Below are positions 1-64,000 of a stretch of 64,000 nt of DNA, in pieces (the first letter of the stretch is position 1; the number at the start of each line of letters is the position of its first letter). A program made the position numbers and the translations under genes. The DNA is from Octopus sinensis. Lineage: Eukaryota. Location: contig NW_021833290.1 of the NCBI RefSeq assembly GCF_006345805.1, positions 1-64,000 on the forward strand. The letters run 5' to 3'. Under the pieces are notes generated by a model, which saw only the letters and a list, made by a program, of their open reading frames with translations, did no database searches and was not told the origin of the DNA.

Positions 1-3000
1 CTCATTATCATGATGGTATCTGTCCTTCAAGCCAAATTCACATGTTTTCTGTATATATTTTGTGATAGATGAAAAAGACAGCATGAGATGGAAGTAGTAG
101 GAAACAGATACAATGCTATTAATAAGAGCTTTTTCAAAATCCCTCATAAAATCTTCAGGGCTCAGTCTTTGGAGTAATTCATTTAGCTTATAAAAAAGGC
201 GGCTGTAAGTTTATTTTTGGGTGGGGGTAATGAAAACAACTGCGGGACACTGAATAACCCCACCTGAATATGATGCATGGATTTTGAAGCACATGAACAA
301 TGAGGATCTTCACCAATGTGCTGAATTATGGTATGATCTTCATCATGTATCCTAATGTGCACTCGAGCGTTACAGGACATAATTTCGAATTTCCTGTAAG
401 TCTTAGATTCATCAGCGTTTTGTTTCTGTGCTTCATAATATGTAATTCATGTCATCCACAAGTCTCTTCCTTCTGCGGATACTGTCAAAAACGTGAGGTA
501 TGGTGTAAGTATATTTCCTTTATAAGTAACTTTTATATCCTTGTATGTTTGATAAATAATTTAACGAAGTATTTACACGAACGCACGAGGCTTCCTGTTA
601 TACGAGGTTACACGGCTCACAGCGAACTGCTGATAACTCGACAGTTCTTTATTCATAGCAAATGTTGTGACAATTCACTTTTAATCATATGGGAGTTGTC
701 GGAATCCTTCCACAACAGTAACGAATGAGGCAAGGATGGATCACGGATAAACCTGTAAACTCTTTAAATTAAACATCCGAATGGATAACTGAAAAGGTAC
801 TTTCAGTTAACTGAATTACTCTGTAAATAAATCAATCGAATAGGTGACTGAAATGATATTTTCAGTTTACCGAATTACCTTGTATATCATCATCATCATC
901 AGCAGCAGCAGCAGAAGCAGCAACAACAATAACAATAATCAGTAGAGCACTTAAAATGTGCAAACCTCCGCCGAGACAATACCAACATCCTCTCAACGAT
1001 GAGCCAGAGATGATTTTTAGAATGAGAATATCTGAAATAAACTCGACTGCTCTCACAAACGAGAATACTAAAAGTGAACTCGACCGCTCTCAAAAATTAG
1101 ATGGAGTAAGCAAATTAATGCTGAAAACGGCAGAATCCGCATACTTCACCTCGATGAATGACTCTCACCTCTCTGACTCGTAAATAATTTATGGCACCAA
1201 TTTATGAAAAGAAATGAGGTTCCAGAAATATATAACGCGTAACGTTATTAGACCTTCGATCCAGCGCCGGCGCAACACTCAGCTAATCACAACACAGGGT
1301 TCAATAAATGTCCAATGACTTTTATGATAGTTATTTTAACCAATCTCAACAGAGTAGCGTGGTGAGCTTTCAGAAACTAACTTAATGTTTCCAAATATAC
1401 AATAATAGAAATTGGTCGCTACACATCTATCACGTCCATAAGTTCAGAATATTGCTATTGGTTAGAATTTTACTATTCGTCTAGGCATTATAGCGGAATA
1501 TGCAAGGGAACAGCACTTCCCTTCTTGGAGCCCATAGCCAAGATGTGGATGTAACTAATCTAGAATTTGATTCTTCGATAAACCTTGTGCTAACCATTAC
1601 GGTTTATAATCTACTAGTTCCATTTATATGTTGTGTTTGTATAGGATTCAACATCTTCGTGCAGTCACGTATTAAAGCTTGCTTGTCAGCCTGGACGTAT
1701 TACAAATTGTCTGTTGTATGTCATATTTTCACAAGATTGTAAGTACTGCAACTACGTGTGACAAGCACCCAATATAGGTTAAGTGTTGTATATTGAGGCA
1801 AGGCACAGATGTGTAGATGTCTGTAGGTGTGTTTTTGAACATTGTGATCCTGCAGAGTTAGATTCATAATGAGATTGTTCGCCATAGTGCTTGTAGTATA
1901 TTGGGGGCTCATCGTTGTAGAACCTATGGAATTTGTGGGCAACGGTATGGAGGAGGGGCCATATCAGGACCGAAAGGCAGAGAGAAACAGATCAAGGAGA
2001 AGTAAGTTATGGTGTGAAAAATAATGAAGAATGATTATGTTTGTGGTTCACAATGAAGAGAGAAAATATGTTAAACGAAACAGCGGAGATGAAAAACAAT
2101 TATAAAAATGTTGAACGTCTTTGCTGGCTTAATTCTCCACGCGCAGGGAAGCAACATGTGATATGAGAGAGAGAGAAGCATGGACTGATGAGGAAAGTGT
2201 ATGGGAGAGGCAAAGCTATAAGAGAGAGGAGAGAGAGAGAGAGAAGTAGCAAAAGAGATAGAGAGTGAGTGAAGGAGAAATGTCATGGAGACAGATTTGT
2301 TTTCTTCACTGAAAGGAGAATAGAGAAAATATGTGTTCACAGATAATAACGAAGTGAGGAAATATATATTTTAAAACTTTTTCCTTTATTTCAGTCATGA
2401 GACTGCAGCCATGCTGGAGGAGGTGGAGGGCCCCTGGAATAATTTTTAGTCGAACGAATTGACCCTAGTACTTTTCTCTCAGTATGGTGGAAATTGCCCA
2501 AAGTGCCATGTCACACGATGAGACCAAGAAAAAAATCGGAATTATGTGGTTGGGAAGCAAACCTAATATTGATGGTCTCAGACGAAATATGGGGAAAATG
2601 GGCTATGAAAATGAATAGCATTATATACAGATTAATTACACAACGAAAAGGAAATAATTACACTGAATGGTTCTTATGTTGAACATGTCAAAGAGAGCTG
2701 TGTAGTATCCGTCGCACTAGGCACACAGGTTAGAAAAGACAGGTCACGCTAGCATGTATAGCATTTGAGAGATTTAAGAAACAGGATCTGGAGCTTGTAG
2801 GACATCAGCCAGGGTTGCATTGATAGGTTGCACATTTTTGTTTCTCTAATCAGGGTCTAGAAACACATAAGTAAGAGGTTATTAAGATGTGTTTAAAACT
2901 AAAAAGATATTATAGTGAGACTGGCGTAATTTGTATAAGAAACGTTATTTACATGACATAAACCAGAACTGAAGTAGTCAGATGGAAGAGAGTGAAATGG

Positions 3001-3268
3001 TGCGACCATCTAATTAGGAGGAAACTAAAAGATAATTCCTTAGTTCAGTCGATGTACCAAGACATCTAAAACCACAGGCCATATAATAAGTGGTAGAAAT
3101 GACAGAGCTGTTACGATAAACGGCTACATATCTTTTAACAGCAACAAGCAGAGTATAAAAGAAGGGCGGAGCGGTGTTCCGGCTGGCAAGAGAGCGACCA
3201 ATGATCCGGAAAACAGAAGAGGCTAAAAAGCACACACATACATACATACACACACACGCATGCATACA

Positions 3269-3310
<42 letters not shown>

Positions 3311-4679
3311 TAGACACTTGGACTATTGGTCCGATGCGTCCTGTCCACGAGAAAATCACTTCCAGTGCAGTCATCTGAGAAGAAATACCAGCAACAACCA
3401 AGGGTTAAACTTGCAACAGAGTGGCATCTCTTTTAGTGGGATGTCTTCTATCCCCGGGTGTTGGAATATGTTGGATACCGAGAGAGACTGCGGCCTAATG
3501 GGCCTGAATATCATGTAGAGAATATAACTAAGAAACTACTTCAATGAAGACATTGAGGCGTGCGCAGTCTCGTGTTAGTGTAACATTGATGGAGTGAAAG
3601 TAGATATGAACGTGAAGAAGACGAATCTACGTCCGGTGCTTTGATTGGAATGTAGCTGTTTGTGAAATGTTGATTACTTGAACAATGACAGTTGAATGAC
3701 CTGATAATACTAATTAGCTAAATGATCGTAAATCTAATCAACATGATACATTTTGCAAGTTTTAACATTTTAGTGGAATGTTTAAAATAACAATTGGAAT
3801 CAATGCCTCTTCCGGTAGTACTTGATCTTAGTCTGCGGGATTACAGTATTTCATCTAGAAAACGAACGGTAGCAACAGATCAGATTTAATCCTTTATTTA
3901 ACAATTCTAAAGCTTACATTGATAACATTAAATTGGCAAGAAGATAGAATTTCAATATAATTTCAAATCATGCAATATTTTCTGTTTCAAGCCATAGTGA
4001 GGCCCTGAAACTTGTTTAAATTACATCATGGTGGATTATACAGTCTCATGCATGCATAGTGTTGTATTGAAAGGTACAATTATAGTGTCGTTACAAGGAA
4101 AGAATATTTTATATTATATATGGAGAAAATATTATTTTATATCATATATTAAGAAAATATTATTTCATATTATATATGGAGAAAATTTTATTTTGTATTA
4201 TATATGCAGAAAATATCGTTTTATAGCATAAAATATCAGCAAAGACGATTCTTGGAGGCTCTTTTTCGATTTTCACTCAAAAGTTTGTTTCTGCTGTTCT
4301 ATCCTCTGTTCCATTACCAGTACTTGAACCTGGAAACATAATGAAAAAACATAAAATATAAAAGTTTAAGCACATTAATTACCGGATAGTATTAATTTGT
4401 ATATATATATATGTTTATTTCTTACTATTCGAACTGTTAGAGCTGTTTTCGCTATGTATCCAGTACAACCCTTACACAAGTAAATAATATTTCCCTAAAC
4501 AATAGATCAACGTATTTCAGTTTGTGACTTATTCACGAATATACCATGAATGACGATGCCTTTCATGTTACTTCAGCCAATTGGCAAGCGCTGATGGAAG
4601 GACGGTTCTGCTTTGAGACAAATACACTGTCAACACAAATGTCACATCCTGTTTACATGTAGTCACACTTTCTTAAAAT

Positions 4680-4850
4680 CTATCCGTACATCTTGAAAAT
4701 GGCCAGCGTGTATATTTCACAGAAGACAATGCTCGAAACGTAGAACTGAATCCATGAGAAACTACTTTGACAGCGTTCTTCAAATTATGCCGATGTGATC
4801 TGTTTGCTCGAACACTGATGAACGTAGAGATCCCCGTGTACTCTACCTGG
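4680..4850 (+). mobile_element. Helitron Rep/Hel fragment
   Basis: LSVHLENGQRVYFTEDNA...*ETTLTAFFKLC..DLFARTL...EIPVYSTW. Confidence 0.8.
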
Positions 4851-5732
4851 GCACACAATATATATATGCACACATATATTTATTCATTTATATATTTTTT
4901 TAAATAATAAATAACATGACCATCCCGAAATATGGATGTGTATATGTATATATATTTTTACATTTTCCCGAGCAATATATAATTTGTTACGGGATTTGAC
5001 TAGTGAAAATGCTATTGTCTGTTTCGCGGCCTCTATTGTTGCATTTCCTCAATATTGACCACTACTTAGACATACTGACCGGATGCGCATAAACCTCTTT
5101 TATGCTGGAAATAGATAGACATTATATTGATTTGGCAGTGGTAAAATGAAATGAATGGAAACGAAGAGAAAAAAAATTATATCATTGTTCGGCAATGGGA
5201 TGTGATTTATTCCTCTTTTATATCTCTTAGAGATGAGTTAAAGCGTATAAGCTGTGTGTGTATCTATCGATCCTAATTCAAAAATTAATATGATCACGTC
5301 GAACAAAATGAATTTTCGCTGAGGAAAATTATTTGCAGCATTGAATAATTTTCCTGAGTGAATTAAAGAAAGTACTGGAATTGTGTGAATTATTCTGCCC
5401 AGTAGAGTCTGCATCTTCTACTTCTATACAAAATTAGAAGAAAACATTTTTGCCCTCGGTTAGACAAACAGTTCCGTAGGGACAAGAAACGGAAAAGCGC
5501 AAAATAAAATGCTGATTTATTGAAATTATCCAAGCTTCGAGAAAATGTAAATGAATAGTTGTATGTATGAGAGAGAGGGAGGGAGTCTGTGCGCTTGTGC
5601 ACGCGTGGGTGTCCTAAGGTATCATCCGTTGTGGTTGATGATGACGACAACGACGAAGAGGATGGTATGGTGATTGATGAAGCTAATTATGACGGTAATG
5701 GTGTTAGAAAAATGAAGAAACACGATACTTAC

Positions 5733-5815
5733 TTTCATCAAGCAAATTCATGTTGAGCAATGCCTGGAATTTGTTCAAAACTTGGGAGATATTGCGCCGC
5801 AGTTGACTTTGAACA
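5733..5815 (-). pseudogene. 5'-truncated duplicate of SEA-like exon 3 ([27 protein letters not shown])
   Basis: Paralog of 24889-25043; donor gtaagt kept; original acceptor deleted; in-frame 21-nt internal deletion; possible cryptic ctctttaag acceptor in the same phase. Confidence 0.65.
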
Positions 5816-6708
5816 CTTAAAGAGATTAATTGTTTTGTTTCAATTATTTCTATATTCAAATATAGCTTAGGATTGGATCATCATAGGTAAAATAACCGCA
5901 TTCAGTATGGTTGAGAACAGAATTAGTGAAGAAGGCTAGAACTACAAGCGGGTGACTAAAAGTTAGTGTTAAGAACATATTCGTCCAGTACCGTGGCTTG
6001 CCCTCTTTAGCATGTAAGAAATCCACATGGTGGTCTTCCCTCCGTGTATAAGTTTTTATATACATTTTATATATATATAATTACCTGGTTGGTTTTAAAA
6101 TGTGTGTTAGCCACCTTAATTATTTTATAATCTTCACATTGCCATTTTGTGAAATCAATCACTCATTTTTATGTCATTCTCAATGATATTGACAGGCGGG
6201 AGTTAACCTCCACCAGCCGTAATGGAGTGAGCATTGCTGATGAGTATTAACTTCTTATAAGAAATTACCATGCTAATCTAATCCATCTGGCTTACCGTGG
6301 GGAATGTTCTCCCCCCCCCTGCCAATGCACTATGTGTTTTTTTTTATGGCTAAGGTGTCTATGACTATAATTTAACACAATCACTGGTAAAAGTTTGCAA
6401 GACTCAACGAAATGTTTTAGGAAAATAAAAATAAGAAATACGTTGAAATATTACTAGTGAGTGTGTGGAATTATAAGGCACAAAAAGAAAATGGCTCTCC
6501 CCAGACAGAACAGAATATGCTTCAACACACGAACTCATATAAAGAATCTTGCAAACCAAATCCCAAAACGAAATAGTCTATGACTAATATTTCTAATAAT
6601 GTTGGTGCTCACCGCACTCTTGTCACCTTTAGTGATTGTGAATTATTTCCCTGTTGGTCTTAAAATGCTGATAGCCGCCTTGATTTATATATACACGCTC
6701 ATATATAT

Positions 6709-6790
<82 letters not shown>

Positions 6791-6877
6791 CATATATATA
6801 TTATAAATACTTTCGTATATGTAAGTATATCGTAAGTTGTATATGTATATATTGTATTTATTTGCTTTTCTGAGTAT

Positions 6878-6936
6878 ATTCCACTGATGAAGGCAGAGCA
6901 TTTCTTATGCAGAGTCAGAAATCCGGGATCTGGAAT
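6878..6936 (+). ncRNA. Type I hammerhead motif, family 2
   Basis: attcca-CTGATGA-aggc...gtca-GAAA-tccggga-TC-tggaat; 6-bp stem I. Confidence 0.72.
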
Positions 6937-7147
6937 TATCCAGAAATGTTTGCTATTCTATTTTGTCTCTTCGTCTTCTCTCCTGGTGCTATATGAACAT
7001 TTAATGTGGCTCTAGAGTCAAGTTTTGACTGCTATTACCCTACATTATAATTTTAAATAAGTGTTACCTTTGATGGTTTTTATTCCCATGCTGGCCACCT
7101 GATAAAATCGATATTTAAATATTGATCTTATCCTTCTGTGTGTATAT

Positions 7148-7182
<35 letters not shown>

Positions 7183-7457
7183 TTCAACAATTGAGGGTAA
7201 AATTAATTAATTAATTAATCAATTTCACCAAGTATTCAGTATGCAAAGGGACCATTTAAGGCAAATTCAAATTATTACATTATATAAAAGGGCTTAGTAA
7301 AATAAATTACTTTGCCGCATACTGAACTCGTTAGAAATAGCAGCTAAAAAAACTATTTCTAACACTTAAAGAAAACCTCTCTCATATAGTGTTTGCTCAA
7401 TTCAACTCAAGAAAGTATGAGGGTAGAGACATTAAAAAATCAAATGCAAAGGTTATT

Positions 7458-7510
7458 TGAGTACGTACGTTTCAAGATTAGCCAAAATCGACCCTTCTCT
7501 CATCAGCTCA
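7458..7510 (-). ncRNA. Type I hammerhead ribozyme motif (array unit)
   Basis: tgag-CTGATGA-stem II-GAAA-cgtacg-TA-ctca; stem I tgag/ctca, palindromic stem III, GUA cleavage triplet. Confidence 0.85.
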
Positions 7511-8005
7511 GAATGCCCTTGTTTGAGTTTGAAAACACTGAAAATGGGAGCATACCCTTTCGGCTTGTTATCGCTTCTGAAGATCTGCTCCAAACTAACA
7601 GTGCTAACTAACTCAAATATGCAAGAGAAAAATTTCTGTTCTCCCCTTTCCACCAGCGTGGGTTAAAATCAGCAAACACTATGCTTTTTTCGGTAAAATC
7701 CGAGACAATTAAGTAGAGAGAGATGAATTATAATTTCAACAATTGAGGGTAAAATTAATTAATTAATCAATTTCACCAAGTATTCAGTATGCAAAGGGAC
7801 CATTTAAGGCAAATTCAAATTATTACATTATATAAAAGGGCTTAGTAAAATAAATTACTTTGCCGCATACTGAACTCGTTAGAAATAGCAGCTAAAAAAA
7901 CTATTTCTAACACTTAAAGAAAACCCCTCTCATATAGTGTTTGCTCAATTCAACTCAAGAAAGTATGAGGGTAGAGACATTAAAAAATCAAATGCAAAGG
8001 TTATT

Positions 8006-8058
8006 TGAGCACGTACGTTTCAAGATTAGCCAAAATCGACCCTTCTCTCATCAGCTCA
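8006..8058 (-). ncRNA. Hammerhead motif with GUG triplet (predicted inactive)
   Basis: Same as the other units but H17 = G. Confidence 0.7.
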
Positions 8059-8556
8059 GAATGCCCTTGTTTGAGTTTGAAAACACTGAAAATGGGAGCA
8101 TACCCTTTCGGCTTGTTATCGCTTCTGAAGATCTGCTCCAAACTAACAGTGCTAACTAACTCAAATATGCAAGAGAAAAATTTCTGTTCTCCCCTTTCCA
8201 CCAGCGTGGGTTAAAATCAGCAAACACTATGCTTTTTTCGGTAAAATCCGAGACAATTAAGTAGAGAGAGATGAATTATAATTTCAACAATTGAGGGTAA
8301 AATTAATTAATTAATTAATCAATTTCACCAAGTATTCAGTATGCAAAGGGACCATTTAAGGCAAATTCAAATTATTACATTATATAAAAGGGCTTAGTAA
8401 AATAAATTACTTTGCCGCATACTGAACTCGTTAGAAATAGCAGCTAAAAAAACTATTTCTAACACTTAAAAAAACCTCTCTCATATAGTGTTTGCTCAAT
8501 TCAACTCAAGAAAGTATGAGGGTAGAGACATTAAAAAATCAAATGCAAAGGTTATT

Positions 8557-8609
8557 TGAGTACGTACGTTTCAAGATTAGCCAAAATCGACCCTTCTCTC
8601 ATCAGCTCA
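8557..8609 (-). ncRNA. Type I hammerhead ribozyme motif (array unit)
   Basis: Core identical to 7458-7510. Confidence 0.85.
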
Positions 8610-9599
8610 GAATGCCCTTGTTTGAGTTTGAAAACACTGAAAATGGGAGCATACCCTTTCGGCTTGTTATCGCTTCTGAAGATCTGCTCCAAACTAACAG
8701 TGCTAACTAACTCAATATGCAAGAGAAAAATTTCTGTTCTCCCCTTTCCACCAGCGTGGGTTAAAATCAGCAAACACTATGCTTTTTTCGGTAAAATCCG
8801 AGACAATTAAGTAGAGAGATGAATTATAATTTCAACAATTGAGGGTAAAATTAATTAATTAATTAATCAATTTCACCAAGTATTCAGTATGCAAAGGGAC
8901 CATTTAAGGCAAATTCAAATTATTACATTATATAAAAGGGCTTAGTAAAATAAATTACTTTGCCGCATACTGAACTCGTTAGAAATAGCAGCTAAAAAAA
9001 CTATTTCTAACACTTAAAGAAAACCTCTCTCATATAGTGTTTGCTCAATTCAACTCAAGAAAGTATGAGGGTAGATTTTGGCTAATCTTGAAACGTACGT
9101 ACTCAAATAACCTTTGCATTTGATTTTTTAATGTCTCTACCCTCATACTTTCTTGAGTTGAATTGAGCAAACACTATATGAGAGAGGTTTTCTTTAAGTG
9201 TTAGAATAGTTTTTTTAGCTGCTATTTCTAACGAGTTCAGTATGCGGCAAAGTAATTTATTTTACTAAGCCCTTTTATATATGTAATAATTTGAATTTGC
9301 CTTAAATGGTCCCTTTGCATACTGAATACTTGTGAATTGATTAATTAATTAATTAATTTTACCCTCAATTGTTGAAATTATAATTCATCTCTCTCTACTT
9401 AATTGTCTCGGATTTTACCGAAAAAAGCATAGTGTTTGCTGATTTTAACCCACGCTGGTGGAAAGGGGAGAACAGAAATTTTTCTCTTGCATATTTGAGT
9501 TAGTTAGCACTGTTAGTTTGGAGCAGATCTTCAGAAGCGATAACAAGCCGAAAGGGTATGCTCCCATTTTCAGTGTTTTCAAACTCAAACAAGGCATTC

Positions 9600-9652
9600 T
9601 GAGCTGATGAGAGAAGGGTCGATTTTGGCTAATCTTGAAACGTACGTACTCA
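9600..9652 (+). ncRNA. Type I hammerhead ribozyme motif (inverted arm)
   Basis: tgagCTGATGAgagaagggtcgattttggctaatcttGAAAcgtacgTActca. Confidence 0.85.
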
Positions 9653-10147
9653 AATAACCTTTGCATTTGATTTTTTAATGTCTCTACCCTCATACTTTCT
9701 TGAGTTGAATTGAGCAAACACTATATGAGAGAGGTTTTCTTTAAGTGTTAGAAATAGTTTTTTTAGCTGCTATTTCTAACGAGTTCAGTATGCGGCAAAG
9801 TAATTTATTTTACTAAGCCCTTTTATATAATGTAATAATTTGAATTTGCCTTAATGGTCCCTTTGCATACTGAATACTTGGTGAAATTGATTAATTAATT
9901 AATTAATTTTACCCTCAATTGTTGAAATTATAATTCACTCTCTCTACTTAATTGTCTCGGATTTTACCGAAAAAAGCATAGTGTTTGCTGATTTTAACCC
10001 ACGCTGGTGGAAGGGGAGAACAGAAATTTTTCTCTTGCATATTTGAGTTAGTTAGCACTGTTAGTTTGGAGCAGATCTTCAGAAGCGATAACAAGCCGAA
10101 AGGGTATGCTCCCATTTTCAGTGTTTTCAAACTCAAACAAGGCATTC

Positions 10148-10200
10148 TGAGCTGATGAGAGAAGGGTCGATTTTGGCTAATCTTGAAACGTACGTACTCA
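10148..10200 (+). ncRNA. Type I hammerhead ribozyme motif (inverted arm)
   Basis: Identical core. Confidence 0.85.
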
Positions 10201-10695
10201 AATAACCTTTGCATTTGATTTTTTAATGTCTCTACCCTCATACTTTCTTGAGTTGAATTGAGCAAACACTATATGAGAGAGGTTTTCTTTAAGTGTTAGA
10301 AATAGTTTTTTTAGCTGCTATTTCTAACGAGTTCAGTATGCGGCAAAGTATTTATTTTACTAAGCCCTTTTATATAATGTAATAATTTGAATTTGCCTTA
10401 AATGGTCCCTTTGCATACTGAATACTTGTGAAATTGATTAATTAATTAATTAATTTTACCTCAATTGTTGAAATTATAATTCATCTCTCTCTACTTAATT
10501 GTCTCGGATTTTACCGAAAAAAGCATAGTGTTTGCTGATTTTAACCCACGCTGGTGGAAAGGGGAGAACAGAAATTTTTTCTCTGCATATTTGAGTTAGT
10601 TAGCACTGTTAGTTTGGAGCAGATCTTCAGAAGCGATAACAAGCCGAAGGGTATGCTCCCATTTTCAGTGTTTTCAAACTCAAACAAGGGCATTC

Positions 10696-10748
10696 TGAGC
10701 TGATGAGAGAAGGGTCGATTTTGGCTAATCTTGAAACGTACGTACTCA
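10696..10748 (+). ncRNA. Type I hammerhead ribozyme motif (inverted arm)
   Basis: Identical core. Confidence 0.85.
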
Positions 10749-11245
10749 AATAACCTTTGCATTTGATTTTTTAATGTCTCTACCCTCATACTTTCTTGAG
10801 TTGAATTGAGCAAACACTATATGAGAGAGGTTTTCTTTAAGTGTTAGAAATAGTTTTTTTAGCTGCTATTTCTAACGAGTTCAGTATGCGGCAAAGTAAT
10901 TTATTTTACTAAGCCTTTTATATAATGTAATAATTTGAATTTGCCTTAAATGGTCCCTTTGCATACTGAATACTTGTGAAATTGATTAATTAATTAATTA
11001 ATTTTACCCTCAATTGTTGAAATTATAATTCATCTCTCTCTACTTAATTGTCTCGGATTTTACCGAAAAAAGCATAGTGTTTGCTGATTTTAACCCACGC
11101 TGGTGGAAAGGGGAGAACAGAAATTTTTCTCTTGCATATTTGAGTTAGTTAGCACTGTTAGTTTGGAGCAGATCTTCAGAAGCGATAACAAGCCGAAAGG
11201 GTATGCTCCCATTTTCAGTGTTTTCAAACTCAAACAAGGGCATTC

Positions 11246-11298
11246 TGAGCTGATGAGAGAAGGGTCGATTTTGGCTAATCTTGAAACGTACGTACTCA
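11246..11298 (+). ncRNA. Type I hammerhead ribozyme motif (inverted arm)
   Basis: Identical core. Confidence 0.85.
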
Positions 11299-11469
11299 AA
11301 TAACCTTTGCATTTGATTTTTTAATGTCTCTACCCTCATACTTTCTTGAGTTGAATTGAGCAAACACTATATGAGAGAGGTTTTCTTTAAGTGTTAGAAA
11401 TAGTTTTTTTAGCTGCTATTTCTAACGAGTTCAGTATGCGGCAAAGTAATTTATTTTACTAAGCCCTTT

Positions 11470-11520
<51 letters not shown>

Positions 11521-11606
11521 CATATAGGGTAGCAACAAATTTTAGGTTAGATATTGCCGAAGCGGTAGTGGTGCTGCCTCGTGTAAATATCTCTCCCTCC
11601 TGGCTT

Positions 11607-11708
11607 ACTTTACTGATGAATCTGTTGGCGTATGTAAGATTAGCTTGATTTAATTTAATCAGGCAGATTTACCATTAAAAATCGATGAAACAATGCATTG
11701 TATAAAGT
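11607..11708 (+). ncRNA. Type I hammerhead motif, family 3
   Basis: acttta-CTGATGA-atc...gat-GAAA-caatgcattg-TA-taaagt; perfect palindromic stem III, long stem II. Confidence 0.75.
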
Positions 11709-11848
11709 GTAACAGGGTAAATGTTTTTTTTTAATTTTCTCCTGGTTTACGGAATTACTACTATTTTGCGGTTGAAGCCTTGGCTGTTATTTCTAGTGGG
11801 TTGAACGGCCTATTATGGACGTTCCTTAATTTGTTATATATATATATA

Positions 11849-14800
11849 TGTTGGTTGGCATCCTTTTTGTCTCGGGAGACAATGGAGTTGCGCATAAAAT
11901 AGTCCAGTCCGGCTTTTATATTTCATATCCTGATACATTTCCTGCTGTGGCTGTGTAGTCCTATCCTGGACAAACACTCCCTCTGGCAGGTACCGCAAAT
12001 GTAGCGAAGACTGTTCCTGGCTGGTTGTAATGTCATAGTTTCTTGTTTACGTCTCTTCTTTTCTTTCCATTTCTCCTCTCTCTCCCTGTCACTCCTTTGT
12101 ATTCCCTCTTTTACGGTACGTCGCCATCCTCCACGGTTGCCGGCAACTGCCTCCCAACCGCTAATATTGATGTTGCAGGCCTTCATGTCCCTTTTGCAAA
12201 CATCCTTGTAACGTAAGATCGGTCTACCCACAGACCTGGTACCGCTAGCAAGCTCTCCGTAGAGTATGTCCTTGGGGATTCTGCCATCTTTCATACGGCT
12301 AACATGCCCAAGCCATCTCATACGTCTTTGTGTGAGGAGTGCAAATATGCTTGGTATTCCTGCTTGCCTGAGGACATCTTTGTTGGGGATATGATTCTGC
12401 CATTTGATGTGGAGGATTTTTCGGAGGCAGCGCAGGTGAAAGATGTTTAGGTGAGGCTCTTGGCGTGTGTATAGCGTTCAAGTCTCACTTCCATACAGTA
12501 GAGTGCTGAGTACACATGCCTGGTAGATCTTCATTTTCGTGGTCTTCATCAGCTTATTGTTGTCCCAAGCCCGTTTGGAGAGTTGGGCCATCGCAGCAGC
12601 TGCCTTTCCAATGCGTATATTGAGCTCAGCGTCAAGGGATAGGTTGTAGGTGACGATAGAGCCCAGATAGGTAAACTTCTCCACCTCTTGTAATCTGTGG
12701 TCTCCAATATGTATGTTTGGGATGTCCGATGTAGCCTGACCCATGATGTTGGTCTTCTTAAGGATGATAGCTAAGCCAAAGTCGTTACATGCTTGCTCAA
12801 AACAGTCAATGAACCTTTGGAGGGCTTCTTCTGTGTGTGATACCAGAGCGGCATCATCAGCAAATAGCATCTCCTTGATCAGGACGTTTCTGATTTTGGT
12901 CTTGGCACACAGGCGCGAGAGATTGAACAGTTTCCTGTCACTTCTACTGTGCAGAAACACTCCATCATCTGATGTCTGAAAGGCTTGTGAGAGTAAGAGC
13001 GAGAAGAAGATGCCCAAAAATGTAGGAGCGAGGACACAACCTTGCTTTACCCCGTTTTTTATTTGGAAGGCGGCTGATGTTGAACCGTTGTGCTGTATGG
13101 TGCCTTGCATGTCATTATGGAAAGACTTGATGATCCTCAGCAGCTTTGGTGGACATCCGATTTTTTGGAGCAGGATTAAGAGGCCTGTTCTGCTTACCGA
13201 GTCAAAAGCCTTTGTTAGATCAATGAAGGCCATATATAATGGCATTTTCTGCTCTCTGGACTTCTCCTGAAGTTGGCGTACGGAGAATATCATATTGATA
13301 GTTGATCTGCTTCTTCTAAAGCCACACTGCGATTCCGGATAGATCGAGAAGCAAGTAGTTGTAGCCTTGCCAGGATAACGCGGGCAAAGGTCTTTCTAAC
13401 AGTGCTTAGAAGAGATATACCACGGTAATTGTTACAATCACCACGGTCACCTTTGTTTTTGTAAAGCGTAATGGTGTTAGCATCCCGCATATCCTGAGGG
13501 ACTGTACCCTCTTCCCAGCACTGACACAGAAGCTCATGAAGATGCCGAAGCAGGATGGGGTTTTTACCGGCTTTGATGATATCTGAGGGGGTGCCGTCTT
13601 TTCCCGGAGACTTAGTTCTTGCTAGGGAGTTAACAGCCTTGGTGAGCTCTGCTATAGATGGCGGACTGTCAAGTTCGCACATGACTGGCAAGATCTTGAG
13701 ACTCTCGACTGCAGCCTCAGCCACTGTAGTCTCCCGTGAGTAGAGATCCTGGTAGTGCTCCACCCATCTATCCATTTGCTTGCCTTGATCCCTGATGAGA
13801 TCTCCAGAGGGGCTGACTTGGTTGCGGATGGACCGAGGGCCTTCTTCAAACCGGTATACATCCCACAGGTGTCGCCACTGTCAGCAGCTGACTGGATACT
13901 CTGACAGATTTCCTGCCAATACGTCTGGCTGTCAGTTGGGTTTTATTTCGTGTCTTTCTGAGTTCTTCGAGGGACTTTGTAGAAGAATCACTCTTGTATT
14001 GCATCAGAGCTGCACGCTTTGCTTTGATAACTGGTTCCAGCTCTGAGAGCCCAGCATTGAACCAATCTGGGTTTTGCCTTTCTCTCATGCCGAAAGTATC
14101 TATTGATGTCGTATACAAAGCTTCCCTGATATAGTTCCACCTACTTTCAGCAGAGGAGGTTGGGCAGCTACTGAGGGCAACTTTGATAGAAGCAGCAAAA
14201 CATTTTCGCAGTGTAGGTTCCGAGGTTCTGGCAGTGTTAATGCGTGGTCGGCCCACTTCCTTGAAGCGATGGACTTTTTTAGGCAGAATCCTCACCCTAC
14301 TTCTAATTAGTGAGTGGTCTGTGTCACAATCCGCGCTGTGGTAACTGCGGGTCAATAGAGTAGAATTCAGAAAGGATCTCCGTGTAATGATGAGATCCAG
14401 CTGATGCCAGTGGTGAGATCTTGGATGTCTCCAAGATGCCTTGTGGGAAGGCTTGTTGGTAAAGAATGTGTTTGTGATGCACAGGTTGTGGTATGTACAG
14501 AATACGAGTAGTCTCTGACCATTGTCATTCATGTTGCCAATACCAAAGTGTCCAACACAAATGGGCCACGAATCATGGTCAGATCCCACGCGAGCGTTAA
14601 AATCCCCCAGAAGGTAGATATTTTCAGTCGTTGGTATATTTTCTATGACACAGTTGGGATCTTTGTAGAACTGGTACTTGGTCTCCTCTGAGCTGTAGAA
14701 AGTGGGAGCAGAGATGCTGAGTAGATGTACTGAGCCAGAAGAAGTCGAGAGGCGCAGTGAGGGGATACGCTCAGTGCCTCCTGATGGTGGTTCTATTGAG

Positions 14801-15705
14801 GAGAGTAATGAGTTTCTCACTGCAAAGCTAACGCCATGCTGACGAGGTTCTTCTGGATCGCTTCCTGCCAAAAGGAGGTGAAATCCTGCTCTTTGAGTTT
14901 GCCGTTTGAGGGGAGACTTGTCTCCTGCAGCCAGCAATATCTATGTTGATCCTCTTTAGTTCACGGTCAATGATGGCCGTTTTCCTTGTGTCTTCAACCC
15001 TGAGTAGATCATCAGATATTCCAGGGCACATGGTCCTCACATTCCAGCTTGCCAACCGCACAACTGGTGTTTTCTTGACTTTTAGTTGTTTGCCTGGTGC
15101 AGAGGTTGCAGGCCGCTTTTCAAGTCATACTCTTAGCTTCAAGCACCCAATGAAGCAGGCGACCTGTGGCGAGTCAGCACCTTATTGACTGGGGGCTGCC
15201 CAGCTTGAGGTGGGCAGTAGCTAACCAATAGGACACGAAGGTCCCTCCCACCGTCAGAGGTAACCCGTAGCGCCCATATTTTACGCCAGTCTGAATAGAT
15301 TTATCACTCGTGACCGTTACCTCCTGTGTTGTTTCTGCAGCTTTTTACAGCAGCACTGAAGTGTCCTCTCCAGGTTTGCGCAGGTCTGGGCTATAGATAA
15401 GAAAGTCCTGAGTAACCCAATCGTCAGGTTTCCTCTCTCGACCTTGCTGATGTAGTCCAAAGGAGTGCAGTGCATTACGTTTGGCACCAGCTTGGTTGCA
15501 GGAGCTGCCGGAAGAGTGTCGAGTCGAACACTAGACCGCCTTCGGGGCTCCACTCCGGATTTCTTTGAAGGTTGTTTCCGTTCCGTAACCCTTGATAGGG
15601 GCCCATACCGGGTACTGTCAGCCGGAGCCAGCTGAGCCCGGAACTCGTGTCAGGCAGGGTCGTCACTCCCTGAAGTAGTGAAGAAGTTCGCTACCCACTA
15701 CCTTT
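11849..15705 (-). mobile_element. Near full-length RTE-clade LINE (BovB-like): APE endonuclease, RT and C-terminal zinc finger, with 6 frameshifts
   Basis: [57 protein letters not shown]; 3' end tccattgtctcccgagac...ggatgcca followed by a (TA)n tail; ~600-bp 5' UTR. Confidence 0.95.
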
Positions 15706-15768
15706 TCAAGTAATGTTAAATTATTGTTAGATTATATATATATATGGGTATGTATGTGTATGTATATA

Positions 15769-15805
<37 letters not shown>

Positions 15806-16017
15806 TTCTCTCTTTATCTTTATATGGGTTTGTTTGTCCTTTGTATAATAAAACATTGATAAACACTTAAGAATTTCGTCGAAGGTACGAATTAGTATAT
15901 TGTGGGTCACAAGTAAAACACTGTTGATCATGGTGACGTATAATACGTGCGATAAAATCGAATGTTTGGAACAAAACAAAATAAATTTGAATAAATGTGT
16001 TAGAAGCTTTTGCTTAC

Positions 16018-16070
16018 CCAGGATATTCAACTCGGAATTTTCCAGTCACGGTTAAAACCTCATGCTCCAT
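16018..16070 (-). CDS. Duplicate of SEA-like exon 2 (MEHEVLTVTGKFRVEYPG)
   Basis: Intact splice sites; paralog of 28528-28580. Confidence 0.7.
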
Positions 16071-16409
16071 CTGCAAAAGCCAGATGTGTATATATATATA
16101 TATATGCATACATTAAATTCAAGAAACAAAGTTTGATTTAAAAGCGTTGAGAAGTATAAAAAGATACAGATAAGGAAATAATTTTACATATGTATGTATT
16201 TGTGTTTAAGCTGATCAGGCTAACAAAATCGATATCACTATCTACGAAACGTATTGAGCTCACTCACTATTTAAATTGACGTTTTGCATTTCTTGTATAA
16301 AATATGCATGTGTGTGTGTGTGTGTGTGTGTGAATGTATGCATGTGTGCGCGTGTTCAGCGCGTGTGTGTGTGTGTGTTCGGAGAAAGAGAGGGCAGATA
16401 TCTACTCAC

Positions 16410-16492
16410 GGCTCTTGATATGTTCTCAGCAGGTTTTTTATATTCGTTGAAAGATTTTAAAATCAAACGAAATGCGAAGGATTTGGTCCAGC
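16410..16492 (-). CDS. Duplicate of SEA-like exon 1 ([28 protein letters not shown])
   Basis: Intact splice sites and frame; paralog of 29570-29651. Confidence 0.7.
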
Positions 16493-16729
16493 CTATGGAT
16501 TGATATAGAAAATAATTGCTGTATTTATAAATGAGACACACGTCATAGATGCACATAAAACCCACATACGTAGATAAAAATATACATTCATAATCACATA
16601 TACACTTAAAAATACTATAAATAAATATATATATATACGAACATACAGACTCACATTAATACATCTGCATCTACATGTATAAACACATATATAAATGCAT
16701 GTTTGTACACATACACAGTTCCATGTACT

Positions 16730-16762
<33 letters not shown>

Positions 16763-16887
16763 TATGTGTGTGTGTATATATATATATATATGTATAAAAT
16801 ATTATTAGAGACAAAACCACTATTTTGCAAAACAAACAAGAAAGACTTAATCAATACATAAATTTTAATAAATAGTAAAAAAAACCG

Positions 16888-16930
16888 CCACTACAATTGT
16901 TTCTTGTCTTGATCGACAATCTTCAGGTGG
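16888..16930 (-). ncRNA. Minimal type I hammerhead motif, family 4
   Basis: ccac-CTGAAGA-ttgtc(gatcaa)gacaa-GAAA-caattg-TA-gtgg. Confidence 0.8.
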
Positions 16931-17876
16931 ACTTCCAATCTAAAATATCAATATTTTAAAATATAAAAATAATAATTTTAAAATAATTAAAGTATGAATG
17001 AAAAAATATAAATATATAATCCATATATAACCTATATATAATCCATATATAATCAATATATAACAATATATAAACTAAAATAAACCTATCAACAATTAAA
17101 TATAAAATATAAAATATAAAATATAAAATATAAAACAAAACAAAAAAATAATAATAATATAATAATAAACTATATATACACCCATACACATATACCTAAT
17201 TATATATAACCATATCTAACTACATACACTAAATCACACCCCCATATATATATCCCTATACATACACATAAAAACGTCTAGGCAACTATAAATAAATAAA
17301 ATAGCTAAATACTTCAACACAATACTTATTCATACTCCCACACACACACACATACAACCCACATTCACGCTCTAGAAAACGGACATCACTTAAAATTATG
17401 AACGGAGAAATGGAATAAATGGAATTAAAAATTATATTCACTTGGTAAAACGAACACTACTTAGAAATTATGAAATATATATGAACAATTTCAGTTAGAA
17501 TGGTTGATTCTCTCAATTTCGATACCATATGACAAAGGCAAGAAATTCTGTCTTCTCTGCAATTCTGAGCTATTTTTCATTATTTTTTCTAAAAATACTC
17601 TAGTAAGCACGGTTATAGAGCGAGCATACAGATGTAAGCATTGGCAGAAACGTACATTTAGTGCATATAAGTAGTCTCTATAATTATATATAATTTAAAC
17701 TTTAATTTCCTTTATATTTAACATTCACTATGGGTATCCCTACTCTTTCTATTAGCTACTTATGACGTTATACCATATAACGTTTTTTTTAACAATATTA
17801 ATAGCGTGCTGTCTATCACTCTACAAATCCATCATTTTTTGCTAAAATGTCTTATTGACAAGTTTCGCTTTTTTCA

Positions 17877-17956
17877 CCTTCCTGAAGAGAAGATTGCATT
17901 CTTTCATTTATTCTTTTGAATAGTAACAGTGGAATTGTCGAAACATGTGTCGAAAG
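17877..17956 (+). ncRNA. Degenerate type I hammerhead motif, family 5
   Basis: ccttc-CTGAAGA-ga...tc-GAAA-catgtg-TC-gaaag; one mismatch in stem I. Confidence 0.5.
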
Positions 17957-18291
17957 TAAAAATATTTGATTACACTTGCGTTAAACTCCATTTATTTATT
18001 CATATATTATTCAAAATATTCAACGTAAACACGAAGTTTCTACCTTTATAAACAAGGAGTTACAACATCTTTACTTGCGAGATTTTTGCTACCCTGGTAA
18101 CTATTTATTTATTTTTTCCGTGTTAATTGTTAACAAGGTAAAAATACACTCATCTATTTATATATACATATATGCAAATCAGCCCACATTTGCATACATA
18201 CGTAACATATATATATATATATAAGTTTATATTCATATGTACTTACATAAGTAAACATATATATATATAATATATATATAATATATATATA

Positions 18292-18340
<49 letters not shown>

Positions 18341-18783
18341 CATATAAATATACATTTAGAAACATTTATTTGCATCTATGTGCACGTACACGTATCCAAT
18401 ATAGGATTTCATTATAGGGACAGCCCTTCTGTGAAACGATCGTAAAAAAGGTTTAAATATTTAATTCAAAACTTATAAACTGTCATATACATTATATATT
18501 TATACGTATACATATATACATATATTTTTATAAATATTTATATTTATTTATTTATATATTTTTAATACAACCATTTTTTTTCACACGTGTATATCTTTCA
18601 GAGAAGTTTTCTGATATTGAATTCTTAATATTAATAATAATATATTATTTAAAAATATATATAATCGCTCGCATTAAATATATAAATACCTTAATAATAT
18701 TAATACTTTGATACAATAGAGCACTCAATATATATTCAGTATATAATATTCTCATTGAATGTATTTGACTAAAGATTCATATA

Positions 18784-19214
18784 TACTCTTTACTCTTTTT
18801 ACTCTTTTATGTGTTTCAGTCATTTGACTGTTGCCATGCTGGAGCACCGCGTTTAGTCGAGCAAGTCGACCCCAGTACTTATTCTTTGTAAGCCTAGTAT
18901 TTATTCTATCGGTCTCTTTTGCCGAACCGCTAAGTTACAGGGTCGTAAACACACCAGCATCGGTTGTCAAGCGATGTTGGAGGGGGGATAAAAACAGACA
19001 CAAACATATACACACATGCACACACATAGATATATATACATATACATATATACGACAGGCTTCTTTCAGTTTCCGTCTACCAAATCCACTCACAAGGCTT
19101 TGGTCGGCCTGAGGTTATAGCAGAAGACACTTGCCCAAGGTACCACGCAGTGGGACTGAACCCGGGACCATATGGTTCGTAAGCAATCTACTTACCACAC
19201 ACCCACTACTACGC
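18784..19214 (-). mobile_element. tRNA-derived SINE (octopus-type, CORE-like ccttgggcaagtg), near full length
   Basis: tRNA-like head with a B-box-like ggttcagtccc, internal (CA/TA) tract and (AAAGAGT)n tail. Confidence 0.85.
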
Positions 19215-19289
<75 letters not shown>

Positions 19290-19594
19290 ACATATATACA
19301 TATATACATGCAACCATGCCGTCACTTGCATACATATGTATTAGAATATGATTGTTCCTTTCCAGCAACACAAAACCATCCAATGGCCATTTTTATGGGT
19401 TTCGAAACAAAAAGCCTACAGTTACAAGGAAAATGACAATAATAAAAGCACAGTAAAATAGAACGCAAGAGAAATATCTAAAACGGTTTTTATTAATTTG
19501 ATTACCCTGTGTACGAGGGATACAATGTGTGCAAGAAAGAGGGATATTATCGTTTGGAAGGAGAATCGCTTTCAATTGAAATTTCAGGAAGAAC

Positions 19595-19878
19595 CTGCGT
19601 GGTACCTTGGGCAAGTGTCTTCTACTATAGCCTCGGACCGACCAAAACCTTGTGAGTGGATTTGGTAGACGGAAACTGAAAGAAGCCTGTCGTATATATG
19701 TATATGTATATATATCTATGTGTGTGTATGTGTGTATATGTTTGTGCCTGTTTTTGTTTCCCCCCCTCCAACATCGCTTGACAACCGATGCTGGTGTGTT
19801 TACGACCATGTACATTAGCGGTTCGGCAATAGAGACCGATAGAATAAATACTAGGCTTACAAAGAATAAGTACTGGGG
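19595..19878 (+). mobile_element. Second, truncated copy of the same SINE in opposite orientation
   Basis: Reverse complement of 18870-19150. Confidence 0.85.
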
Positions 19879-19879
19879 C

Positions 19880-20140
19880 CTTTTCTCTGTCGCGTCGCTT
19901 AATTTAGGCTTTTTGGACACAGTTTCTGCACTTTTCACACTTTCAGGCCTTTTCATTAGAAATTTAGCAAGAGAAGTCTGCTTTTACCTGCCTTTTTATT
20001 TAGTCTTTAGTAGTTTTTCTGTGCCACATTGTAAATACTCGGCTAAGCTTTTTTTTCCATCTCTATACGTTCTTCTACTGCTATTGAGCATCTCCCAGTC
20101 TGGTCTTTCCTTAATTACAGTCGGTTGATATCTGCTTTCG
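19880..20140 (-). mobile_element. R4/Dong-like (RLE) LINE relic
   Basis: ADINRLxLRK...EERIEMEKKSLAEYL. Confidence 0.5.
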
Positions 20141-20299
20141 GATGTTGAGCTCCACATATTTTCAGCAACTTATTAGTTTTTGTCAAATTTATTTATTTTG
20201 ATTATTATTTCTCTTTATCACAGGTTTTGTAGGAGTTCCTTGAGGCTTGCATTGTGGGAGTTCCTGGACACTTGCTCATTCTAATGTCGACCCTCCAGT

Positions 20300-20790
20300 T
20301 TGTGGCCAAAGCTTACTCTTGCGCTGCCAATATAGTGTTCTCGGTCTCTTTCTTTAGAATTCCTTTCATCAGCCAATCCCACCTATTTTTTGTTATATGG
20401 AGATTCATTGTGTTCTCCCTTCTTGCGCCATTCTTCTTCATTTCTTTTTGTGTTTCTTCCTTCGGTTTTCCTGCTTTCAATACTCCCTCATTCCTAACTG
20501 TCACTAACAAGGTTTCCTTACTTTGGGTTCGGTATCTCATTAAGACTTCGAGTTCGAAACGCACGCAGTTTCCCACACTTATCAGTCCCTTTTTTCCATT
20601 CGCTCTCTTCGTGTATCGGCGATCGAGGTCTGCATGTGGATGATGGGCTCCATACATCGTTAGGACCTTTCTTGACTTCCTGTCCATCTCCTTTAGCTTC
20701 TCTGTCCAATTCAGTTTTCCAGCTTTCAAACCAATATTTTGTTCACTCACCAAAAGTGCTCTCTTTTTCTCTTTTCCTTCATGTCGTGGT
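20300..20790 (-). mobile_element. R4/Dong-like (RLE) LINE fragment
   Basis: [38 protein letters not shown]...LKKETENTILAAQE. Confidence 0.8.
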
Positions 20791-21815
20791 GTTTGATTCC
20801 ATCTGTGTGTGTGTGTTGGAGAGAGAGAGAGTGTGTGTTTGTTGGGGGGGGGGGGAGAGCATTGTAAGCGATGAATGAAATGAACATGAAATGAAAAAAT
20901 CGTGTAAATGAAAGGACATAATAAACGGAATAATATAGGTTTCAAATATTGGTACGTGACCAGCAGATTTGGTGTAGGGGTTAAGTTGATTACATTGACC
21001 CAGAGCTCAACTTGCGCTTATTTTATCGACACAGAAATTATGAAAAGCAAAGTCAATCTTGGCGGAATTTGAACTCAGAACGTAAAGACAGACGAAGTAC
21101 TGCAAAGCATTTCTCCCGCTCTGCTAACGATTCTGCCAGCTTTCCGCCTAATTTAAGGATTAATAGTGATAAGTTTTCATAATGGTCTAATGAGAAATTG
21201 AAATCATCACATCACTAAATGCATATGAAAATCTATTCAATTTGACAGTGCCATAATAACATTTGAGAGAAGTAAATTGCTTATATTCTATGACAAACAG
21301 ATATGTAGGGTATGTCATTGAATATTTGAAGATTCTACAACCACCGCTCCAACGTAATGTATGCAAAGTGGTATGTACCAGTAATATCCCTGTTGTTTTT
21401 CTGCTTCTCTATCTACTCAGCCTGTCTGCAGAATGTTTACGAAAACGTGGTTTTAACGATATTACAATAATGAACTCAACCCTCCAAAGTAATAAATTTT
21501 TTAATAACGTTTCCATAAATGAGTCAAATGATTTGCCGTTGAACGAGATGGACACATTCCTGGAGGACTCAAACGGGAGAATAGGTTGCATTACCTTTTG
21601 ATAAATCATTTTAATTACAAACACACACACACACACACACAGGACAGTCATAATGGAACAGACATAGAAAGACATACACATACACACTCACCACCCCCAC
21701 CCCCACCAGAGTGGTCGTATTTAAACAGACAGAAAGTCACTCACAAAAATTACTTCTTCTCATCCTGCTACTTCTACTACTGTAAAAGTCATTTAAAAAT
21801 AATTTGCTCGCTCAC

Positions 21816-21958
21816 CATCATCAATGCCTTTGCTCTGTTCTGCACTGTAACATTGAGACATGTCTGGTTCTTGCCAGATACCAGTAAACGGTGAACACTT
21901 TTGTGATGACAGGTTTTGACTTGATGCCATTTCTGGATGCCCCATCGTTCTGGAAGAA
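21816..21958 (-). CDS. HRM domain exon 2 ([47 protein letters not shown])
   Basis: tattttttcag / gtgagc, 143 nt, phase 2-1; C-x4-GxWxxPDxSxC motif. Confidence 0.88.
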
Positions 21959-24900
21959 CTGAAAAAATAAATGTTAAATATTGTCAGTCGAGTTTATTCA
22001 TTCTGAGGAGAATTTCATCAATCTCAGAGGAATATAAGAAACCTTCGAACTGGTCGTGATTTGAACTCATAATTTAGTGAAAGAAGGATAAATGGTGTCT
22101 TGCATTTGGGGGAGAAATCTATTATTTACTCCTGACCCCTATCCTCAAAACTAATGTCAAATATTTTCTAACTAGAGTTCAGATATAAAAACAATATTCC
22201 TGCATCTGTTTTTATTTACAATAATTTCTTGTTTTTATGATTATTCAATACAAGATTAGTTGGAACGGTGTAGGTGATGCAGCATTAAGGAGCCAAGTTG
22301 TTAGTTCAAGTTGAATGGGGGAATTAGTTGCTAATATTTCGCCACCATAGACATCAGTAGCAACAGCGGCAGCAATGGATTTATGTATATTTTCCTACAT
22401 ATGCACAGATTTGAGTGATTCCACCAGTTGGTCTTGTCTTAAAACTAATAAAGCTCAGCCTCTGGGAGGATCAAGTTAGATGCTTAACCTGTGGAATGAC
22501 GTGGTAGAAATGAGAGAAGAGAGACCGTATTACATAGTCTGTAATGAGTGAAATCCCAGGATGACCATCATGTACTAGCAAGATATATAGCTCTACAGTA
22601 ATCATAAAATTGAATAAATAGTATTAGCCTGAATCCAACAGAATCACTGATAGATTCTATTGGCTGTATCTAGGTATGTGCTTTCTTTGCTACAATTATT
22701 TTGTGAAATTCTGGAACTTACAAGAATCTTTAAATCTTTGAATAATGCTGATTTCAAATTTTGCCACAGGGTCAGATATTTTGGGTGGGGATAGTTCGAT
22801 AACATAGACCCCAGCTTACTTATTTTATCGATCCCGAAAGGGTAAAAGATAAAGTTTACCCTGGTAGCATTTGATCTCAGAATGTAAAGTCAGAGGAAAT
22901 GCTGCTAAGCATTTTGTCCGGCATGGAAACGATTCCGCCAGGTCAGCACCATAAAGCCTTGTCTAATATTGGTTTCAAATTTTGGCACAAGGCCAGCAAT
23001 TTCAGGGGAAGGGATAAGTCGTTTACACCAAACCCAGTGCTCAATTGGTATTTATTTCATCGAATCGAAAAAATTAAAGGCAAAGTCGACCTTGGCGGAA
23101 TTTGAACTCAGAACATAAAAACGAATGAAATGAAAGCTTTGTATAATATTGGCGACAAAGCAAACGTAGATAGTTAGGACAAGGCTAAATTATATCAAAT
23201 AATGTATAAAATGTAAAAATGCTGGGACAAGAGATTGCAACCGATAGACGTTTAATTCTATCTTGTTAATCTATAAAGCTGTTATTTGCTCTACCAAGTA
23301 ACATTCTCTCACAATAGGATGGCGCTGAAAACTTCAAACTTTGAGTAGAAATAAATCAATACAAACGAACCAATGCCTGGTGGCTACATTTCTATGACAT
23401 GGGATCTCAGCAGTAGTTCCTATTTTTGTCATTGGCCAAGAGAAAGCTCGATTGTTAGTTGATGTTGTGCTTTCATCACAAACCACTGAAAAAGAAGCAA
23501 AATATGGACATGAAAGAAGCCAGTAGTAGTAGTAGTTGTAGTAGTAGTAGTAGTAGTAGCAGCAGCAGCAGTTAATGTTGGAAATAAATTGTTTGGACCA
23601 CCTGCTGGCTGATATGAGGACAATTATACACGAAGTGTTGCAAACATACACGGAGAGCATATATATTTATTCAAAATAGACAGATTTCTAGTTTTTCATT
23701 TAGTAGTTTGTAAAGAGATAAATGATTTAGAAATGAATTACAATCCCTTACAACACAAGGACCCAACCAGGCTCCATGCAATTCTTGGAAGTGTAGTCTA
23801 TTCTTAACTAAAATGGCGACAATATGATTTTCTCCATATTCTTGCTCTGTTAAAATATTTGAGAAAAATTACATTAAAGTGTCCTACTTATTAAAATTCT
23901 AATTCATTATTTATGCAGCTGAAGATGGCATTGCATTTAAATTGATGTAATTTTTGTATTGTTCAATTAAATTTAGCCGATTGAAACTGCATAACTACTT
24001 GATATCCTGTAGATTATATATATATATATTCTTATATATATTTTTTCTTATATATTCTTAAAAAACAATAAATAAAATAAATAGAGGTGTGTGCATATGT
24101 ATATATATATATTTTATATTTTTTCGAGCATATATAACTGGTTACGGGATATGACTACTCAGAATGCTAGTCTGTTTCGCGGCCTCTAGTGTTGAATTTC
24201 GTCAATATATTGATCACTCTTTAGACATACTGACCGGAAGCGCAAAACCTAATGTACGCTAGAAATGGGTAGATGTTATATTGATTTGGCGATGGTAAAA
24301 TGAAATGAATGGAAACGAAGTGAAAATATATCCTTTTTCGGCAATGGGATATGATTTGTTCCTCTCTTATATCTCTTAGACATTGTTTAAAGCGTATGAG
24401 CTGTGTGTGTATCTATCGTTTCTTATTCAAAAATTAATATGATCACTTCAAACAAAATGAAATTCCGCCGAGGAAAAATATTTGCAGCATTGAATAATTT
24501 TCCTGAGTGAATTAAAGAAAGTACTGGAATTGTTTGAATTATTCTGCCCAGTAGAGTCTGCATCTTCTACTTCTATACAAAATTAGAAGAAAACATTTTT
24601 GCCCTCGGTTAATTGGTATAATTAAAAAGAAACTGAGCAAAGACAAACAGTTCCGTAGGGACAAGAAACGGAAAAGCGCAAAATAAAATGCTTTTTTTTA
24701 AAATTATCCAAGCTTTGAGAAAATGTAAATAAATAGTTGTGTGTGAGAGAGAGAGAGAGGGAGAGAGTCTGTGTGCTTGGTATCATCTACTGTGGTTGAT
24801 GATGACGACAACGACGAAGAGGTTGGTGATTGATGAAGCTAATTATGACGGTAATGATGATTAAATTAATAAGAAACACGATACTTACTTTCATCAATGA

Positions 24901-25146
24901 ATTTCATGTGGCTTTTCTTAACTCCTAAGTTAAGCAATTCCTGGGAATTGTTCAAAACTTGGGAGATATTGCGCCGCAGTTGACTTTCAGTCATTTCGCT
25001 AAATACTGTACAGTAAATAGCAAATATTTTATTTCTGTTTGAGCTGAAATAAAAAATAAATACATACATGTATGTCGGTATGTATGTATGTATGTAGCTA
25101 GCTAGCTAGCTAGAAATATAATACATACTATATAGATATATATATA

Positions 25147-25193
<47 letters not shown>

Positions 25194-25194
25194 A

Positions 25195-25250
<56 letters not shown>

Positions 25251-26338
25251 ATTCGAGACAAAACCACTATTTTAAAACCAAACAAGGAAAGACTTAATCA
25301 ATACATAAAATTTTAATATAAATTAAATAAACCGCCACTACAAATGTTTCATGTCTGCTCCGACAATCTTCAGGTGGATTTTCGATCTAAAAATAGCAAT
25401 ATTTTAAAATATAATTTAAAATAATTTAAATTAATAAAACAATAAAATTATCAATGAAAGAATGTAAAAAAATAAAAATATAATCTATATATAATCTATA
25501 TATAATCTATATATAATCAATATATAATCTAAAATAATCTAAAATAAACCCTATAAACAATTGAATATAAAAACCTATTATAAAAGTTCTCATATTTAAA
25601 AATGTACAAAAACCAAAACCACAGACATGAAACATTTGTAGTGGCGGTTTATTTAATTTATATTAAAATTTTATGTATTGATTAAGTCTTTCCTTGTTTG
25701 GTTTTAAAATAGTGGTTTTGTCTCGAATTATATTATATAATATTTTACTATAAATTGGATTTAACCCTAAATCTGATTTTTCCCTATTTTGGATTCATTC
25801 CCTAATATTATTATATATATATATATATAATATACATTCGTTTAAAAGCTGCCCTGTTAATCTTGGGGTCCAACAATGACACCATGCATTGAGTACATAT
25901 TAAGTTTCATGAAACATGAATATTTCTCAAGCAATGAACAATTTTCATCAAAGCAATGATATAATTTGTCGACTCGGAACTTATTGCAAAGCTTCATGAT
26001 AAACAACAGTACCACCACCATCGCCACCATATCTGCCATACACACGCCATCCAGACTTCTGACGCCATCACCATCAATACTTTTCATCACTTCCCCCTCC
26101 ACAACCATCACCACTGTCTTTCACATCGCTTTCTATCACTATATTCAAATATAGCTCAGGATTGGATTATCATAGCTAAAATAACCGCATTCAATATGGT
26201 TGAGAACAGAATTAGTTAAGAAGGCTCGAACTACAAGCGGGTGACTAAAAGTTGTCTTAAGAATATATTCGTCCACTAAGAAATCCACATGAAGGCCTTC
26301 ACTCCCTGCATAAATCTTTAAATACACTTTATATATAT

Positions 26339-26399
<61 letters not shown>

Positions 26400-27171
26400 A
26401 TTACCTGGTTGGTTTTAAATTGCGTGTTAGCCACCTTCAATATTTTATAATCTTCACATTGCCATTTTGTGAAATCAGTCCCTAATTCCTATGGCATTCT
26501 CAATGATACTGAGAGGCGTGAGTTAGCCTCCACCAGCCGTAATGGAGTGAGCATTGCTGATGAGTATTAACTTCCTATAAGAGATTACCATGCTAATCTA
26601 ATCCATCTGGCTTACCGTGGGGAATGTTCTCCCCACTGTCAATGCAAACAGACCATATGTCTTTTTGTGGCTAAGGAGTCTATGACTAATATTTTCTAAT
26701 AATGCTGGTGCTCACTGCACTCTTTTCACACTTAGTGACTGTGAATTATTCCTTGTTGGTTTCAAATTGCCGGTAGCCACCACAATTTATATATATACAC
26801 ACCCATATATATGTGTGTATATATATGTGTGTATATATATTGTGTGATGTTATGTATGTATATATATATACATATATATATATACAGCAATTTAATAAAT
26901 AAAACATATGCATACATACATACATATATGTACATACCTACATCTATACGTATATATACATATATATATGAGTACAGGACACTACAAAAAAGCGTAGAAC
27001 ACAACGAAAAACATGAAATCAAACAAGGAAACGGACTCTTTTCAACAACGAAAAAACAGAGTACAAGACAAACAATACAAGGAACATTCCCCTTCTTCAG
27101 CTGCTCCTGTTTCGACTCAATGCGTATATGTATATATATGTATATATATATATATAAATATATATATATAT

Positions 27172-27232
<61 letters not shown>

Positions 27233-27256
27233 GTATGTATGTATATGTATATATGC

Positions 27257-27331
<75 letters not shown>

Positions 27332-30064
27332 CAGTCTCTGTATCTTTATATGGGTTTGTTTGTCCTTTGTATAATAAAACATTGATAAAACTTAAACATT
27401 TCATTGAATGTATGAATTAGTATATTGTGGGTCACAAGTACAACACTGTTGATTATTGTGACGTATAATACATGCGATGATGCCGCTCTGGTAACACACA
27501 CAGAAGAAGCCCTCCAAAGGCTCATTAACTGTTTTGAGCAAGCATGTAACGACTTTGGCTTAGCTATCAGCCTTAAGAAGACCAACATCATGGGTCAGGC
27601 TACATCGGACAAGAGGTGGAGAAGTTTACCTATCTGGGCTCTACCGTCACCTACAACCTATCCCTTGACGCTGAGCTCAATATACGCATTGGCATTGCAA
27701 GGCAGCTGCGCGATGGCCCAACTCTCCAACGGACTTGGGACAACAATAAGCTGACCAAGACCACAAAATAAGATCTACCAGGCATGTGTACTCAGCACTC
27801 TACTGTATGGAAGCGAGACCTGCGCTATACACACGCCAAGAGCGTCGCCTAAACATCTTTCACCTGCGCTGCCTCCGAAAAATCCTCCACATCAAATGGC
27901 AGAATCATATCCCCAACAAAGATGTCCTCAGGCAAGCAGGAATACACAAGCATGTTTGCACTCCTCACACAAAACGTATGAGATGGCTTGGGCTGTTAGC
28001 CGTATGAAAGATGGCAGAATCCCCAAGGACATACTCTAACGGAGAGCTTGCTAGCGGTACCAGGTCTGTGGGTAGCCGATCTTACGTTACAAGGATGTTT
28101 GCAAAAGGGACATGAAGGCCTGCAACATCAACATTAGCGGTTGGGATGCAGTCGCCGGCAACCGTGGAGAATGGCGTCGTACAGTAAAGAGTATACAGAG
28201 GAGTGACAGAAGAGAGAGGAGAAATGGAAAGAAAGGAAGAGACATGAACAAGAGACCATGGCACTACAACCAGCCAGGAACAGTCTTCGCTACATTTGCA
28301 GTACCTGCCAGAGGGAGTGTTTGTCCAGATAGGACTACACAGCCACAGCAAGAAATGTAACAGGAAATAAAATATAACAGCCGGACTAGACCTAGAAAAA
28401 AAAAAAAAATGCGCAACTCCATTGTCTCCCGAGACAGAAAGGATGCCAAACAATACATGCGATAAAATCGAATGTTTGGAACAAAAGCAAATAAATTTGA
28501 ATAAATGTGCTAGAAGCATTTGCTTACCCACAGTCTTCAACTCTAAATGTTCCCGTCACGGTTGAAAGGTCATGCTCCATCTGCAAAAGCCGGATGTATA
28601 TATATATAAATATATTATATATAATATATATATATATATATTATATATATAATATATATATATATATATAATATACATACATTAATGAAAGAAACTGAGT
28701 TTGATTTAAAAGTCGTTGAGATGTATTGAAAAATAGATAAAGAATATTTTATTCTGAAACGCAGGATAATGCTAATGATATAACGTGAACCGGATGAAAT
28801 ATCCATAATTTGCAGAAAAATCTGTCGGCGGCCAGCTATGTGACTACACCTCACACCCCTGTGATTACGCTTTAAGTGCTTTACCATTAAGCTAAACTGC
28901 GCGAACGACAAATACTTCTGCAAAGTTAGGCTATATACATCTAGCTTTATAAGACGCGTAATCTGGCCGCCGACAGAGTTTTCGGCAACAGGTGAATACT
29001 TTATCCTGTTCATGCTATACTATTAGCATCATCCTGCGTTTGAGAATATAATTATATATAAATATATTAGCTTGACACTCGGTAAAGTGGGGGAAATGAG
29101 AGGGTTTTTAATGTTCCGAGCATATCTCTTTTTCAGAAAGGAAAACGAAAATGTTGAGAAGAAAAATATTACCAAAAGGAAGTGTGTGTGTGTGTAAACA
29201 TAAGATTAGTGATATTTTTGAGTAGGATTTTATTTACTGTCAGAATCGGAAATTATATCACGGAATATATTAAGACAAAATAGTGGATAGAACAGTCTTT
29301 TTATTGACCAGCAAAAATTCAGTAAGTTAAAAAAGAAAGTTTTATGTAATAGTTTACTATCAGTAAATGGAGTTGAATGTCTGAATTTCATGAAACCTCA
29401 CTATTTATTTGACGTTTCACATTTCTTCTATAAAATATGCATGTGTGTGTGTGTATGTGTGCGTGAGAGTGTGTATTTGTATGCATGTTGCGCATGTTCA
29501 GTGCATATGTGTGCGCGCATGTGCGTCTGTGTACGGAGAAAGAGAGAGAGAGGGCAGATATCTACTCACGGCTCTTGATATGTTCTCAGCGGGGATTTTA
29601 TATTCGTTGAACTTTTTAAAATCAAACGAAATACGAGGGATTTGGTCCAGCCTATGGATTGATATAGAAAATAATCTCTGCTTTTATAAATGAGACACAC
29701 GTCATAGATGCACATAAAACCCACATACGTAGATAAAAATATACATTTATAATCACATATACACTTAAAATACTATATATATATATATATTATTCTTATT
29801 CTACCTATTATATACGTTTTTTATTATTATTATTATTATTTGCAATTTACTTAAGCATTGACATTTAATTATTATTTATTTTTTATATTTCTATTATATG
29901 TAATTTTCTAGATGGTGTAATTTAATTGTTCATTTTGAATTGATAAAAAGTGTTTTTTTTTATTTTATTTTTTATATACAATCTTATAATGTGTGAAATT
30001 TGATTTAGTATTTCTAATTTAATTTTTCCCTTGTAAGTTTGGATTTTATTCACTCAAATAATAT

Positions 30065-30142
<78 letters not shown>

Positions 30143-33100
30143 TTATCATTCTTCCCTTCTTCCTGTCGCTCTCTTCGTGTATCGGCTATCAATGCCTGCA
30201 CGTGGATGATTGGTTCCATACATCGTTAGGACCTTTCTTGACTTCCTGTCCAACTCCTTTAGCTTCTCCTCCGTCCACTTCAGTTTTCCAGCATCATTCC
30301 GAACTACTGCTACTGACTGCGTGCGAGTTTATCGCCGAAATTATGTTCCAGGCATTCAGCTTTCTAACCAATTTTTGCTCACTCGCCAAAAGTGCTCTCT
30401 TTTACTCTTTTCCTTCATGTCGTGGTGTTTATTTCCATCTGTGAGTGTGTGTGTGTGTTAGAGAGAGAGAGGGGGGGAGAGGGAGAGAGGGAGAGAGAGC
30501 ATTGCAAACAGTATATATATACACACACACGTATACACATCAAAATATTTTCCCGTATATTAATTACTATAAATATTCTTATTAACTATCAATTTGTAAT
30601 AAACTTGTTAGTGTTTATTTAGACAATAAATAACACTTACCAATGAAATCATTCTGTTACACAAGTGTCCGACGCAACAACCAGTACAAGACGTGCCATT
30701 CGTCCGTTTATTGCATGTAAGGGTATTGTTTCTCATAGCTTCAACACATTTTCTGTATGTGCTGCAGGACCTTTCAGTCTTCAGTTTAGCACCGTTCATT
30801 GATATTGCGAATCGGCATACAGGCTGTAATAATAGATATGAAAATTATACACTACAACAACAATATTTATTAGGACGATTACTGCTAATTACAGCAACAA
30901 CAACAGAAACAACACCACTGGGGATGTTTACCATGCAAGTAAGTTTAATCATTGCTTTAAAATACCCAAAAGCAATAAATGAAACCGTAAAAGAGTTGCC
31001 GAATTGTTGAAAGTTAACAGCATAAGTAAAATTCCGTAAAAGTTATTGCTATTTAGTATTCAAAAATCATGTTTTAAATGCTTACAGTGTCCAAACCTCT
31101 CGGATCACAAGGAGATATGGCCATCGGATCACGGTCTGTATCAAAACCGCATCGCACTGTCACCCATTGCCCAACTTAAAATAGGTTAAATTATCCTAAT
31201 AAAGATGTATCAATTCTCTAAAATTTCTTCTTACTGGAGGAATGCTCAAGAGGAATTTTTCATATAAAATTTACGGAAAATCATGCGTACAAAACTCACC
31301 AACAAGAGAAACTAATATGCCTTTACCCAAAGATGAAAATGAAATATAATTGTCAGATTGAACTCCTCAGTCCAAGCAAATAAAACAGAAAATACATAAA
31401 ACGAACACAAGAGAAACTTCGTTTTATTTTGCAAGTATATTTTATATGAAAATACGGTATATTAGTATAAAATTTGGAGAGAAAACAACCAAGGTCTTGT
31501 TAACTTAATAAGGGACATTCTGAAAACGAAAAATATCAGAAATGGAGAAGAATATTTAAGAAAAGAATCCATCACGAAAACGCAATTAATAATCGCAAAC
31601 ACCTAACAATAATAAAAGCAATGAAAATGTAGACATTGAAGTTAGAAATAAGATTTGCATTGCCTTAGTTTGAAATTGAAACTTGTTTCTTCCAATGTTG
31701 GAAAAGTTTTAGAAAGAAAATTGGATCTCCCAAACTGAGTGAGGATGTCATGAAAAAATAACCAATGATAGTGTCCGAAGGCTGGCGTCTTCAAAAGAGC
31801 CAATGGAGTCGGTGATTGCAAATGAATGAATCATTACATAAGCTAACTCAGCTTCAAGAAAACAGAAAGGTCTGAGATCAGAACAGACAATGAAACAGGC
31901 AACAGATTGCAGCCATGCTCTTATGTCACGCTCTATTCTCCTATATTCTCGTAATGTGAAGCATTGATCTGTGACATTACCGGTGTCTTTTATTGTTTCT
32001 CTTGTGTTTCTTTCACCAATGTACAACTGTGTATTCAGAGATATGCCTGACAATTTTAATTTGTGTTTTAGCTGCGTTTTAAAGTTATAGGTTTTACCTT
32101 TCTGTGAAACAATATGACCCCCACCTATTATGTTCTGGAGAGCTTATTGTACTACTTGATGTGAGGGAAGATTTAATCTGTTTCGAATATTTCATAACCT
32201 CGTATATCAAACAACCTCTTTTGCTATGGCCAGCAGATGAAGGAAAAGTCTCATTTGCTTCTTAACTTATTCAATCCGCTCCCTGTAATGTTTGCGAACT
32301 GGTAGGGCCAGGTTCGACTTCCAGTTACCCCTCTAAGGTTGGTGACCCGAGGTCATTCGACAAGGAACCTTGATTCCAAGTTGACTTATAGCCACATACA
32401 TTCATGCATCCTACTCTAAGGACAGCCATGTTTGTCGGAGAAAGGTCACTCTAAGTTCGTGTGTTCGTTTCTTGAATAGGTATTCCTGGACAGGGTAGAA
32501 CGTTGCGTCCTTGAACAAGGCACTTCATTTCACTTTGTCCCAGTCTAATCAAGTGAAATGTGTCCCAACCTAGTGATGTTCATCTATTTCTTCTCTTCAA
32601 TCGTCACATCCTTCTCGTCCCATTGAGTCATGAATAAGAAGATCGACAGGGTGTGTGTATGTCTACGCAGGCGCATAAAAAAAACTAGCGAAAGCATAGT
32701 ACAATCTATGTGGCCTTAATGGCTTTCGAGTGACGGTTGTGGATATATTTTAACGAAAAGGAAGAAAGTAATATTCCAGTTTACCTCTGTTCCTGGACAG
32801 CTTGTCACTTCATTCATTGCATTTAATTCCTGAACATGTTTGACACTGTAAATTCCGTTGAAATAACGAGTAATCTACAGAATACAAGTAAATATCTGTA
32901 TTTATGAACCAAATAATGCAATGCATAGCAATAACAAGAAATATTTTCTTTCAGATGTAAAAACAAATGTATGCGTGTTAGTATTGAATCAATACATGTT
33001 AGACATATAAAGCAAATTATTAACAAAGACTATAAACCTATTTTCATGTTCATTCGGAAACGTTTCAATAATGTCACAAATTCAACTGAGAGAAGCATGA

Positions 33101-33443
33101 AAGCCACTTGTTGTCCTTTTAGTATTCTGATGTAACAAACACGTGAAAATCGTTGAACAAGTCAAATAAAGGGATTAAATTTGTAAGTTGCAACCATTGA
33201 TGCAGTGGGAACTCCCTAATGAAACCTGAGAATCTCATTTAAGTTATGCTGCAATGTCATATAGTATGTGAAGAAGGCCATAATATGTGAAGTGAGCAAA
33301 ACAATATTTGGATAAACAATAAAAATTATGATCACTAATATTGTGCTTTTTCCAATATACACACATTTATGTATGTATGTATGTATGTATGTATGTATGT
33401 ATGTATGTATGTATGTATGTATGTATGTATGTATGTATGTATG

Positions 33444-33475
<32 letters not shown>

Positions 33476-36400
33476 GGTTTTAGTTGCCAATCCTGTAAAA
33501 TACATTGTAGATATTTAGCTGGGCTAAAAAGTCACATTCGATCACAGCACCAGTAACAGTTAAGCTTCGTCCAATGGCCATACTCGGTAACAAGGGGGCA
33601 GCCATAATAATACATGTATGTATTATGTATGTATGTATGTCATTATTCACTGTTATTTCAAGATTTCTTGGCAATAGAGAAGGAGAGAGTTTCTATCCTA
33701 CACCTACGGCTCCTTCATTGGAATTTCAACAACATCAATATTGCCATCATCTCGGAACTTTCTACCAACATATCCATGCATAGTCTCCTGTTTATAGATA
33801 CTCATCTGTTCATCTAATGATACGTTGCGGTAGAGTCGTGCGACATCTTTGAGCATGTATTCTGTTATCAGATAAGGAATGTTGCTCAAGGAGCTGCCTT
33901 CCAAGTCATATGAATTATGCAAACTTGGTCAAAGGATGCACTTTGACATTTGTGGTTATAAGATGTTACCGAAAGGATATGATACGACATTCAAAGACAT
34001 TTTGCATCGATGTTAAGCCCCTGCCGCCTTGTTTTCGTTTTAAGGAGAGGGGGTCTACTTTACCGTTTATGTGGAAATTATGTGTACTTGTCAGTATTTT
34101 CCGGGTTTTCACATAAACAGCTCGGATCTCATCAAGTGACCAATAAAACAGCCCAAATGTCAGTATGAGTACTTGCACAGCAAACACGTTTGTGGGCAAT
34201 GTTTTATTGAATGCATAGATTTCTGAGGTCGAAATTTTATTTATTCAGCTGTAATGTTCTTTGTTTATACTTTAATGACACCTGTAAGTTAATGGTACCT
34301 GTAAAAAAGCACTTGTTTTGTTACAGGTGCTGTTATGAGATATATTTTCAACCACCCCTAGATATCTGTAACATTCCTCTTCAGATATAGGGGAAACTGT
34401 CAGGTCATTGATGGCGATGTTGCTAGTCTGGTTTACATTTTTCGCCCTTTTCACAACCATATAACATTTATCCTGAACAAACGCCAACCCACATTTTTTG
34501 AGAATGTTGTAACTTGGTCAAGGCTCTTTTTCATCTCATCCATATTCTTTGCATAAAGTTTTTAAGTCATTCACAAAGAAACAGCGTTCAATTTTGTAAT
34601 TTCTGTTTCCTTTTGAACCAATGAGATATCCTTAACATGAATGACATGAGGTTTACAGAAAGTATAAACAACATCATAACGAGGTTGTCCCCTTGGAATA
34701 TGCCTTTGCGATATTGTATTCTGTCAGTGATAATAGTCACTCTTTGTGTTTAATTTCATGATGGTGGCTCACAATGGAATCAGGTCAGCTATGGCTTTGA
34801 TTATGCCTCACTGGAAATTTACCAAGCTGAAGGACTTCTAGCATCCATGAGTGTGTATGTATGTACGTATGTACGTATGTATGTATGTATGTATGTATGT
34901 ATGTATGTATGTATGTATGTATGTATGTATGTATGTACGTATGTATGTGTATGTACGTATGTATGTATGTATATCTGTATGTATGTATGTATGTATATGT
35001 ATGTATGTATGTATGTATGTCCGTATGTGAAAATGTATGTATGTATGTGTGTGCGTATGTACATACATATACATACTGACTCATATATTTTCTCGAGTGA
35101 TGTGCTTCATCGGACTCCATTTTAAGTCTGTCATTTGGAACCTTCGCTGTTTATGCCGGATTCTTCTCTGTTGTAAACAATCAAGGCTGGTCTTTGGTTT
35201 CAGGATATCTTCCTACTTTCCCCCAACCAATCACAGCAGCCTTCTGAATGATCATGAGCATTGACTGTCTTCCTGGCTAAGCGCTAAATATATACTTTAC
35301 CTCTCTACTTTACTCTCTCTACTTTTTCTTCTCTCTCTCTCTCCTCCGCAGCATCACTCTTACCAACCCACATCCTCACATTATTTGTCCCTCCGCCCAC
35401 ATTTACACTTTATACACACTTCACACGCTAGACCACAGTTTCTACCTACACATCTCACTTCGGTAGCACAGTTACTCTCTGCACACTTTATTACACACAA
35501 AGACAAACACACACACACACACACATACACACACTTGTCCCATTGGATATTCTACATTTGACACACACATACAAATGCATACACACTCGTACATAGACTC
35601 ATACATATTCCCTCACGCCACTCACTCTTCAAACACATACACACCTCACACACACATACCCATACTCACAAGTGCTGCCCTCACACATTCACTTTTGCAC
35701 CCAACGTTTTGCTTTGTATCTCTAAACCACTCACTTCTCTCTCTCTCCCTCCTCCTCCTCCTCCTTTTTCCTCCCACTACTGCTTGGCTCCTACTAACAG
35801 TTTACCTCCCCTATACGCACACATACCGCACCCTTCTTCTCTCCCTTTCCATTCGTGTTCACTCTTCTTCGAATAAAACCACTTTTGCTCTTCTCTCCTT
35901 CTTTCGTCAGCCATTTTCTGTCTCTCACTTAACCCATGTGTACCAACCCTTTGCTTGTACAGTTTACATTATTTGACCTTCATGAAGTGTGCCATCTTTT
36001 TCAGACAATTTACATTACTGAATGTTTTGCCTGCATTTTGCCCTTTCTTGTCTTGGTATTTGATCTTCTGAAGCAACTTTTCTCTCTTATTCGATTTTTA
36101 TCCTATAGATTCTACTGCAACTGTCCATGTCACGTCTTGCTGACTTTACAGTGTTCCCAGAGCATTGAACAGCAGTGATGGTGTCTGAATTGTGGTAACC
36201 GTCATGAATTATCATGAATACAGGTTTCTCTCTTCCAATATTTAGATGGCTTTCAAGGCGGCAAGCTGGCAGAAACGTTAACACACCGGGCGCAAAGCTT
36301 AGCAGTATTTCGTCTGTTTTTTCACGTTCTGTGTTCAAATTCCACAGAGGTCGACTTTGCTTTTATCCTTTCGGGGTAGCAGTTGCGTACTGGGGTCGAT

Positions 36401-39032
36401 CCAATCGACTGGCCCTCTCCCCACAAATTTCATGCCTTGTGCCTAGCGGAGCAAAGAATATTTAGATGGCTTCCAGTCCGCCATATCAGCTTTTTTCTCA
36501 GCTACAACTTTATGCTCTCTAACGCCTTTGCTTACCAATACACTACGTTTTCCTTAATATAATGGGACATAAAATCGTTATATTTAATACCGACACTCTG
36601 TATATCCATCCATCTACCATCTTCAACGCTCATTATTCCTGGGAGGGTCATGAGGACATCTGGTGCCTCAGGTACCTCCTGCATAGGGTACTATCAGAGG
36701 CAACTGCCAATACGCATACTGATTGGATTCTCAAGCATGACCAAATGAGGCTATGGATATTTTCTAGCTATCACTTTTTGGTGGTCTAACTCTACATTCC
36801 CTGCTGTTTTTCATCATTTTAAAGAATCGATCTTGCGATTTTGTCATGTGACATCCTAATCGCATGTCCGCATTACCGGAAATGTAGTGGCACAATACGG
36901 AAAAGTACCGACCTGATCTGGAGAGACTCCCTCATCTCCAAGGTACACACTGTGTCGAGTAAGCTACTCCAGTTTTTTCGGAGGAATCCCATTTCGTCGG
37001 CCGCTTCTCTGTTTGAGATCAGACTCTTTCAGTCGTTAGCCAATATTCATGACAACAGATGAGAATGGGCACGAAACCCAAACTGAAGATAGTGTGTTTG
37101 GCTTTGTTACCAAGTTGTCCTCTTCTGGGGATCGAATACTGGAACATTTTTTTGTATCTCGGGAGGGTCATTAAGCCAATAAAAAACACACGTACTGGTT
37201 CTATTTCACTCATTCATTATTCGTCACTTTGTTAACAATTTGTTAACGAATTAACTAAATGAATGTTTGATTAACCGTTTGGTTAACCTATCAACCAGTT
37301 ATGGTTGTTAGCGACATTTTGTTGTGTGTGTGTGTGTGTGTGTGCTGTTGATGGTTTGTGTGATACAGTTGAATCTATAAGTTCGTTAGAGAGAAGATGT
37401 GAATGTAAAGCGTGCGAATGGTAAAACGTTTATTCCTCATATCTTTATCTATAGTTTCCCTTTCATAAGACATGATATTGCAAGCTTCAGAGAATAACCC
37501 GGATTTTCTTAGTATTAATAATAAAAGAAAAGAAGAAACGAGAATTTTACTTACTTTGACATTGCGAATAATCCAGTATAGGTATTCGTTTCCCTGAGCC
37601 TTCCTGACACGTGCCAGAGACAGCAACAGTTCTGTTATAGACTTTTTTAATATACTTAACGAAGGCTGGCAAGTGACATCCACACTTCATAAGGTTATTG
37701 TTTTCGAGGTAACTGTAATAATAAAGAGAACTCTGAATGCGTTTCAGATCAACAGAGAAATTCCTATGTGATTTGACAAGAAACAAAGATTATAAAATTT
37801 GAGCAGGTTTATAAACGCTATGGCATTCATTTTTTTAAGTGTTGTTAATAACATCAATATTGCGAAATGGTTTCTAGTAGAAAGTGGAAGCACTAAGGTT
37901 CTTTTCTCTTTTAGCTTAGATATTGAATAATAAAGTACCTTAAATAAGATTACTAGCCACTTGAAACGATTCTATTTTATTGTAGTTTAGGGACATTTTA
38001 GTGTCGGGAATTTGGTGGTAGGGATCTTGCGCCGCTCTGTCTGAGAAAACTCGTTTAGATGGGCGGTTTTGGCGCTAAGAAGGTCGTGTTTATTCTATGT
38101 AGCAACTGGTTTTAAAACTAGAGACGTACCAGCGCAGAAACTGAGAGATTACAGTGTTGTACATTTTATAGCTTCAGCGGTACAGACATGTATAGTAATA
38201 CTCCTAATTAAGAAGGGGAAAATTAATATTCAATTTTGATATATCAATTTGAATATTTTCAGTCAATAATAAATCTCTGATCGAGATGTAAACAGTAACC
38301 GCTCGACAACGTAAAGTATAATAGCCATCTCAATATGGCTAACCACTAAGGGTGGGTGTTACTATAGCTTTTAACCCCAGGAGATCATCGTCAACGCAGG
38401 GTATTCACCGGATTCCGATCGTAAACCGGTGATTACCGTGCGTTGACAAGAGGCAAATACCTCGAAACTGCGGTCCGTGCGTATCACTTAGGCTTATGAG
38501 AGAGGGATGACCTCCCTTTGCAAATACCATAAGGGCACAGATAGTGTGCCTAAAGCCAGCTGGAGACGATGATCTCCTGGGGTTACAAGCTACAGTAACA
38601 CCCACCGTTAGTGGTTAGCCATATTGAGATGGATATTATACAATATTTTCAGTGTTTTTAAAAAAGAGCAACAGCAAGAACAACAGCAACAACATCAACA
38701 AAAATACAACAAAAACAACAACAACAACAAAAACAACAAAACAATAATAATAATAATTACACAACCATGACTATTTGAAGTGAGAAATAGAAGGTTGTTG
38801 ACAATGAAGAGAGTAGAGGTGATACCAGTAGTAATTGGTACATTTGGAAGTATTAGCACTCAACTCCCAGCATGACTGAAAACAATTGGTACAAGTGTGA
38901 AGGTAGAACACCTAAAAGAAATCAGTATTGCTTGGAACGCAAGAATTCTTCGTAGGGTTCTTGAAGTATAAACAGTAAACAAGTACACTTTCCATCAAAC
39001 CCAGAAAAGTAAGCTGTGAGTTTTCATATGAT

Positions 39033-39065
<33 letters not shown>

Positions 39066-40081
39066 ATATGATGGTGATGATTATGATGGTGATGGTGATG
39101 ATAATGATGATGATGATGATTATGATGGTGATGATTATGATGATGATGGAGGTGATGATGATGATGATGATGTTGATGATGATGAGGAGGAGGAATACAT
39201 TCTTTAAATGAGAATGCATGGACAGTTTGAAAAGAATAAACAGGATGTTAAGGATAATACAGCATCGTGGGCATGGCTTGAGCGAAGTGATTTGAAGCGT
39301 ACCACTGAAAGCCTGATCATTGTTGCATAAGACCAGGCTCTCGCTGCCTCATTGGTCTGTCTCATTCGCTGTGTATTGACCAAAACCAAATAATCCATTG
39401 ATGAGGAGGTCATCCGATAATCCCTAAAGCCAAAAACCTCTCAGTTCAATTGTCTTATGTCTGAGTAGAAATTAGAGGGAAAATGAATAAAAGAAGGTTT
39501 AACCTTCTCATTTGACCATTCACATGCAATCATAGACATCTTCATACACATTCAAGCATGAATATGGTAGTAGAAAGTAAAGTTAGAGTTACAGAGAGAG
39601 AGAGAGAGAGAGATGGGGGTATGAATGTAATCCATTCACACCACTCTGTACTACAAACTGCAGTAGATTTATTAGAGAGGAGAAATGAGAAAATGATAAT
39701 TGAAAATACAGATACCAAATAAAATTAGGTAGGATGTGGTTAGAGAATATATAAATGGCATACTAGATTTAGAGGATATTCTAGATATAGATGATATGCT
39801 ATTGAATTATTGAATATGATTTTCAGAAGAGAATATTCTGAACCTTTTAGGAATTTTGCTACATCGTAATGCAATTCTATAATGTTCTGATAAATACAAT
39901 TTTGAAATAGTCTGCTTGTATACCTCCCAACCTCTAATACTGCGCAAACGTTGTTAGTTTTTTACTATTTGTCTCCCTTAAAAGGTTCTCCATTCCAAGC
40001 AGTGTGGTTAAGCTTTAATAGGGATAGGATCGTGTTAAATTTCCCTCTCTTTCTTTACCTCTCCACACACACGTGTATATA

Positions 40082-40122
<41 letters not shown>

Positions 40123-41465
40123 TAACACAGAAGAATGGAGATATCATACACATTGAATCAGATTGGCAAATCACAAAATCTTGCGATACAGTAATACTGC
40201 GTATTAATCGGCCCTTTAGTTACAGGGTGTTCTCTTTTCATGTTCTGAGTTCAAAATTTGGAGGACGATTTTGCCTTTCATCTTTTTGGGGTCGATGAAT
40301 TAAGTACCAGCCGAGCACTAGGGTGGATGTAATCGACAAGCCCCCAGCCACAAAATTGCAGGCCTTGTGCTTATCGTAGAAAGAATATTTTAGCCCCTTG
40401 ATTACCAAATTACCAAATGGCTTCGTGGTAGAAAAACAGAGGCAAATACAGCAATCATCAGAAATATTTGAATGGAATTTTTGTGGTTCTTATTCCTTCT
40501 GATAACTCCGTTGTCATAAGGATATAATAAGTAATAACAATATATATATATGTGTGTGTGTGTGTATGCTTATATATGCACATACGCATACACACACAGG
40601 AAAATTTATATATGTGTGCATGAAGGTTTGTATGTAGGCCACTCTCTCGACTCCAGTTAATTATGAGTATTTATAAACATGGGGTAAACTAGATCAAACC
40701 AACCTTCTGATATTTGAACATAATCTTTTCGATAATAAAACACAGTGCTCGGAAATCATGTTGATCCACTGAAATTTAAATCAACTCATTGTTGTTTATT
40801 ACCAACAACATTTAACGAGGAATTGAGAATTTTATGACCTCATTTTTATTTTTTTCATTTTCCTATAACCCAAAAAACTGTTTTGCTTACATTTTAACTA
40901 TGCTGGGAAGAATAAGAAGCGCCATCTTCATATTTTTCTATTGGGTTGCTGTTCAAATATCTGAAAAAGAGACAAATATTACACACTTTAAAATAAGTAA
41001 AATTAAATAAATCTGTTTACTCTTGTTCATTTCTAAATTGCTTTTTAGTCAACACTAACAGGGTAAATGCTGATATTACACACTACAATTGTTTATTCCT
41101 CTTTATATTTCTATGGGAAGTGTTGTTTGAACAAGAATAGGTTCCTTCAATCTAACTTAATTATCCTAACAGAAAACCTGATAACAAAACAGCAAAAGAT
41201 GGAAGGGAATAAAATACAAAAATAAAAAAAAATAACAAGGAGACTTTCTTATGTGCACAATATGGGTTTTAGTCAACATTCTCATCTATGGTAGAAATAT
41301 CTTCCTCCATACAGGCAAGGTTCTGTGGCAGGAAAATTACATCTCACATCCATGGATTCTTTAGTCCAACTGTGTGGCACCTTGGACAAATAACATTAAC
41401 TATAACCTTGGGTCAACTAAGCGTTGTGAGTAAATTTGCTGCAGGAAACTGTGTGGATTCCCTTC

Positions 41466-41532
<67 letters not shown>

Positions 41533-44500
41533 ATATATTATATATATATATGCGAGTGCTTTATAACCAATATTGGTTTGTTTACGTCCCCCTAACTTAG
41601 TGATTCCTCAAAAGTTATCCGACTGATTAAGTGCCAGATTTTAAAAATTCAGTACTAAGGATGATTTGTTCGAGTAAACGCTTGAAGGTAGTACTCCAGC
41701 ATGGCCGCAATCTGATAACTGAAACAAGGAATAGTAAAAGTACATACTCCAGTAGCAGTGTAATGATAAAAAAGGTTTTCAAAACAATAAAATAATAATT
41801 ATTGCAATAACATTGACCATCTTCAGACCAGTGCATAACTATCAGAATCCTATTCAAAGTTCATAAAACAATGGTCACCTTTTGGTAGAAGATAAATACT
41901 GGGTACCTATAAATTGACTTTACAATTTGAACACTTCAGAAGACAATGAAGAACAAGGATAACTCATCAAACTTTATTGGAAATCTTTGGCAAACAAATA
42001 TCAGAAGCATTAGAACACTTCGACGTGGATTTAATTGTTACCAATTCTACGTCGCTAAAAGCCACACTTCTTTTTTGTCGGTTGAATTTTATAACGGGAT
42101 TTTTACTAAAAGAGTCTTCCCAATGAAGACGTTCTTTTAAATTTGATTAATCTACACATTTCCTTTGGAAATAACTGAGATATTTTGATTCAAAGTCACT
42201 TTTTTGCCTTACGCTGCCATTTTTTACCTCGAAAACTTTGAAATAAATATTTTAAAGAATCAATTTCCAATTATTTTAGCTCCAAATGTAGCTTACATCT
42301 CGATCATCATTGCCAAAACGATGCAATTAATTAGGTTGAGAGCTGAATTACTAATTAAATCATGTAATAGGAGTGGAAGAGCTGCACTCTGTTGTTCACA
42401 GTCTCTAAGTGAAGTTCAGTAACAAGGACGGGGAGTCTATTGTTGGGGTGCCGGGTGGGATAATCTATAGTCACCTTGATACTTTGGTGGATGGAGTTGG
42501 CTACTTGCTGCATGCTCTCCATTATGTTCCTCTCAGTTTCTACATTACCGTTACTAGAGCTGGTCTTAACTGTGATATTAATGCAATCTATATACCTACA
42601 GTAAATTAGAAGAGTTGTGGACTGTTTTGCCAAGGATTGCTTAGGTTTTCTGATCCACCAGGTCATGAAGAGGCCGGCAATATCTCCAGATACACCGACA
42701 CAAATGGCCGCACCTTGAACTTACATGTATAGTTTCAAGCATTTGTCTTATGAAGGAAGGCCGAAGACGCACGACCTTTGTTCTCTCGAAAAACGACGAC
42801 GCCGTGGTGATCTCATTCTTGGTCCCTACATCATAAGCGGAAAGTGTATCCTCTCGAAAGAGCTGTTCTTCACTCCTGCTCCAGAGCGTCGGCTGCAGGG
42901 TCACTCCGAAAAGCTCTATCTACGACGATTTCATCTCAATCGAAGGAGAGGGGCTATCTCCGTCCGGGTTGCGGATCCGTGGAATAAGCTGCCGGACGAG
43001 ATAGTGAAGATGCCGACGACCGCTCGGTTCAAAGTCTCTCTTGACCAGAAATAGCCTGAACTCTTTGTATGACCACCCTCCCTGTACATAACGCCCTGTC
43101 CCCCTACATGGCCTTGCTTTTGCTTTTTGAGACAAAAAATTAAACTAAACTAAACTAGTGATACTTTAGTCTGTGGTTCTTCAAGGTGGTTCTTACGCTA
43201 GCTCCTACTGCCTGTGCAATCATTCCTTTCTCCTAATTGTTGTTCTCAGGGAGTTGGGTGGGTAGGGTCAAGCCACACCAGCGCTCAGTGGTGCATTTAT
43301 TTACTGCTGAAGTGATGGTGGGTGGTCTAAGAATCTGTGATCTGGCGGGGTAGAATATATAGTCTAAGAACGAGACACGGATCACGCGTGTTGACATCAC
43401 AGAACTACACTTCACATTTCACAGACAATCTCATTACATTATACTCCAGCAAAATCGATGTCAATAGATGGGTAGAGGGAAGCAAGTCCTTAGTGTCCAC
43501 TACACAACATGTGAAGAACTTGGAGTGACCAAAAATACTCATTTTATTGAGGATGTCCTCAGTGCTAACAGAAGAAGAAGAAGAAGAAGAAGAAGAAGAA
43601 GAAAAAGAAGAAGAAGAAGAAGAAGAAGAAGAAAAAGAAGAAGAAGAAGAAGGAGAAGAAGAAGAAGAAGGAGAAGAAGAAGAAAGAAGAAAAAGAAGAA
43701 GGAGAATAAGGAGGAGAAGAAGAAGGAGAAGAAGAAGAAGAAGAAGAAAGAAGAAGAAGAAGTAGAAGAAGAAGGAGAATAAGGAGAAGAAGAAGAAGAA
43801 GAAGAAGAATAAGAAGAAGAAGAAGAAGGAGAGAAGAAGAAGGAGAAGAAAAAGAAGAAGAAAAAAGAAGAAGAAGAAGAGAAGAAGAAGAAGGAGAAGA
43901 AGAAGAAGAAGAAAAAGAAGAAGAAGAAGAAGAAGAAGAAGAAAAAGAAGAAGTAGAAAAAGAAGAAGGAGAAGAAGAAGAAGGAGAAGAAGAAGGAGAA
44001 GAAGAAGAATAACGGCAATGCGGATAAATAACTGCCAGTCGTTGTCATGTCCAAACACATTCAAATAGATATATCATGAATAGAGTCCAGTAGTTGATTC
44101 GTCGATATATTAAGGAAATGCGAAAAAAATGTCATCGTTCAGAAGATATATGAAGCAGGAAGAAACGTTGCTTAGTTTCACATCGTATGTAATTGCGAAG
44201 AAATATTGAATAATGTTCATTATGTGAAGAAAGAATTTATATGGAAATATAACGAATAAGGGAAGAAGAAGAACAAGAAGAAGAAGAAGAAGAAGAATAG
44301 AAGAAGAAGAAGAGAAGAAAAGAAGAAGGAGGAGGAGGAGAAGAAGAAGAATAAGAGAAGAAGAAGAAGAAGAAGAGAAAAGAAGAAGAATGAGGAGAAG
44401 GAGAAAAAGGAGGAGGAGAAGGAGAAAAAGAAGAAGAAGAAGAAGAAAAACAAGAAGAAGAAGAGGGGGATTTAGGAAGAAGAAGAAGAAGAAGAAGAAG

Positions 44501-44578
44501 AAGAAGAAAAGAAGAAGAAGAAGAGAAGAAGAAGAAGAAGGAGAAGAAGAAGGAGAGGGATAATAATAATAATAATAA

Positions 44579-44609
<31 letters not shown>

Positions 44610-47600
44610 AAGAAGAAGAAGAAGAAGAAGAAAAGAAGAAGAAGAAGAAGAAGAAAAGAAGAAGAAGAACAAAAACTTCAACAACAATAACAAAAAAATT
44701 ATCTCGGTGGAATTGTGGATAAATAACCACACGGCACCACAGAATCAACAGAACAATGTGAAATAAAATAGTAGCTAAAACTTATATTAATAGTGCAGAT
44801 ACAGACATACATATGAACATACACATATATTTTCAGGAATAACATTTTTATGCAGACAATTATCAACTGACAGTCATTGACATGTTCAGACTCAATCAAA
44901 TAAATATAACACGAATATGAGAACTGAATATGATTTACAGTAATAGAGAGTGAGAAAACATGGAAATAAGGGGATATTAAATTTAAAGACATAGTATATT
45001 CCTCATGTATAAACGACAACATTGAAAGAACTTACAATTCCTCTAAGCTGTGAAGGCCTTGAAACATCTCCTTTTCAATCCTTGAAATTTTATTGTTGCC
45101 AAGGTTTCTGAAGCAGGAAACAATATTGGTTAGATTGACATAGTGTGAATTGCGATAACATATTCAATATTGTTCTTTATGAAAAGGGAAAAAATATAGG
45201 AAAATAACACAAGAAGAAGAGGAACAGGAAAGAGATTGAGAAGAAGAAGAAGCCAAAGAAGAAGGGGAGGTGGGGAAGGGGAAACGGAGAAGACAAGGAG
45301 GAAGTGGAGGGGGAGAAGAAGTAGAAGAAGGAGGAGTTGGAGGAGGAGGAACGAAGGAGAGGAAAATGGCTGAGGACGGAGTAGGACAAGGAGATGAAGG
45401 AGGGGTGGGGGAAATAGGAGGAGGAGCAGAGGGTAGAGTAGAAGAAAAAGATGTAAATTATTAAAAAGAGGAGGAGGGTGAGGAGACGAAGAAGAATAGG
45501 CAAAAGAGAAGAAAAAGAAGAAGAAGAGGAAAAAGAAGAAGAAGAAGAAAGCGATGAAGAAGGAGGAGGAAGAGGAGAAGGAGGGAGAGAATTACAAAAA
45601 AGAAGATGAGAAAAAAAAGAAGAAGGAGGAGAAGGAGGAGAAGTAGAAGAAAGTAGAAGTAGGAGTGGAAGAAAAAGAGGAAGAAGAAAGAGGATAAGGA
45701 GGGGGAGGGGAAAGTAAGAATTACAAGAAGGAGGAGGAGGAGGAGAAGAAGAAGAAAAGAAGAAGAAGAAGAAGCAGAAGAAGAAAAAGGAGGAGGAGTA
45801 GAGGTAGAAGAAGAGGAAGAAGAACAGGAAGCTGTAGAAGAAAGAGAAGACGGAAGAAGAGGCAAGAGGTGGAGGAGGAGGATGAAGGGGAAGAAGAAGT
45901 TAGAGAAAAAGAAAAAAAGAAGAAGAAGGAGGAGGAGAATAACAAAATGAAACTATGAAGAAGAAAGAGCCGAAAGAGGAGAAGTAGATGAAGAAATAGA
46001 AAGTAGAATAAGAAGAAGTAGAGGAAAAAGAAAAATAAGGAGGAAGATGAGGAGGAGAAGTACAAGAAGAAGAAGAAGAAGAAGAAGAAGAAGAAGAAGA
46101 AGGAGAAGAAGAAGAAGAAGGAGAAGAAGAAGGAGGAGGAGGAGGAGGAGGAGAAGAAGAAGAAGTAGAAGTAGAAGAAGAAAGAAGAAAAAGAAGAAGA
46201 AAAGAAGACGAAGAACAAGAAGAAGGAAAAGGAGGAGGATGAAGGGGAAGAAGAAGAGAAAGGAGGAGGATGAGAAGAATATGAAGAAGTAGAAAGTGTA
46301 GAAGAGGTAGAAGACGAAGAAAAAAAGAAGTCGTAGAAAGAGAAGAAGAAAAGGAAAATGATGGAGGAAGACGGGGAACAGAAGTAGAAGAAGAAGACGA
46401 AGAAGGAGAAGAAGAAGGAGAATAAGAATTAGAAGAAGAAGAAGAAAAAGGAGCAAGAGAGGAGAGGGGTGGAGATGGACGAGAATTACAAGAAGAAAAA
46501 GGAGGGGTGGGGTGGTGAGAGGAGGAAGTGAATTACAAGAAGTAAATGTAGATGAAGAAGAAGAGAATAAAATTAGAAGAAGAAAAGAAAGAGGAGGAGG
46601 TGGAGGAGGAGAAGAAGAAGAATAGTTTAAAAGAAGGAGAAGAAGAAGAAATTGAAGAAGAGAAGAAAAAGAAGGAGGAGGATGATGAGCAGGAGGTGAG
46701 GCGGAGGAAGGAGAAGACGAAGAAGAAGAAGAAGAAGAAGAAGAAGAAGAATAGTTTAAAAGAAGAAGGAGAAGAAGAAGAAAATGAAGAAGAAGAGAAG
46801 AAAGTAAGGATAGGAGGAGGCATGAGGTTGGCTAAGGAATAAGAAGAAGGAAGACTAAGACTAAGAATATAAGAAGAAGACGACGACGACGAAGAATAAG
46901 AATAATAAGAAGAAGAGTATAAGGAAGAATAAAGAATAGAAAAGAAGAAGAAGAAGAAAAAGACGAAGACGAAGAAGAAGAAGAAAGGAAGAAGAAGAAG
47001 GGGAGTAGAAGAAAAAGAAGAAGAAGAAGAAGAAGAAAGAAGTTATATTGAAAATCATGGTGTTGAAGACGAAACTGAAATTGTTCTTAAAATATCAGGA
47101 AATAATTCAAGGATAGATCGATAAATTTTGGGCGAGAAGACATGGCTGAAAAATCATGGAATATACGGAATCAGAAATCAACATATTCAAATGCACTCAT
47201 ACGCATTCTTATATTCATAGTATCAACGACGGAATGCGGTATGCACACTCACATCACACATATTCCCACTCACCCTTGTGGAAATATGGTGAGAGAGATT
47301 ATTTCATATCGCTTCATTGTCAGAAGAATATTAGAAAACACACGCTTACAAGAAATATATCAGCAGTTTAATTGTATCAGGCCAAATATTCGAGCTTACA
47401 AGTACAGTATGTATTTCAGGTTTACAGATAGAATGTATGTGACTATATTATTCGAATATATATTTTCCGCTTCCAATTTAGTTGCTCTATTACATAAATA
47501 ACGTGAAGTGAATGACAAAATTCGAAGTTGAATGATAATATCGAAACATGAAGGAGAATATTGAAATAGGAAATGGAGGAGGATGTAAAATATAAAATAA

Positions 47601-50600
47601 AGGAATAATATATTCACATTTCACACAGAACTACACTTATATATGAACATACACATATACTTCAGCTAAAAATATTTGATGCAAACATGTAAACTCACAA
47701 ACGTTACCATTTCTAATACAAATTCATATCAAAATCATTGAAATTGGGGAACAAAATGAGTTATTTAGATGCGAATTGAAACGAAGCAAGTACAAGAAAG
47801 GAACATTATATTTTTCCTATTATTTCACATTTTCTCTCAAATTCTCTCTCTTTCTTTCACATTGTCTCGCTCTCTCATATTCTTCTTTGTATATTCCTAA
47901 ATCGTGTTGATTCTACAAATTCGAATTGATTTTGTTTGGTGGAGTCTGAAATTTTATACATTTGTGAGCTTATATATCAGCATCAATTATTACATTCGGA
48001 AAATAATATCAAGAAACTGAAGAACTTACAATTCTGTTAAATTGCAAAGCCCCGTGAATACACCTTCTTTGATGGTTGCAATGTTGTTGGAACCAATATT
48101 TCTATAGCAGTAAAGAAAGAGTAAAATAGATTATATGGAAAATATTTGTGATACGACATCAAACACTGTGACTTCAGAATGAAAGGAAGAAAAAGAAGAA
48201 ATATAACGAAGAAGAAAAAGAAGAAGAAGGAGAAGAAGAAGAAGAAGAAGAAGAAGAAGAAGAGAAGGTAGATGAAGAGAAGAAGAAGAATAAAAAGAAG
48301 AATAAGGAGGAGGAAAAGGAGAAGAAGAAGAAGAAGAAGAAGTAGAAGAAAACGTAGAAGAAGAAAGGAGAAGATAAAGGAGAAGAAGACCTAGAAGAAG
48401 AAAAAGAAGAAGAGGAGGCGGAGGAGGCGGAGGAGGCGGAGGAGGCGGAGGAGTCGGAGGTGGAGGAGAGGTGGGGATGTTAGGAGGAGGACAAAGGAAT
48501 GGATGACTGAGGAGGGGCAGCTGGGGATAGCAGCAGAAGGAGCAGGAAGAGCAGGAGGATGAGTATAAGAGGAAGAATTGGAAGAGAATGGAAAAGAGGG
48601 AGACCATTGAAGAAGCAGAAAGTACAGAGAAGAAAAAGAACAAGAAAAAAAGAAGGAAAAGAAGAAGACAAAGAAGAAGTAGAACAGGAAGAAAAGTAAC
48701 AAGAAGAAGAAGAAGATGAAGTAGAAGAAGAATAAGAGGAAGAAGAAGAAGAAGAAGACGACGAAGAAGAAGAGGAACATGCAGGAGATGAAGAAGGAAA
48801 GAAGAAGACGAAGAAGATGAAGAAGAAAAATAGAAGAAGAGAAAGAAGAAATTAAAGAAAAAGGAGGATGAGTAGGACGAAGAGGGGAGGTTGAGGAGAA
48901 GAATTGCAATAAGAAGAAGAAGAAAAAGGAGAAGGAGGTGGAGGAGGAGGGGGAATAGGAGAATTACAAGAAGAAGAACAAAACAACAACAATAACAAAA
49001 AAATTATCTCGGTGGAAGTGTGGATAAATAACCACACGGCACCACAGAATCAACAGAACAATGTGAAATAAAATAGTAGCTAAAACTTATATTAATAGTG
49101 CAGATACATACATACATATGAACATACACATATATATTTTCAGGAATAACATTTTTATGCAGACAATTATCAACTGACAGTCATTGACATGTTCAGACTC
49201 AATCAAATAAATATAAGACGAATATGAGAACTGAATATGATTTACAGTAATAGAGAGTGAGAAAACATGGAAATAAGGGGATATTAAATTTAAAGACATA
49301 GTATATTCCTCATGTATAAACGACAACATTGAATGAACTTACAATATCTCTAAGTTGTGAAGGCCTTGAAACATCTCTTTTTCAATCCTTGAAATTTTAT
49401 TGAAGGAAAGAGATCTGAAGCAGGAAACAATATTGGTTAGATTGACATAGTGTGAGTTGCGATAACATATTCAATATTGTTCTTTATGAAGAGGGACAAA
49501 ATTATAGGAAAATAATACAAGAAGAAGGGGAACAGGAAAGAGTTTGAGGAGAAGAAGAAGACAAAGACGAAGGGGATGAGCGGAAGGGGAAACGGAGAAG
49601 ACGAGGAGGAAAAGGAGGGGGGAGAAGAAATAGGAGGAGTTCGAGGAGGAGGTGGGGAGGAGAAGAAAAAGCTTGAGGTCGGAAGAGGACAAGGAGATGC
49701 AGGAGGGGTGGGGGAAATAGGAGGAGGAGCAGAGGGTAGAGTAGAAGAAAAAGATGTAAATGATTAAAAAGAGGAGGAGGAGGATGAGGAGACGAAGAAG
49801 AATAGGTAAAAGAAAAAGAAGAAGAAGAGGAAAAAGAAAAAGAAGTAGAAGAAGGCGATGAAGAAGGAAGAGGAAGGGGAGAAGGAGGGAGAGAATTACA
49901 AAAAAGAAGATGAGGATAAAAAGAACGAGAAGGAGAAGGAGGAGAAGTAGAAGAAAGTAGAAGTGGGTTAGGAAGAAAAAGAAGAAGAAGAAGGAGAAGT
50001 AGAAGAAGAATAAATGAAGTAGAAGAAAGAGAAGTTGAAGAAAAAGAAAAATAAATAGGAAGATGAGGAGGAGAAGTAGAAGAAGAACAACAACAACAAT
50101 AACAAAAAATTTATCCTGGTGGAAGTGTGGATAAATAACCACACGGCACCACAGAATCAAGAGAACAATGTGTAAGAAAATAGTAGCTAAAACTTGTATT
50201 AATAGTGCAGATACATACATACATATGAACATACACATATATATTTTCAGGAATAACATTTTGATGCAGACAATTATCAACTGACAGTCATTGACATGTT
50301 CAGACTCAATCAAATAAATATAAGACGAATATGAGAACTGAATATGATTTACAGTAATAGAGAGTGAGAAAACATGGAAATAAGGGGATATTAAATTTAA
50401 AGACATAGTATATTCCTCATGTATAAACGACAACATTGAAAGAACAATTTCTCTAAGTTGTGAAGGCCTTGAAACATCTCTTTTTCAATCCTTGAAATCT
50501 TATTGTTGCGAAGACCTCTGAAGCAGGAAACAATATTGGTTAGACTGACATAGTGTGAATTGCGATAACATATTCAATATTGTTCTTTATGAAAAAGAAC

Positions 50601-53600
50601 AAAATTATAGGAAAATAATATGAGAGGAAGAGGAACAGGAAAGAGATTGAGGAGAAGAAGAAGCCAAAGAAGAAGGGGAGGAGGGGAAGGGGAAACGGGG
50701 AAGACAAGGAGGAAGTGGAGGGGGAAAAGAAGTAGAAGAAGGAGGAGTTGGAGGAGAAGGAACGAAGGGGAGGAAAAAGGCTGAGGACGGAGTAGAACAA
50801 GGAGATGCAGGAGGGGTGAGGGAAATAGGAGGAGGAGCAGAGGGTAGAGTAGAAGAAAAATATGTAAATTATTAAAAAGAGGAGGAGGGTGAGGAGACGA
50901 AGAAGAATAGGTAAAAGAGAAGAAAAAGGAAAAGAAGAGGAAAAAGAAGAAGCAGAAGAAGGCGATGAAGAAGGAGGAGGAAGAGGAGAAGGAGGGGGAG
51001 AATTACAAAAAAGAAGATGAGAAGAAGAAGAAAGAGGATGAGAAGGAGAAGTAGAAGAAAGTAGAAGAAAGAGGATAAGGAGGGGGAGGGGAAAGGAAGA
51101 ATTACAAGATGAGGAGAAGAAGAAGAAGAAGCAGAAGAAGAAAAGGAGGAGTAGAGGTAGAAGAAGAAGAAGAAGAACAGGAAGCAGTAGAAGAAAGAGA
51201 AGAAGAAGGAAGAGGGGGCAAGAGGTGGAGGAGGAGGATGAAGGGGAAGAAGAAGTTAGAGAAAAAGAAAAAAAGAAGAAGGAGGAGGAGAATAACAAAA
51301 TGAAAATATGAAGAAGAAAGAGCCGAAAGAGGAGAAGTAGACGAAGAAATAGAAAGTAGAATAAGAAGTAGAAGAAAATGAAATAGAAGAAAGAGAAGTT
51401 GAAGAAAAAGAAAAATAAGGAGGAAGATGAGGAGAAGTACAAGAAGAAGAAGAAGAAGAAGAAGAAGGAGGAGGAGGAGGAAGAGACGTAGAAGCAGAAG
51501 TAGAAAAAGAAGAAAAAGAAGAAGAAAAAAGAAGACGAATAAGAAGAAGGAAGAGGAGGAGGATGAAGGCGAAGAAGAAGAGAAAGGAGGAGGAGGAGAA
51601 GAATATGAAGAAGTATAAAGTGTAGAAGAAGTAGAAGACGAAAAAAAAAGAAGTGGTAGAAAGAGAAGAAGAAAAGGAAAAAGATGGAGGAAGACGGGGA
51701 ACAGAAGTAGAAGAAGAAGACGAAGAAGGAGAAGAACAAGGAGAATAAGAATAAGAATTAGAAGAAGAAGAAGAAAAAGGAGCAAGAGAGGAGAGGGGTG
51801 GAGGTGGACGAGAATTACAAGAAGAAAAAGGAGGGGTGGGGTGGTGAGAGGAGGAAGTGAATTACAAGAAGTAAATGTAGATGAAGAAGAAGAGAATAAA
51901 ATTAGAAGAAGAAAAGAAAGAGGAGGAGGTGGAGGAGGAGAAGAAGAAGAATAGTTTAAAAGAAGGAGAAGAAGAAGAAATTGAAGAAGAGAAGAAAAAG
52001 AAGGAGGAGGATGATGAGCAGGAGGTGAGGCGGAGGAAGGAGAAGAAGACGAAGAAGAAGAAGAAGAAGGAGAAGAAGAAGAAGAAGAAGACGACGACGA
52101 CGAAGAAGAAGTAAAAGAAGAAGAAGGAGAAGAAGAAAAGAAGAAGAAGAAGAAGAAGAAAGAAGAAGAAGAAGAAGAAGAAGATACATTAAAAATCATT
52201 GTCTTCAAGACGACCCTTAAAATGTTTTCATAATATCATGAAATAATTCAAGGATAGAATGAAAAATTTTGGGCGAGAAGACATGGCTGAAAAATCATGG
52301 AATATACGGAATCAGAAATCAACATATTCAAATGCACTCATACGCATTCTTATATTCACAGTATCAACGACGGAATGCGCTCTGCACACTCACATCACAC
52401 ATATTCCCACTCACCCTTGCGGAAATATGGTGAGAGAGATTATTTATTTAATATCGCTTCATTGTCACAAGAATATTAGAAAACACACGCTTACAAGAAA
52501 TATATCAGCAGTTTAATTGTATCAAGCCAAGTATTCCAGCTTATAAGTACAGTAAGTATTTCAGGTTTACAGATAGATGTATGTGACTATATTATTCGAA
52601 TATATATTTTCCGCTTCCAATTCAGTTGCTCTATTACATAAATAACGTGAAGTGAATGACAAAATTCGAAGTTGAATGATAATATCGAAACACGAAGGAG
52701 AATATTGAAATAAGAAATGGAGGAGGATGTAAAATATAAAATAAAGGAATAATATAGTCACATTTCACACAGAACTACACTTATATATGAACATACACAT
52801 ATACTTCAGCTAAAAATGTAACCTCACAAACGTTACCATTTCTAATACAAATTCATATCAAAACCTTTGAAATTTGGGGAACAAAAAAGAGTTAATGAGA
52901 TGCGAATTGAAACAAAGCAACTACAAGAAAGGAACATTATATTTTTCCTATTATTTCACTTTCTCTCTCAAATTCTCTCTCTTTCTTTCACATTGTCTCG
53001 CTCTCTCATATTCTCTTTGTATCTTCCTAAATCGTGTTCATTCTTCAAATTCGAATTGATTTTGTTTGGTGCAGTCTGAAATATTATATATTTGTGAGCT
53101 TATATATCAGCATCATTACTTTCGGAAAATAATATCAAGAAATTGAACAAACTTACAATGTCTTTAAATTCGAAAGGCCCGTGAATAAACCTTCTTTGAT
53201 GGTTGAAATGTTGTTCCATCTCAGATCTCTATAGCAGTAAAGAAAGAGTAAAATAGATTATATGGAAAATATATGTGATACGACACCAAACACTGTGATT
53301 TCAGAATGAAAGGAAGAAAAAGAAGAAAGATAACGAAGAAAAAGAAGAAGTAGACGGAGGAGGAGGAGAAGAAGTAGAAGAAGAAGATGAGTAGAAGAAG
53401 AAAGTAGAAGAAGGAGAATTGGGCAGGAGGTGGAGGGGGCGGAAGAGAAGGTGTAGTGGGGAGGTTAGGAGGAGGACCAAGGAATGGATGACTGAGGAGC
53501 GGCAGCTGGGGGTAGAAGCAGAAGGAGCAGGAAGAGCATGAGAATGAGAATAAGAGGAAGAATTGGCAGAGAATGGAAAAGAGGGAGACAAGTGACGGAG

Positions 53601-55286
53601 CAGAAAGTACAGAGAAGAAAAAGAAGAAGAAAAAAAGAAGAAGAAGAAGAAGAAGAAGAAGAAGAAGAAAAATAGAAGAAGAATACAAATAAGTAGAAAA
53701 ATAAGAAGAAAAAAGAAGGCAAAGAAGAAGACAAAAAAGAAGTAGAACACGAAGAAAAGTAACAAGAAGAAGAAGTAGATGAAGTAGAAGAAGAAGAAGA
53801 CGACGAAGAAGAAGAGGAACATGTAGGAGATGAAGAGGGAAAGAAGAAGACGAAGAAGATGAAAAAAAAGAAAAATAGAAGAAGAGAAAGAAGAAATTGA
53901 AGAAAGAGTAGGATGAGTAGGACGAAGAGGGGAGGTTGAGGAGGAGAATTGCAATAAGAAGAAGAAAAAGGAGGAGAAGGAGGTGGAGCAGGAGGGAGAA
54001 TAGGAGAATTACAAGAAGAAGAACAAAACAACAACAACAACAATAAAAAAAATTTATTTCGGTGGAAGTGTGGATAAATAACCACACGGCACCACAGAAT
54101 CAAGAGAACAATGTGTAAGAAAATAGTAGCTAAAACTTATATTAATAGTGCAGATACATACATACATATGAACATACACATATATATTTGCAGGAATTAC
54201 ATTTTTATGCAGACAATTATCAACTGACAGTCATTGACATGTTCAGACTCAATCAAATAAATATAAGACGAATATGAGAACTGAATATGATTTACAGTAA
54301 TAGAGAGTGAGAAAACATGGAAATAAGGGGATATTAAATTTAAAGACATAGTATATTCCTCATGTATAAACGACAACATTGAATGAACTTACAATTTCTC
54401 TAAGTTGTGAAGGCCTTGAAACATCTCCTTTTCAATCCTTGAAATTTTATTGCTGTCAAGAGATCTGAAGCAGGAAACAATATTGCTTAGATTGACATAG
54501 TGTGAATTGCGATAACATATTCAATATTGTTCTTTATGAAAAGGGACAAAATTATAGGAAAATAATACAAGAGGAACAGGAAAGAGATTGAGGAGAAGAA
54601 GAAGACGAAGAAGGGGATGAGGGGAAGCGGAAAAGAAGAAGACTAGGAGGAAAAGGAGGGGGAGTAGAAGTAGAAGAAGGAAGAGTTGGAGGAGGAGGAG
54701 GGGAGAAGAAGAAGAAGGAGGAGGACTGAAGAGGACAAGGAGATGAAGGAGAGAAAGGAACATAGGAGGAGGATGGGCAGAGGAAAAGAAGACAAAGAAG
54801 AAGAGGAGGAGGGGAAGGGGAAAATAAGAAGACAAGGAGGAAGAGGAGTTGGGAGAAGAAGTAGAAGGAGGAGGAGGAGAAGGATGAGTAGGAGGAGTAG
54901 GCGGAGATGAGGAGAAGTAGGTTGAGGACGGGGGAGGACAATGAGATGCAGGAGGGGGAATAGGAGGAGGAGGAGGAATGGGAGGAGTAGAAGAAGAAGA
55001 TGTAGAAGATTAAAAAGAGGAGGAAGAAAAAGAAGATATAGAAGAATGAAGGGGATGGAGAGGAGAAGAATAATAAGAAGAAGAAGCAGGAAAAAGAAGA
55101 GGAAGAAGAAGTAGATGAAGAAGAAGAAGAAGAAGAAAAAGAAGAAGGAGAAGGAAATGGAGGAAAAGAGATGGATGAGGAGGAAGGGGAAGGAGAAGAA
55201 GGAGAAGAAGAAGAAGAACAACAACAACAACAAGAATAAGAAGAAGAAGTAGGAGGAAGAGGAGGAGAATAACAAAATGAAGAAGA

Positions 55287-55317
<31 letters not shown>

Positions 55318-58300
55318 AAGAAGGAGGAGGAAAAGTAGAAGAAGAAAAGAACAAAAAGAAGAAGAAGACGACGACGACGAAGAAGAAGTAGAAGAAGAAG
55401 AAGGAGAAGAAGAAGAAGAAGAAGTAAAAGAAGAAGAAGAAGAAGAAGAAGAAGAAGAAGAAGATACGTTGAAAATCATGGTGTTCAAGACGAAACTGAA
55501 AATGTTGTCATAATATCAGGAAATAATTCAAGGATAGAGCGGTAAATTTTGGGCGAGAAGACATGGCTGAAAAATCAGGGAATATACGGAATCAGAAATC
55601 AACATATTCAAACGCACTCATTCGCATTCTTATAGTCATAGTATCAACGACGGAATGCGCTATGCACACTTACATCACTCATAATCCCACTCACACTTGT
55701 GGAAATATGGTGAGAGAGATTATTTATTTCATATCGCTTCATTGTCAGAAGAATATTAGAAAACACACGCTTACAAGAAATATATCAGCAGTTTAATTGT
55801 ATCAGGCCAAATATTCCAGCTTACAAGTACAGAAAGTATTTCAGGTTTACAGATAGAATGTATGTGACTATATTATTCGAATATATATTTTCCGCTTCCA
55901 CTTCAGTTACATAAATAACGTGAAGTGAATGACAAAATTCGAAGTTGAATGATAATATCGAAACACGAAGGAGAATATTGAAATAAGAAATGGAGGAGGA
56001 TGTAAAATATAAAATAAAGGAATAATATAGTCACATTTCACACAGAACTACACTTATATATGAACATACACATATACTTCAGCTAAAAGTATTTGATGCA
56101 AACATGTAAACTCACAAACGTTACCATTTCTAATACAAATTCATATCAAAACCTTTGAAATTTGGGGAACAAAAATGAGTTATTGAGATGCAAATTGAAA
56201 CAAAGCAACTACAATAAAGGAACATTGTATTTTTCCTATTATTTCACTTTCTCTCTCAAATTCTCTCTCTTTCTTTCACATTGTCTCGCTCTCTCATATT
56301 CTTTTTGTATCTTCCTAAATCGTATTCATTCTACAAATTCGAATTGATTTTGTTTGGTGCAGTCTGAAAGTTTATACATTTGTGAGCTTATATGTCAGCA
56401 TCAATTATAACTTTCGGAAAATAGTATCAAGAAATTAAACGAACTTACAATTCTTTTAAATTTGAAAGCCCCGTGAATGTACCTTCTTTGATGGTTGAAA
56501 TGTTGTTCTCGTACAGATCTCTATAGCAGTAAAGAAAGAGTAAAATAGATTATATGGAAAATATTTGTGATTCGATATCAAACACTGTGACTTCAGAATG
56601 AAAGGAAGAAAAAGAAGAAAGATAACGAAGAAGAAGAAGAAGAAGAAGAAGATTAAGACAGGAAAAGAAGAAGAAGAAGAAAGGAAAAGAAGAAGAAAAA
56701 GAAAGAAAAAGGAGAAGAAGAAGCAGTAGTAGAAGAAAAAGAAAAGTAGAAGAAGGGGAATTAGGGACGAGGTGGAGGATGTGGGGGTGGAGCAGAGGTG
56801 GGGAGGTTAGGAGGAGGACAAAGGAAGGGATGCCTGTTCAGGGGGCCGCTGAGGGTAGCAGCTGAAGGAGCAGGAAGAGCTGGAGACTGAGAATAAGAGG
56901 GAGAATTGGCAGAGAATGGAAAAGAGGGAGACCAGTGACGGAGCATAAAGTACAGAGAAGAAAAAGAAGAAGAAGACAAAGAAGAAGAAGAAGAACAAAA
57001 TTAGAAGAGGAAGAAGGAGGAGGAGAAGAAGTAGAAGAAGAAGCAGAAGAAGAAGAAAACAAAGAAAATTAAGAAGAAGAAGAAAAAAGAAGGCAAAGAA
57101 GAAGTAGAACACGAAGAAAAGTAACAAGAAGAAGAATAAGTAGAAGAAGAAGAAGAGGAAGAAGAAGAAGACAAAGAAAAGGAAGAAGAAGAAGAAGAGG
57201 AAGAAGAAGAAGACGACGAAGAAAAGGAACATGAAGGAGATGGAGAAGGAAAGAAGAAGACGAAGAAGATGAAGAAGAAGAAAAATAGAAGAAGAGAAAG
57301 AAATTGAAGAAAAAGGAGGATGAGTAGGACGAAGAGGGCATGTTGAGGAGGAGAATTGCAATAAGAAGAAGAAAATGAGGAGAAGGAGGTGGAGGAGGAG
57401 GGGGAATAGGAGAATTACAAGAAGAAGAACAAAAACAACAACAACAACAACAAAAATATTATCTCGGTGGAAGTGTGGATAAATAACCACACGGCACCAC
57501 AGAATCAAGAGAACAATGTGTAAGAAAATAGTAGCTAAAACTTATATTAATAGTGCAGATACAGACATACATATGAACATACACATATATATTTTCAGGA
57601 ATAACATTTTTATGCAGACAATTATCAACTGACAGTCATTGACATGTTCAGACTCAATCAAATAAATATAAGACGAATATGAGAACTGAATATGATTTAC
57701 AGTAATAGAGAGTGAGAAAACATGGAAATAAGGGGATATTAAATTTAAAGACATAGTATATTCCTCATGTATAAACGACAACATTGAAAGAACTTACAAT
57801 TCCTCTAAGCTGTGAAGGCCTTGAAACATCTCCTTTTCAATCCTTGAAATTTTATTGTAGGAAAGATCTCTGAAGCAGGAAACAATATTGGTTAGATTAA
57901 CATAGTGTGAATTGCGATAACATATTCAATATTGTTCTTTATGAAGAGGGACAAAATTATAGGAAAATAATACAAGAAGAAGAGGAACAGGAAAGAGATT
58001 AAGGAGAAGATGAAGAAGAAAGAGAGGAGGGGAAGGGGAAAAGAAGAAGTCAAGGAGGAAGAGTAGGGGGGAGAAGAAGTAGAAGAAGGAGGAGTTGGAG
58101 GAGGAGGAGGAGGAGGAGGGGAGGTGAAGTAGGATGAGGACAGGGAAGGACAAGGAGATGCAGGAGGGGGAGGAAAATAGGAGGAGGTGCAGAGGGTAGA
58201 GTATAAGAAGATATAGAAGATTAAAAGTGGAGGAAGAAAAAGAAGTAGAAGGAAGAGGAGGGTGAAAAGAAGAAAAAGAAGAAGAAGAAAAAGAAGAAGT

Positions 58301-61300
58301 AAAACGAGAAGAAGAAGCGGAAAATGAAGAAGAAGTAGAAGCAGGAAAAAAGGAGAAGAAGGAAGAAGAGAAAAATAGGTGGAGGCGGAGGTGGAAGAGG
58401 AAGGGGAAGAAGAAGAAGACAGATGAGAAGGAGGAGGAGGAGGAGGAGGAGGAAGGGGAAGTAGAAGAAAAAGAAGGAGGAGAAGGAGGAGGAGGAAGAG
58501 TAGTAGAAGAAGAAGAATAAGATGAAGAAGAAGAAGATGACACTTTGAATATCATGGTATTCAAGATGAATCTGGAAATGTTCTCAAGATATCAGGAAAT
58601 AATTCAAGGATAGATCGAGAAATTTTGGGCGAGAAGACATGGCTGAAAACTCAGGGAATATACGAAATCAGAAATCAACATATTCAAATGCACTCATACG
58701 CATTTTTATTTTCATAGTATCAACAACGGAATGCGGTATGCACACTCACATCACACATAATCCCACTCACACTTGTGGAAATATGGTGAGAGAGATTATT
58801 TATTTCATATCGCTTCATTGTCAGAAGAATATTAGAAAACACACGCTTACAAGAAATATATCAGCAGTTTAATTGTATCAGGCCAAATATTCCAGCTTAC
58901 AAGTACAGAAAGTATTTCAGGTTTACAGATAGAATGTATGTGACTATATTATTCGAATATATATTTTCCGCTTCCACTTCAGTTACATAAATAACGTGAA
59001 GTGAATGACAAAATTCGAAGTTGAATGATAATATCGAAACACGAAGGAGAATATTGAAATAAGAAATGGAGGAGGATGTAAAATATAAAATAAAGGAATA
59101 ATATAGTCACATTTCACACAGAACTACACTTATATATGAACATACACATATACTTCAGCTAAATGTATTTGATGCAAACATGTAAACTCACAAACGTTAC
59201 CATTTCTAATACAAATTCATATCAAAATCATTGGAATTTGGGGGAAAAATGAGTTATTGAGATGCGAATTGAAACAAAGCAACTACAATAAAGGAACATT
59301 ATATTTTTCCTATTATTTCACTTTCTCCCCCAAATTCTCTCTCTTTCTTTCACATTGTCTCGCTTTCTCCTATTCTCTTTGTATCTTCTTAAATCTTGTT
59401 CATTCTACAAATTTGAATTGATTTTGTTTAGTTCAGTCTGAAATTTTATACATTTGTGAGCTTATATATCAGCATCAATTAATACTTTCGGATAATAGTA
59501 TCAAGAAATTAAACGAACTTACACTGTTTTTAAATTGGAAAGCCCCGTGAATACACCTTCTTTGATGGTTGAAATGTTGTTCCCGAAAAGATATCTATAG
59601 CAGTAAAGAAAGAGTAAAATAGATTATATGGAAAATATTTGTGATACGACATCAAACACTGTGACATCTGAATGAAAGGAAGAAAAAGAAGAAAGATAAC
59701 GAAGAAGAAAAGGAAGAAGAAGGAGGAGGAGGAGGCGAAGAGGAAGAAAAGTAGAAGAAGAAGAATTAGTAGAAGAAGAAAGGAGAAGAGGTAGTAGAAG
59801 AAAAAGAAGCGAAAGAAGGAATACCTGGAAAAAGGAGGAGGAGGATGATAAAAGGGAAGAAGAAGTAGAAGAAAAAGTAAAAGAAGAAGAAGAAGGGGAT
59901 GGGAGGAAAAGAATAACAAGAAGAAGAAGATAAATATAAGAAAGACGAGAGGAGGAGGAGGAGAAGTAGGTGAAGAAGTAGAAATAAGAAGAAGAAGAAG
60001 GAGAAGAAGAACAACAACAAGTCGAAATAGAAGGAGGATGAGGAGGGGGAGGGGAAGAAGAAATATTGCAAGAAGAAGGAAGGAAAGAACAGGAAGAAGA
60101 AGATGTAGAAGTAGTAGAAGCAAGAAAAAGAAGAAAGATAACGAAGAAGAAAAGGAAGAAGAAGGAGGAGGAGGAGGCGAAGAGGAAGAAAAGTAGAAGA
60201 AGAAGAATTAGTAGAAGAAGAAAGGAGAAGAGGTAGTAGAAGAAAAAGAAGCGAAAGAAGGAATACCTGGAAAAAGGAGGAGGAGGATGATAAAAGGGAA
60301 GAAGTAGAAGAAAAAGTAAAAGAAGAAGAAGAAGGGGATGGGAGGAAAAGAATAACAAGAAGAAGAAGATAAATATAAGAAAGACGAGGAGGAGGAGGAG
60401 GAGAAGTAGATGAAGAAGTAGAAATAAGAAGAAGAAGAAGGAGAAGAAGAACAACAACAAGTCGAAATAGAAGGAGGATGAGGAGGGGGAGGGGAAGAAG
60501 AAATATTGCAAGAAGAAGAAGGAAGGAAAGAACAGGAAGAAGAAGATGTAGAAGTAGTAGAAGCAAGAAAAAGAAGAAGATGAAGGAGGTGGAGGAGAAG
60601 GAGATAGAGAATAACAAAAACAGAAGTGAAGAAGAAGAAGGAGGAGGAGGAGGAGTAGAAGAAGAAGTAGAAAGAAGAAGAGGAAGAAAAAAAGAAAAAG
60701 ACAAAGAAGAAGAAGAAGGAAGGGGAGGAAAAAGGAGGAGGAGGAGTGTGAAGGAGGAGAATAAGTAGGAGAACATGAAAAAGAAGAAGAAGATGAAGGA
60801 GGAGGAGGTTGAGAATAACAAAAAGAAGAATATAAGAAGAAGAAAGAGGAGTAGGAGGAGAAGTAGATGAAGAAGTAGAAAGTAGTGGTAGAAGAAGACA
60901 TAGAAGAAGAAGAAAAAAGAAGTAGAAGAATGAGAAGAAGAAATGAAAAAGAAGAAGGAAGGAACAGAAGAAGAAGAATTAGAAGAAGAAGCAGAAGAAG
61001 AAGAAAATGAAGCAGGAGAGGAGGGGAGGAGGAGAATAACAAGAAGAAAAAGGAGGAGGCGCGGAGAGGATTGGGTAGAAAAAAAGAAGAGGAAAAAAGA
61101 AGTAGAAGAAGGAAGGGGAAAAAGGAGGAGGAAGAAGATGAAAGGGAAAAAGTAGGGGTAGAAGAAAAAGAAGAAGAAGAAGAACAAGGAGGAGGAGGAG
61201 GAGGAGTAGATGAAGAAGTTGAAAGTAGAAGAGGAAGAAGTGGAAGAAGAAGAAAAAAGGAGAAGCGAGAGAAGAAGAAGGTTAAGAAGAAGTAGTAGAG

Positions 61301-61612
61301 AGAGAAGAAGAAGAAGAAAAAGAAGAAGAAGAAGGAGGAGAAGAAGGTGCAGCAGGAGGAGAGGAACAGAAGGAAGAAGAAGAAAAAGAAGAAGAAGAAG
61401 AAGAAGAAGAAGAAGAAAAAAGGAGAAGCGAGAGAAGAAGAAGAAGGAGGAGGAGGAGGAGAAGTAGATGAAGAAGAAGAAAAAGAAGAAGAAGAAGAAG
61501 GAAAAGAAGAAGAAAACGAAGGAAAAGAAGAAGAAGGCAGAATACGAAATGACAAAAAGATGAAGAAGAAGGCGGAGAAGGAGAAATAGAATAAGAAAAA
61601 GAACAAAAAGAA

Positions 61613-61644
<32 letters not shown>

Positions 61645-63840
61645 AAAATATAAAGCGGGAGAAGAAGAAGAAGAAGAACAACAACAACAACAACAACAAC
61701 AAAAAGAAGAAAAAGAGGAAGAAGAAGAAGAAGAAGTGGAAAAAGAAAAAGATAAAGAGGGAGAAGAAGAAGAACAACAACAAAAAGAAGAAGAAGAAGA
61801 AGAAGAAGAAGAAGAAAAGATAAAGAGGGAGAAGAAGAAGAAGAAGAAAAAGAAGAAGAAAAAGAAGAAGAAGAAGAAGAAGAAGAAGATGACAATTTAA
61901 AAATGATGGTGTTCATGATGAAACTGAAAATGTTCTCATAATATCAGGAAATAATTCAAGGATAGAGCGATAAATTTTGGGCGAGAAGACATGGCTGAAA
62001 AATCAGGGAATATACGGAATCAGAAATCAACATATTCAAATGCACTCATACGCAATCTTATATTCATAGTATCAACGACGGAATGCGGTATGCACACTTA
62101 CATCACACATATTCCCACTCACCTTTGTGGAAACATGGTGAGAGAGATTATTTATTTCATATCGCTTCATTGTCACAAGAATATTAGAAAACACACGCTT
62201 ACAAGAAATATATCAGCAGTTTAATTTATCAGGCCAAATATTCCAGCTTACAAGTACAGTAAGTATTTCAGGTTTACAGATAGAATGTATGTGACTATAT
62301 TATTCGAATATATATTTTCCGCTTCCACTTCAGTTACATAAATAACGTGAAGTGAATGACAAAATTCGAAGTTGAATGATAATATCGAAACACGAAGGAG
62401 AATATTGAAATAAGAAATGGAGGAGGATGTAAAATATAAAATAAAGGAATAATATAGTCACATTTCACACAGAACTACACTTATATATGAACATACACAT
62501 ATACTTCAGGTAAAAATATTTGATGCAAACATGTAAACTCACAAACGTTACCATTTCTAATACAAATTCATATCAAAATCATTGAAATTTGGGAACAAAA
62601 ATGAGTTATTGAGATGCGAATTGAAACAAAGCAACTACAATAAAGGAACATTATATTTTTCCTATTATTTCACTTTCTCTCTTAAATTCTCTCTCTTTTT
62701 TCACATTGTCTCGCTCTCTCCTATTCTCTTTGTATCTTCCTAAATCGTATTCATTTTACAAATTTGAATTGATTTTGTTCGGTGTAGTCTGAAATATTAT
62801 ACATTTGTGACCTTATATATCAGCATCAATAATATCAAGAAACTGAACGAACTTAAAATTCTTTTAAATGTGAAAGCCCCGTGAATGCTCCTTCTTTGAT
62901 GGTTGCAATGTTGTTGTTCCACAGTTCTCTATAGCAGTAAAGAAAGAGTAAATTAGATTATATGGAAAAAATATGTGATACGACATCAAACACAGTGACA
63001 TCTGAATGAAAGGAAGAAAAAGAAGAAAGATAACGAAGAAGAAGAAGAAGAAGAAGAAGAAGGGGAAGAAGAAGAAGAAGAAGGAGAAGAACAAGAAGAA
63101 GAAGAAGAAGAAGAAGAAGAGGAAGTAAAAGAAGACGAAGACAAAGAAAAGGAAGAAGAAGAAGAAGAAGAGGAAATAGAAGAAGACGACAAAGAAGACG
63201 GAACATGAAGGAGATGAAGAAGGAAAGAAGAAGAGGAAGTATAAAAAGAAGAAAAAGAAGAAGAGAAAGAAGAAATTGAAGAAAAAGGAGGATGAGTAGG
63301 ACGAAGAGGGGAGGTTGAGGAGGAGAATTGCAATAAGAAGAAGAAAATTAGGAGAAGGAGGTGGACGAGGAGGGGGAATAGGAGAATTACAAGAAGAAGA
63401 ACAAAAACAACAACAACAACAACAAAAATATTATCTCGGTGGAAGTGTGGATAAATAACCACACGGAACCTCAGAATCAACAGAACAATGTGTAAGAAAA
63501 TAGTAGCTAAAACTTATATTAATAGTGCAGATACAGACATACATATGAACATACACATATATATTTTCAGGAATAACATTTTTATGCAGACAATTATCAA
63601 CTGACAGTCATTGACATTTCAGACTCAATCAAATAAATATAAGACGAATATGAGAACTGAATATGATTTACAGTAATAGAGAGTGAGAAAACATGGAAAT
63701 AAGGGGATATTAAATTTAAAGACATAGTATATTCCTCATGTATAAACGACAACATTGAAAGAACTTACAATTTCTCTAAGCTGTGAAGGCCTTGAAACAT
63801 CTCTTTTTCAATCCTTGAAATTTTATTGTAGCCAAGATCT
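21816..63840 (-). CDS. Multi-exon gene model (5' end outside window): LRR array - LRRCT - Ly6/uPAR-like - SEA-like - HRM; adhesion-GPCR-like ectodomain
   Basis: 21 minus-strand exons with AG acceptors and mostly GT donors. Phases chain LRR(2-2) > LRRCT(2-1) > Ly6a(1-0) > Ly6b(0-1) > 1-0 > 0-2 > 2-1 > HRM(1-2) > HRM(2-1) after restoring four exons with 1-2 nt homopolymer losses. HRM motif C-x-WPxTxxGxTAxIPC...ATRHC...C-x4-GxWxxPDxSxC. The 31086-31174 exon does not fit the chain. Confidence 0.85.
23371..23485 (-). CDS. HRM domain exon 1 ([38 protein letters not shown])
   Basis: gcttctttttcag / gttcgt, 115 nt, phase 1-2; C...WPxT..G.TA..PC...ATR.C motif of GPCR hormone-receptor domains. Confidence 0.88.
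24889..25043 (-). CDS. SEA-like segment exon 3 ([51 protein letters not shown])
   Basis: tttttatttcag / gtaagt, 155 nt, phase 2-1, open. Confidence 0.85.
25251..25728. mobile_element. Penelope-like non-autonomous cassette with 107-bp inverted terminal copy, in (TA)n
   Basis: 25251-25357 is the reverse complement of 25622-25728; contains a hammerhead motif; a related copy lies at ~16808-17110. Confidence 0.65.
25335..25377 (-). ncRNA. Minimal type I hammerhead motif, family 4 variant
   Basis: ccac-CTGAAGA-ttgtc(ggagca)gacat-GAAA-catttg-TA-gtgg; loop II differs from 16888-16930 while the stem is largely kept. Confidence 0.68.
27479..28451 (+). mobile_element. 5'-truncated copy of the same RTE family with target-site duplication
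   Basis: Starts inside the ADDA motif and has the same 3' end; flanked by aatacatgcgat at 27467-27478 and 28452-28463. Confidence 0.93.
28528..28580 (-). CDS. SEA-like segment exon 2 ([18 protein letters not shown])
   Basis: cttttgcag / gtaagc, 53 nt, phase 0-2. Confidence 0.82.
28750..29048. mobile_element. MITE-like element with ~90-bp imperfect terminal inverted repeats
   Basis: tattctgaaacgcaggataatgctaat...tctgtcggcggccag versus ctggccgccgacaga...attagcatcatcctgcgtttgagaata. Confidence 0.7.
29570..29651 (-). CDS. SEA-like segment exon 1 ([13 protein letters not shown][K][14 protein letters not shown])
   Basis: ccatag / gtgagt; 82 nt versus 83 nt in the intact paralog at 16410-16492 (one A lost in an A-run). 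SEA label is tentative. Confidence 0.78.
30145..30450 (-). mobile_element. Paralogous R4/Dong-like fragment
   Basis: Same family and same flank as 20300-20870; part of the local duplication. Confidence 0.75.
30641..30823 (-). CDS. Ly6/uPAR-like second-half exon ([56 protein letters not shown]...)
   Basis: tattattacag / gtaagt; CC-x3-LCN three-finger terminal motif; +1 A needed for phase-1 exit. Confidence 0.85.
31086..31174 (-). CDS. Exon [29 protein letters not shown] (degenerate Ly6-like first half)
   Basis: 89 nt, ctattttaag / gtaagc, open, phase 1-0, joins the next exon in frame. Confidence 0.6.
32785..32874 (-). CDS. Ly6/uPAR-like first-half exon ([20 protein letters not shown][N]EVTSCPGTE)
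   Basis: ttgtattctgtag / gtaaac; LQCxxC...C...CP motif; needs +2 A in an AA run to stay open. Confidence 0.7.
33471..33605 (+). mobile_element. RTE-type LINE 3' tip (C2H2-like [21 protein letters not shown] plus 3' UTR) in (TATG)n
   Basis: Zinc-finger terminus typical of RTE ORF2. Confidence 0.55.
33641..34790 (-). mobile_element. Degenerate R4/Dong-like LINE RT region
   Basis: [36 protein letters not shown]. Confidence 0.8.
34855..35065. repeat. (TATG)n microsatellite; others include (TATG)n 33368-33470, (GAT)n ~39040-39185, (CA)n ~3230-3306 and (TA)n at ~6690-6800, 11474-11520, 18205-18350, 19214-19300, 25130-25250, 26330-26397, 27125-27330, 30065-30137 and 41466-41550
   Basis: Direct reading. 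Confidence 0.95.
36257..36462 (+). mobile_element. Second tRNA-derived SINE family (ggcgg..agctggcagaa...ttcaaattcc...); other copies at ~20938-21148(-), 22752-22940(-), 22965-23130(-) and 40222-40390(+)
   Basis: A/B-box-like head and shared body gaggtcgactttgc...ggggtcga across five copies. Confidence 0.75.
36840..37110 (-). mobile_element. Degenerate RTE-like LINE fragment (RT thumb region)
   Basis: [18 protein letters not shown]...EMGFLRK...GHAIRM. Confidence 0.6.
37555..37712 (-). CDS. LRR C-terminal cap exon ([52 protein letters not shown])
   Basis: 158 nt, ttattattacag / gtaagt, phase 2-1, open, N-x-CxC...C...C LRRCT pattern. Confidence 0.88.
38316..38641. mobile_element. MITE-like element with ~77-bp terminal inverted repeats
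   Basis: gtataatagccatctcaatatggctaaccac...ggagatcatcgtc versus gacgatgatctcc...gtggttagccatattgagatggatattatac. Confidence 0.75.
38765..38970 (+). mobile_element. R4/Dong-like RLE C-terminus
   Basis: [12 protein letters not shown]...[14 protein letters not shown]. Confidence 0.7.
39210..39345 (+). mobile_element. R4/Dong-like fragment
   Basis: HGQFEK...[25 protein letters not shown]. Confidence 0.65.
40891..40960 (-). CDS. Terminal LRR exon ([14 protein letters not shown][FLFLPSIVK])
   Basis: Acceptor tgtctctttttcag, donor gtaagc. 70 nt; restoring one T in each of two TT runs gives a 72-nt LRR. Confidence 0.75.
42345..43400 (-). mobile_element. Penelope-like element RT relic interrupted by the CR1
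   Basis: KNH...[21 protein letters not shown]...YCRYID...[26 protein letters not shown]. Confidence 0.65.
42725..43156 (+). mobile_element. CR1-clade LINE 3' end with (TAAAC)n tail
   Basis: LSYEGR...[11 protein letters not shown]...GHSEKL...[10 protein letters not shown]...FKVSLD. Confidence 0.88.
45036..45107 (-). CDS. LRR exon A1 ([23 protein letters not shown])
   Basis: 72 nt, cag acceptor, gtaagt donor, phase 2-2. Confidence 0.93.
48030..48101 (-). CDS. LRR exon B1 ([23 protein letters not shown])
   Basis: 72 nt, tag acceptor, gtaagt donor, phase 2-2. Confidence 0.93.
49343..49414 (-). CDS. LRR exon A2 ([23 protein letters not shown])
   Basis: 72 nt, cag acceptor, gtaagt donor, phase 2-2. 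Confidence 0.93.
50446..50517 (-). CDS. LRR exon A3 ([23 protein letters not shown]), donor damaged
   Basis: 72 nt, cag acceptor. A 4-nt deletion (gaacttacaatt > gaacaatt on + strand) turns donor gtaagt into gttctt. Confidence 0.8.
53157..53228 (-). CDS. LRR exon B2 ([23 protein letters not shown])
   Basis: 72 nt, tag acceptor, gtaagt donor, phase 2-2. Confidence 0.93.
54393..54464 (-). CDS. LRR exon A4 ([23 protein letters not shown])
   Basis: 72 nt, cag acceptor, gtaagt donor, phase 2-2. Confidence 0.93.
56449..56520 (-). CDS. LRR exon B3 ([23 protein letters not shown])
   Basis: 72 nt, tag acceptor, gtaagt donor, phase 2-2. Confidence 0.93.
57798..57869 (-). CDS. LRR exon A5 ([23 protein letters not shown])
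   Basis: 72 nt, cag acceptor, gtaagt donor, phase 2-2. Confidence 0.93.
59523..59594 (-). CDS. LRR exon B4 ([23 protein letters not shown])
   Basis: 72 nt, tag acceptor, gtaagt donor, phase 2-2. Confidence 0.93.
62857..62928 (-). CDS. LRR exon B5 ([23 protein letters not shown]), donor mutated
   Basis: 72 nt, acceptor ctttactgctatag intact; donor reads ttaagt instead of gtaagt. Confidence 0.8.
63769..63840 (-). CDS. LRR exon A6 (L|[23 protein letters not shown]|L)
   Basis: 72 nt, acceptor tttcctgcttcag, donor gtaagt, phase 2-2, LxxLxLxxNxI consensus. Confidence 0.93.
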
Positions 63841-64000
63841 CTGAAGCAGGAAACAATATTGGTTAGATTAACATAGTGTGAATTGCGATAACATATTCAA
63901 TATTGTTCTTTATGGAAGGAGACAAAATTATAGGAAAATATACAGAAGAAGAGGAACGAAAGAGATTAAGGAGAAGAAGAAGAAGAAGAAGAAGAAGAAG

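What the first reader, a model, noticed from the sequence alone, without database searches (positions are those of the whole stretch)
45036..63840. Tandem cassette array of single-LRR exons: a candidate receptor-diversification locus
Seen: the GAA-rich 20 kb that the ORF track renders as poly-L/S/F junk hides 11 exons of exactly 72 nt, each one LRR and each phase 2-2. Each was copied with 0.5 or 1.1 kb of its own intron (types A and B), in transcript order A B B A B A B A A B A, and the array continues past the window edge. Established: symmetric exons can be added, lost or skipped without breaking frame, and LRR-module rearrangement underlies lamprey VLRs and has been described for brown-algal ROCO LRR exons. 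Inference: this is a rapidly remodelling LRR solenoid whose length and composition may differ between alleles, individuals or splice isoforms. I do not recognise this as described for a cephalopod adhesion GPCR.
Basis: partly seen in the sequence, partly recalled or inferred. Interest (0 to 1): 0.92.

Follow-up and report, generated by a model that had tools for sequence, protein, structure and literature searches.

The report
Octopus LRR-exon cassette array, hypervariable
This stretch of Octopus sinensis DNA is the ligand-binding end of a recently duplicated adhesion-receptor-family gene, where eleven near-identical one-repeat mini-exons differ almost only in the few codons predicted to touch a ligand; the exons are real and annotated, but this copy looks partly broken and nothing points to a lamprey-style rearranging system.

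Summary
On the minus strand at 45036-63840 there are 11 exons of exactly 72 nt, each in phase 2-2 and each encoding one 24-residue LRR. They come in two types (A x6, B x5), in the stated order. Each sits in its own conserved intron flank (about 0.57 kb for A, 1.34 kb for B), and ~90%-purine spacers separate the units.

The window is an unplaced 76.8-kb scaffold of Octopus sinensis. RefSeq already annotates the gene as "slit homolog-like", with isoforms that differ in 24-aa steps. It belongs to the octopus-specific family of LRR-bearing adhesion GPCRs. A full-length relative has LRR-HRM-GPS-7TM-Death, and the expansion was published in 2019. One 72-nt exon per LRR is a family-wide, older trait.

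What appears undescribed:
- The codons for LRR positions 2, 4 and 5 are 4-25 times more diverse than the introns and the rest of the exon.
- The array differs in exon number and order from a paralogue whose flanks are only 2.3% diverged.

Three redundant contig versions keep the same exon number and order, so allelic copy-number change is not supported. There is no sign of VLR-like somatic assembly. This copy carries several frame-breaking lesions. Verdict: a new variant of a known kind, of moderate to high interest.

The parts
63769..63840 (-). Cassette exon A63 (LRR: [24 protein letters not shown]), 72 nt, phase 2-2, AG/GTAAGT
   Evidence: used in RefSeq isoforms X1, X9, X12 of the redundant contig
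62857..62928 (-). Cassette exon B62 ([23 protein letters not shown]). The frame is open, but the donor is TTAAGT in this contig and GTAAGT in the two sister contigs
59523..59594 (-). Cassette exon B59 ([23 protein letters not shown])
   Evidence: first cassette of RefSeq isoforms X2 and X4 on this contig
57798..57869 (-). Cassette exon A57 ([23 protein letters not shown]). In sister contig C10451 the exon and about 280 nt of upstream intron are replaced by a tract 6.5-8% divergent
56449..56520 (-). Cassette exon B56 ([23 protein letters not shown])
54393..54464 (-). Cassette exon A54 ([23 protein letters not shown])
53157..53228 (-). Cassette exon B53 ([23 protein letters not shown]); present in all RefSeq models of the locus
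50446..50517 (-). Cassette exon A50 ([23 protein letters not shown]). The donor is weakened to GTTCTT by a 4-nt GTAA deletion here and in C10451; it is intact in C12785
49343..49414 (-). Cassette exon A49 ([23 protein letters not shown]). It is the last cassette in every RefSeq model and is spliced directly to the capping exon at 37.7 kb
48030..48101 (-). Cassette exon B48 ([23 protein letters not shown]). It is intact but used in none of the 16 RefSeq models of the locus that were decoded
45036..45107 (-). Cassette exon A45 ([23 protein letters not shown]). It is intact but used in none of the 16 RefSeq models of the locus that were decoded
43570..64000 (.). Array-coextensive low-complexity spacers of (GAA/AGA/GGA)n type. 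There are 11 tracts of 0.27-1.9 kb between the A/B units, each 87-92% purine on the + strand and so polypyrimidine in the pre-mRNA
40891..40960 (-). Terminal LRR exon ([14 protein letters not shown]...). It is degenerate: 70 nt instead of 72 because of two 1-nt deletions, and it has an in-frame TAA. The lesion is in all three contig versions; the exon is intact in paralogue C25
37555..37712 (-). C-terminal capping exon of the LRR domain ([17 protein letters not shown]...ILDYSQCQ, 4 Cys). It enters in phase 2
   Evidence: no Pfam LRRCT hit
32785..32874 (-). Cys-rich module, exon a ([20 protein letters not shown]...). An extra T creates an immediate TGA in this contig and in C12785; the exon is intact in C10451 and C25
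30653..30823 (-). Cys-rich module, exon b ([11 protein letters not shown]...[11 protein letters not shown]; the Ly6/uPAR-like CCxxxxCN ending gives only a weak Pfam hit, E 0.078). One A is missing before the donor in all three contigs, which shifts the exit phase relative to C25
21796..23489 (-). Two exons (23373-23489 and 21796-21957) that together encode a hormone-receptor (HRM) domain, as in class-B/adhesion GPCRs
   Evidence: (HRM 30.3 bits, cut-off 26.2)

Best explanation
The region encodes the LRR ectodomain of a young paralogue in the octopus-specific family of LRR-bearing adhesion GPCRs. A full-length O. bimaculoides relative has the architecture LRRNT-LRRn-cap-Cys-rich-HRM-GAIN/GPS-7TM(-Death).

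**Shown**
- Each 24-residue LRR is its own 72-nt phase-2 exon, and this is a family-wide, older trait.
- In this subfamily two exon+intron units, A (~0.65 kb) and B (~1.4 kb), separated by (GAA)n-type spacers, have been amplified in tandem. The units occur in about 157 copies at more than 20 contigs.
- Introns and scaffold codons of the units are 93-98% alike within a type. The codons for LRR positions 2, 4 and 5 (and 24), which are the x residues of LxxLxLxxN on the concave beta-sheet, are close to saturated with differences.
- RefSeq models include 5-8 of the 12 cassettes in various combinations.

**Inferred**
- Unequal crossing-over and gene conversion between units keep the array homogeneous and reshuffle its order. 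The shared spacers and flanks probably help this.
- Diversifying selection, or retention of old variants, keeps the ligand-contact codons different.
- Because all exons are symmetric, skipping them gives solenoids of different length and surface without breaking frame. Individual cassettes can also decay without killing the gene.
- This copy has lesions in the terminal LRR exon and in both Cys-rich exons. It most likely yields only truncated, secreted LRR proteins, or it is turning into a pseudogene.
For: - **Exons and frame:**
- **Organism and gene models:** (P0004 lies on a 76,762-bp contig, which is this contig's length; XP_036355417-9).
- **Family architecture:** (P0287: LRR, GPS, 7tm_2, Death). 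HRM lies in the window. PMC6408891 describes octopus-specific adhesion-GPCR 'group 3', some members with LRR or Death domains.
- **Exon-per-LRR in a diverged O. bimaculoides relative:** 15 exons of 72 nt, AG/GT, phase 2.
- **Copy number:** 46 A cores and 111 B cores, against 0 in reversed-pattern controls. Exon 1 has about 31 copies at 83% identity or more.
- **Hypervariability:** pi over the 9 hypervariable nucleotides is 0.42 (A) and 0.61 (B). The rest of the exon gives 0.04 and 0.12, and the introns 0.02-0.11. Mann-Whitney p = 2e-10 and 2e-8.
- **Codon-level contrast:** in type A, pN is 0.52 against pS 0.09 in hypervariable codons, and 0.024 against 0.068 in the other codons.
- **Protein level:** entropy over 54 distinct units peaks at positions 2, 4, 5 and 24.
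- **Remodelling:** C25 flanks are 2.2-2.4% diverged, but cassette number and order differ and no cassette pairs are orthologous.
- **Isoforms:**
- **Lesions:**
Against: - No transcript reads were examined. The RefSeq isoforms are computed models, and reads from about 20 near-identical paralogues and redundant contigs can mis-map. Several models need odd intra-exonic splice sites.
- In type B the synonymous sites inside the hypervariable codons are also highly diverged (pS 0.52). Part of that diversity may therefore be old sequence preserved while the flanks were homogenised, rather than fast recent adaptive change.
- GPS and 7TM exons are not on this contig, so 'adhesion GPCR' for this very gene rests on relatives.
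- Whether C9761 and C25 are paralogues or very divergent structural haplotypes cannot be settled, because C9761 is unplaced.
- Only 23 cassettes from two loci entered the diversity statistics.
Confidence: 0.75

Rival explanations
1. The hypervariable patches are old and the homogeneity is young. The cassettes diverged long ago. Gene conversion has since homogenised the introns and scaffold codons, and selection only rejects conversions that overwrite the contact codons. There would then be no accelerated substitution, only maintained diversity.
For: - Intron trees are star-like, and positional orthology between two loci with 2.3%-diverged flanks is lost.
- Hypervariable motifs are shared between loci in different array positions: RW, YE, GN, SY.
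- Synonymous sites inside B hypervariable codons are also diverged.
- A 350-nt divergent tract in one haplotig looks like a conversion tract.
Against: - The variable patch is only about 12 nt long and is flanked on both sides by near-identical sequence right up to the AG. Conversion tracts would have to end there repeatedly.
- In type A, pS in hypervariable codons (0.09) is as low as elsewhere while pN is 0.52.
- No donor was found for the divergent tract.
Confidence: 0.25
2. The splice isoforms are annotation artefacts. The array would be spliced constitutively, or the locus would be barely expressed, and the many RefSeq isoforms would come from RNA-seq reads of paralogues and haplotigs mis-assigned among near-identical cassettes.
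For: - There are three redundant contigs and about 20 paralogous loci at 90-97% identity.
- Chimeric cassettes in the models need intra-exonic splice sites.
- The models differ between redundant contigs of the same locus: 3 isoforms against 13.
Against: - The same pattern, with 5' cassettes variable and 3' cassettes constant, recurs independently at C25.
- Lesioned cassettes (B65 and the terminal LRR exon) must be skipped for any open frame.
- Symmetric 72-nt exons make skipping cost-free.
Confidence: 0.25
3. The array is a VLR-like somatic diversification system. The cassettes would be donors that are copied or rearranged into an expressed gene in somatic cells.
For: Only analogy: LRR cassettes with hypervariable concave residues, and one conversion-like tract between haplotigs.
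Against: - All cassettes are in one orientation and lie between exon 1 and the capping exon.
- Each has a canonical acceptor and, in 10 of 11 cases, a GT donor.
- The germline gene is already complete and open when spliced.
- No inverted or orphan cassettes were seen in the genome-wide hits.
- Cassette number and order are identical in three assembled versions.
Confidence: 0.03
4. The array is an assembly artefact or a non-coding satellite. The units would be a tandem repeat that merely resembles LRR exons, or a collapsed or over-expanded assembly.
For: The locus sits on a small unplaced scaffold, is rich in microsatellites, and exists as three redundant contigs with coincident ends.
Against: - All 11 frames are open, with splice sites at exactly 72 nt, and each cassette has unique contact codons.
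- The structure is identical in three contigs.
- The same exon architecture occurs on chromosome-scale contigs and in O. bimaculoides.
- Protein models exist in RefSeq for three species.
Confidence: 0.03

Closest known systems
Brown-algal (Ectocarpus and kelp) ROCO LRR genes with exon shuffling (Zambounis et al. 2012, PMC3341825; PMC11378527, 2024)
   Same: - Each LRR is a single 72-nt, 24-aa exon.
- The exons are symmetric and can be added, lost or skipped.
- Inactivated LRR exons lie within the arrays.
- Positively selected or hypervariable residues sit on the concave face.
- Gene birth and death are rapid, and alternative splicing is reported.
   Different: - The signalling part is unrelated: ROC-COR GTPase and cytoplasmic there, an extracellular ectodomain of an adhesion-GPCR family here.
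- The LRR register within the exon differs.
- Here the intron is duplicated with the exon and is still 93-98% identical.
- There are two alternating unit types and purine-rich spacers.
- No cassettes were seen on the opposite strand.
- It is an animal, so the resemblance is convergent.
Modular LRR exons of animal genes: Slit and NLR/NLRP3 (Hoss et al. 2019, PMC6642158, citing Little et al. 2002). From my own memory, untested here, the glycoprotein-hormone/LGR receptors also have ~72-75-nt phase-2 LRR exons
   Same: - One LRR, or one LRR unit, per short symmetric exon.
- Exon skipping changes solenoid length without a frameshift.
- The closest solved LRR domains by sequence include LGR4/5, IGFALS, LRIG1, TLR3 and LRRC15.
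   Different: Those arrays are old, with diverged introns, fixed exon number and no recent unit amplification. Hypervariability confined to contact codons against near-identical introns is not a reported feature of them.
Octopus-specific adhesion-GPCR expansion 'group 3' (Ritschard et al. 2019, PMC6408891) and the RefSeq models XP_036355417-9 and XP_036355612-23 ('slit homolog-like') of O. sinensis
   Same: It is the same gene family and in part the same gene. That paper reports LRR in 5 of 22 sequences, a Death domain in one, co-localised paralogues, signs of positive selection, and expression in axial nerve cord, suckers and skin. The RefSeq isoforms already differ by whole cassettes.
   Different: The paper contains nothing on exon structure, cassette units, hypervariable positions or array remodelling: the term 'LRR' occurs 0 times and 'exon' twice, in a figure legend. 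RefSeq names the products after Slit, LRRC15 or chondroadherin.
Lamprey/hagfish variable lymphocyte receptors (VLR)
   Same: LRR modules with hypervariable concave beta-strand residues; diversity arises from combining cassettes.
   Different: VLR germline genes are incomplete and are completed by somatic copying from flanking donor cassettes that lack splice sites. Here the germline gene is complete, the cassettes are ordinary exons, and any combinatorics would be at the RNA level.
Dscam1 / clustered protocadherin recognition codes
   Same: A tandem array of alternative exons encodes variable recognition surfaces of a neuronal or immune cell-surface protein. Octopus also has a protocadherin expansion (discussed in PMC6408891).
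   Different: Inclusion is not mutually exclusive: 5-8 cassettes are used at once. No docking/selector complementarity was found between units, and there is no promoter per exon.

Membership tests
Adhesion GPCR (class B2) | GAIN domain with GPS autoproteolysis motif directly before the 7TM | not testable with these tools
   The contig starts inside the gene. Relatives have it: P0140, P0145, P0166, P0168, P0179 and P0287 carry GPS, and P0166 hits GAIN_ADGRA3.
Adhesion GPCR (class B2) | Secretin-type seven-transmembrane domain (Pfam 7tm_2) | not testable with these tools
   It is not on the 76.8-kb contig. It is present in relatives at 45-70% identity (P0143, P0145, P0166, P0168, P0179, P0287). 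In this copy the frame is already broken upstream.
Adhesion GPCR (class B2) | Extracellular adhesion-type domains plus an HRM domain in the N-terminal region | tested here: met
   LRR_8 E = 5.6e-161. HRM scores 30.3 bits against a cut-off of 26.2 when exons 23373-23489 and 21796-21957 are joined. The exons are 86-98% identical to O. vulgaris 'adhesion GPCR G6-like' proteins.
Extracellular 'typical' LRR domain with Cys caps | Signal peptide, LRRNT (CxC...C), 24-residue LxxLxLxxNxL repeats and a C-terminal Cys cap | tested here: met
   Exon 1 encodes MFHH...ETQA + CKICTC...C, with a weak LRRNT hit (E 0.008). There are 11 repeats of exactly 24 aa. The cap exon has 4 Cys but no Pfam LRRCT hit, so the C-cap is met by pattern only.
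ROCO-type shuffled LRR exon arrays (brown algae) | One 72-nt symmetric exon per LRR, inactivated exons in the array, and concave-face hypervariability | tested here: met
   compared with the text of PMC3341825.
ROCO-type shuffled LRR exon arrays (brown algae) | ROC-COR GTPase domain downstream of the LRRs (homology) | tested here: not met
   Downstream exons encode a Cys-rich module and HRM, and relatives continue into GPS/7tm_2. The case is an analogue, not a member.
VLR-type somatic cassette assembly | An incomplete germline gene, with donor cassettes that lack splice sites, lie outside the gene and occur in both orientations | tested here: not met
   The spliced ORF is complete. Every cassette has an AG, and 10 of 11 have a GT. 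All share one orientation within each locus.
VLR-type somatic cassette assembly | Somatic sequence change relative to germline | not testable with these tools
   This needs tissue-resolved long-read DNA data.
Dscam1-type mutually exclusive exon cluster | Exactly one exon of the cluster per mRNA, enforced by docking/selector RNA pairing | tested here: not met
   Models contain 5-8 cassettes. No significant complementarity exists between A and B units; the best match is a 17-nt hairpin inside the B intron.

The most novel reading that the evidence does not exclude
Octopus may have evolved a germline-encoded but combinatorial recognition repertoire. It would consist of about 20-30 young loci carrying about 150 single-LRR cassette exons with hypervariable contact residues. 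Unequal exchange would reshuffle the cassettes over evolutionary time, and regulated or stochastic exon skipping would sample them in individual cells. The polypyrimidine spacers ahead of each cassette might control that skipping. The result would be a Dscam- or protocadherin-like identity or ligand code on adhesion GPCRs of the arm nervous system, suckers or immune cells.
Probability: 0.25. Interest if true: 0.85.

Novelty: new variant of a known kind. Interest (0 to 1): 0.6.

Why it matters
Cephalopod genomes are known for expanded cell-surface recognition families (protocadherins, GPCRs), but how the ligand-binding diversity is made is largely unknown.

Here the ligand-binding solenoid of an expanded adhesion-GPCR family is built from freshly duplicated one-repeat exons. 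Their introns are nearly identical, while three or four contact codons are almost randomised, and the exons can be skipped in frame. Three layers of diversity therefore become testable: gene copies, cassette shuffling and splicing. The layout also yields a ready-made map of the probable binding residues.

It would be an animal counterpart of the brown-algal ROCO exon-shuffling system, and a convergent echo of the logic of lamprey VLRs without somatic rearrangement.

It also carries a practical warning. These loci are fragmented, redundant and misnamed ('slit homolog', 'chondroadherin-like') in current annotations, so family size and isoform counts in published surveys are unreliable.

Tried and rejected
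1. A strict regex for LxxLxLxxNxL on AG/GT exons found nothing at first, because the exon starts inside the motif. Relaxing it worked.
2. A motif search for a canonical LRRCT (NPxxCxC) found none. The cap exon was located only through RefSeq and O. vulgaris proteins.
3. Surveying all paralogous arrays at DNA level failed. Diversity statistics therefore rest on two loci plus protein-level units.
4. The look-up of encoding contigs had no record for the O. vulgaris and UniRef proteins P0010 and P0168. Two O. bimaculoides loci were obtained instead.
5. The Ly6/uPAR assignment of the Cys-rich module was not confirmed: E = 0.078 once and no hit at E < 0.01.
6. Dscam-like docking/selector RNA pairing between units was not found.
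7. A donor for the divergent A57 tract of contig C10451 was not found; the best match is 92%.
8. Positional orthology between the window and C25 cassettes could not be established.
9. The single-sequence AlphaFold model was good only in the LRR part (pLDDT 65-90; overall 51.9), so I ran no fold search.
10. Literature searches found no paper describing cassette arrays or hypervariable LRR codons in cephalopod adhesion GPCRs.
Full report
**What is there**

The + strand of window 44-64 kb is 74% purine, with a strong GC and AT skew. Repeat analysis resolves two families of dispersed direct repeats inside it. One has six copies of about 645 nt and the other five copies of about 1415 nt, each 75-98% identical within its family.

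On the minus strand every copy contains an open 72-nt segment bounded by AG and GT and read after skipping one base, which is phase 2-2.
- Six segments read [23 protein letters not shown] (type A: 63769, 57798, 54393, 50446, 49343, 45036).
- Five read xLxxNNI[SA]TIKEGxFTGLxxLxx (type B: 62857, 59523, 56449, 53157, 48030).

Two carry blemishes in this contig. B62 has a TT in place of the GT donor. A50 has lost GTAA at its donor, leaving GTTCTT.

All exons end in ..TT and begin with A, so each junction codon is Leu. Spliced to an upstream exon found beyond the window, they give a perfect protein: signal peptide, LRRNT and eleven 24-residue LRRs. That upstream exon lies at contig 69515-69705, encodes MFHH...ETQA + CKICTCNS...C, and ends TT|gtaagt. 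Pfam LRR_8 scores E = 5.6e-161 on the product.

**Where it comes from**

The window is bases 1-64000 of a 76,762-bp unplaced contig of a 2.72-Gb genome. A protein search identifies the organism as Octopus sinensis. It finds RefSeq models on a contig of exactly this length: XP_036355417-9, 'slit homolog 1/2 protein-like isoforms X2-X4'.

Beyond the window there is one more B-type unit at contig 65571-65642. It is disabled: a -1/+1 indel pair gives an in-frame TAA here and in C12785, and it is 73 nt long in C10451. Exon 1 follows it. The array therefore ends 1.7 kb past the window edge.

**The rest of the gene**

Using O. vulgaris and O. sinensis relatives as guides, the minus strand below the array carries these exons:
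- a terminal LRR exon (40891-40960);
- a four-Cys capping exon (37555-37712);
- a two-exon Cys-rich module ending CCVGHLCN (32785-32874 and 30653-30823; only a weak Ly6/uPAR hit);
- three small exons;
- a two-exon HRM domain (23373-23489 and 21796-21957; 30.3 bits against a cut-off of 26.2);
- a second copy of the small-exon module (16.4, 16.0 and 5.7 kb) and an exon at 4.3 kb.

The contig then ends, so GAIN/GPS and 7TM exons cannot be seen.

A full HMMER scan of 1.84 billion representatives with a close O. vulgaris relative (P0010) returns octopus proteins that combine LRR, GPS and 7tm_2, one of them with a Death domain. One O. bimaculoides gene hits GAIN_ADGRA3. This is the octopus-specific adhesion-GPCR expansion 'group 3' of Ritschard et al. 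2019. That paper reports LRR in 5 of 22 sequences, a Death domain in one, co-localised genes, positive selection, and expression in axial nerve cord, suckers and skin (PMC6408891).

**This copy is damaged**

- The terminal LRR exon is 70 nt long with an in-frame TAA in all three assembled versions of the locus.
- Cys-rich exon a has an extra T that creates TGA in two of the three versions. This is where the 257-aa RefSeq products end.
- Cys-rich exon b lacks one A before its donor in all three versions, changing the exit phase relative to the paralogue on C25.
- A LINE-type reverse-transcriptase ORF sits in an intron at 12-15 kb.

The copy probably makes only truncated secreted LRR proteins, or it is decaying.

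**Exon-per-LRR is a family trait; the young array is not**

In a diverged O. bimaculoides relative, 15 LRRs are each a 72-nt AG/GT phase-2 exon. That relative is P0287, 1535 aa, with LRRNT, about 17 LRRs, cap, Cys-rich module, HRM, GPS, 7TM and Death domain. Its repeats and introns are well diverged, it shows a four-repeat super-period, and it has no purine spacers.

The A/B cassettes are different: they are a recent amplification. Conserved 32-nt cores occur 46 times (A) and 111 times (B) in the assembly, against 0 for reversed-pattern controls, on more than 20 contigs. Exon 1 occurs about 31 times at 83% identity or more, six times at 100%. The purine-rich spacers are exactly coextensive with the A/B arrays, both here and on C25.

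**Hypervariable contact codons**

I aligned 23 cassettes from this locus and from C25 with 150 nt of upstream and 300 nt of downstream intron.

| Region | Nucleotide diversity, type A | Type B |
|---|---|---|
| Introns | 0.02-0.07 | 0.10-0.11 |
| 63 scaffold nucleotides of the exon | 0.04 | 0.12 |
| Nine nucleotides for LRR positions 2, 4 and 5 | 0.42 | 0.61 |

The contrast between the nine hypervariable nucleotides and the introns gives Mann-Whitney p = 2e-10 (A) and 2e-8 (B).

By a Nei-Gojobori count, type A has pN 0.52 against pS 0.09 in these codons, and pN 0.024 against pS 0.068 in the others. Type B has pN 0.62 against pS 0.52 in these codons, and pN 0.09 against pS 0.17 in the others.

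Over 54 distinct units taken from family proteins of three Octopus species, entropy peaks at positions 2, 4, 5 and 24. These are the x residues of LxxLxLxxN. By established LRR structural knowledge they line the concave beta-sheet that binds ligands. A single-sequence AlphaFold model places a strand at the start of each 24-residue period, with pLDDT 65-90 in the LRR part.

The contrast with the introns means one of two things. Either replacement at these codons has been far faster than neutral, or old variants are being protected while everything around them is homogenised. The high pS in type B leaves the second possibility open.

**Remodelling: yes between copies, no between assembled haplotypes**

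Contigs C12785 and C10451 are colinear with C9761:23934-76762 at 99.1-99.3% identity, with about 0.2% substitutions. They carry the same cassettes in the same order. They differ in four ways:
- the B62 donor;
- the A50 donor;
- the extra T in Cys-rich exon a;
- a 350-nt tract covering A57 and its upstream intron, which is 6.5-8% divergent in C10451 and has no identical donor in the assembly.

By contrast, the copy on chromosome-scale contig C25 has flanks only 2.2-2.4% diverged on both sides. It nevertheless has 12 intact cassettes plus one broken one, in a different order and with a third subtype.

No cassette pair between the two loci is as close as the flanks. Intron-only trees are star-like, with a few within-locus sister pairs. 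That pattern fits unequal exchange and gene conversion among units. I cannot tell whether C9761 is a paralogue or a very divergent structural haplotype of C25, because C9761 is unplaced.

**Splicing**

The RefSeq models I retrieved number 3 on this contig, 13 on C10451 and 7 on C25, and within each locus they differ in 24-aa steps. Decoding them shows 5-8 cassettes per product at this locus and 8-10 at C25.
- The 3' cassettes B53, A50 and A49 are constant.
- The 5' cassettes B65 to A54 are variable.
- B48, A45 and the broken terminal exon are never used.
- Some 'chimeric' cassettes need an internal GAAG|GT donor in one B exon and an internal AG acceptor in a later one.

These are computed models in a family prone to read mis-mapping, so they are suggestive only. 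No docking/selector complementarity was found between units. In the pre-mRNA each cassette is preceded by a 0.3-1.9 kb polypyrimidine tract about 170-210 nt upstream of its acceptor. I infer, without a test, that this tract could recruit PTB-like repressors, and that at the DNA level it could promote misalignment between units.

**Comparison with what is known**

The closest described system is the brown-algal ROCO family. It has one 72-nt exon per LRR, shuffling, inactivated exons, concave-face positive selection and alternative splicing (PMC3341825; PMC11378527). It is an analogue, not a homologue. Exon-per-LRR modularity with alternative splicing is also known for human NLRs and Slit (PMC6642158).

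The VLR comparison fails on its defining features, and Dscam-type mutual exclusion fails too. The family expansion itself is published and the gene is annotated. I found no paper describing the young cassette units, the hypervariable codons against near-identical introns, or the scrambled arrays.

**Verdict**

It is a new variant of a known kind, with interest about 0.6. The interest lies in the family-wide phenomenon, not in this probably defective copy.

Noticed in passing
window 11923-15124 (- strand): A LINE-type retrotransposon lies inside an intron of the gene, with long ORFs of 364, 305, 196 and 184 aa. The 305-aa ORF hits Pfam RVT_1 (E 4.8e-25). Fragments of a related element lie on the + strand at about 27.3-28.4 kb. 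One O. vulgaris protein model (P0140, residues 843-953) appears to have absorbed such TE sequence.
   Followed up: partly
window 7390-11366: An array of ~550-bp repeats carries the same 73-106-aa ORF (CLLNSTQESMRVETLKNQ...). Three copies lie on the + strand (7390-8810) and four on the - strand (9445-11366), so the block is a large inverted tandem-repeat structure within an intron.
   Followed up: no
window 29543-29652, 28527-28580, 24890-25045 versus 16407-16496, 16017-16070, 5731-5817: A three-exon module (GWTKS..[14 protein letters not shown] / xEHxxxTVTGxFRVExxG / ..[12 protein letters not shown]..) occurs twice along the gene, once on each side of the HRM exons. The same duplication is seen in O. 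vulgaris protein P0009. No Pfam family matched it.
   Followed up: partly
sister contig C10451:33800-34165 (equivalent to window 57792-58167): The A57 cassette and about 280 nt of its upstream intron differ from the window by about 23 substitutions in about 350 nt, against a 0.2% background. The change alters four residues, and no identical donor exists in the assembly. It could be a conversion tract, an old allele or a chimera.
   Followed up: yes
RefSeq isoforms of the locus (B65/B62, B59/B56, B65/B56 chimeras); window 59523-59594 and 56449-56520: Several annotated products contain hybrid LRRs. These require an intra-exonic donor (AAAGAAG|GTGTAT) in one B cassette and an intra-exonic acceptor at the homologous position of a later B cassette. 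The hybrids may be real, or they may be artefacts of paralogue read mapping.
   Followed up: partly
window 55860-56040 (B-unit intron; B-unit positions 656-672 and 814-830 in transcript sense): A perfect 17-nt inverted repeat, a potential hairpin with a ~140-nt loop, lies in the conserved downstream intron of the B unit. It is the only notable complementarity found in or between units.
   Followed up: no
G000 contigs C9761, C12785, C10451: Three assembled versions of the same ~53-kb segment share coincident ends (C9761:23934 = position 1 of both others; C9761:76762 = the end of C10451). This is redundancy in the public assembly, and it inflates gene and isoform counts for this family.
   Followed up: yes
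G000 C27:18.2-18.9 Mb, C29:2.1-3.2 Mb, C2:61.5 Mb: More distant copies of the signal-peptide/LRRNT exon (41-66% identity) form further clusters, at least 7 of them on C27. The wider family may therefore be considerably larger than the A/B-cassette subfamily.
   Followed up: no

What the first reader, a model, noticed from the sequence alone, without database searches (positions are those of the whole stretch)
45095..63840. Hypervariability confined to the xLxxN ligand-face codons while introns stay near-identical
Seen: the first 13 nt of the A exons are AAACCTTGGCAAC, ATCTCTTTCCTTC, AGGTCTTCGCAAC, ATCTCTTGACAGC, AGATCTTTCCTAC and AGATCTTGGCTAC (NLGN, SLSF, GLRN, SLDS, DLSY, DLGY). The B exons give NIGS, DLRW, DLYE, YLFG and ELWN. 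The structural Leu codon CTT is invariant in the A exons, the rest of each A exon differs at only about three sites plus the last codon, and by eye the introns differ far less than these codons. Established: these x positions form the concave beta-sheet that binds ligand in LRR proteins. Inference: strong diversifying selection, or targeted micro-conversion or mutation, as in immune or chemosensory recognition receptors.
Basis: partly seen in the sequence, partly recalled or inferred. Interest (0 to 1): 0.88.

Follow-up and report, generated by a model that had tools for sequence, protein, structure and literature searches.

The report
Octopus receptor repeat exons with hypervariable tips
Eleven near-identical 72-base exons of an octopus-specific receptor gene differ almost only at the four amino acids expected to face a ligand, which points to selection for new binding surfaces on very young repeats; this is a familiar evolutionary pattern in an unfamiliar gene family and gene layout.

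Summary
On the minus strand lie 11 exons of 72 nt, each encoding one 24-residue leucine-rich repeat (6 type A, 5 type B). Pairwise diversity in the first 13 nt is 0.34 (A) and 0.51 (B). It is 0.03-0.05 in the unique intron flanks.

The window is Octopus sinensis. The gene belongs to an Octopus-only family, some of whose paralogues end in GPS and 7tm_2 domains (adhesion GPCRs).

In A exons the variation sits at first and second codon positions. Third positions and the Leu codon stay constant, giving dN/dS of about 6-10 in the variable codons and 0.1-0.4 elsewhere. That supports selection for amino-acid change and argues against targeted hypermutation. B exons are saturated and inconclusive on this test.

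The units are mosaics: about 60% of informative site pairs fail the four-gamete test. One exon differs between two assembly copies inside a ~450-bp conversion-like patch. So exchange occurs, but it is not aimed at the variable codons.

The variable codons are identical in 10 of 11 exons between the two copies and unchanged in a sister-species orthologue, so they are germline-stable.

This copy looks partly decayed: a premature stop, a dead donor and a pseudo-exon. Combinatorial exon skipping is annotated but unproven. Verdict: a new variant of a known kind.

The parts
63769..63840 (-). LRR exon A1 (variable residues DLGY). The first 13 nt, 63828-63840, are the variable patch.
62857..62928 (-). 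LRR exon B1 (ELWN). Its donor is TT in this window (62855-62856) and GT in the other assembly copy.
59523..59594 (-). LRR exon B2 (YLFG)
57798..57869 (-). LRR exon A2 (DLSY). It is the only exon that differs between the two assembly copies, at 9 of 72 nt.
57801..58250 (-). Patch of about 450 bp that differs between the two copies. It ends at the 3' end of exon A2, and the downstream intron is 100% identical. It looks like a conversion tract.
56449..56520 (-). LRR exon B3 (DLYE)
54393..54464 (-). LRR exon A3 (SLDS)
53157..53228 (-). LRR exon B4 (DLRW)
50446..50517 (-). LRR exon A4 (GLRN). Its donor is weakened by a 4-nt deletion (gttctt) in both copies.
49343..49414 (-). LRR exon A5 (SLSF)
48030..48101 (-). 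LRR exon B5 (NIGS). It has canonical splice sites but is used in none of the 16 RefSeq models read.
45036..45107 (-). LRR exon A6 (NLGN). It has canonical splice sites but is used in none of the 16 RefSeq models read.
44224..63348 (-). Intron polypyrimidine tracts of (CTT/CCT)n type on the coding strand, 0.2-2.3 kb each, one or more per intron. They make up 51% of 44-64 kb and 1% of the rest of the window.
40891..40960 (-). Remnant of the family's terminal '[11 protein letters not shown]' LRR exon. It is 70 nt with a frameshift and an in-frame stop in both copies. It is an intact 72 nt in paralogue L004.
37555..37712 (-). LRR C-terminal cap exon ([18 protein letters not shown]...ILDYSQCQ)
32785..32874 (-). 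First exon of the Cys-rich domain that follows the cap. In this copy a 2-nt deletion gives an in-frame TGA at 32810-32812 (...CSGIKCNE*).
4280..30826 (-). Further exons of the same gene. They match paralogue ectodomains (rest of the Cys-rich domain, HRM-like region) at 30641-30826, 28527-28580, 24890-25045, 23373-23486, 21814-21957, 16407-16493, 16017-16070, 5731-5817 and 4280-4327.

Best explanation
The region is the repeat-encoding part of a germline Octopus sinensis gene. The gene belongs to an Octopus-restricted family with the layout signal peptide, LRRNT, n x 24-residue LRR, LRRCT, Cys-rich domain, HRM-like region and, in paralogues, GPS and a class-B 7TM domain.

Each LRR is one 72-nt exon, and every intron splits the Leu codon after its second base. 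Any subset of exons therefore stays in frame. The repeated unit is an exon, 0.5-1.1 kb of unique intron and a long pyrimidine tract.

The units multiplied recently. Unequal exchange and short-tract gene conversion keep them 95-98% alike. Positive selection for amino-acid replacement has driven apart four positions per repeat. These are LRR motif positions 3, 5, 7 and 8, which are the last full codon plus codons 1, 3 and 4 of each exon. Once set, these residues are kept, both between haplotypes and between sister species.

Shown here: the anatomy, the roughly tenfold divergence contrast, the codon-position asymmetry in A exons, the mosaicism, and the stability of the variable codons.

Inferred: that these residues bind a ligand, that the pyrimidine tracts promote exchange, and when the diversification happened relative to duplication.
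For: - **Anatomy and divergence contrast:**
- **Species and locus:** the window matches O. sinensis contig VCDQ01004985.1 at 98.6-99.3% identity. RefSeq proteins are 100% identical to exons B3, A3, B4, A4 and A5.
- **Family:** 41 hits to the non-LRR part, all from Octopus. P0205 has LRR_8, GPS and 7tm_2. P0176 has LRR and GPS.
- **Selection in A exons:** in the variable codons, pairwise diversity is 0.63-0.69 at positions 1-2 and 0.07-0.11 at position 3, and Leu CTT is invariant. dN is 1.0-1.1 and dS 0.10-0.20. Fisher p=0.0076.
- **No divergence shoulder:** the sequence next to the patch is no more divergent than the background.
- **Whole family:** positions 1, 3, 4 and 23 carry 2.0-3.2 bits of entropy, and nearly all others carry 1.35 bits or less.
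- **Decoupling from introns:** variable-codon distance is not correlated with intron distance (rho 0.16 for A and -0.08 for B). The rest of the exon is correlated (0.48 and 0.53).
- **Exchange between units:** 71/120 (A) and 278/465 (B) informative site pairs fail the four-gamete test. One allelic patch of about 450 bp was found.
- **Stability:** 10 of 11 exons are identical between the two copies. The motifs DLQD, ILWN, DLDG and DLRN are the same in O. sinensis L002 and in O. vulgaris P0176.
- **Fold:** LRR pLDDT is 85-98 with strands every 24 residues. The best PDB match is hagfish VLR 2o6q (TMt 0.84), followed by Nogo receptor and LGR4.
Against: - In B exons the silent-type sites inside the patch are also variable: 4/4, against 4/18 third positions elsewhere (p=0.0096). 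dN/dS there is about 0.9-1.9. The B patches may simply be older than their homogenised flanks, so selection is not shown for B on internal evidence.
- The sample is small: 6 + 5 units in the window and 28 in all.
- Recombination makes tree-based tests unreliable, and none was run.
- Mosaicism could partly be a polishing artefact of a long-read assembly in repeats. The two contigs come from the same assembly project.
- This gene copy has a premature stop, a dead donor and a pseudo-exon. Selection may therefore have acted on ancestors or paralogues rather than on this copy now.
- No ligand or expression data for this gene were available.
Confidence: 0.7

Rival explanations
1. Old patches in homogenised flanks. 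The variable patches are ancient repeat identities. Gene conversion has repeatedly homogenised everything around them, and selection only removes conversions that overwrite the patch. The low intron divergence then says nothing about the age of the patch.
For: - The mosaic structure and the allelic tract show that conversion is active.
- Variable-codon distance is unrelated to intron distance. Units in different genes (window and L004) are almost as alike (3-5%) as units within one array (2-3%).
- The same or near-same motifs recur across genes: SLSF/SLSS, ELWN/NLWN and NLGN in P0002.
- B-patch silent sites are more variable than silent sites elsewhere.
Against: - In A exons the third positions and the Leu codon inside the patch are as conserved as the introns. 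Contiguous conversion tracts cannot homogenise these while sparing the bases on either side of them.
- There is no shoulder of raised divergence next to the patch.
- Even under this model, dN far above dS in A still needs positive selection when the variants arose.
Confidence: 0.3
2. A targeted mutational or templated process acts on these codons, in the germline or somatically. It could be AID/APOBEC-like hypermutation or VLR-like cassette copying.
For: - Divergence is confined very sharply to 13 nt.
- The closest structural match is a hagfish VLR.
- Four-gamete failure occurs even between adjacent variable codons. The pairs GGC/TCC and TAC/AAC occur in all four combinations.
Against: - In A exons the changes avoid third positions and the Leu codon.
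- The variable codons are identical between the two copies in 10 of 11 exons, while the surrounding DNA differs mainly in the low-complexity tracts.
- They are conserved in the sister species.
- Duplicate units in L004 keep the same motif at 3-7% intron divergence.
- The units are ordinary spliced exons inside a complete gene, not intronless donor cassettes.
- Somatic change cannot be seen in a genome assembly and was not tested.
Confidence: 0.04
3. Relaxed constraint or an artefact. The x positions are simply free to drift, or the array is an assembly or pseudogene artefact.
For: - This copy has a premature stop, a TT donor at B1, a weakened donor at A4 and a frameshifted terminal exon.
- It lies on unplaced contigs of a long-read assembly.
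Against: - Drift cannot exceed the neutral rate, yet the patch is about 10-fold more divergent than the introns and dN/dS is above 5 in A.
- All 11 exons keep open frames and the LRR consensus.
- The array is reproduced in a second contig.
- The same pattern is seen in paralogues on chromosome-scale scaffolds and across 89 distinct repeats in two species' annotations.
Confidence: 0.03

Closest known systems
Plant NLR and receptor-like-protein LRR domains (Cf-4/9, Xa21 class): diversifying selection on solvent-exposed xxLxLxx residues with sequence exchange between paralogues (from my own knowledge of that literature)
   Same: Hypervariability is confined to the solvent-exposed x positions of the beta-strand motif. 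dN exceeds dS there, and the framework is under purifying selection. Paralogues are mosaics made by exchange, and the family shows birth and death, including decayed copies.
   Different: Here the diversifying units are single-repeat exons inside one gene, separated by kilobase introns. The animal family is linked to a class-B 7TM receptor. The background divergence is so low (2-5%) that the contrast can be seen by eye.
Jawless-vertebrate variable lymphocyte receptors (VLR)
   Same: The scaffold is the same: LRRNT, 24-residue LRRs and LRRCT. Hagfish VLR A29 is the best structural match. Diversity is concentrated at the concave-face positions of otherwise near-identical modules.
   Different: VLR diversity is assembled somatically from intronless flanking cassettes into an incomplete germline gene. 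Here the modules are spliced exons of a complete germline gene, and the variable codons are stable between haplotypes and species.
Octopus-specific adhesion-GPCR expansion ('group 3' of Ritschard et al. 2019, PMC6408891)
   Same: It is octopus-restricted and tandemly clustered. It has GPS and adhesion 7TM domains, with LRRs in some members. Branch-level positive selection was reported, with expression in axial nerve cord, suckers and skin.
   Different: That study found no individual sites under selection. It did not describe the one-repeat-per-exon arrays or the variable positions. That the family studied here is the same as 'group 3' is my inference, not a test.
LGR and glycoprotein-hormone receptor genes (one LRR per ~72-nt exon, all in the same phase; from my own knowledge)
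   Same: The exon-per-repeat layout is the same, with symmetrical phase. The LGR4/5 ectodomains are close structural matches.
   Different: LGRs are class-A receptors with old, diverged repeats and unrelated introns. They have no young tandem exon array.
Arthropod Dscam1 alternative-exon arrays
   Same: Tandem arrays of duplicated, frame-compatible exons encode variable recognition surfaces. Many isoforms are annotated.
   Different: Dscam1 exons are mutually exclusive, with docking and selector RNA pairing. Here the models include several cassettes at once, and the evidence for isoforms is annotation only.

Membership tests
Extracellular 'typical' LRR domain with Cys caps (LRRNT-LRR-LRRCT) | Tandem 24-residue repeats with the LxxLxLxxNxL consensus | tested here: met
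   All 11 exons fit the consensus. Pfam LRR_8 scores E=5e-85 on the RefSeq product of this locus.
Extracellular 'typical' LRR domain with Cys caps (LRRNT-LRR-LRRCT) | Curved solenoid with a parallel beta-sheet on the concave face | tested here: met
   The AlphaFold model has pLDDT 85-98 with strands every 24 residues. Foldseek TMt is 0.84 to VLR 2o6q and 0.75 to Nogo receptor. This is a prediction, not a solved structure.
Extracellular 'typical' LRR domain with Cys caps (LRRNT-LRR-LRRCT) | N- and C-terminal Cys-rich caps | tested here: inconclusive
   The C-cap exon is present at 37555-37712 with a CxC...C...C pattern. The N-cap lies outside the window (in L001), and its Pfam LRRNT score is below the cut-off (E=0.005).
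Adhesion GPCR (class B2) | GAIN/GPS autoproteolysis domain followed by a 7tm_2 domain | not testable with these tools
   The gene runs off the window at position 1 before any such exon, and this copy has a premature stop. Paralogues meet the feature: P0205 has GPS at E=1e-13 and 7tm_2 at E=4e-30, and P0176 has GPS at E=9e-11.
VLR-type somatic LRR assembly | Incomplete germline gene plus flanking intronless donor cassettes | tested here: not met
   Every unit has AG...GT boundaries and sits in frame in a complete gene model.
VLR-type somatic LRR assembly | Somatic, non-germline variants at the variable positions | not testable with these tools
   This needs tissue DNA or cDNA sequencing. Germline stability between the two copies and across species argues against a need for it.
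Dscam-like alternative-exon diversity array | Tandem, frame-compatible duplicated exons | tested here: met
   There are 11 exons of 72 nt, and every intron lies after the 2nd base of the Leu codon.
Dscam-like alternative-exon diversity array | Experimentally supported alternative use of the exons | tested here: inconclusive
   RefSeq lists 13 isoforms of 409, 385, 361 and 337 aa (steps of 24 aa) for this locus. The O. vulgaris annotation, which was built with Iso-Seq data among other evidence, has P0172 and P0173 differing by exactly 3 repeats. Whether long reads support that particular pair is not known. Several RefSeq isoforms are chimeric and look like work-arounds for a 73-nt exon. No reads were examined.
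Dscam-like alternative-exon diversity array | Mutual exclusivity, with docking and selector intron pairing | tested here: not met
   The models contain 5-8 cassettes at once. RNA pairing was not examined.
LRR receptors under diversifying selection at solvent-exposed residues | dN exceeds dS at the x positions and is below dS in the framework | tested here: met
   For A exons, omega is 5.6-10 against 0.13-0.36, and Fisher p=0.0076. B exons are saturated and inconclusive (omega 0.9-1.9).

The most novel reading that the evidence does not exclude
The array is a splicing-based diversity generator. The pyrimidine-rich introns would make each frame-neutral, differently tipped LRR exon an independently skippable cassette. 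One gene, and the family as a whole, could then produce many receptor ectodomains that differ in the number and order of binding-surface modules in octopus sensory or neural cells. That would be Dscam-like logic on a VLR-like scaffold. The evidence does not exclude it. The exons are symmetrical, two annotation pipelines list isoforms that differ by whole repeats, and every intron carries kilobase (CUU/CCU)n tracts of the kind bound by splicing repressors such as PTB. The last point comes from my own knowledge and was not tested.
Probability: 0.15. Interest if true: 0.9.

Novelty: new variant of a known kind. Interest (0 to 1): 0.6.

Why it matters
Hypervariable concave-face residues under selection mark LRR recognition receptors in plants, jawless fish and many invertebrates. 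This report places that mark, site by site, in an octopus-only receptor family. That family's expansion had so far been linked to positive selection only at the branch level, with no sites identified.

The repeats are very young, so the selected positions stand out against an almost unchanged background. This gives a short, testable list of likely ligand-contact residues. It also offers a natural system for watching how duplication, gene conversion and selection build a new binding surface.

If the cassette exons are also used combinatorially, this would be a third independent route to LRR or Ig-type receptor diversity in animals.

Tried and rejected
- **Other LRR exons in the window:** searched for further exons between the array and the cap exon. 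Only a 70-nt frameshifted remnant was found, at 40891-40960. An apparent exon at 37954-38025 was judged spurious.
- **Isoform look-ups:** look-ups of P0001, P0004 and P0171 failed because only the longest product of a gene is on record.
- **O. vulgaris loci:** look-ups of P0005 and P0172 also failed. No cross-species intron comparison or independent-assembly check was therefore possible.
- **O. bimaculoides locus L003:** it holds one diverged unit and 14 kb of N, so it was not informative.
- **Conversion donor:** no donor for either version of exon A2 was found among the loci held. The best match is 94-96%.
- **PHI-type test:** a test of spatial clustering of incompatibilities was not significant (p=0.22 and 0.70). 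Incompatibility is as high between neighbouring sites as between distant ones.
- **Cys-rich domain:** it ends CCxxxxCN, which I first read as Ly6/uPAR-like. It has no Pfam match even at E=1 and was modelled with pLDDT below 50. The label is therefore dropped to 'Cys-rich domain'.
- **Rfam:** no match in the window.
- **Not available:** PAML and HyPhy-type site models, and any RNA-seq data.
Full report
**What is there.**

The + strand of 44-64 kb is strongly purine-rich. Read on the minus strand, it holds eleven exons of exactly 72 nt with AG...GT boundaries. Each exon encodes one 24-residue leucine-rich repeat. Every intron splits a Leu codon after its second base (TT|A), so all exons are frame-compatible with each other.

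There are two exon types. Type A encodes [23 protein letters not shown] and has six copies. Type B encodes xLxxNNI(S/A)[15 protein letters not shown] and has five copies. Their order is A B B A B A B A A B A.

Each type has its own unique intron flanks. Both have about 100 nt upstream. Downstream, A has about 400 nt and B about 990 nt. The rest of each intron is a (CTT/CCT)n-like pyrimidine tract of 0.2-2.3 kb. These tracts fill 51% of the array, against 1% of the rest of the window. They fill 32-54% of paralogous arrays.

**Check of the observation.**

| Region | Pairwise diversity, A | Pairwise diversity, B |
|---|---|---|
| First 13 nt of exon | 0.344 | 0.508 |
| Rest of exon | 0.041 | 0.114 |
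| Unique intron flanks | 0.034-0.041 | 0.046-0.052 |

In both alignments, independently, the exon-start window is the most divergent 13-nt window. There is no shoulder of raised divergence beside it.

Two details were missed. The donor of B1 is TT in this window. The donor of A4 has lost 4 nt.

**Identity of the gene.**

A search with the conceptual protein found Octopus sinensis and O. vulgaris proteins at 64-72% identity as its best hits. Mapped back onto the window, the RefSeq proteins P0001 and P0004 match exons B3, A3, B4, A4 and A5 at 100%.

The window (23934-64000) is collinear with O. sinensis contig VCDQ01004985.1 (locus L001) at 98.6-99.3% identity. That contig is probably the other haplotype or a duplicate contig of the same assembly.

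Downstream on the minus strand lie three further parts:
- An LRR C-terminal cap exon at 37555-37712.
- A Cys-rich domain, with exons at 32785-32874 and 30641-30826.
- Further ectodomain exons down to 4280.

A search with the non-LRR part found 41 proteins, all from Octopus. Paralogues carry LRR_8, GPS and 7tm_2 (P0205) or LRR and GPS (P0176) above Pfam cut-offs. The family is therefore an octopus-specific LRR and adhesion-GPCR group. It is most likely the 'group 3' expansion of Ritschard et al. 2019. That study reported branch-level positive selection, found no selected sites, and reported expression in axial nerve cord, suckers and skin (PMC6408891). The equivalence is my inference.

The Cys-rich domain has no Pfam match, so I do not name it.

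**State of this copy.**

This copy has four defects:
- The Cys-rich exon carries a 2-nt deletion relative to L001, giving ...CSGIKCNE*. This explains the 257-aa RefSeq models.
- The family's terminal '[11 protein letters not shown]' repeat exon is a 70-nt frameshifted remnant in both copies. It is intact in paralogue L004.
- B1 has a TT donor here and a GT donor in L001.
- A 12th unit, upstream in L001, is 73 nt long.

The locus therefore shows birth-and-death decay, or some assembly indels. Even so, all eleven repeat exons are open and fit the consensus.

**Selection.**

In A exons the variation is interleaved at single-base resolution:

| Sites in A exons | Pairwise diversity |
|---|---|
| Positions 1-2 of codons 1, 3 and 4 | 0.63-0.69 |
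| Position 3 of those codons | 0.07-0.11 |
| Leu codon CTT between them | invariant |

This holds for the 6 window units and for 10 units from three loci. Six of 6 replacement-type sites vary, against 1 of 6 silent-type sites (Fisher p=0.0076).

Nei-Gojobori estimates:

| Codons | dN | dS | omega |
|---|---|---|---|
| A, variable codons | 1.0-1.1 | 0.10-0.20 | 5.6-10 |
| A, other 19 codons | 0.013-0.043 | 0.10-0.12 | 0.13-0.36 |
| B, variable codons | 0.9-1.5 | 0.8-1.0 | 0.9-1.9 |

A regional mutator, or protection of an old patch from conversion, would affect the interleaved silent sites as well. For A exons, positive selection for amino-acid change is therefore the best reading.

For B exons the patch is saturated at all positions. 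Its silent-type sites are more variable than third positions elsewhere (4/4 against 4/18, p=0.0096). B patches may therefore be older than their flanks. Selection is supported there only relative to the flanks.

Across 24 distinct A and 65 distinct B repeats in the family, positions 1, 3, 4 and 23 carry 2.0-3.2 bits of entropy. Nearly all others carry 1.35 bits or less. G, S, D, N, Y, W and R are the commonest residues at these positions.

**Exchange between units.**

About 60% of pairs of informative sites fail the four-gamete test: 71/120 in A and 278/465 in B. Neighbouring sites a few tens of bases apart fail as often as distant ones. This indicates a fine mosaic.

Between the window and L001, ten exons and their ±60-nt flanks are identical, apart from the donor base and nearby intron changes at B1. 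Exon A2 differs at 9 of 72 nt (DLSY...HSLEE against SLSY NYIS...HNLER). It lies inside a patch of about 450 bp of differences that stops at the exon's 3' end. The downstream intron is 100% identical. No donor was found among the loci held.

Exchange is therefore real, but it moves whole exons with their flanks. It is not aimed at the variable codons.

Variable-codon distance is unrelated to intron distance (rho 0.16 and -0.08). Distance in the rest of the exon does track intron distance (0.48 and 0.53). Some duplicate units in L004 keep identical motifs at 3-7% intron divergence (NLRE x2, NLWN x2; DLQG x2 differ by one synonymous base). Diversification is thus not clock-like. Either it is episodic after duplication, or the flanks have been homogenised around somewhat older variants. 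I could not separate these two without orthologous arrays from other species, which were not retrievable.

**Stability.**

The four repeats of the L002 gene keep the same residues at all 16 variable positions in the O. vulgaris orthologue P0176. Two framework residues differ. The two species split about 2.5 million years ago according to PMC10700109. Together with the agreement between haplotypes, this argues against continuing hypermutation.

**Structure.**

An AlphaFold model of the RefSeq product has pLDDT 85-98 over the LRR part. A beta-strand recurs every 24 residues and covers [last-codon x]-L-[x1]. Residues x3 and x4 follow directly after it. The best PDB matches are hagfish VLR A29 (TMt 0.84), Nogo receptor, LGR4/5, FLRT and LINGO. 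The variable residues therefore lie at motif positions 3, 5, 7 and 8. These are known to form the concave face (established knowledge of LRR structures). Solvent exposure was not computed.

**Alternative splicing.**

RefSeq lists 13 isoforms for this locus, of 409, 385, 361 and 337 aa. They differ by whole repeats. The O. vulgaris annotation was built with Iso-Seq data among other evidence, and it has two products that differ by exactly three repeats.

Several RefSeq isoforms join half of the 73-nt unit to half of another B exon through internal GAAG|GT sites. These look like work-arounds for the frameshift. Near-identical exon ends also make short-read junctions ambiguous. Exons B5 and A6 appear in no model. 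I treat combinatorial use as possible but unproven.

**Verdict.**

The finding is real. Its main inference, diversifying selection on the ligand face, is supported for A exons and plausible for B exons. The alternatives of targeted mutation or targeted micro-conversion are not supported.

The phenomenon is of a known kind, seen in plant resistance proteins, VLRs and TLRs. It appears here in a new setting: a very young exon-per-repeat array in an octopus-only adhesion-GPCR family.

Noticed in passing
window 32785-32874 (minus), stop at 32810-32812: The first exon of the Cys-rich domain has a 2-nt deletion and one substitution relative to the other assembly copy. This gives an in-frame TGA (...CSGIKCNE*). 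This copy would encode only a secreted LRR fragment, or it is a decaying allele.
   Followed up: partly
window 40891-40960 (minus): Remnant of the family's conserved last repeat exon ([15 protein letters not shown]...). It is 70 nt instead of 72, with a frameshift and a stop, in both assembly copies. It is intact in paralogue L004 at about 52921-52992.
   Followed up: yes
window 62855-62856 and 50442-50445 (minus): The donor of exon B1 is TT here and GT in the other copy. The donor of exon A4 has lost 4 nt (gtaagt to gttctt) in both copies, yet RefSeq models still splice from it.
   Followed up: partly
window 11923-14937 (minus): Broken ORFs with reverse-transcriptase (FADDAALV) and endonuclease-like sequence, in a GC-rich stretch (0.46-0.48). 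This is a non-LTR retrotransposon copy inside an intron of the receptor gene. A fragment of it also matches L001 at 92%.
   Followed up: no
window 38316-38641: An element of about 326 bp with 77-nt terminal inverted repeats that are 95% complementary. It looks like a MITE or foldback element and lies in the intron between exon A6 and the cap exon.
   Followed up: partly
L001 11131-11203 and RefSeq isoforms X2, X4, X7, X8 and X13 of that locus: An extra B unit (YLSE) lies upstream of the window and is 73 nt long because of one extra A. The isoforms that use it join its first half to the second half of another B exon through internal GAAG|GT sites at the same position in both exons.
   Followed up: partly
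window 26700-27450, 28590-28640 and 39000-39200: Long TA/TATG-type and (ATC/ATG)n microsatellites lie in other introns of the gene. They are unrelated to the pyrimidine tracts of the array.
   Followed up: no
window 62813-62830 (minus) versus L001 13944-13960: A 17-nt insertion or deletion difference between the two copies, in the intron just downstream of exon B1, next to the donor change.
   Followed up: no
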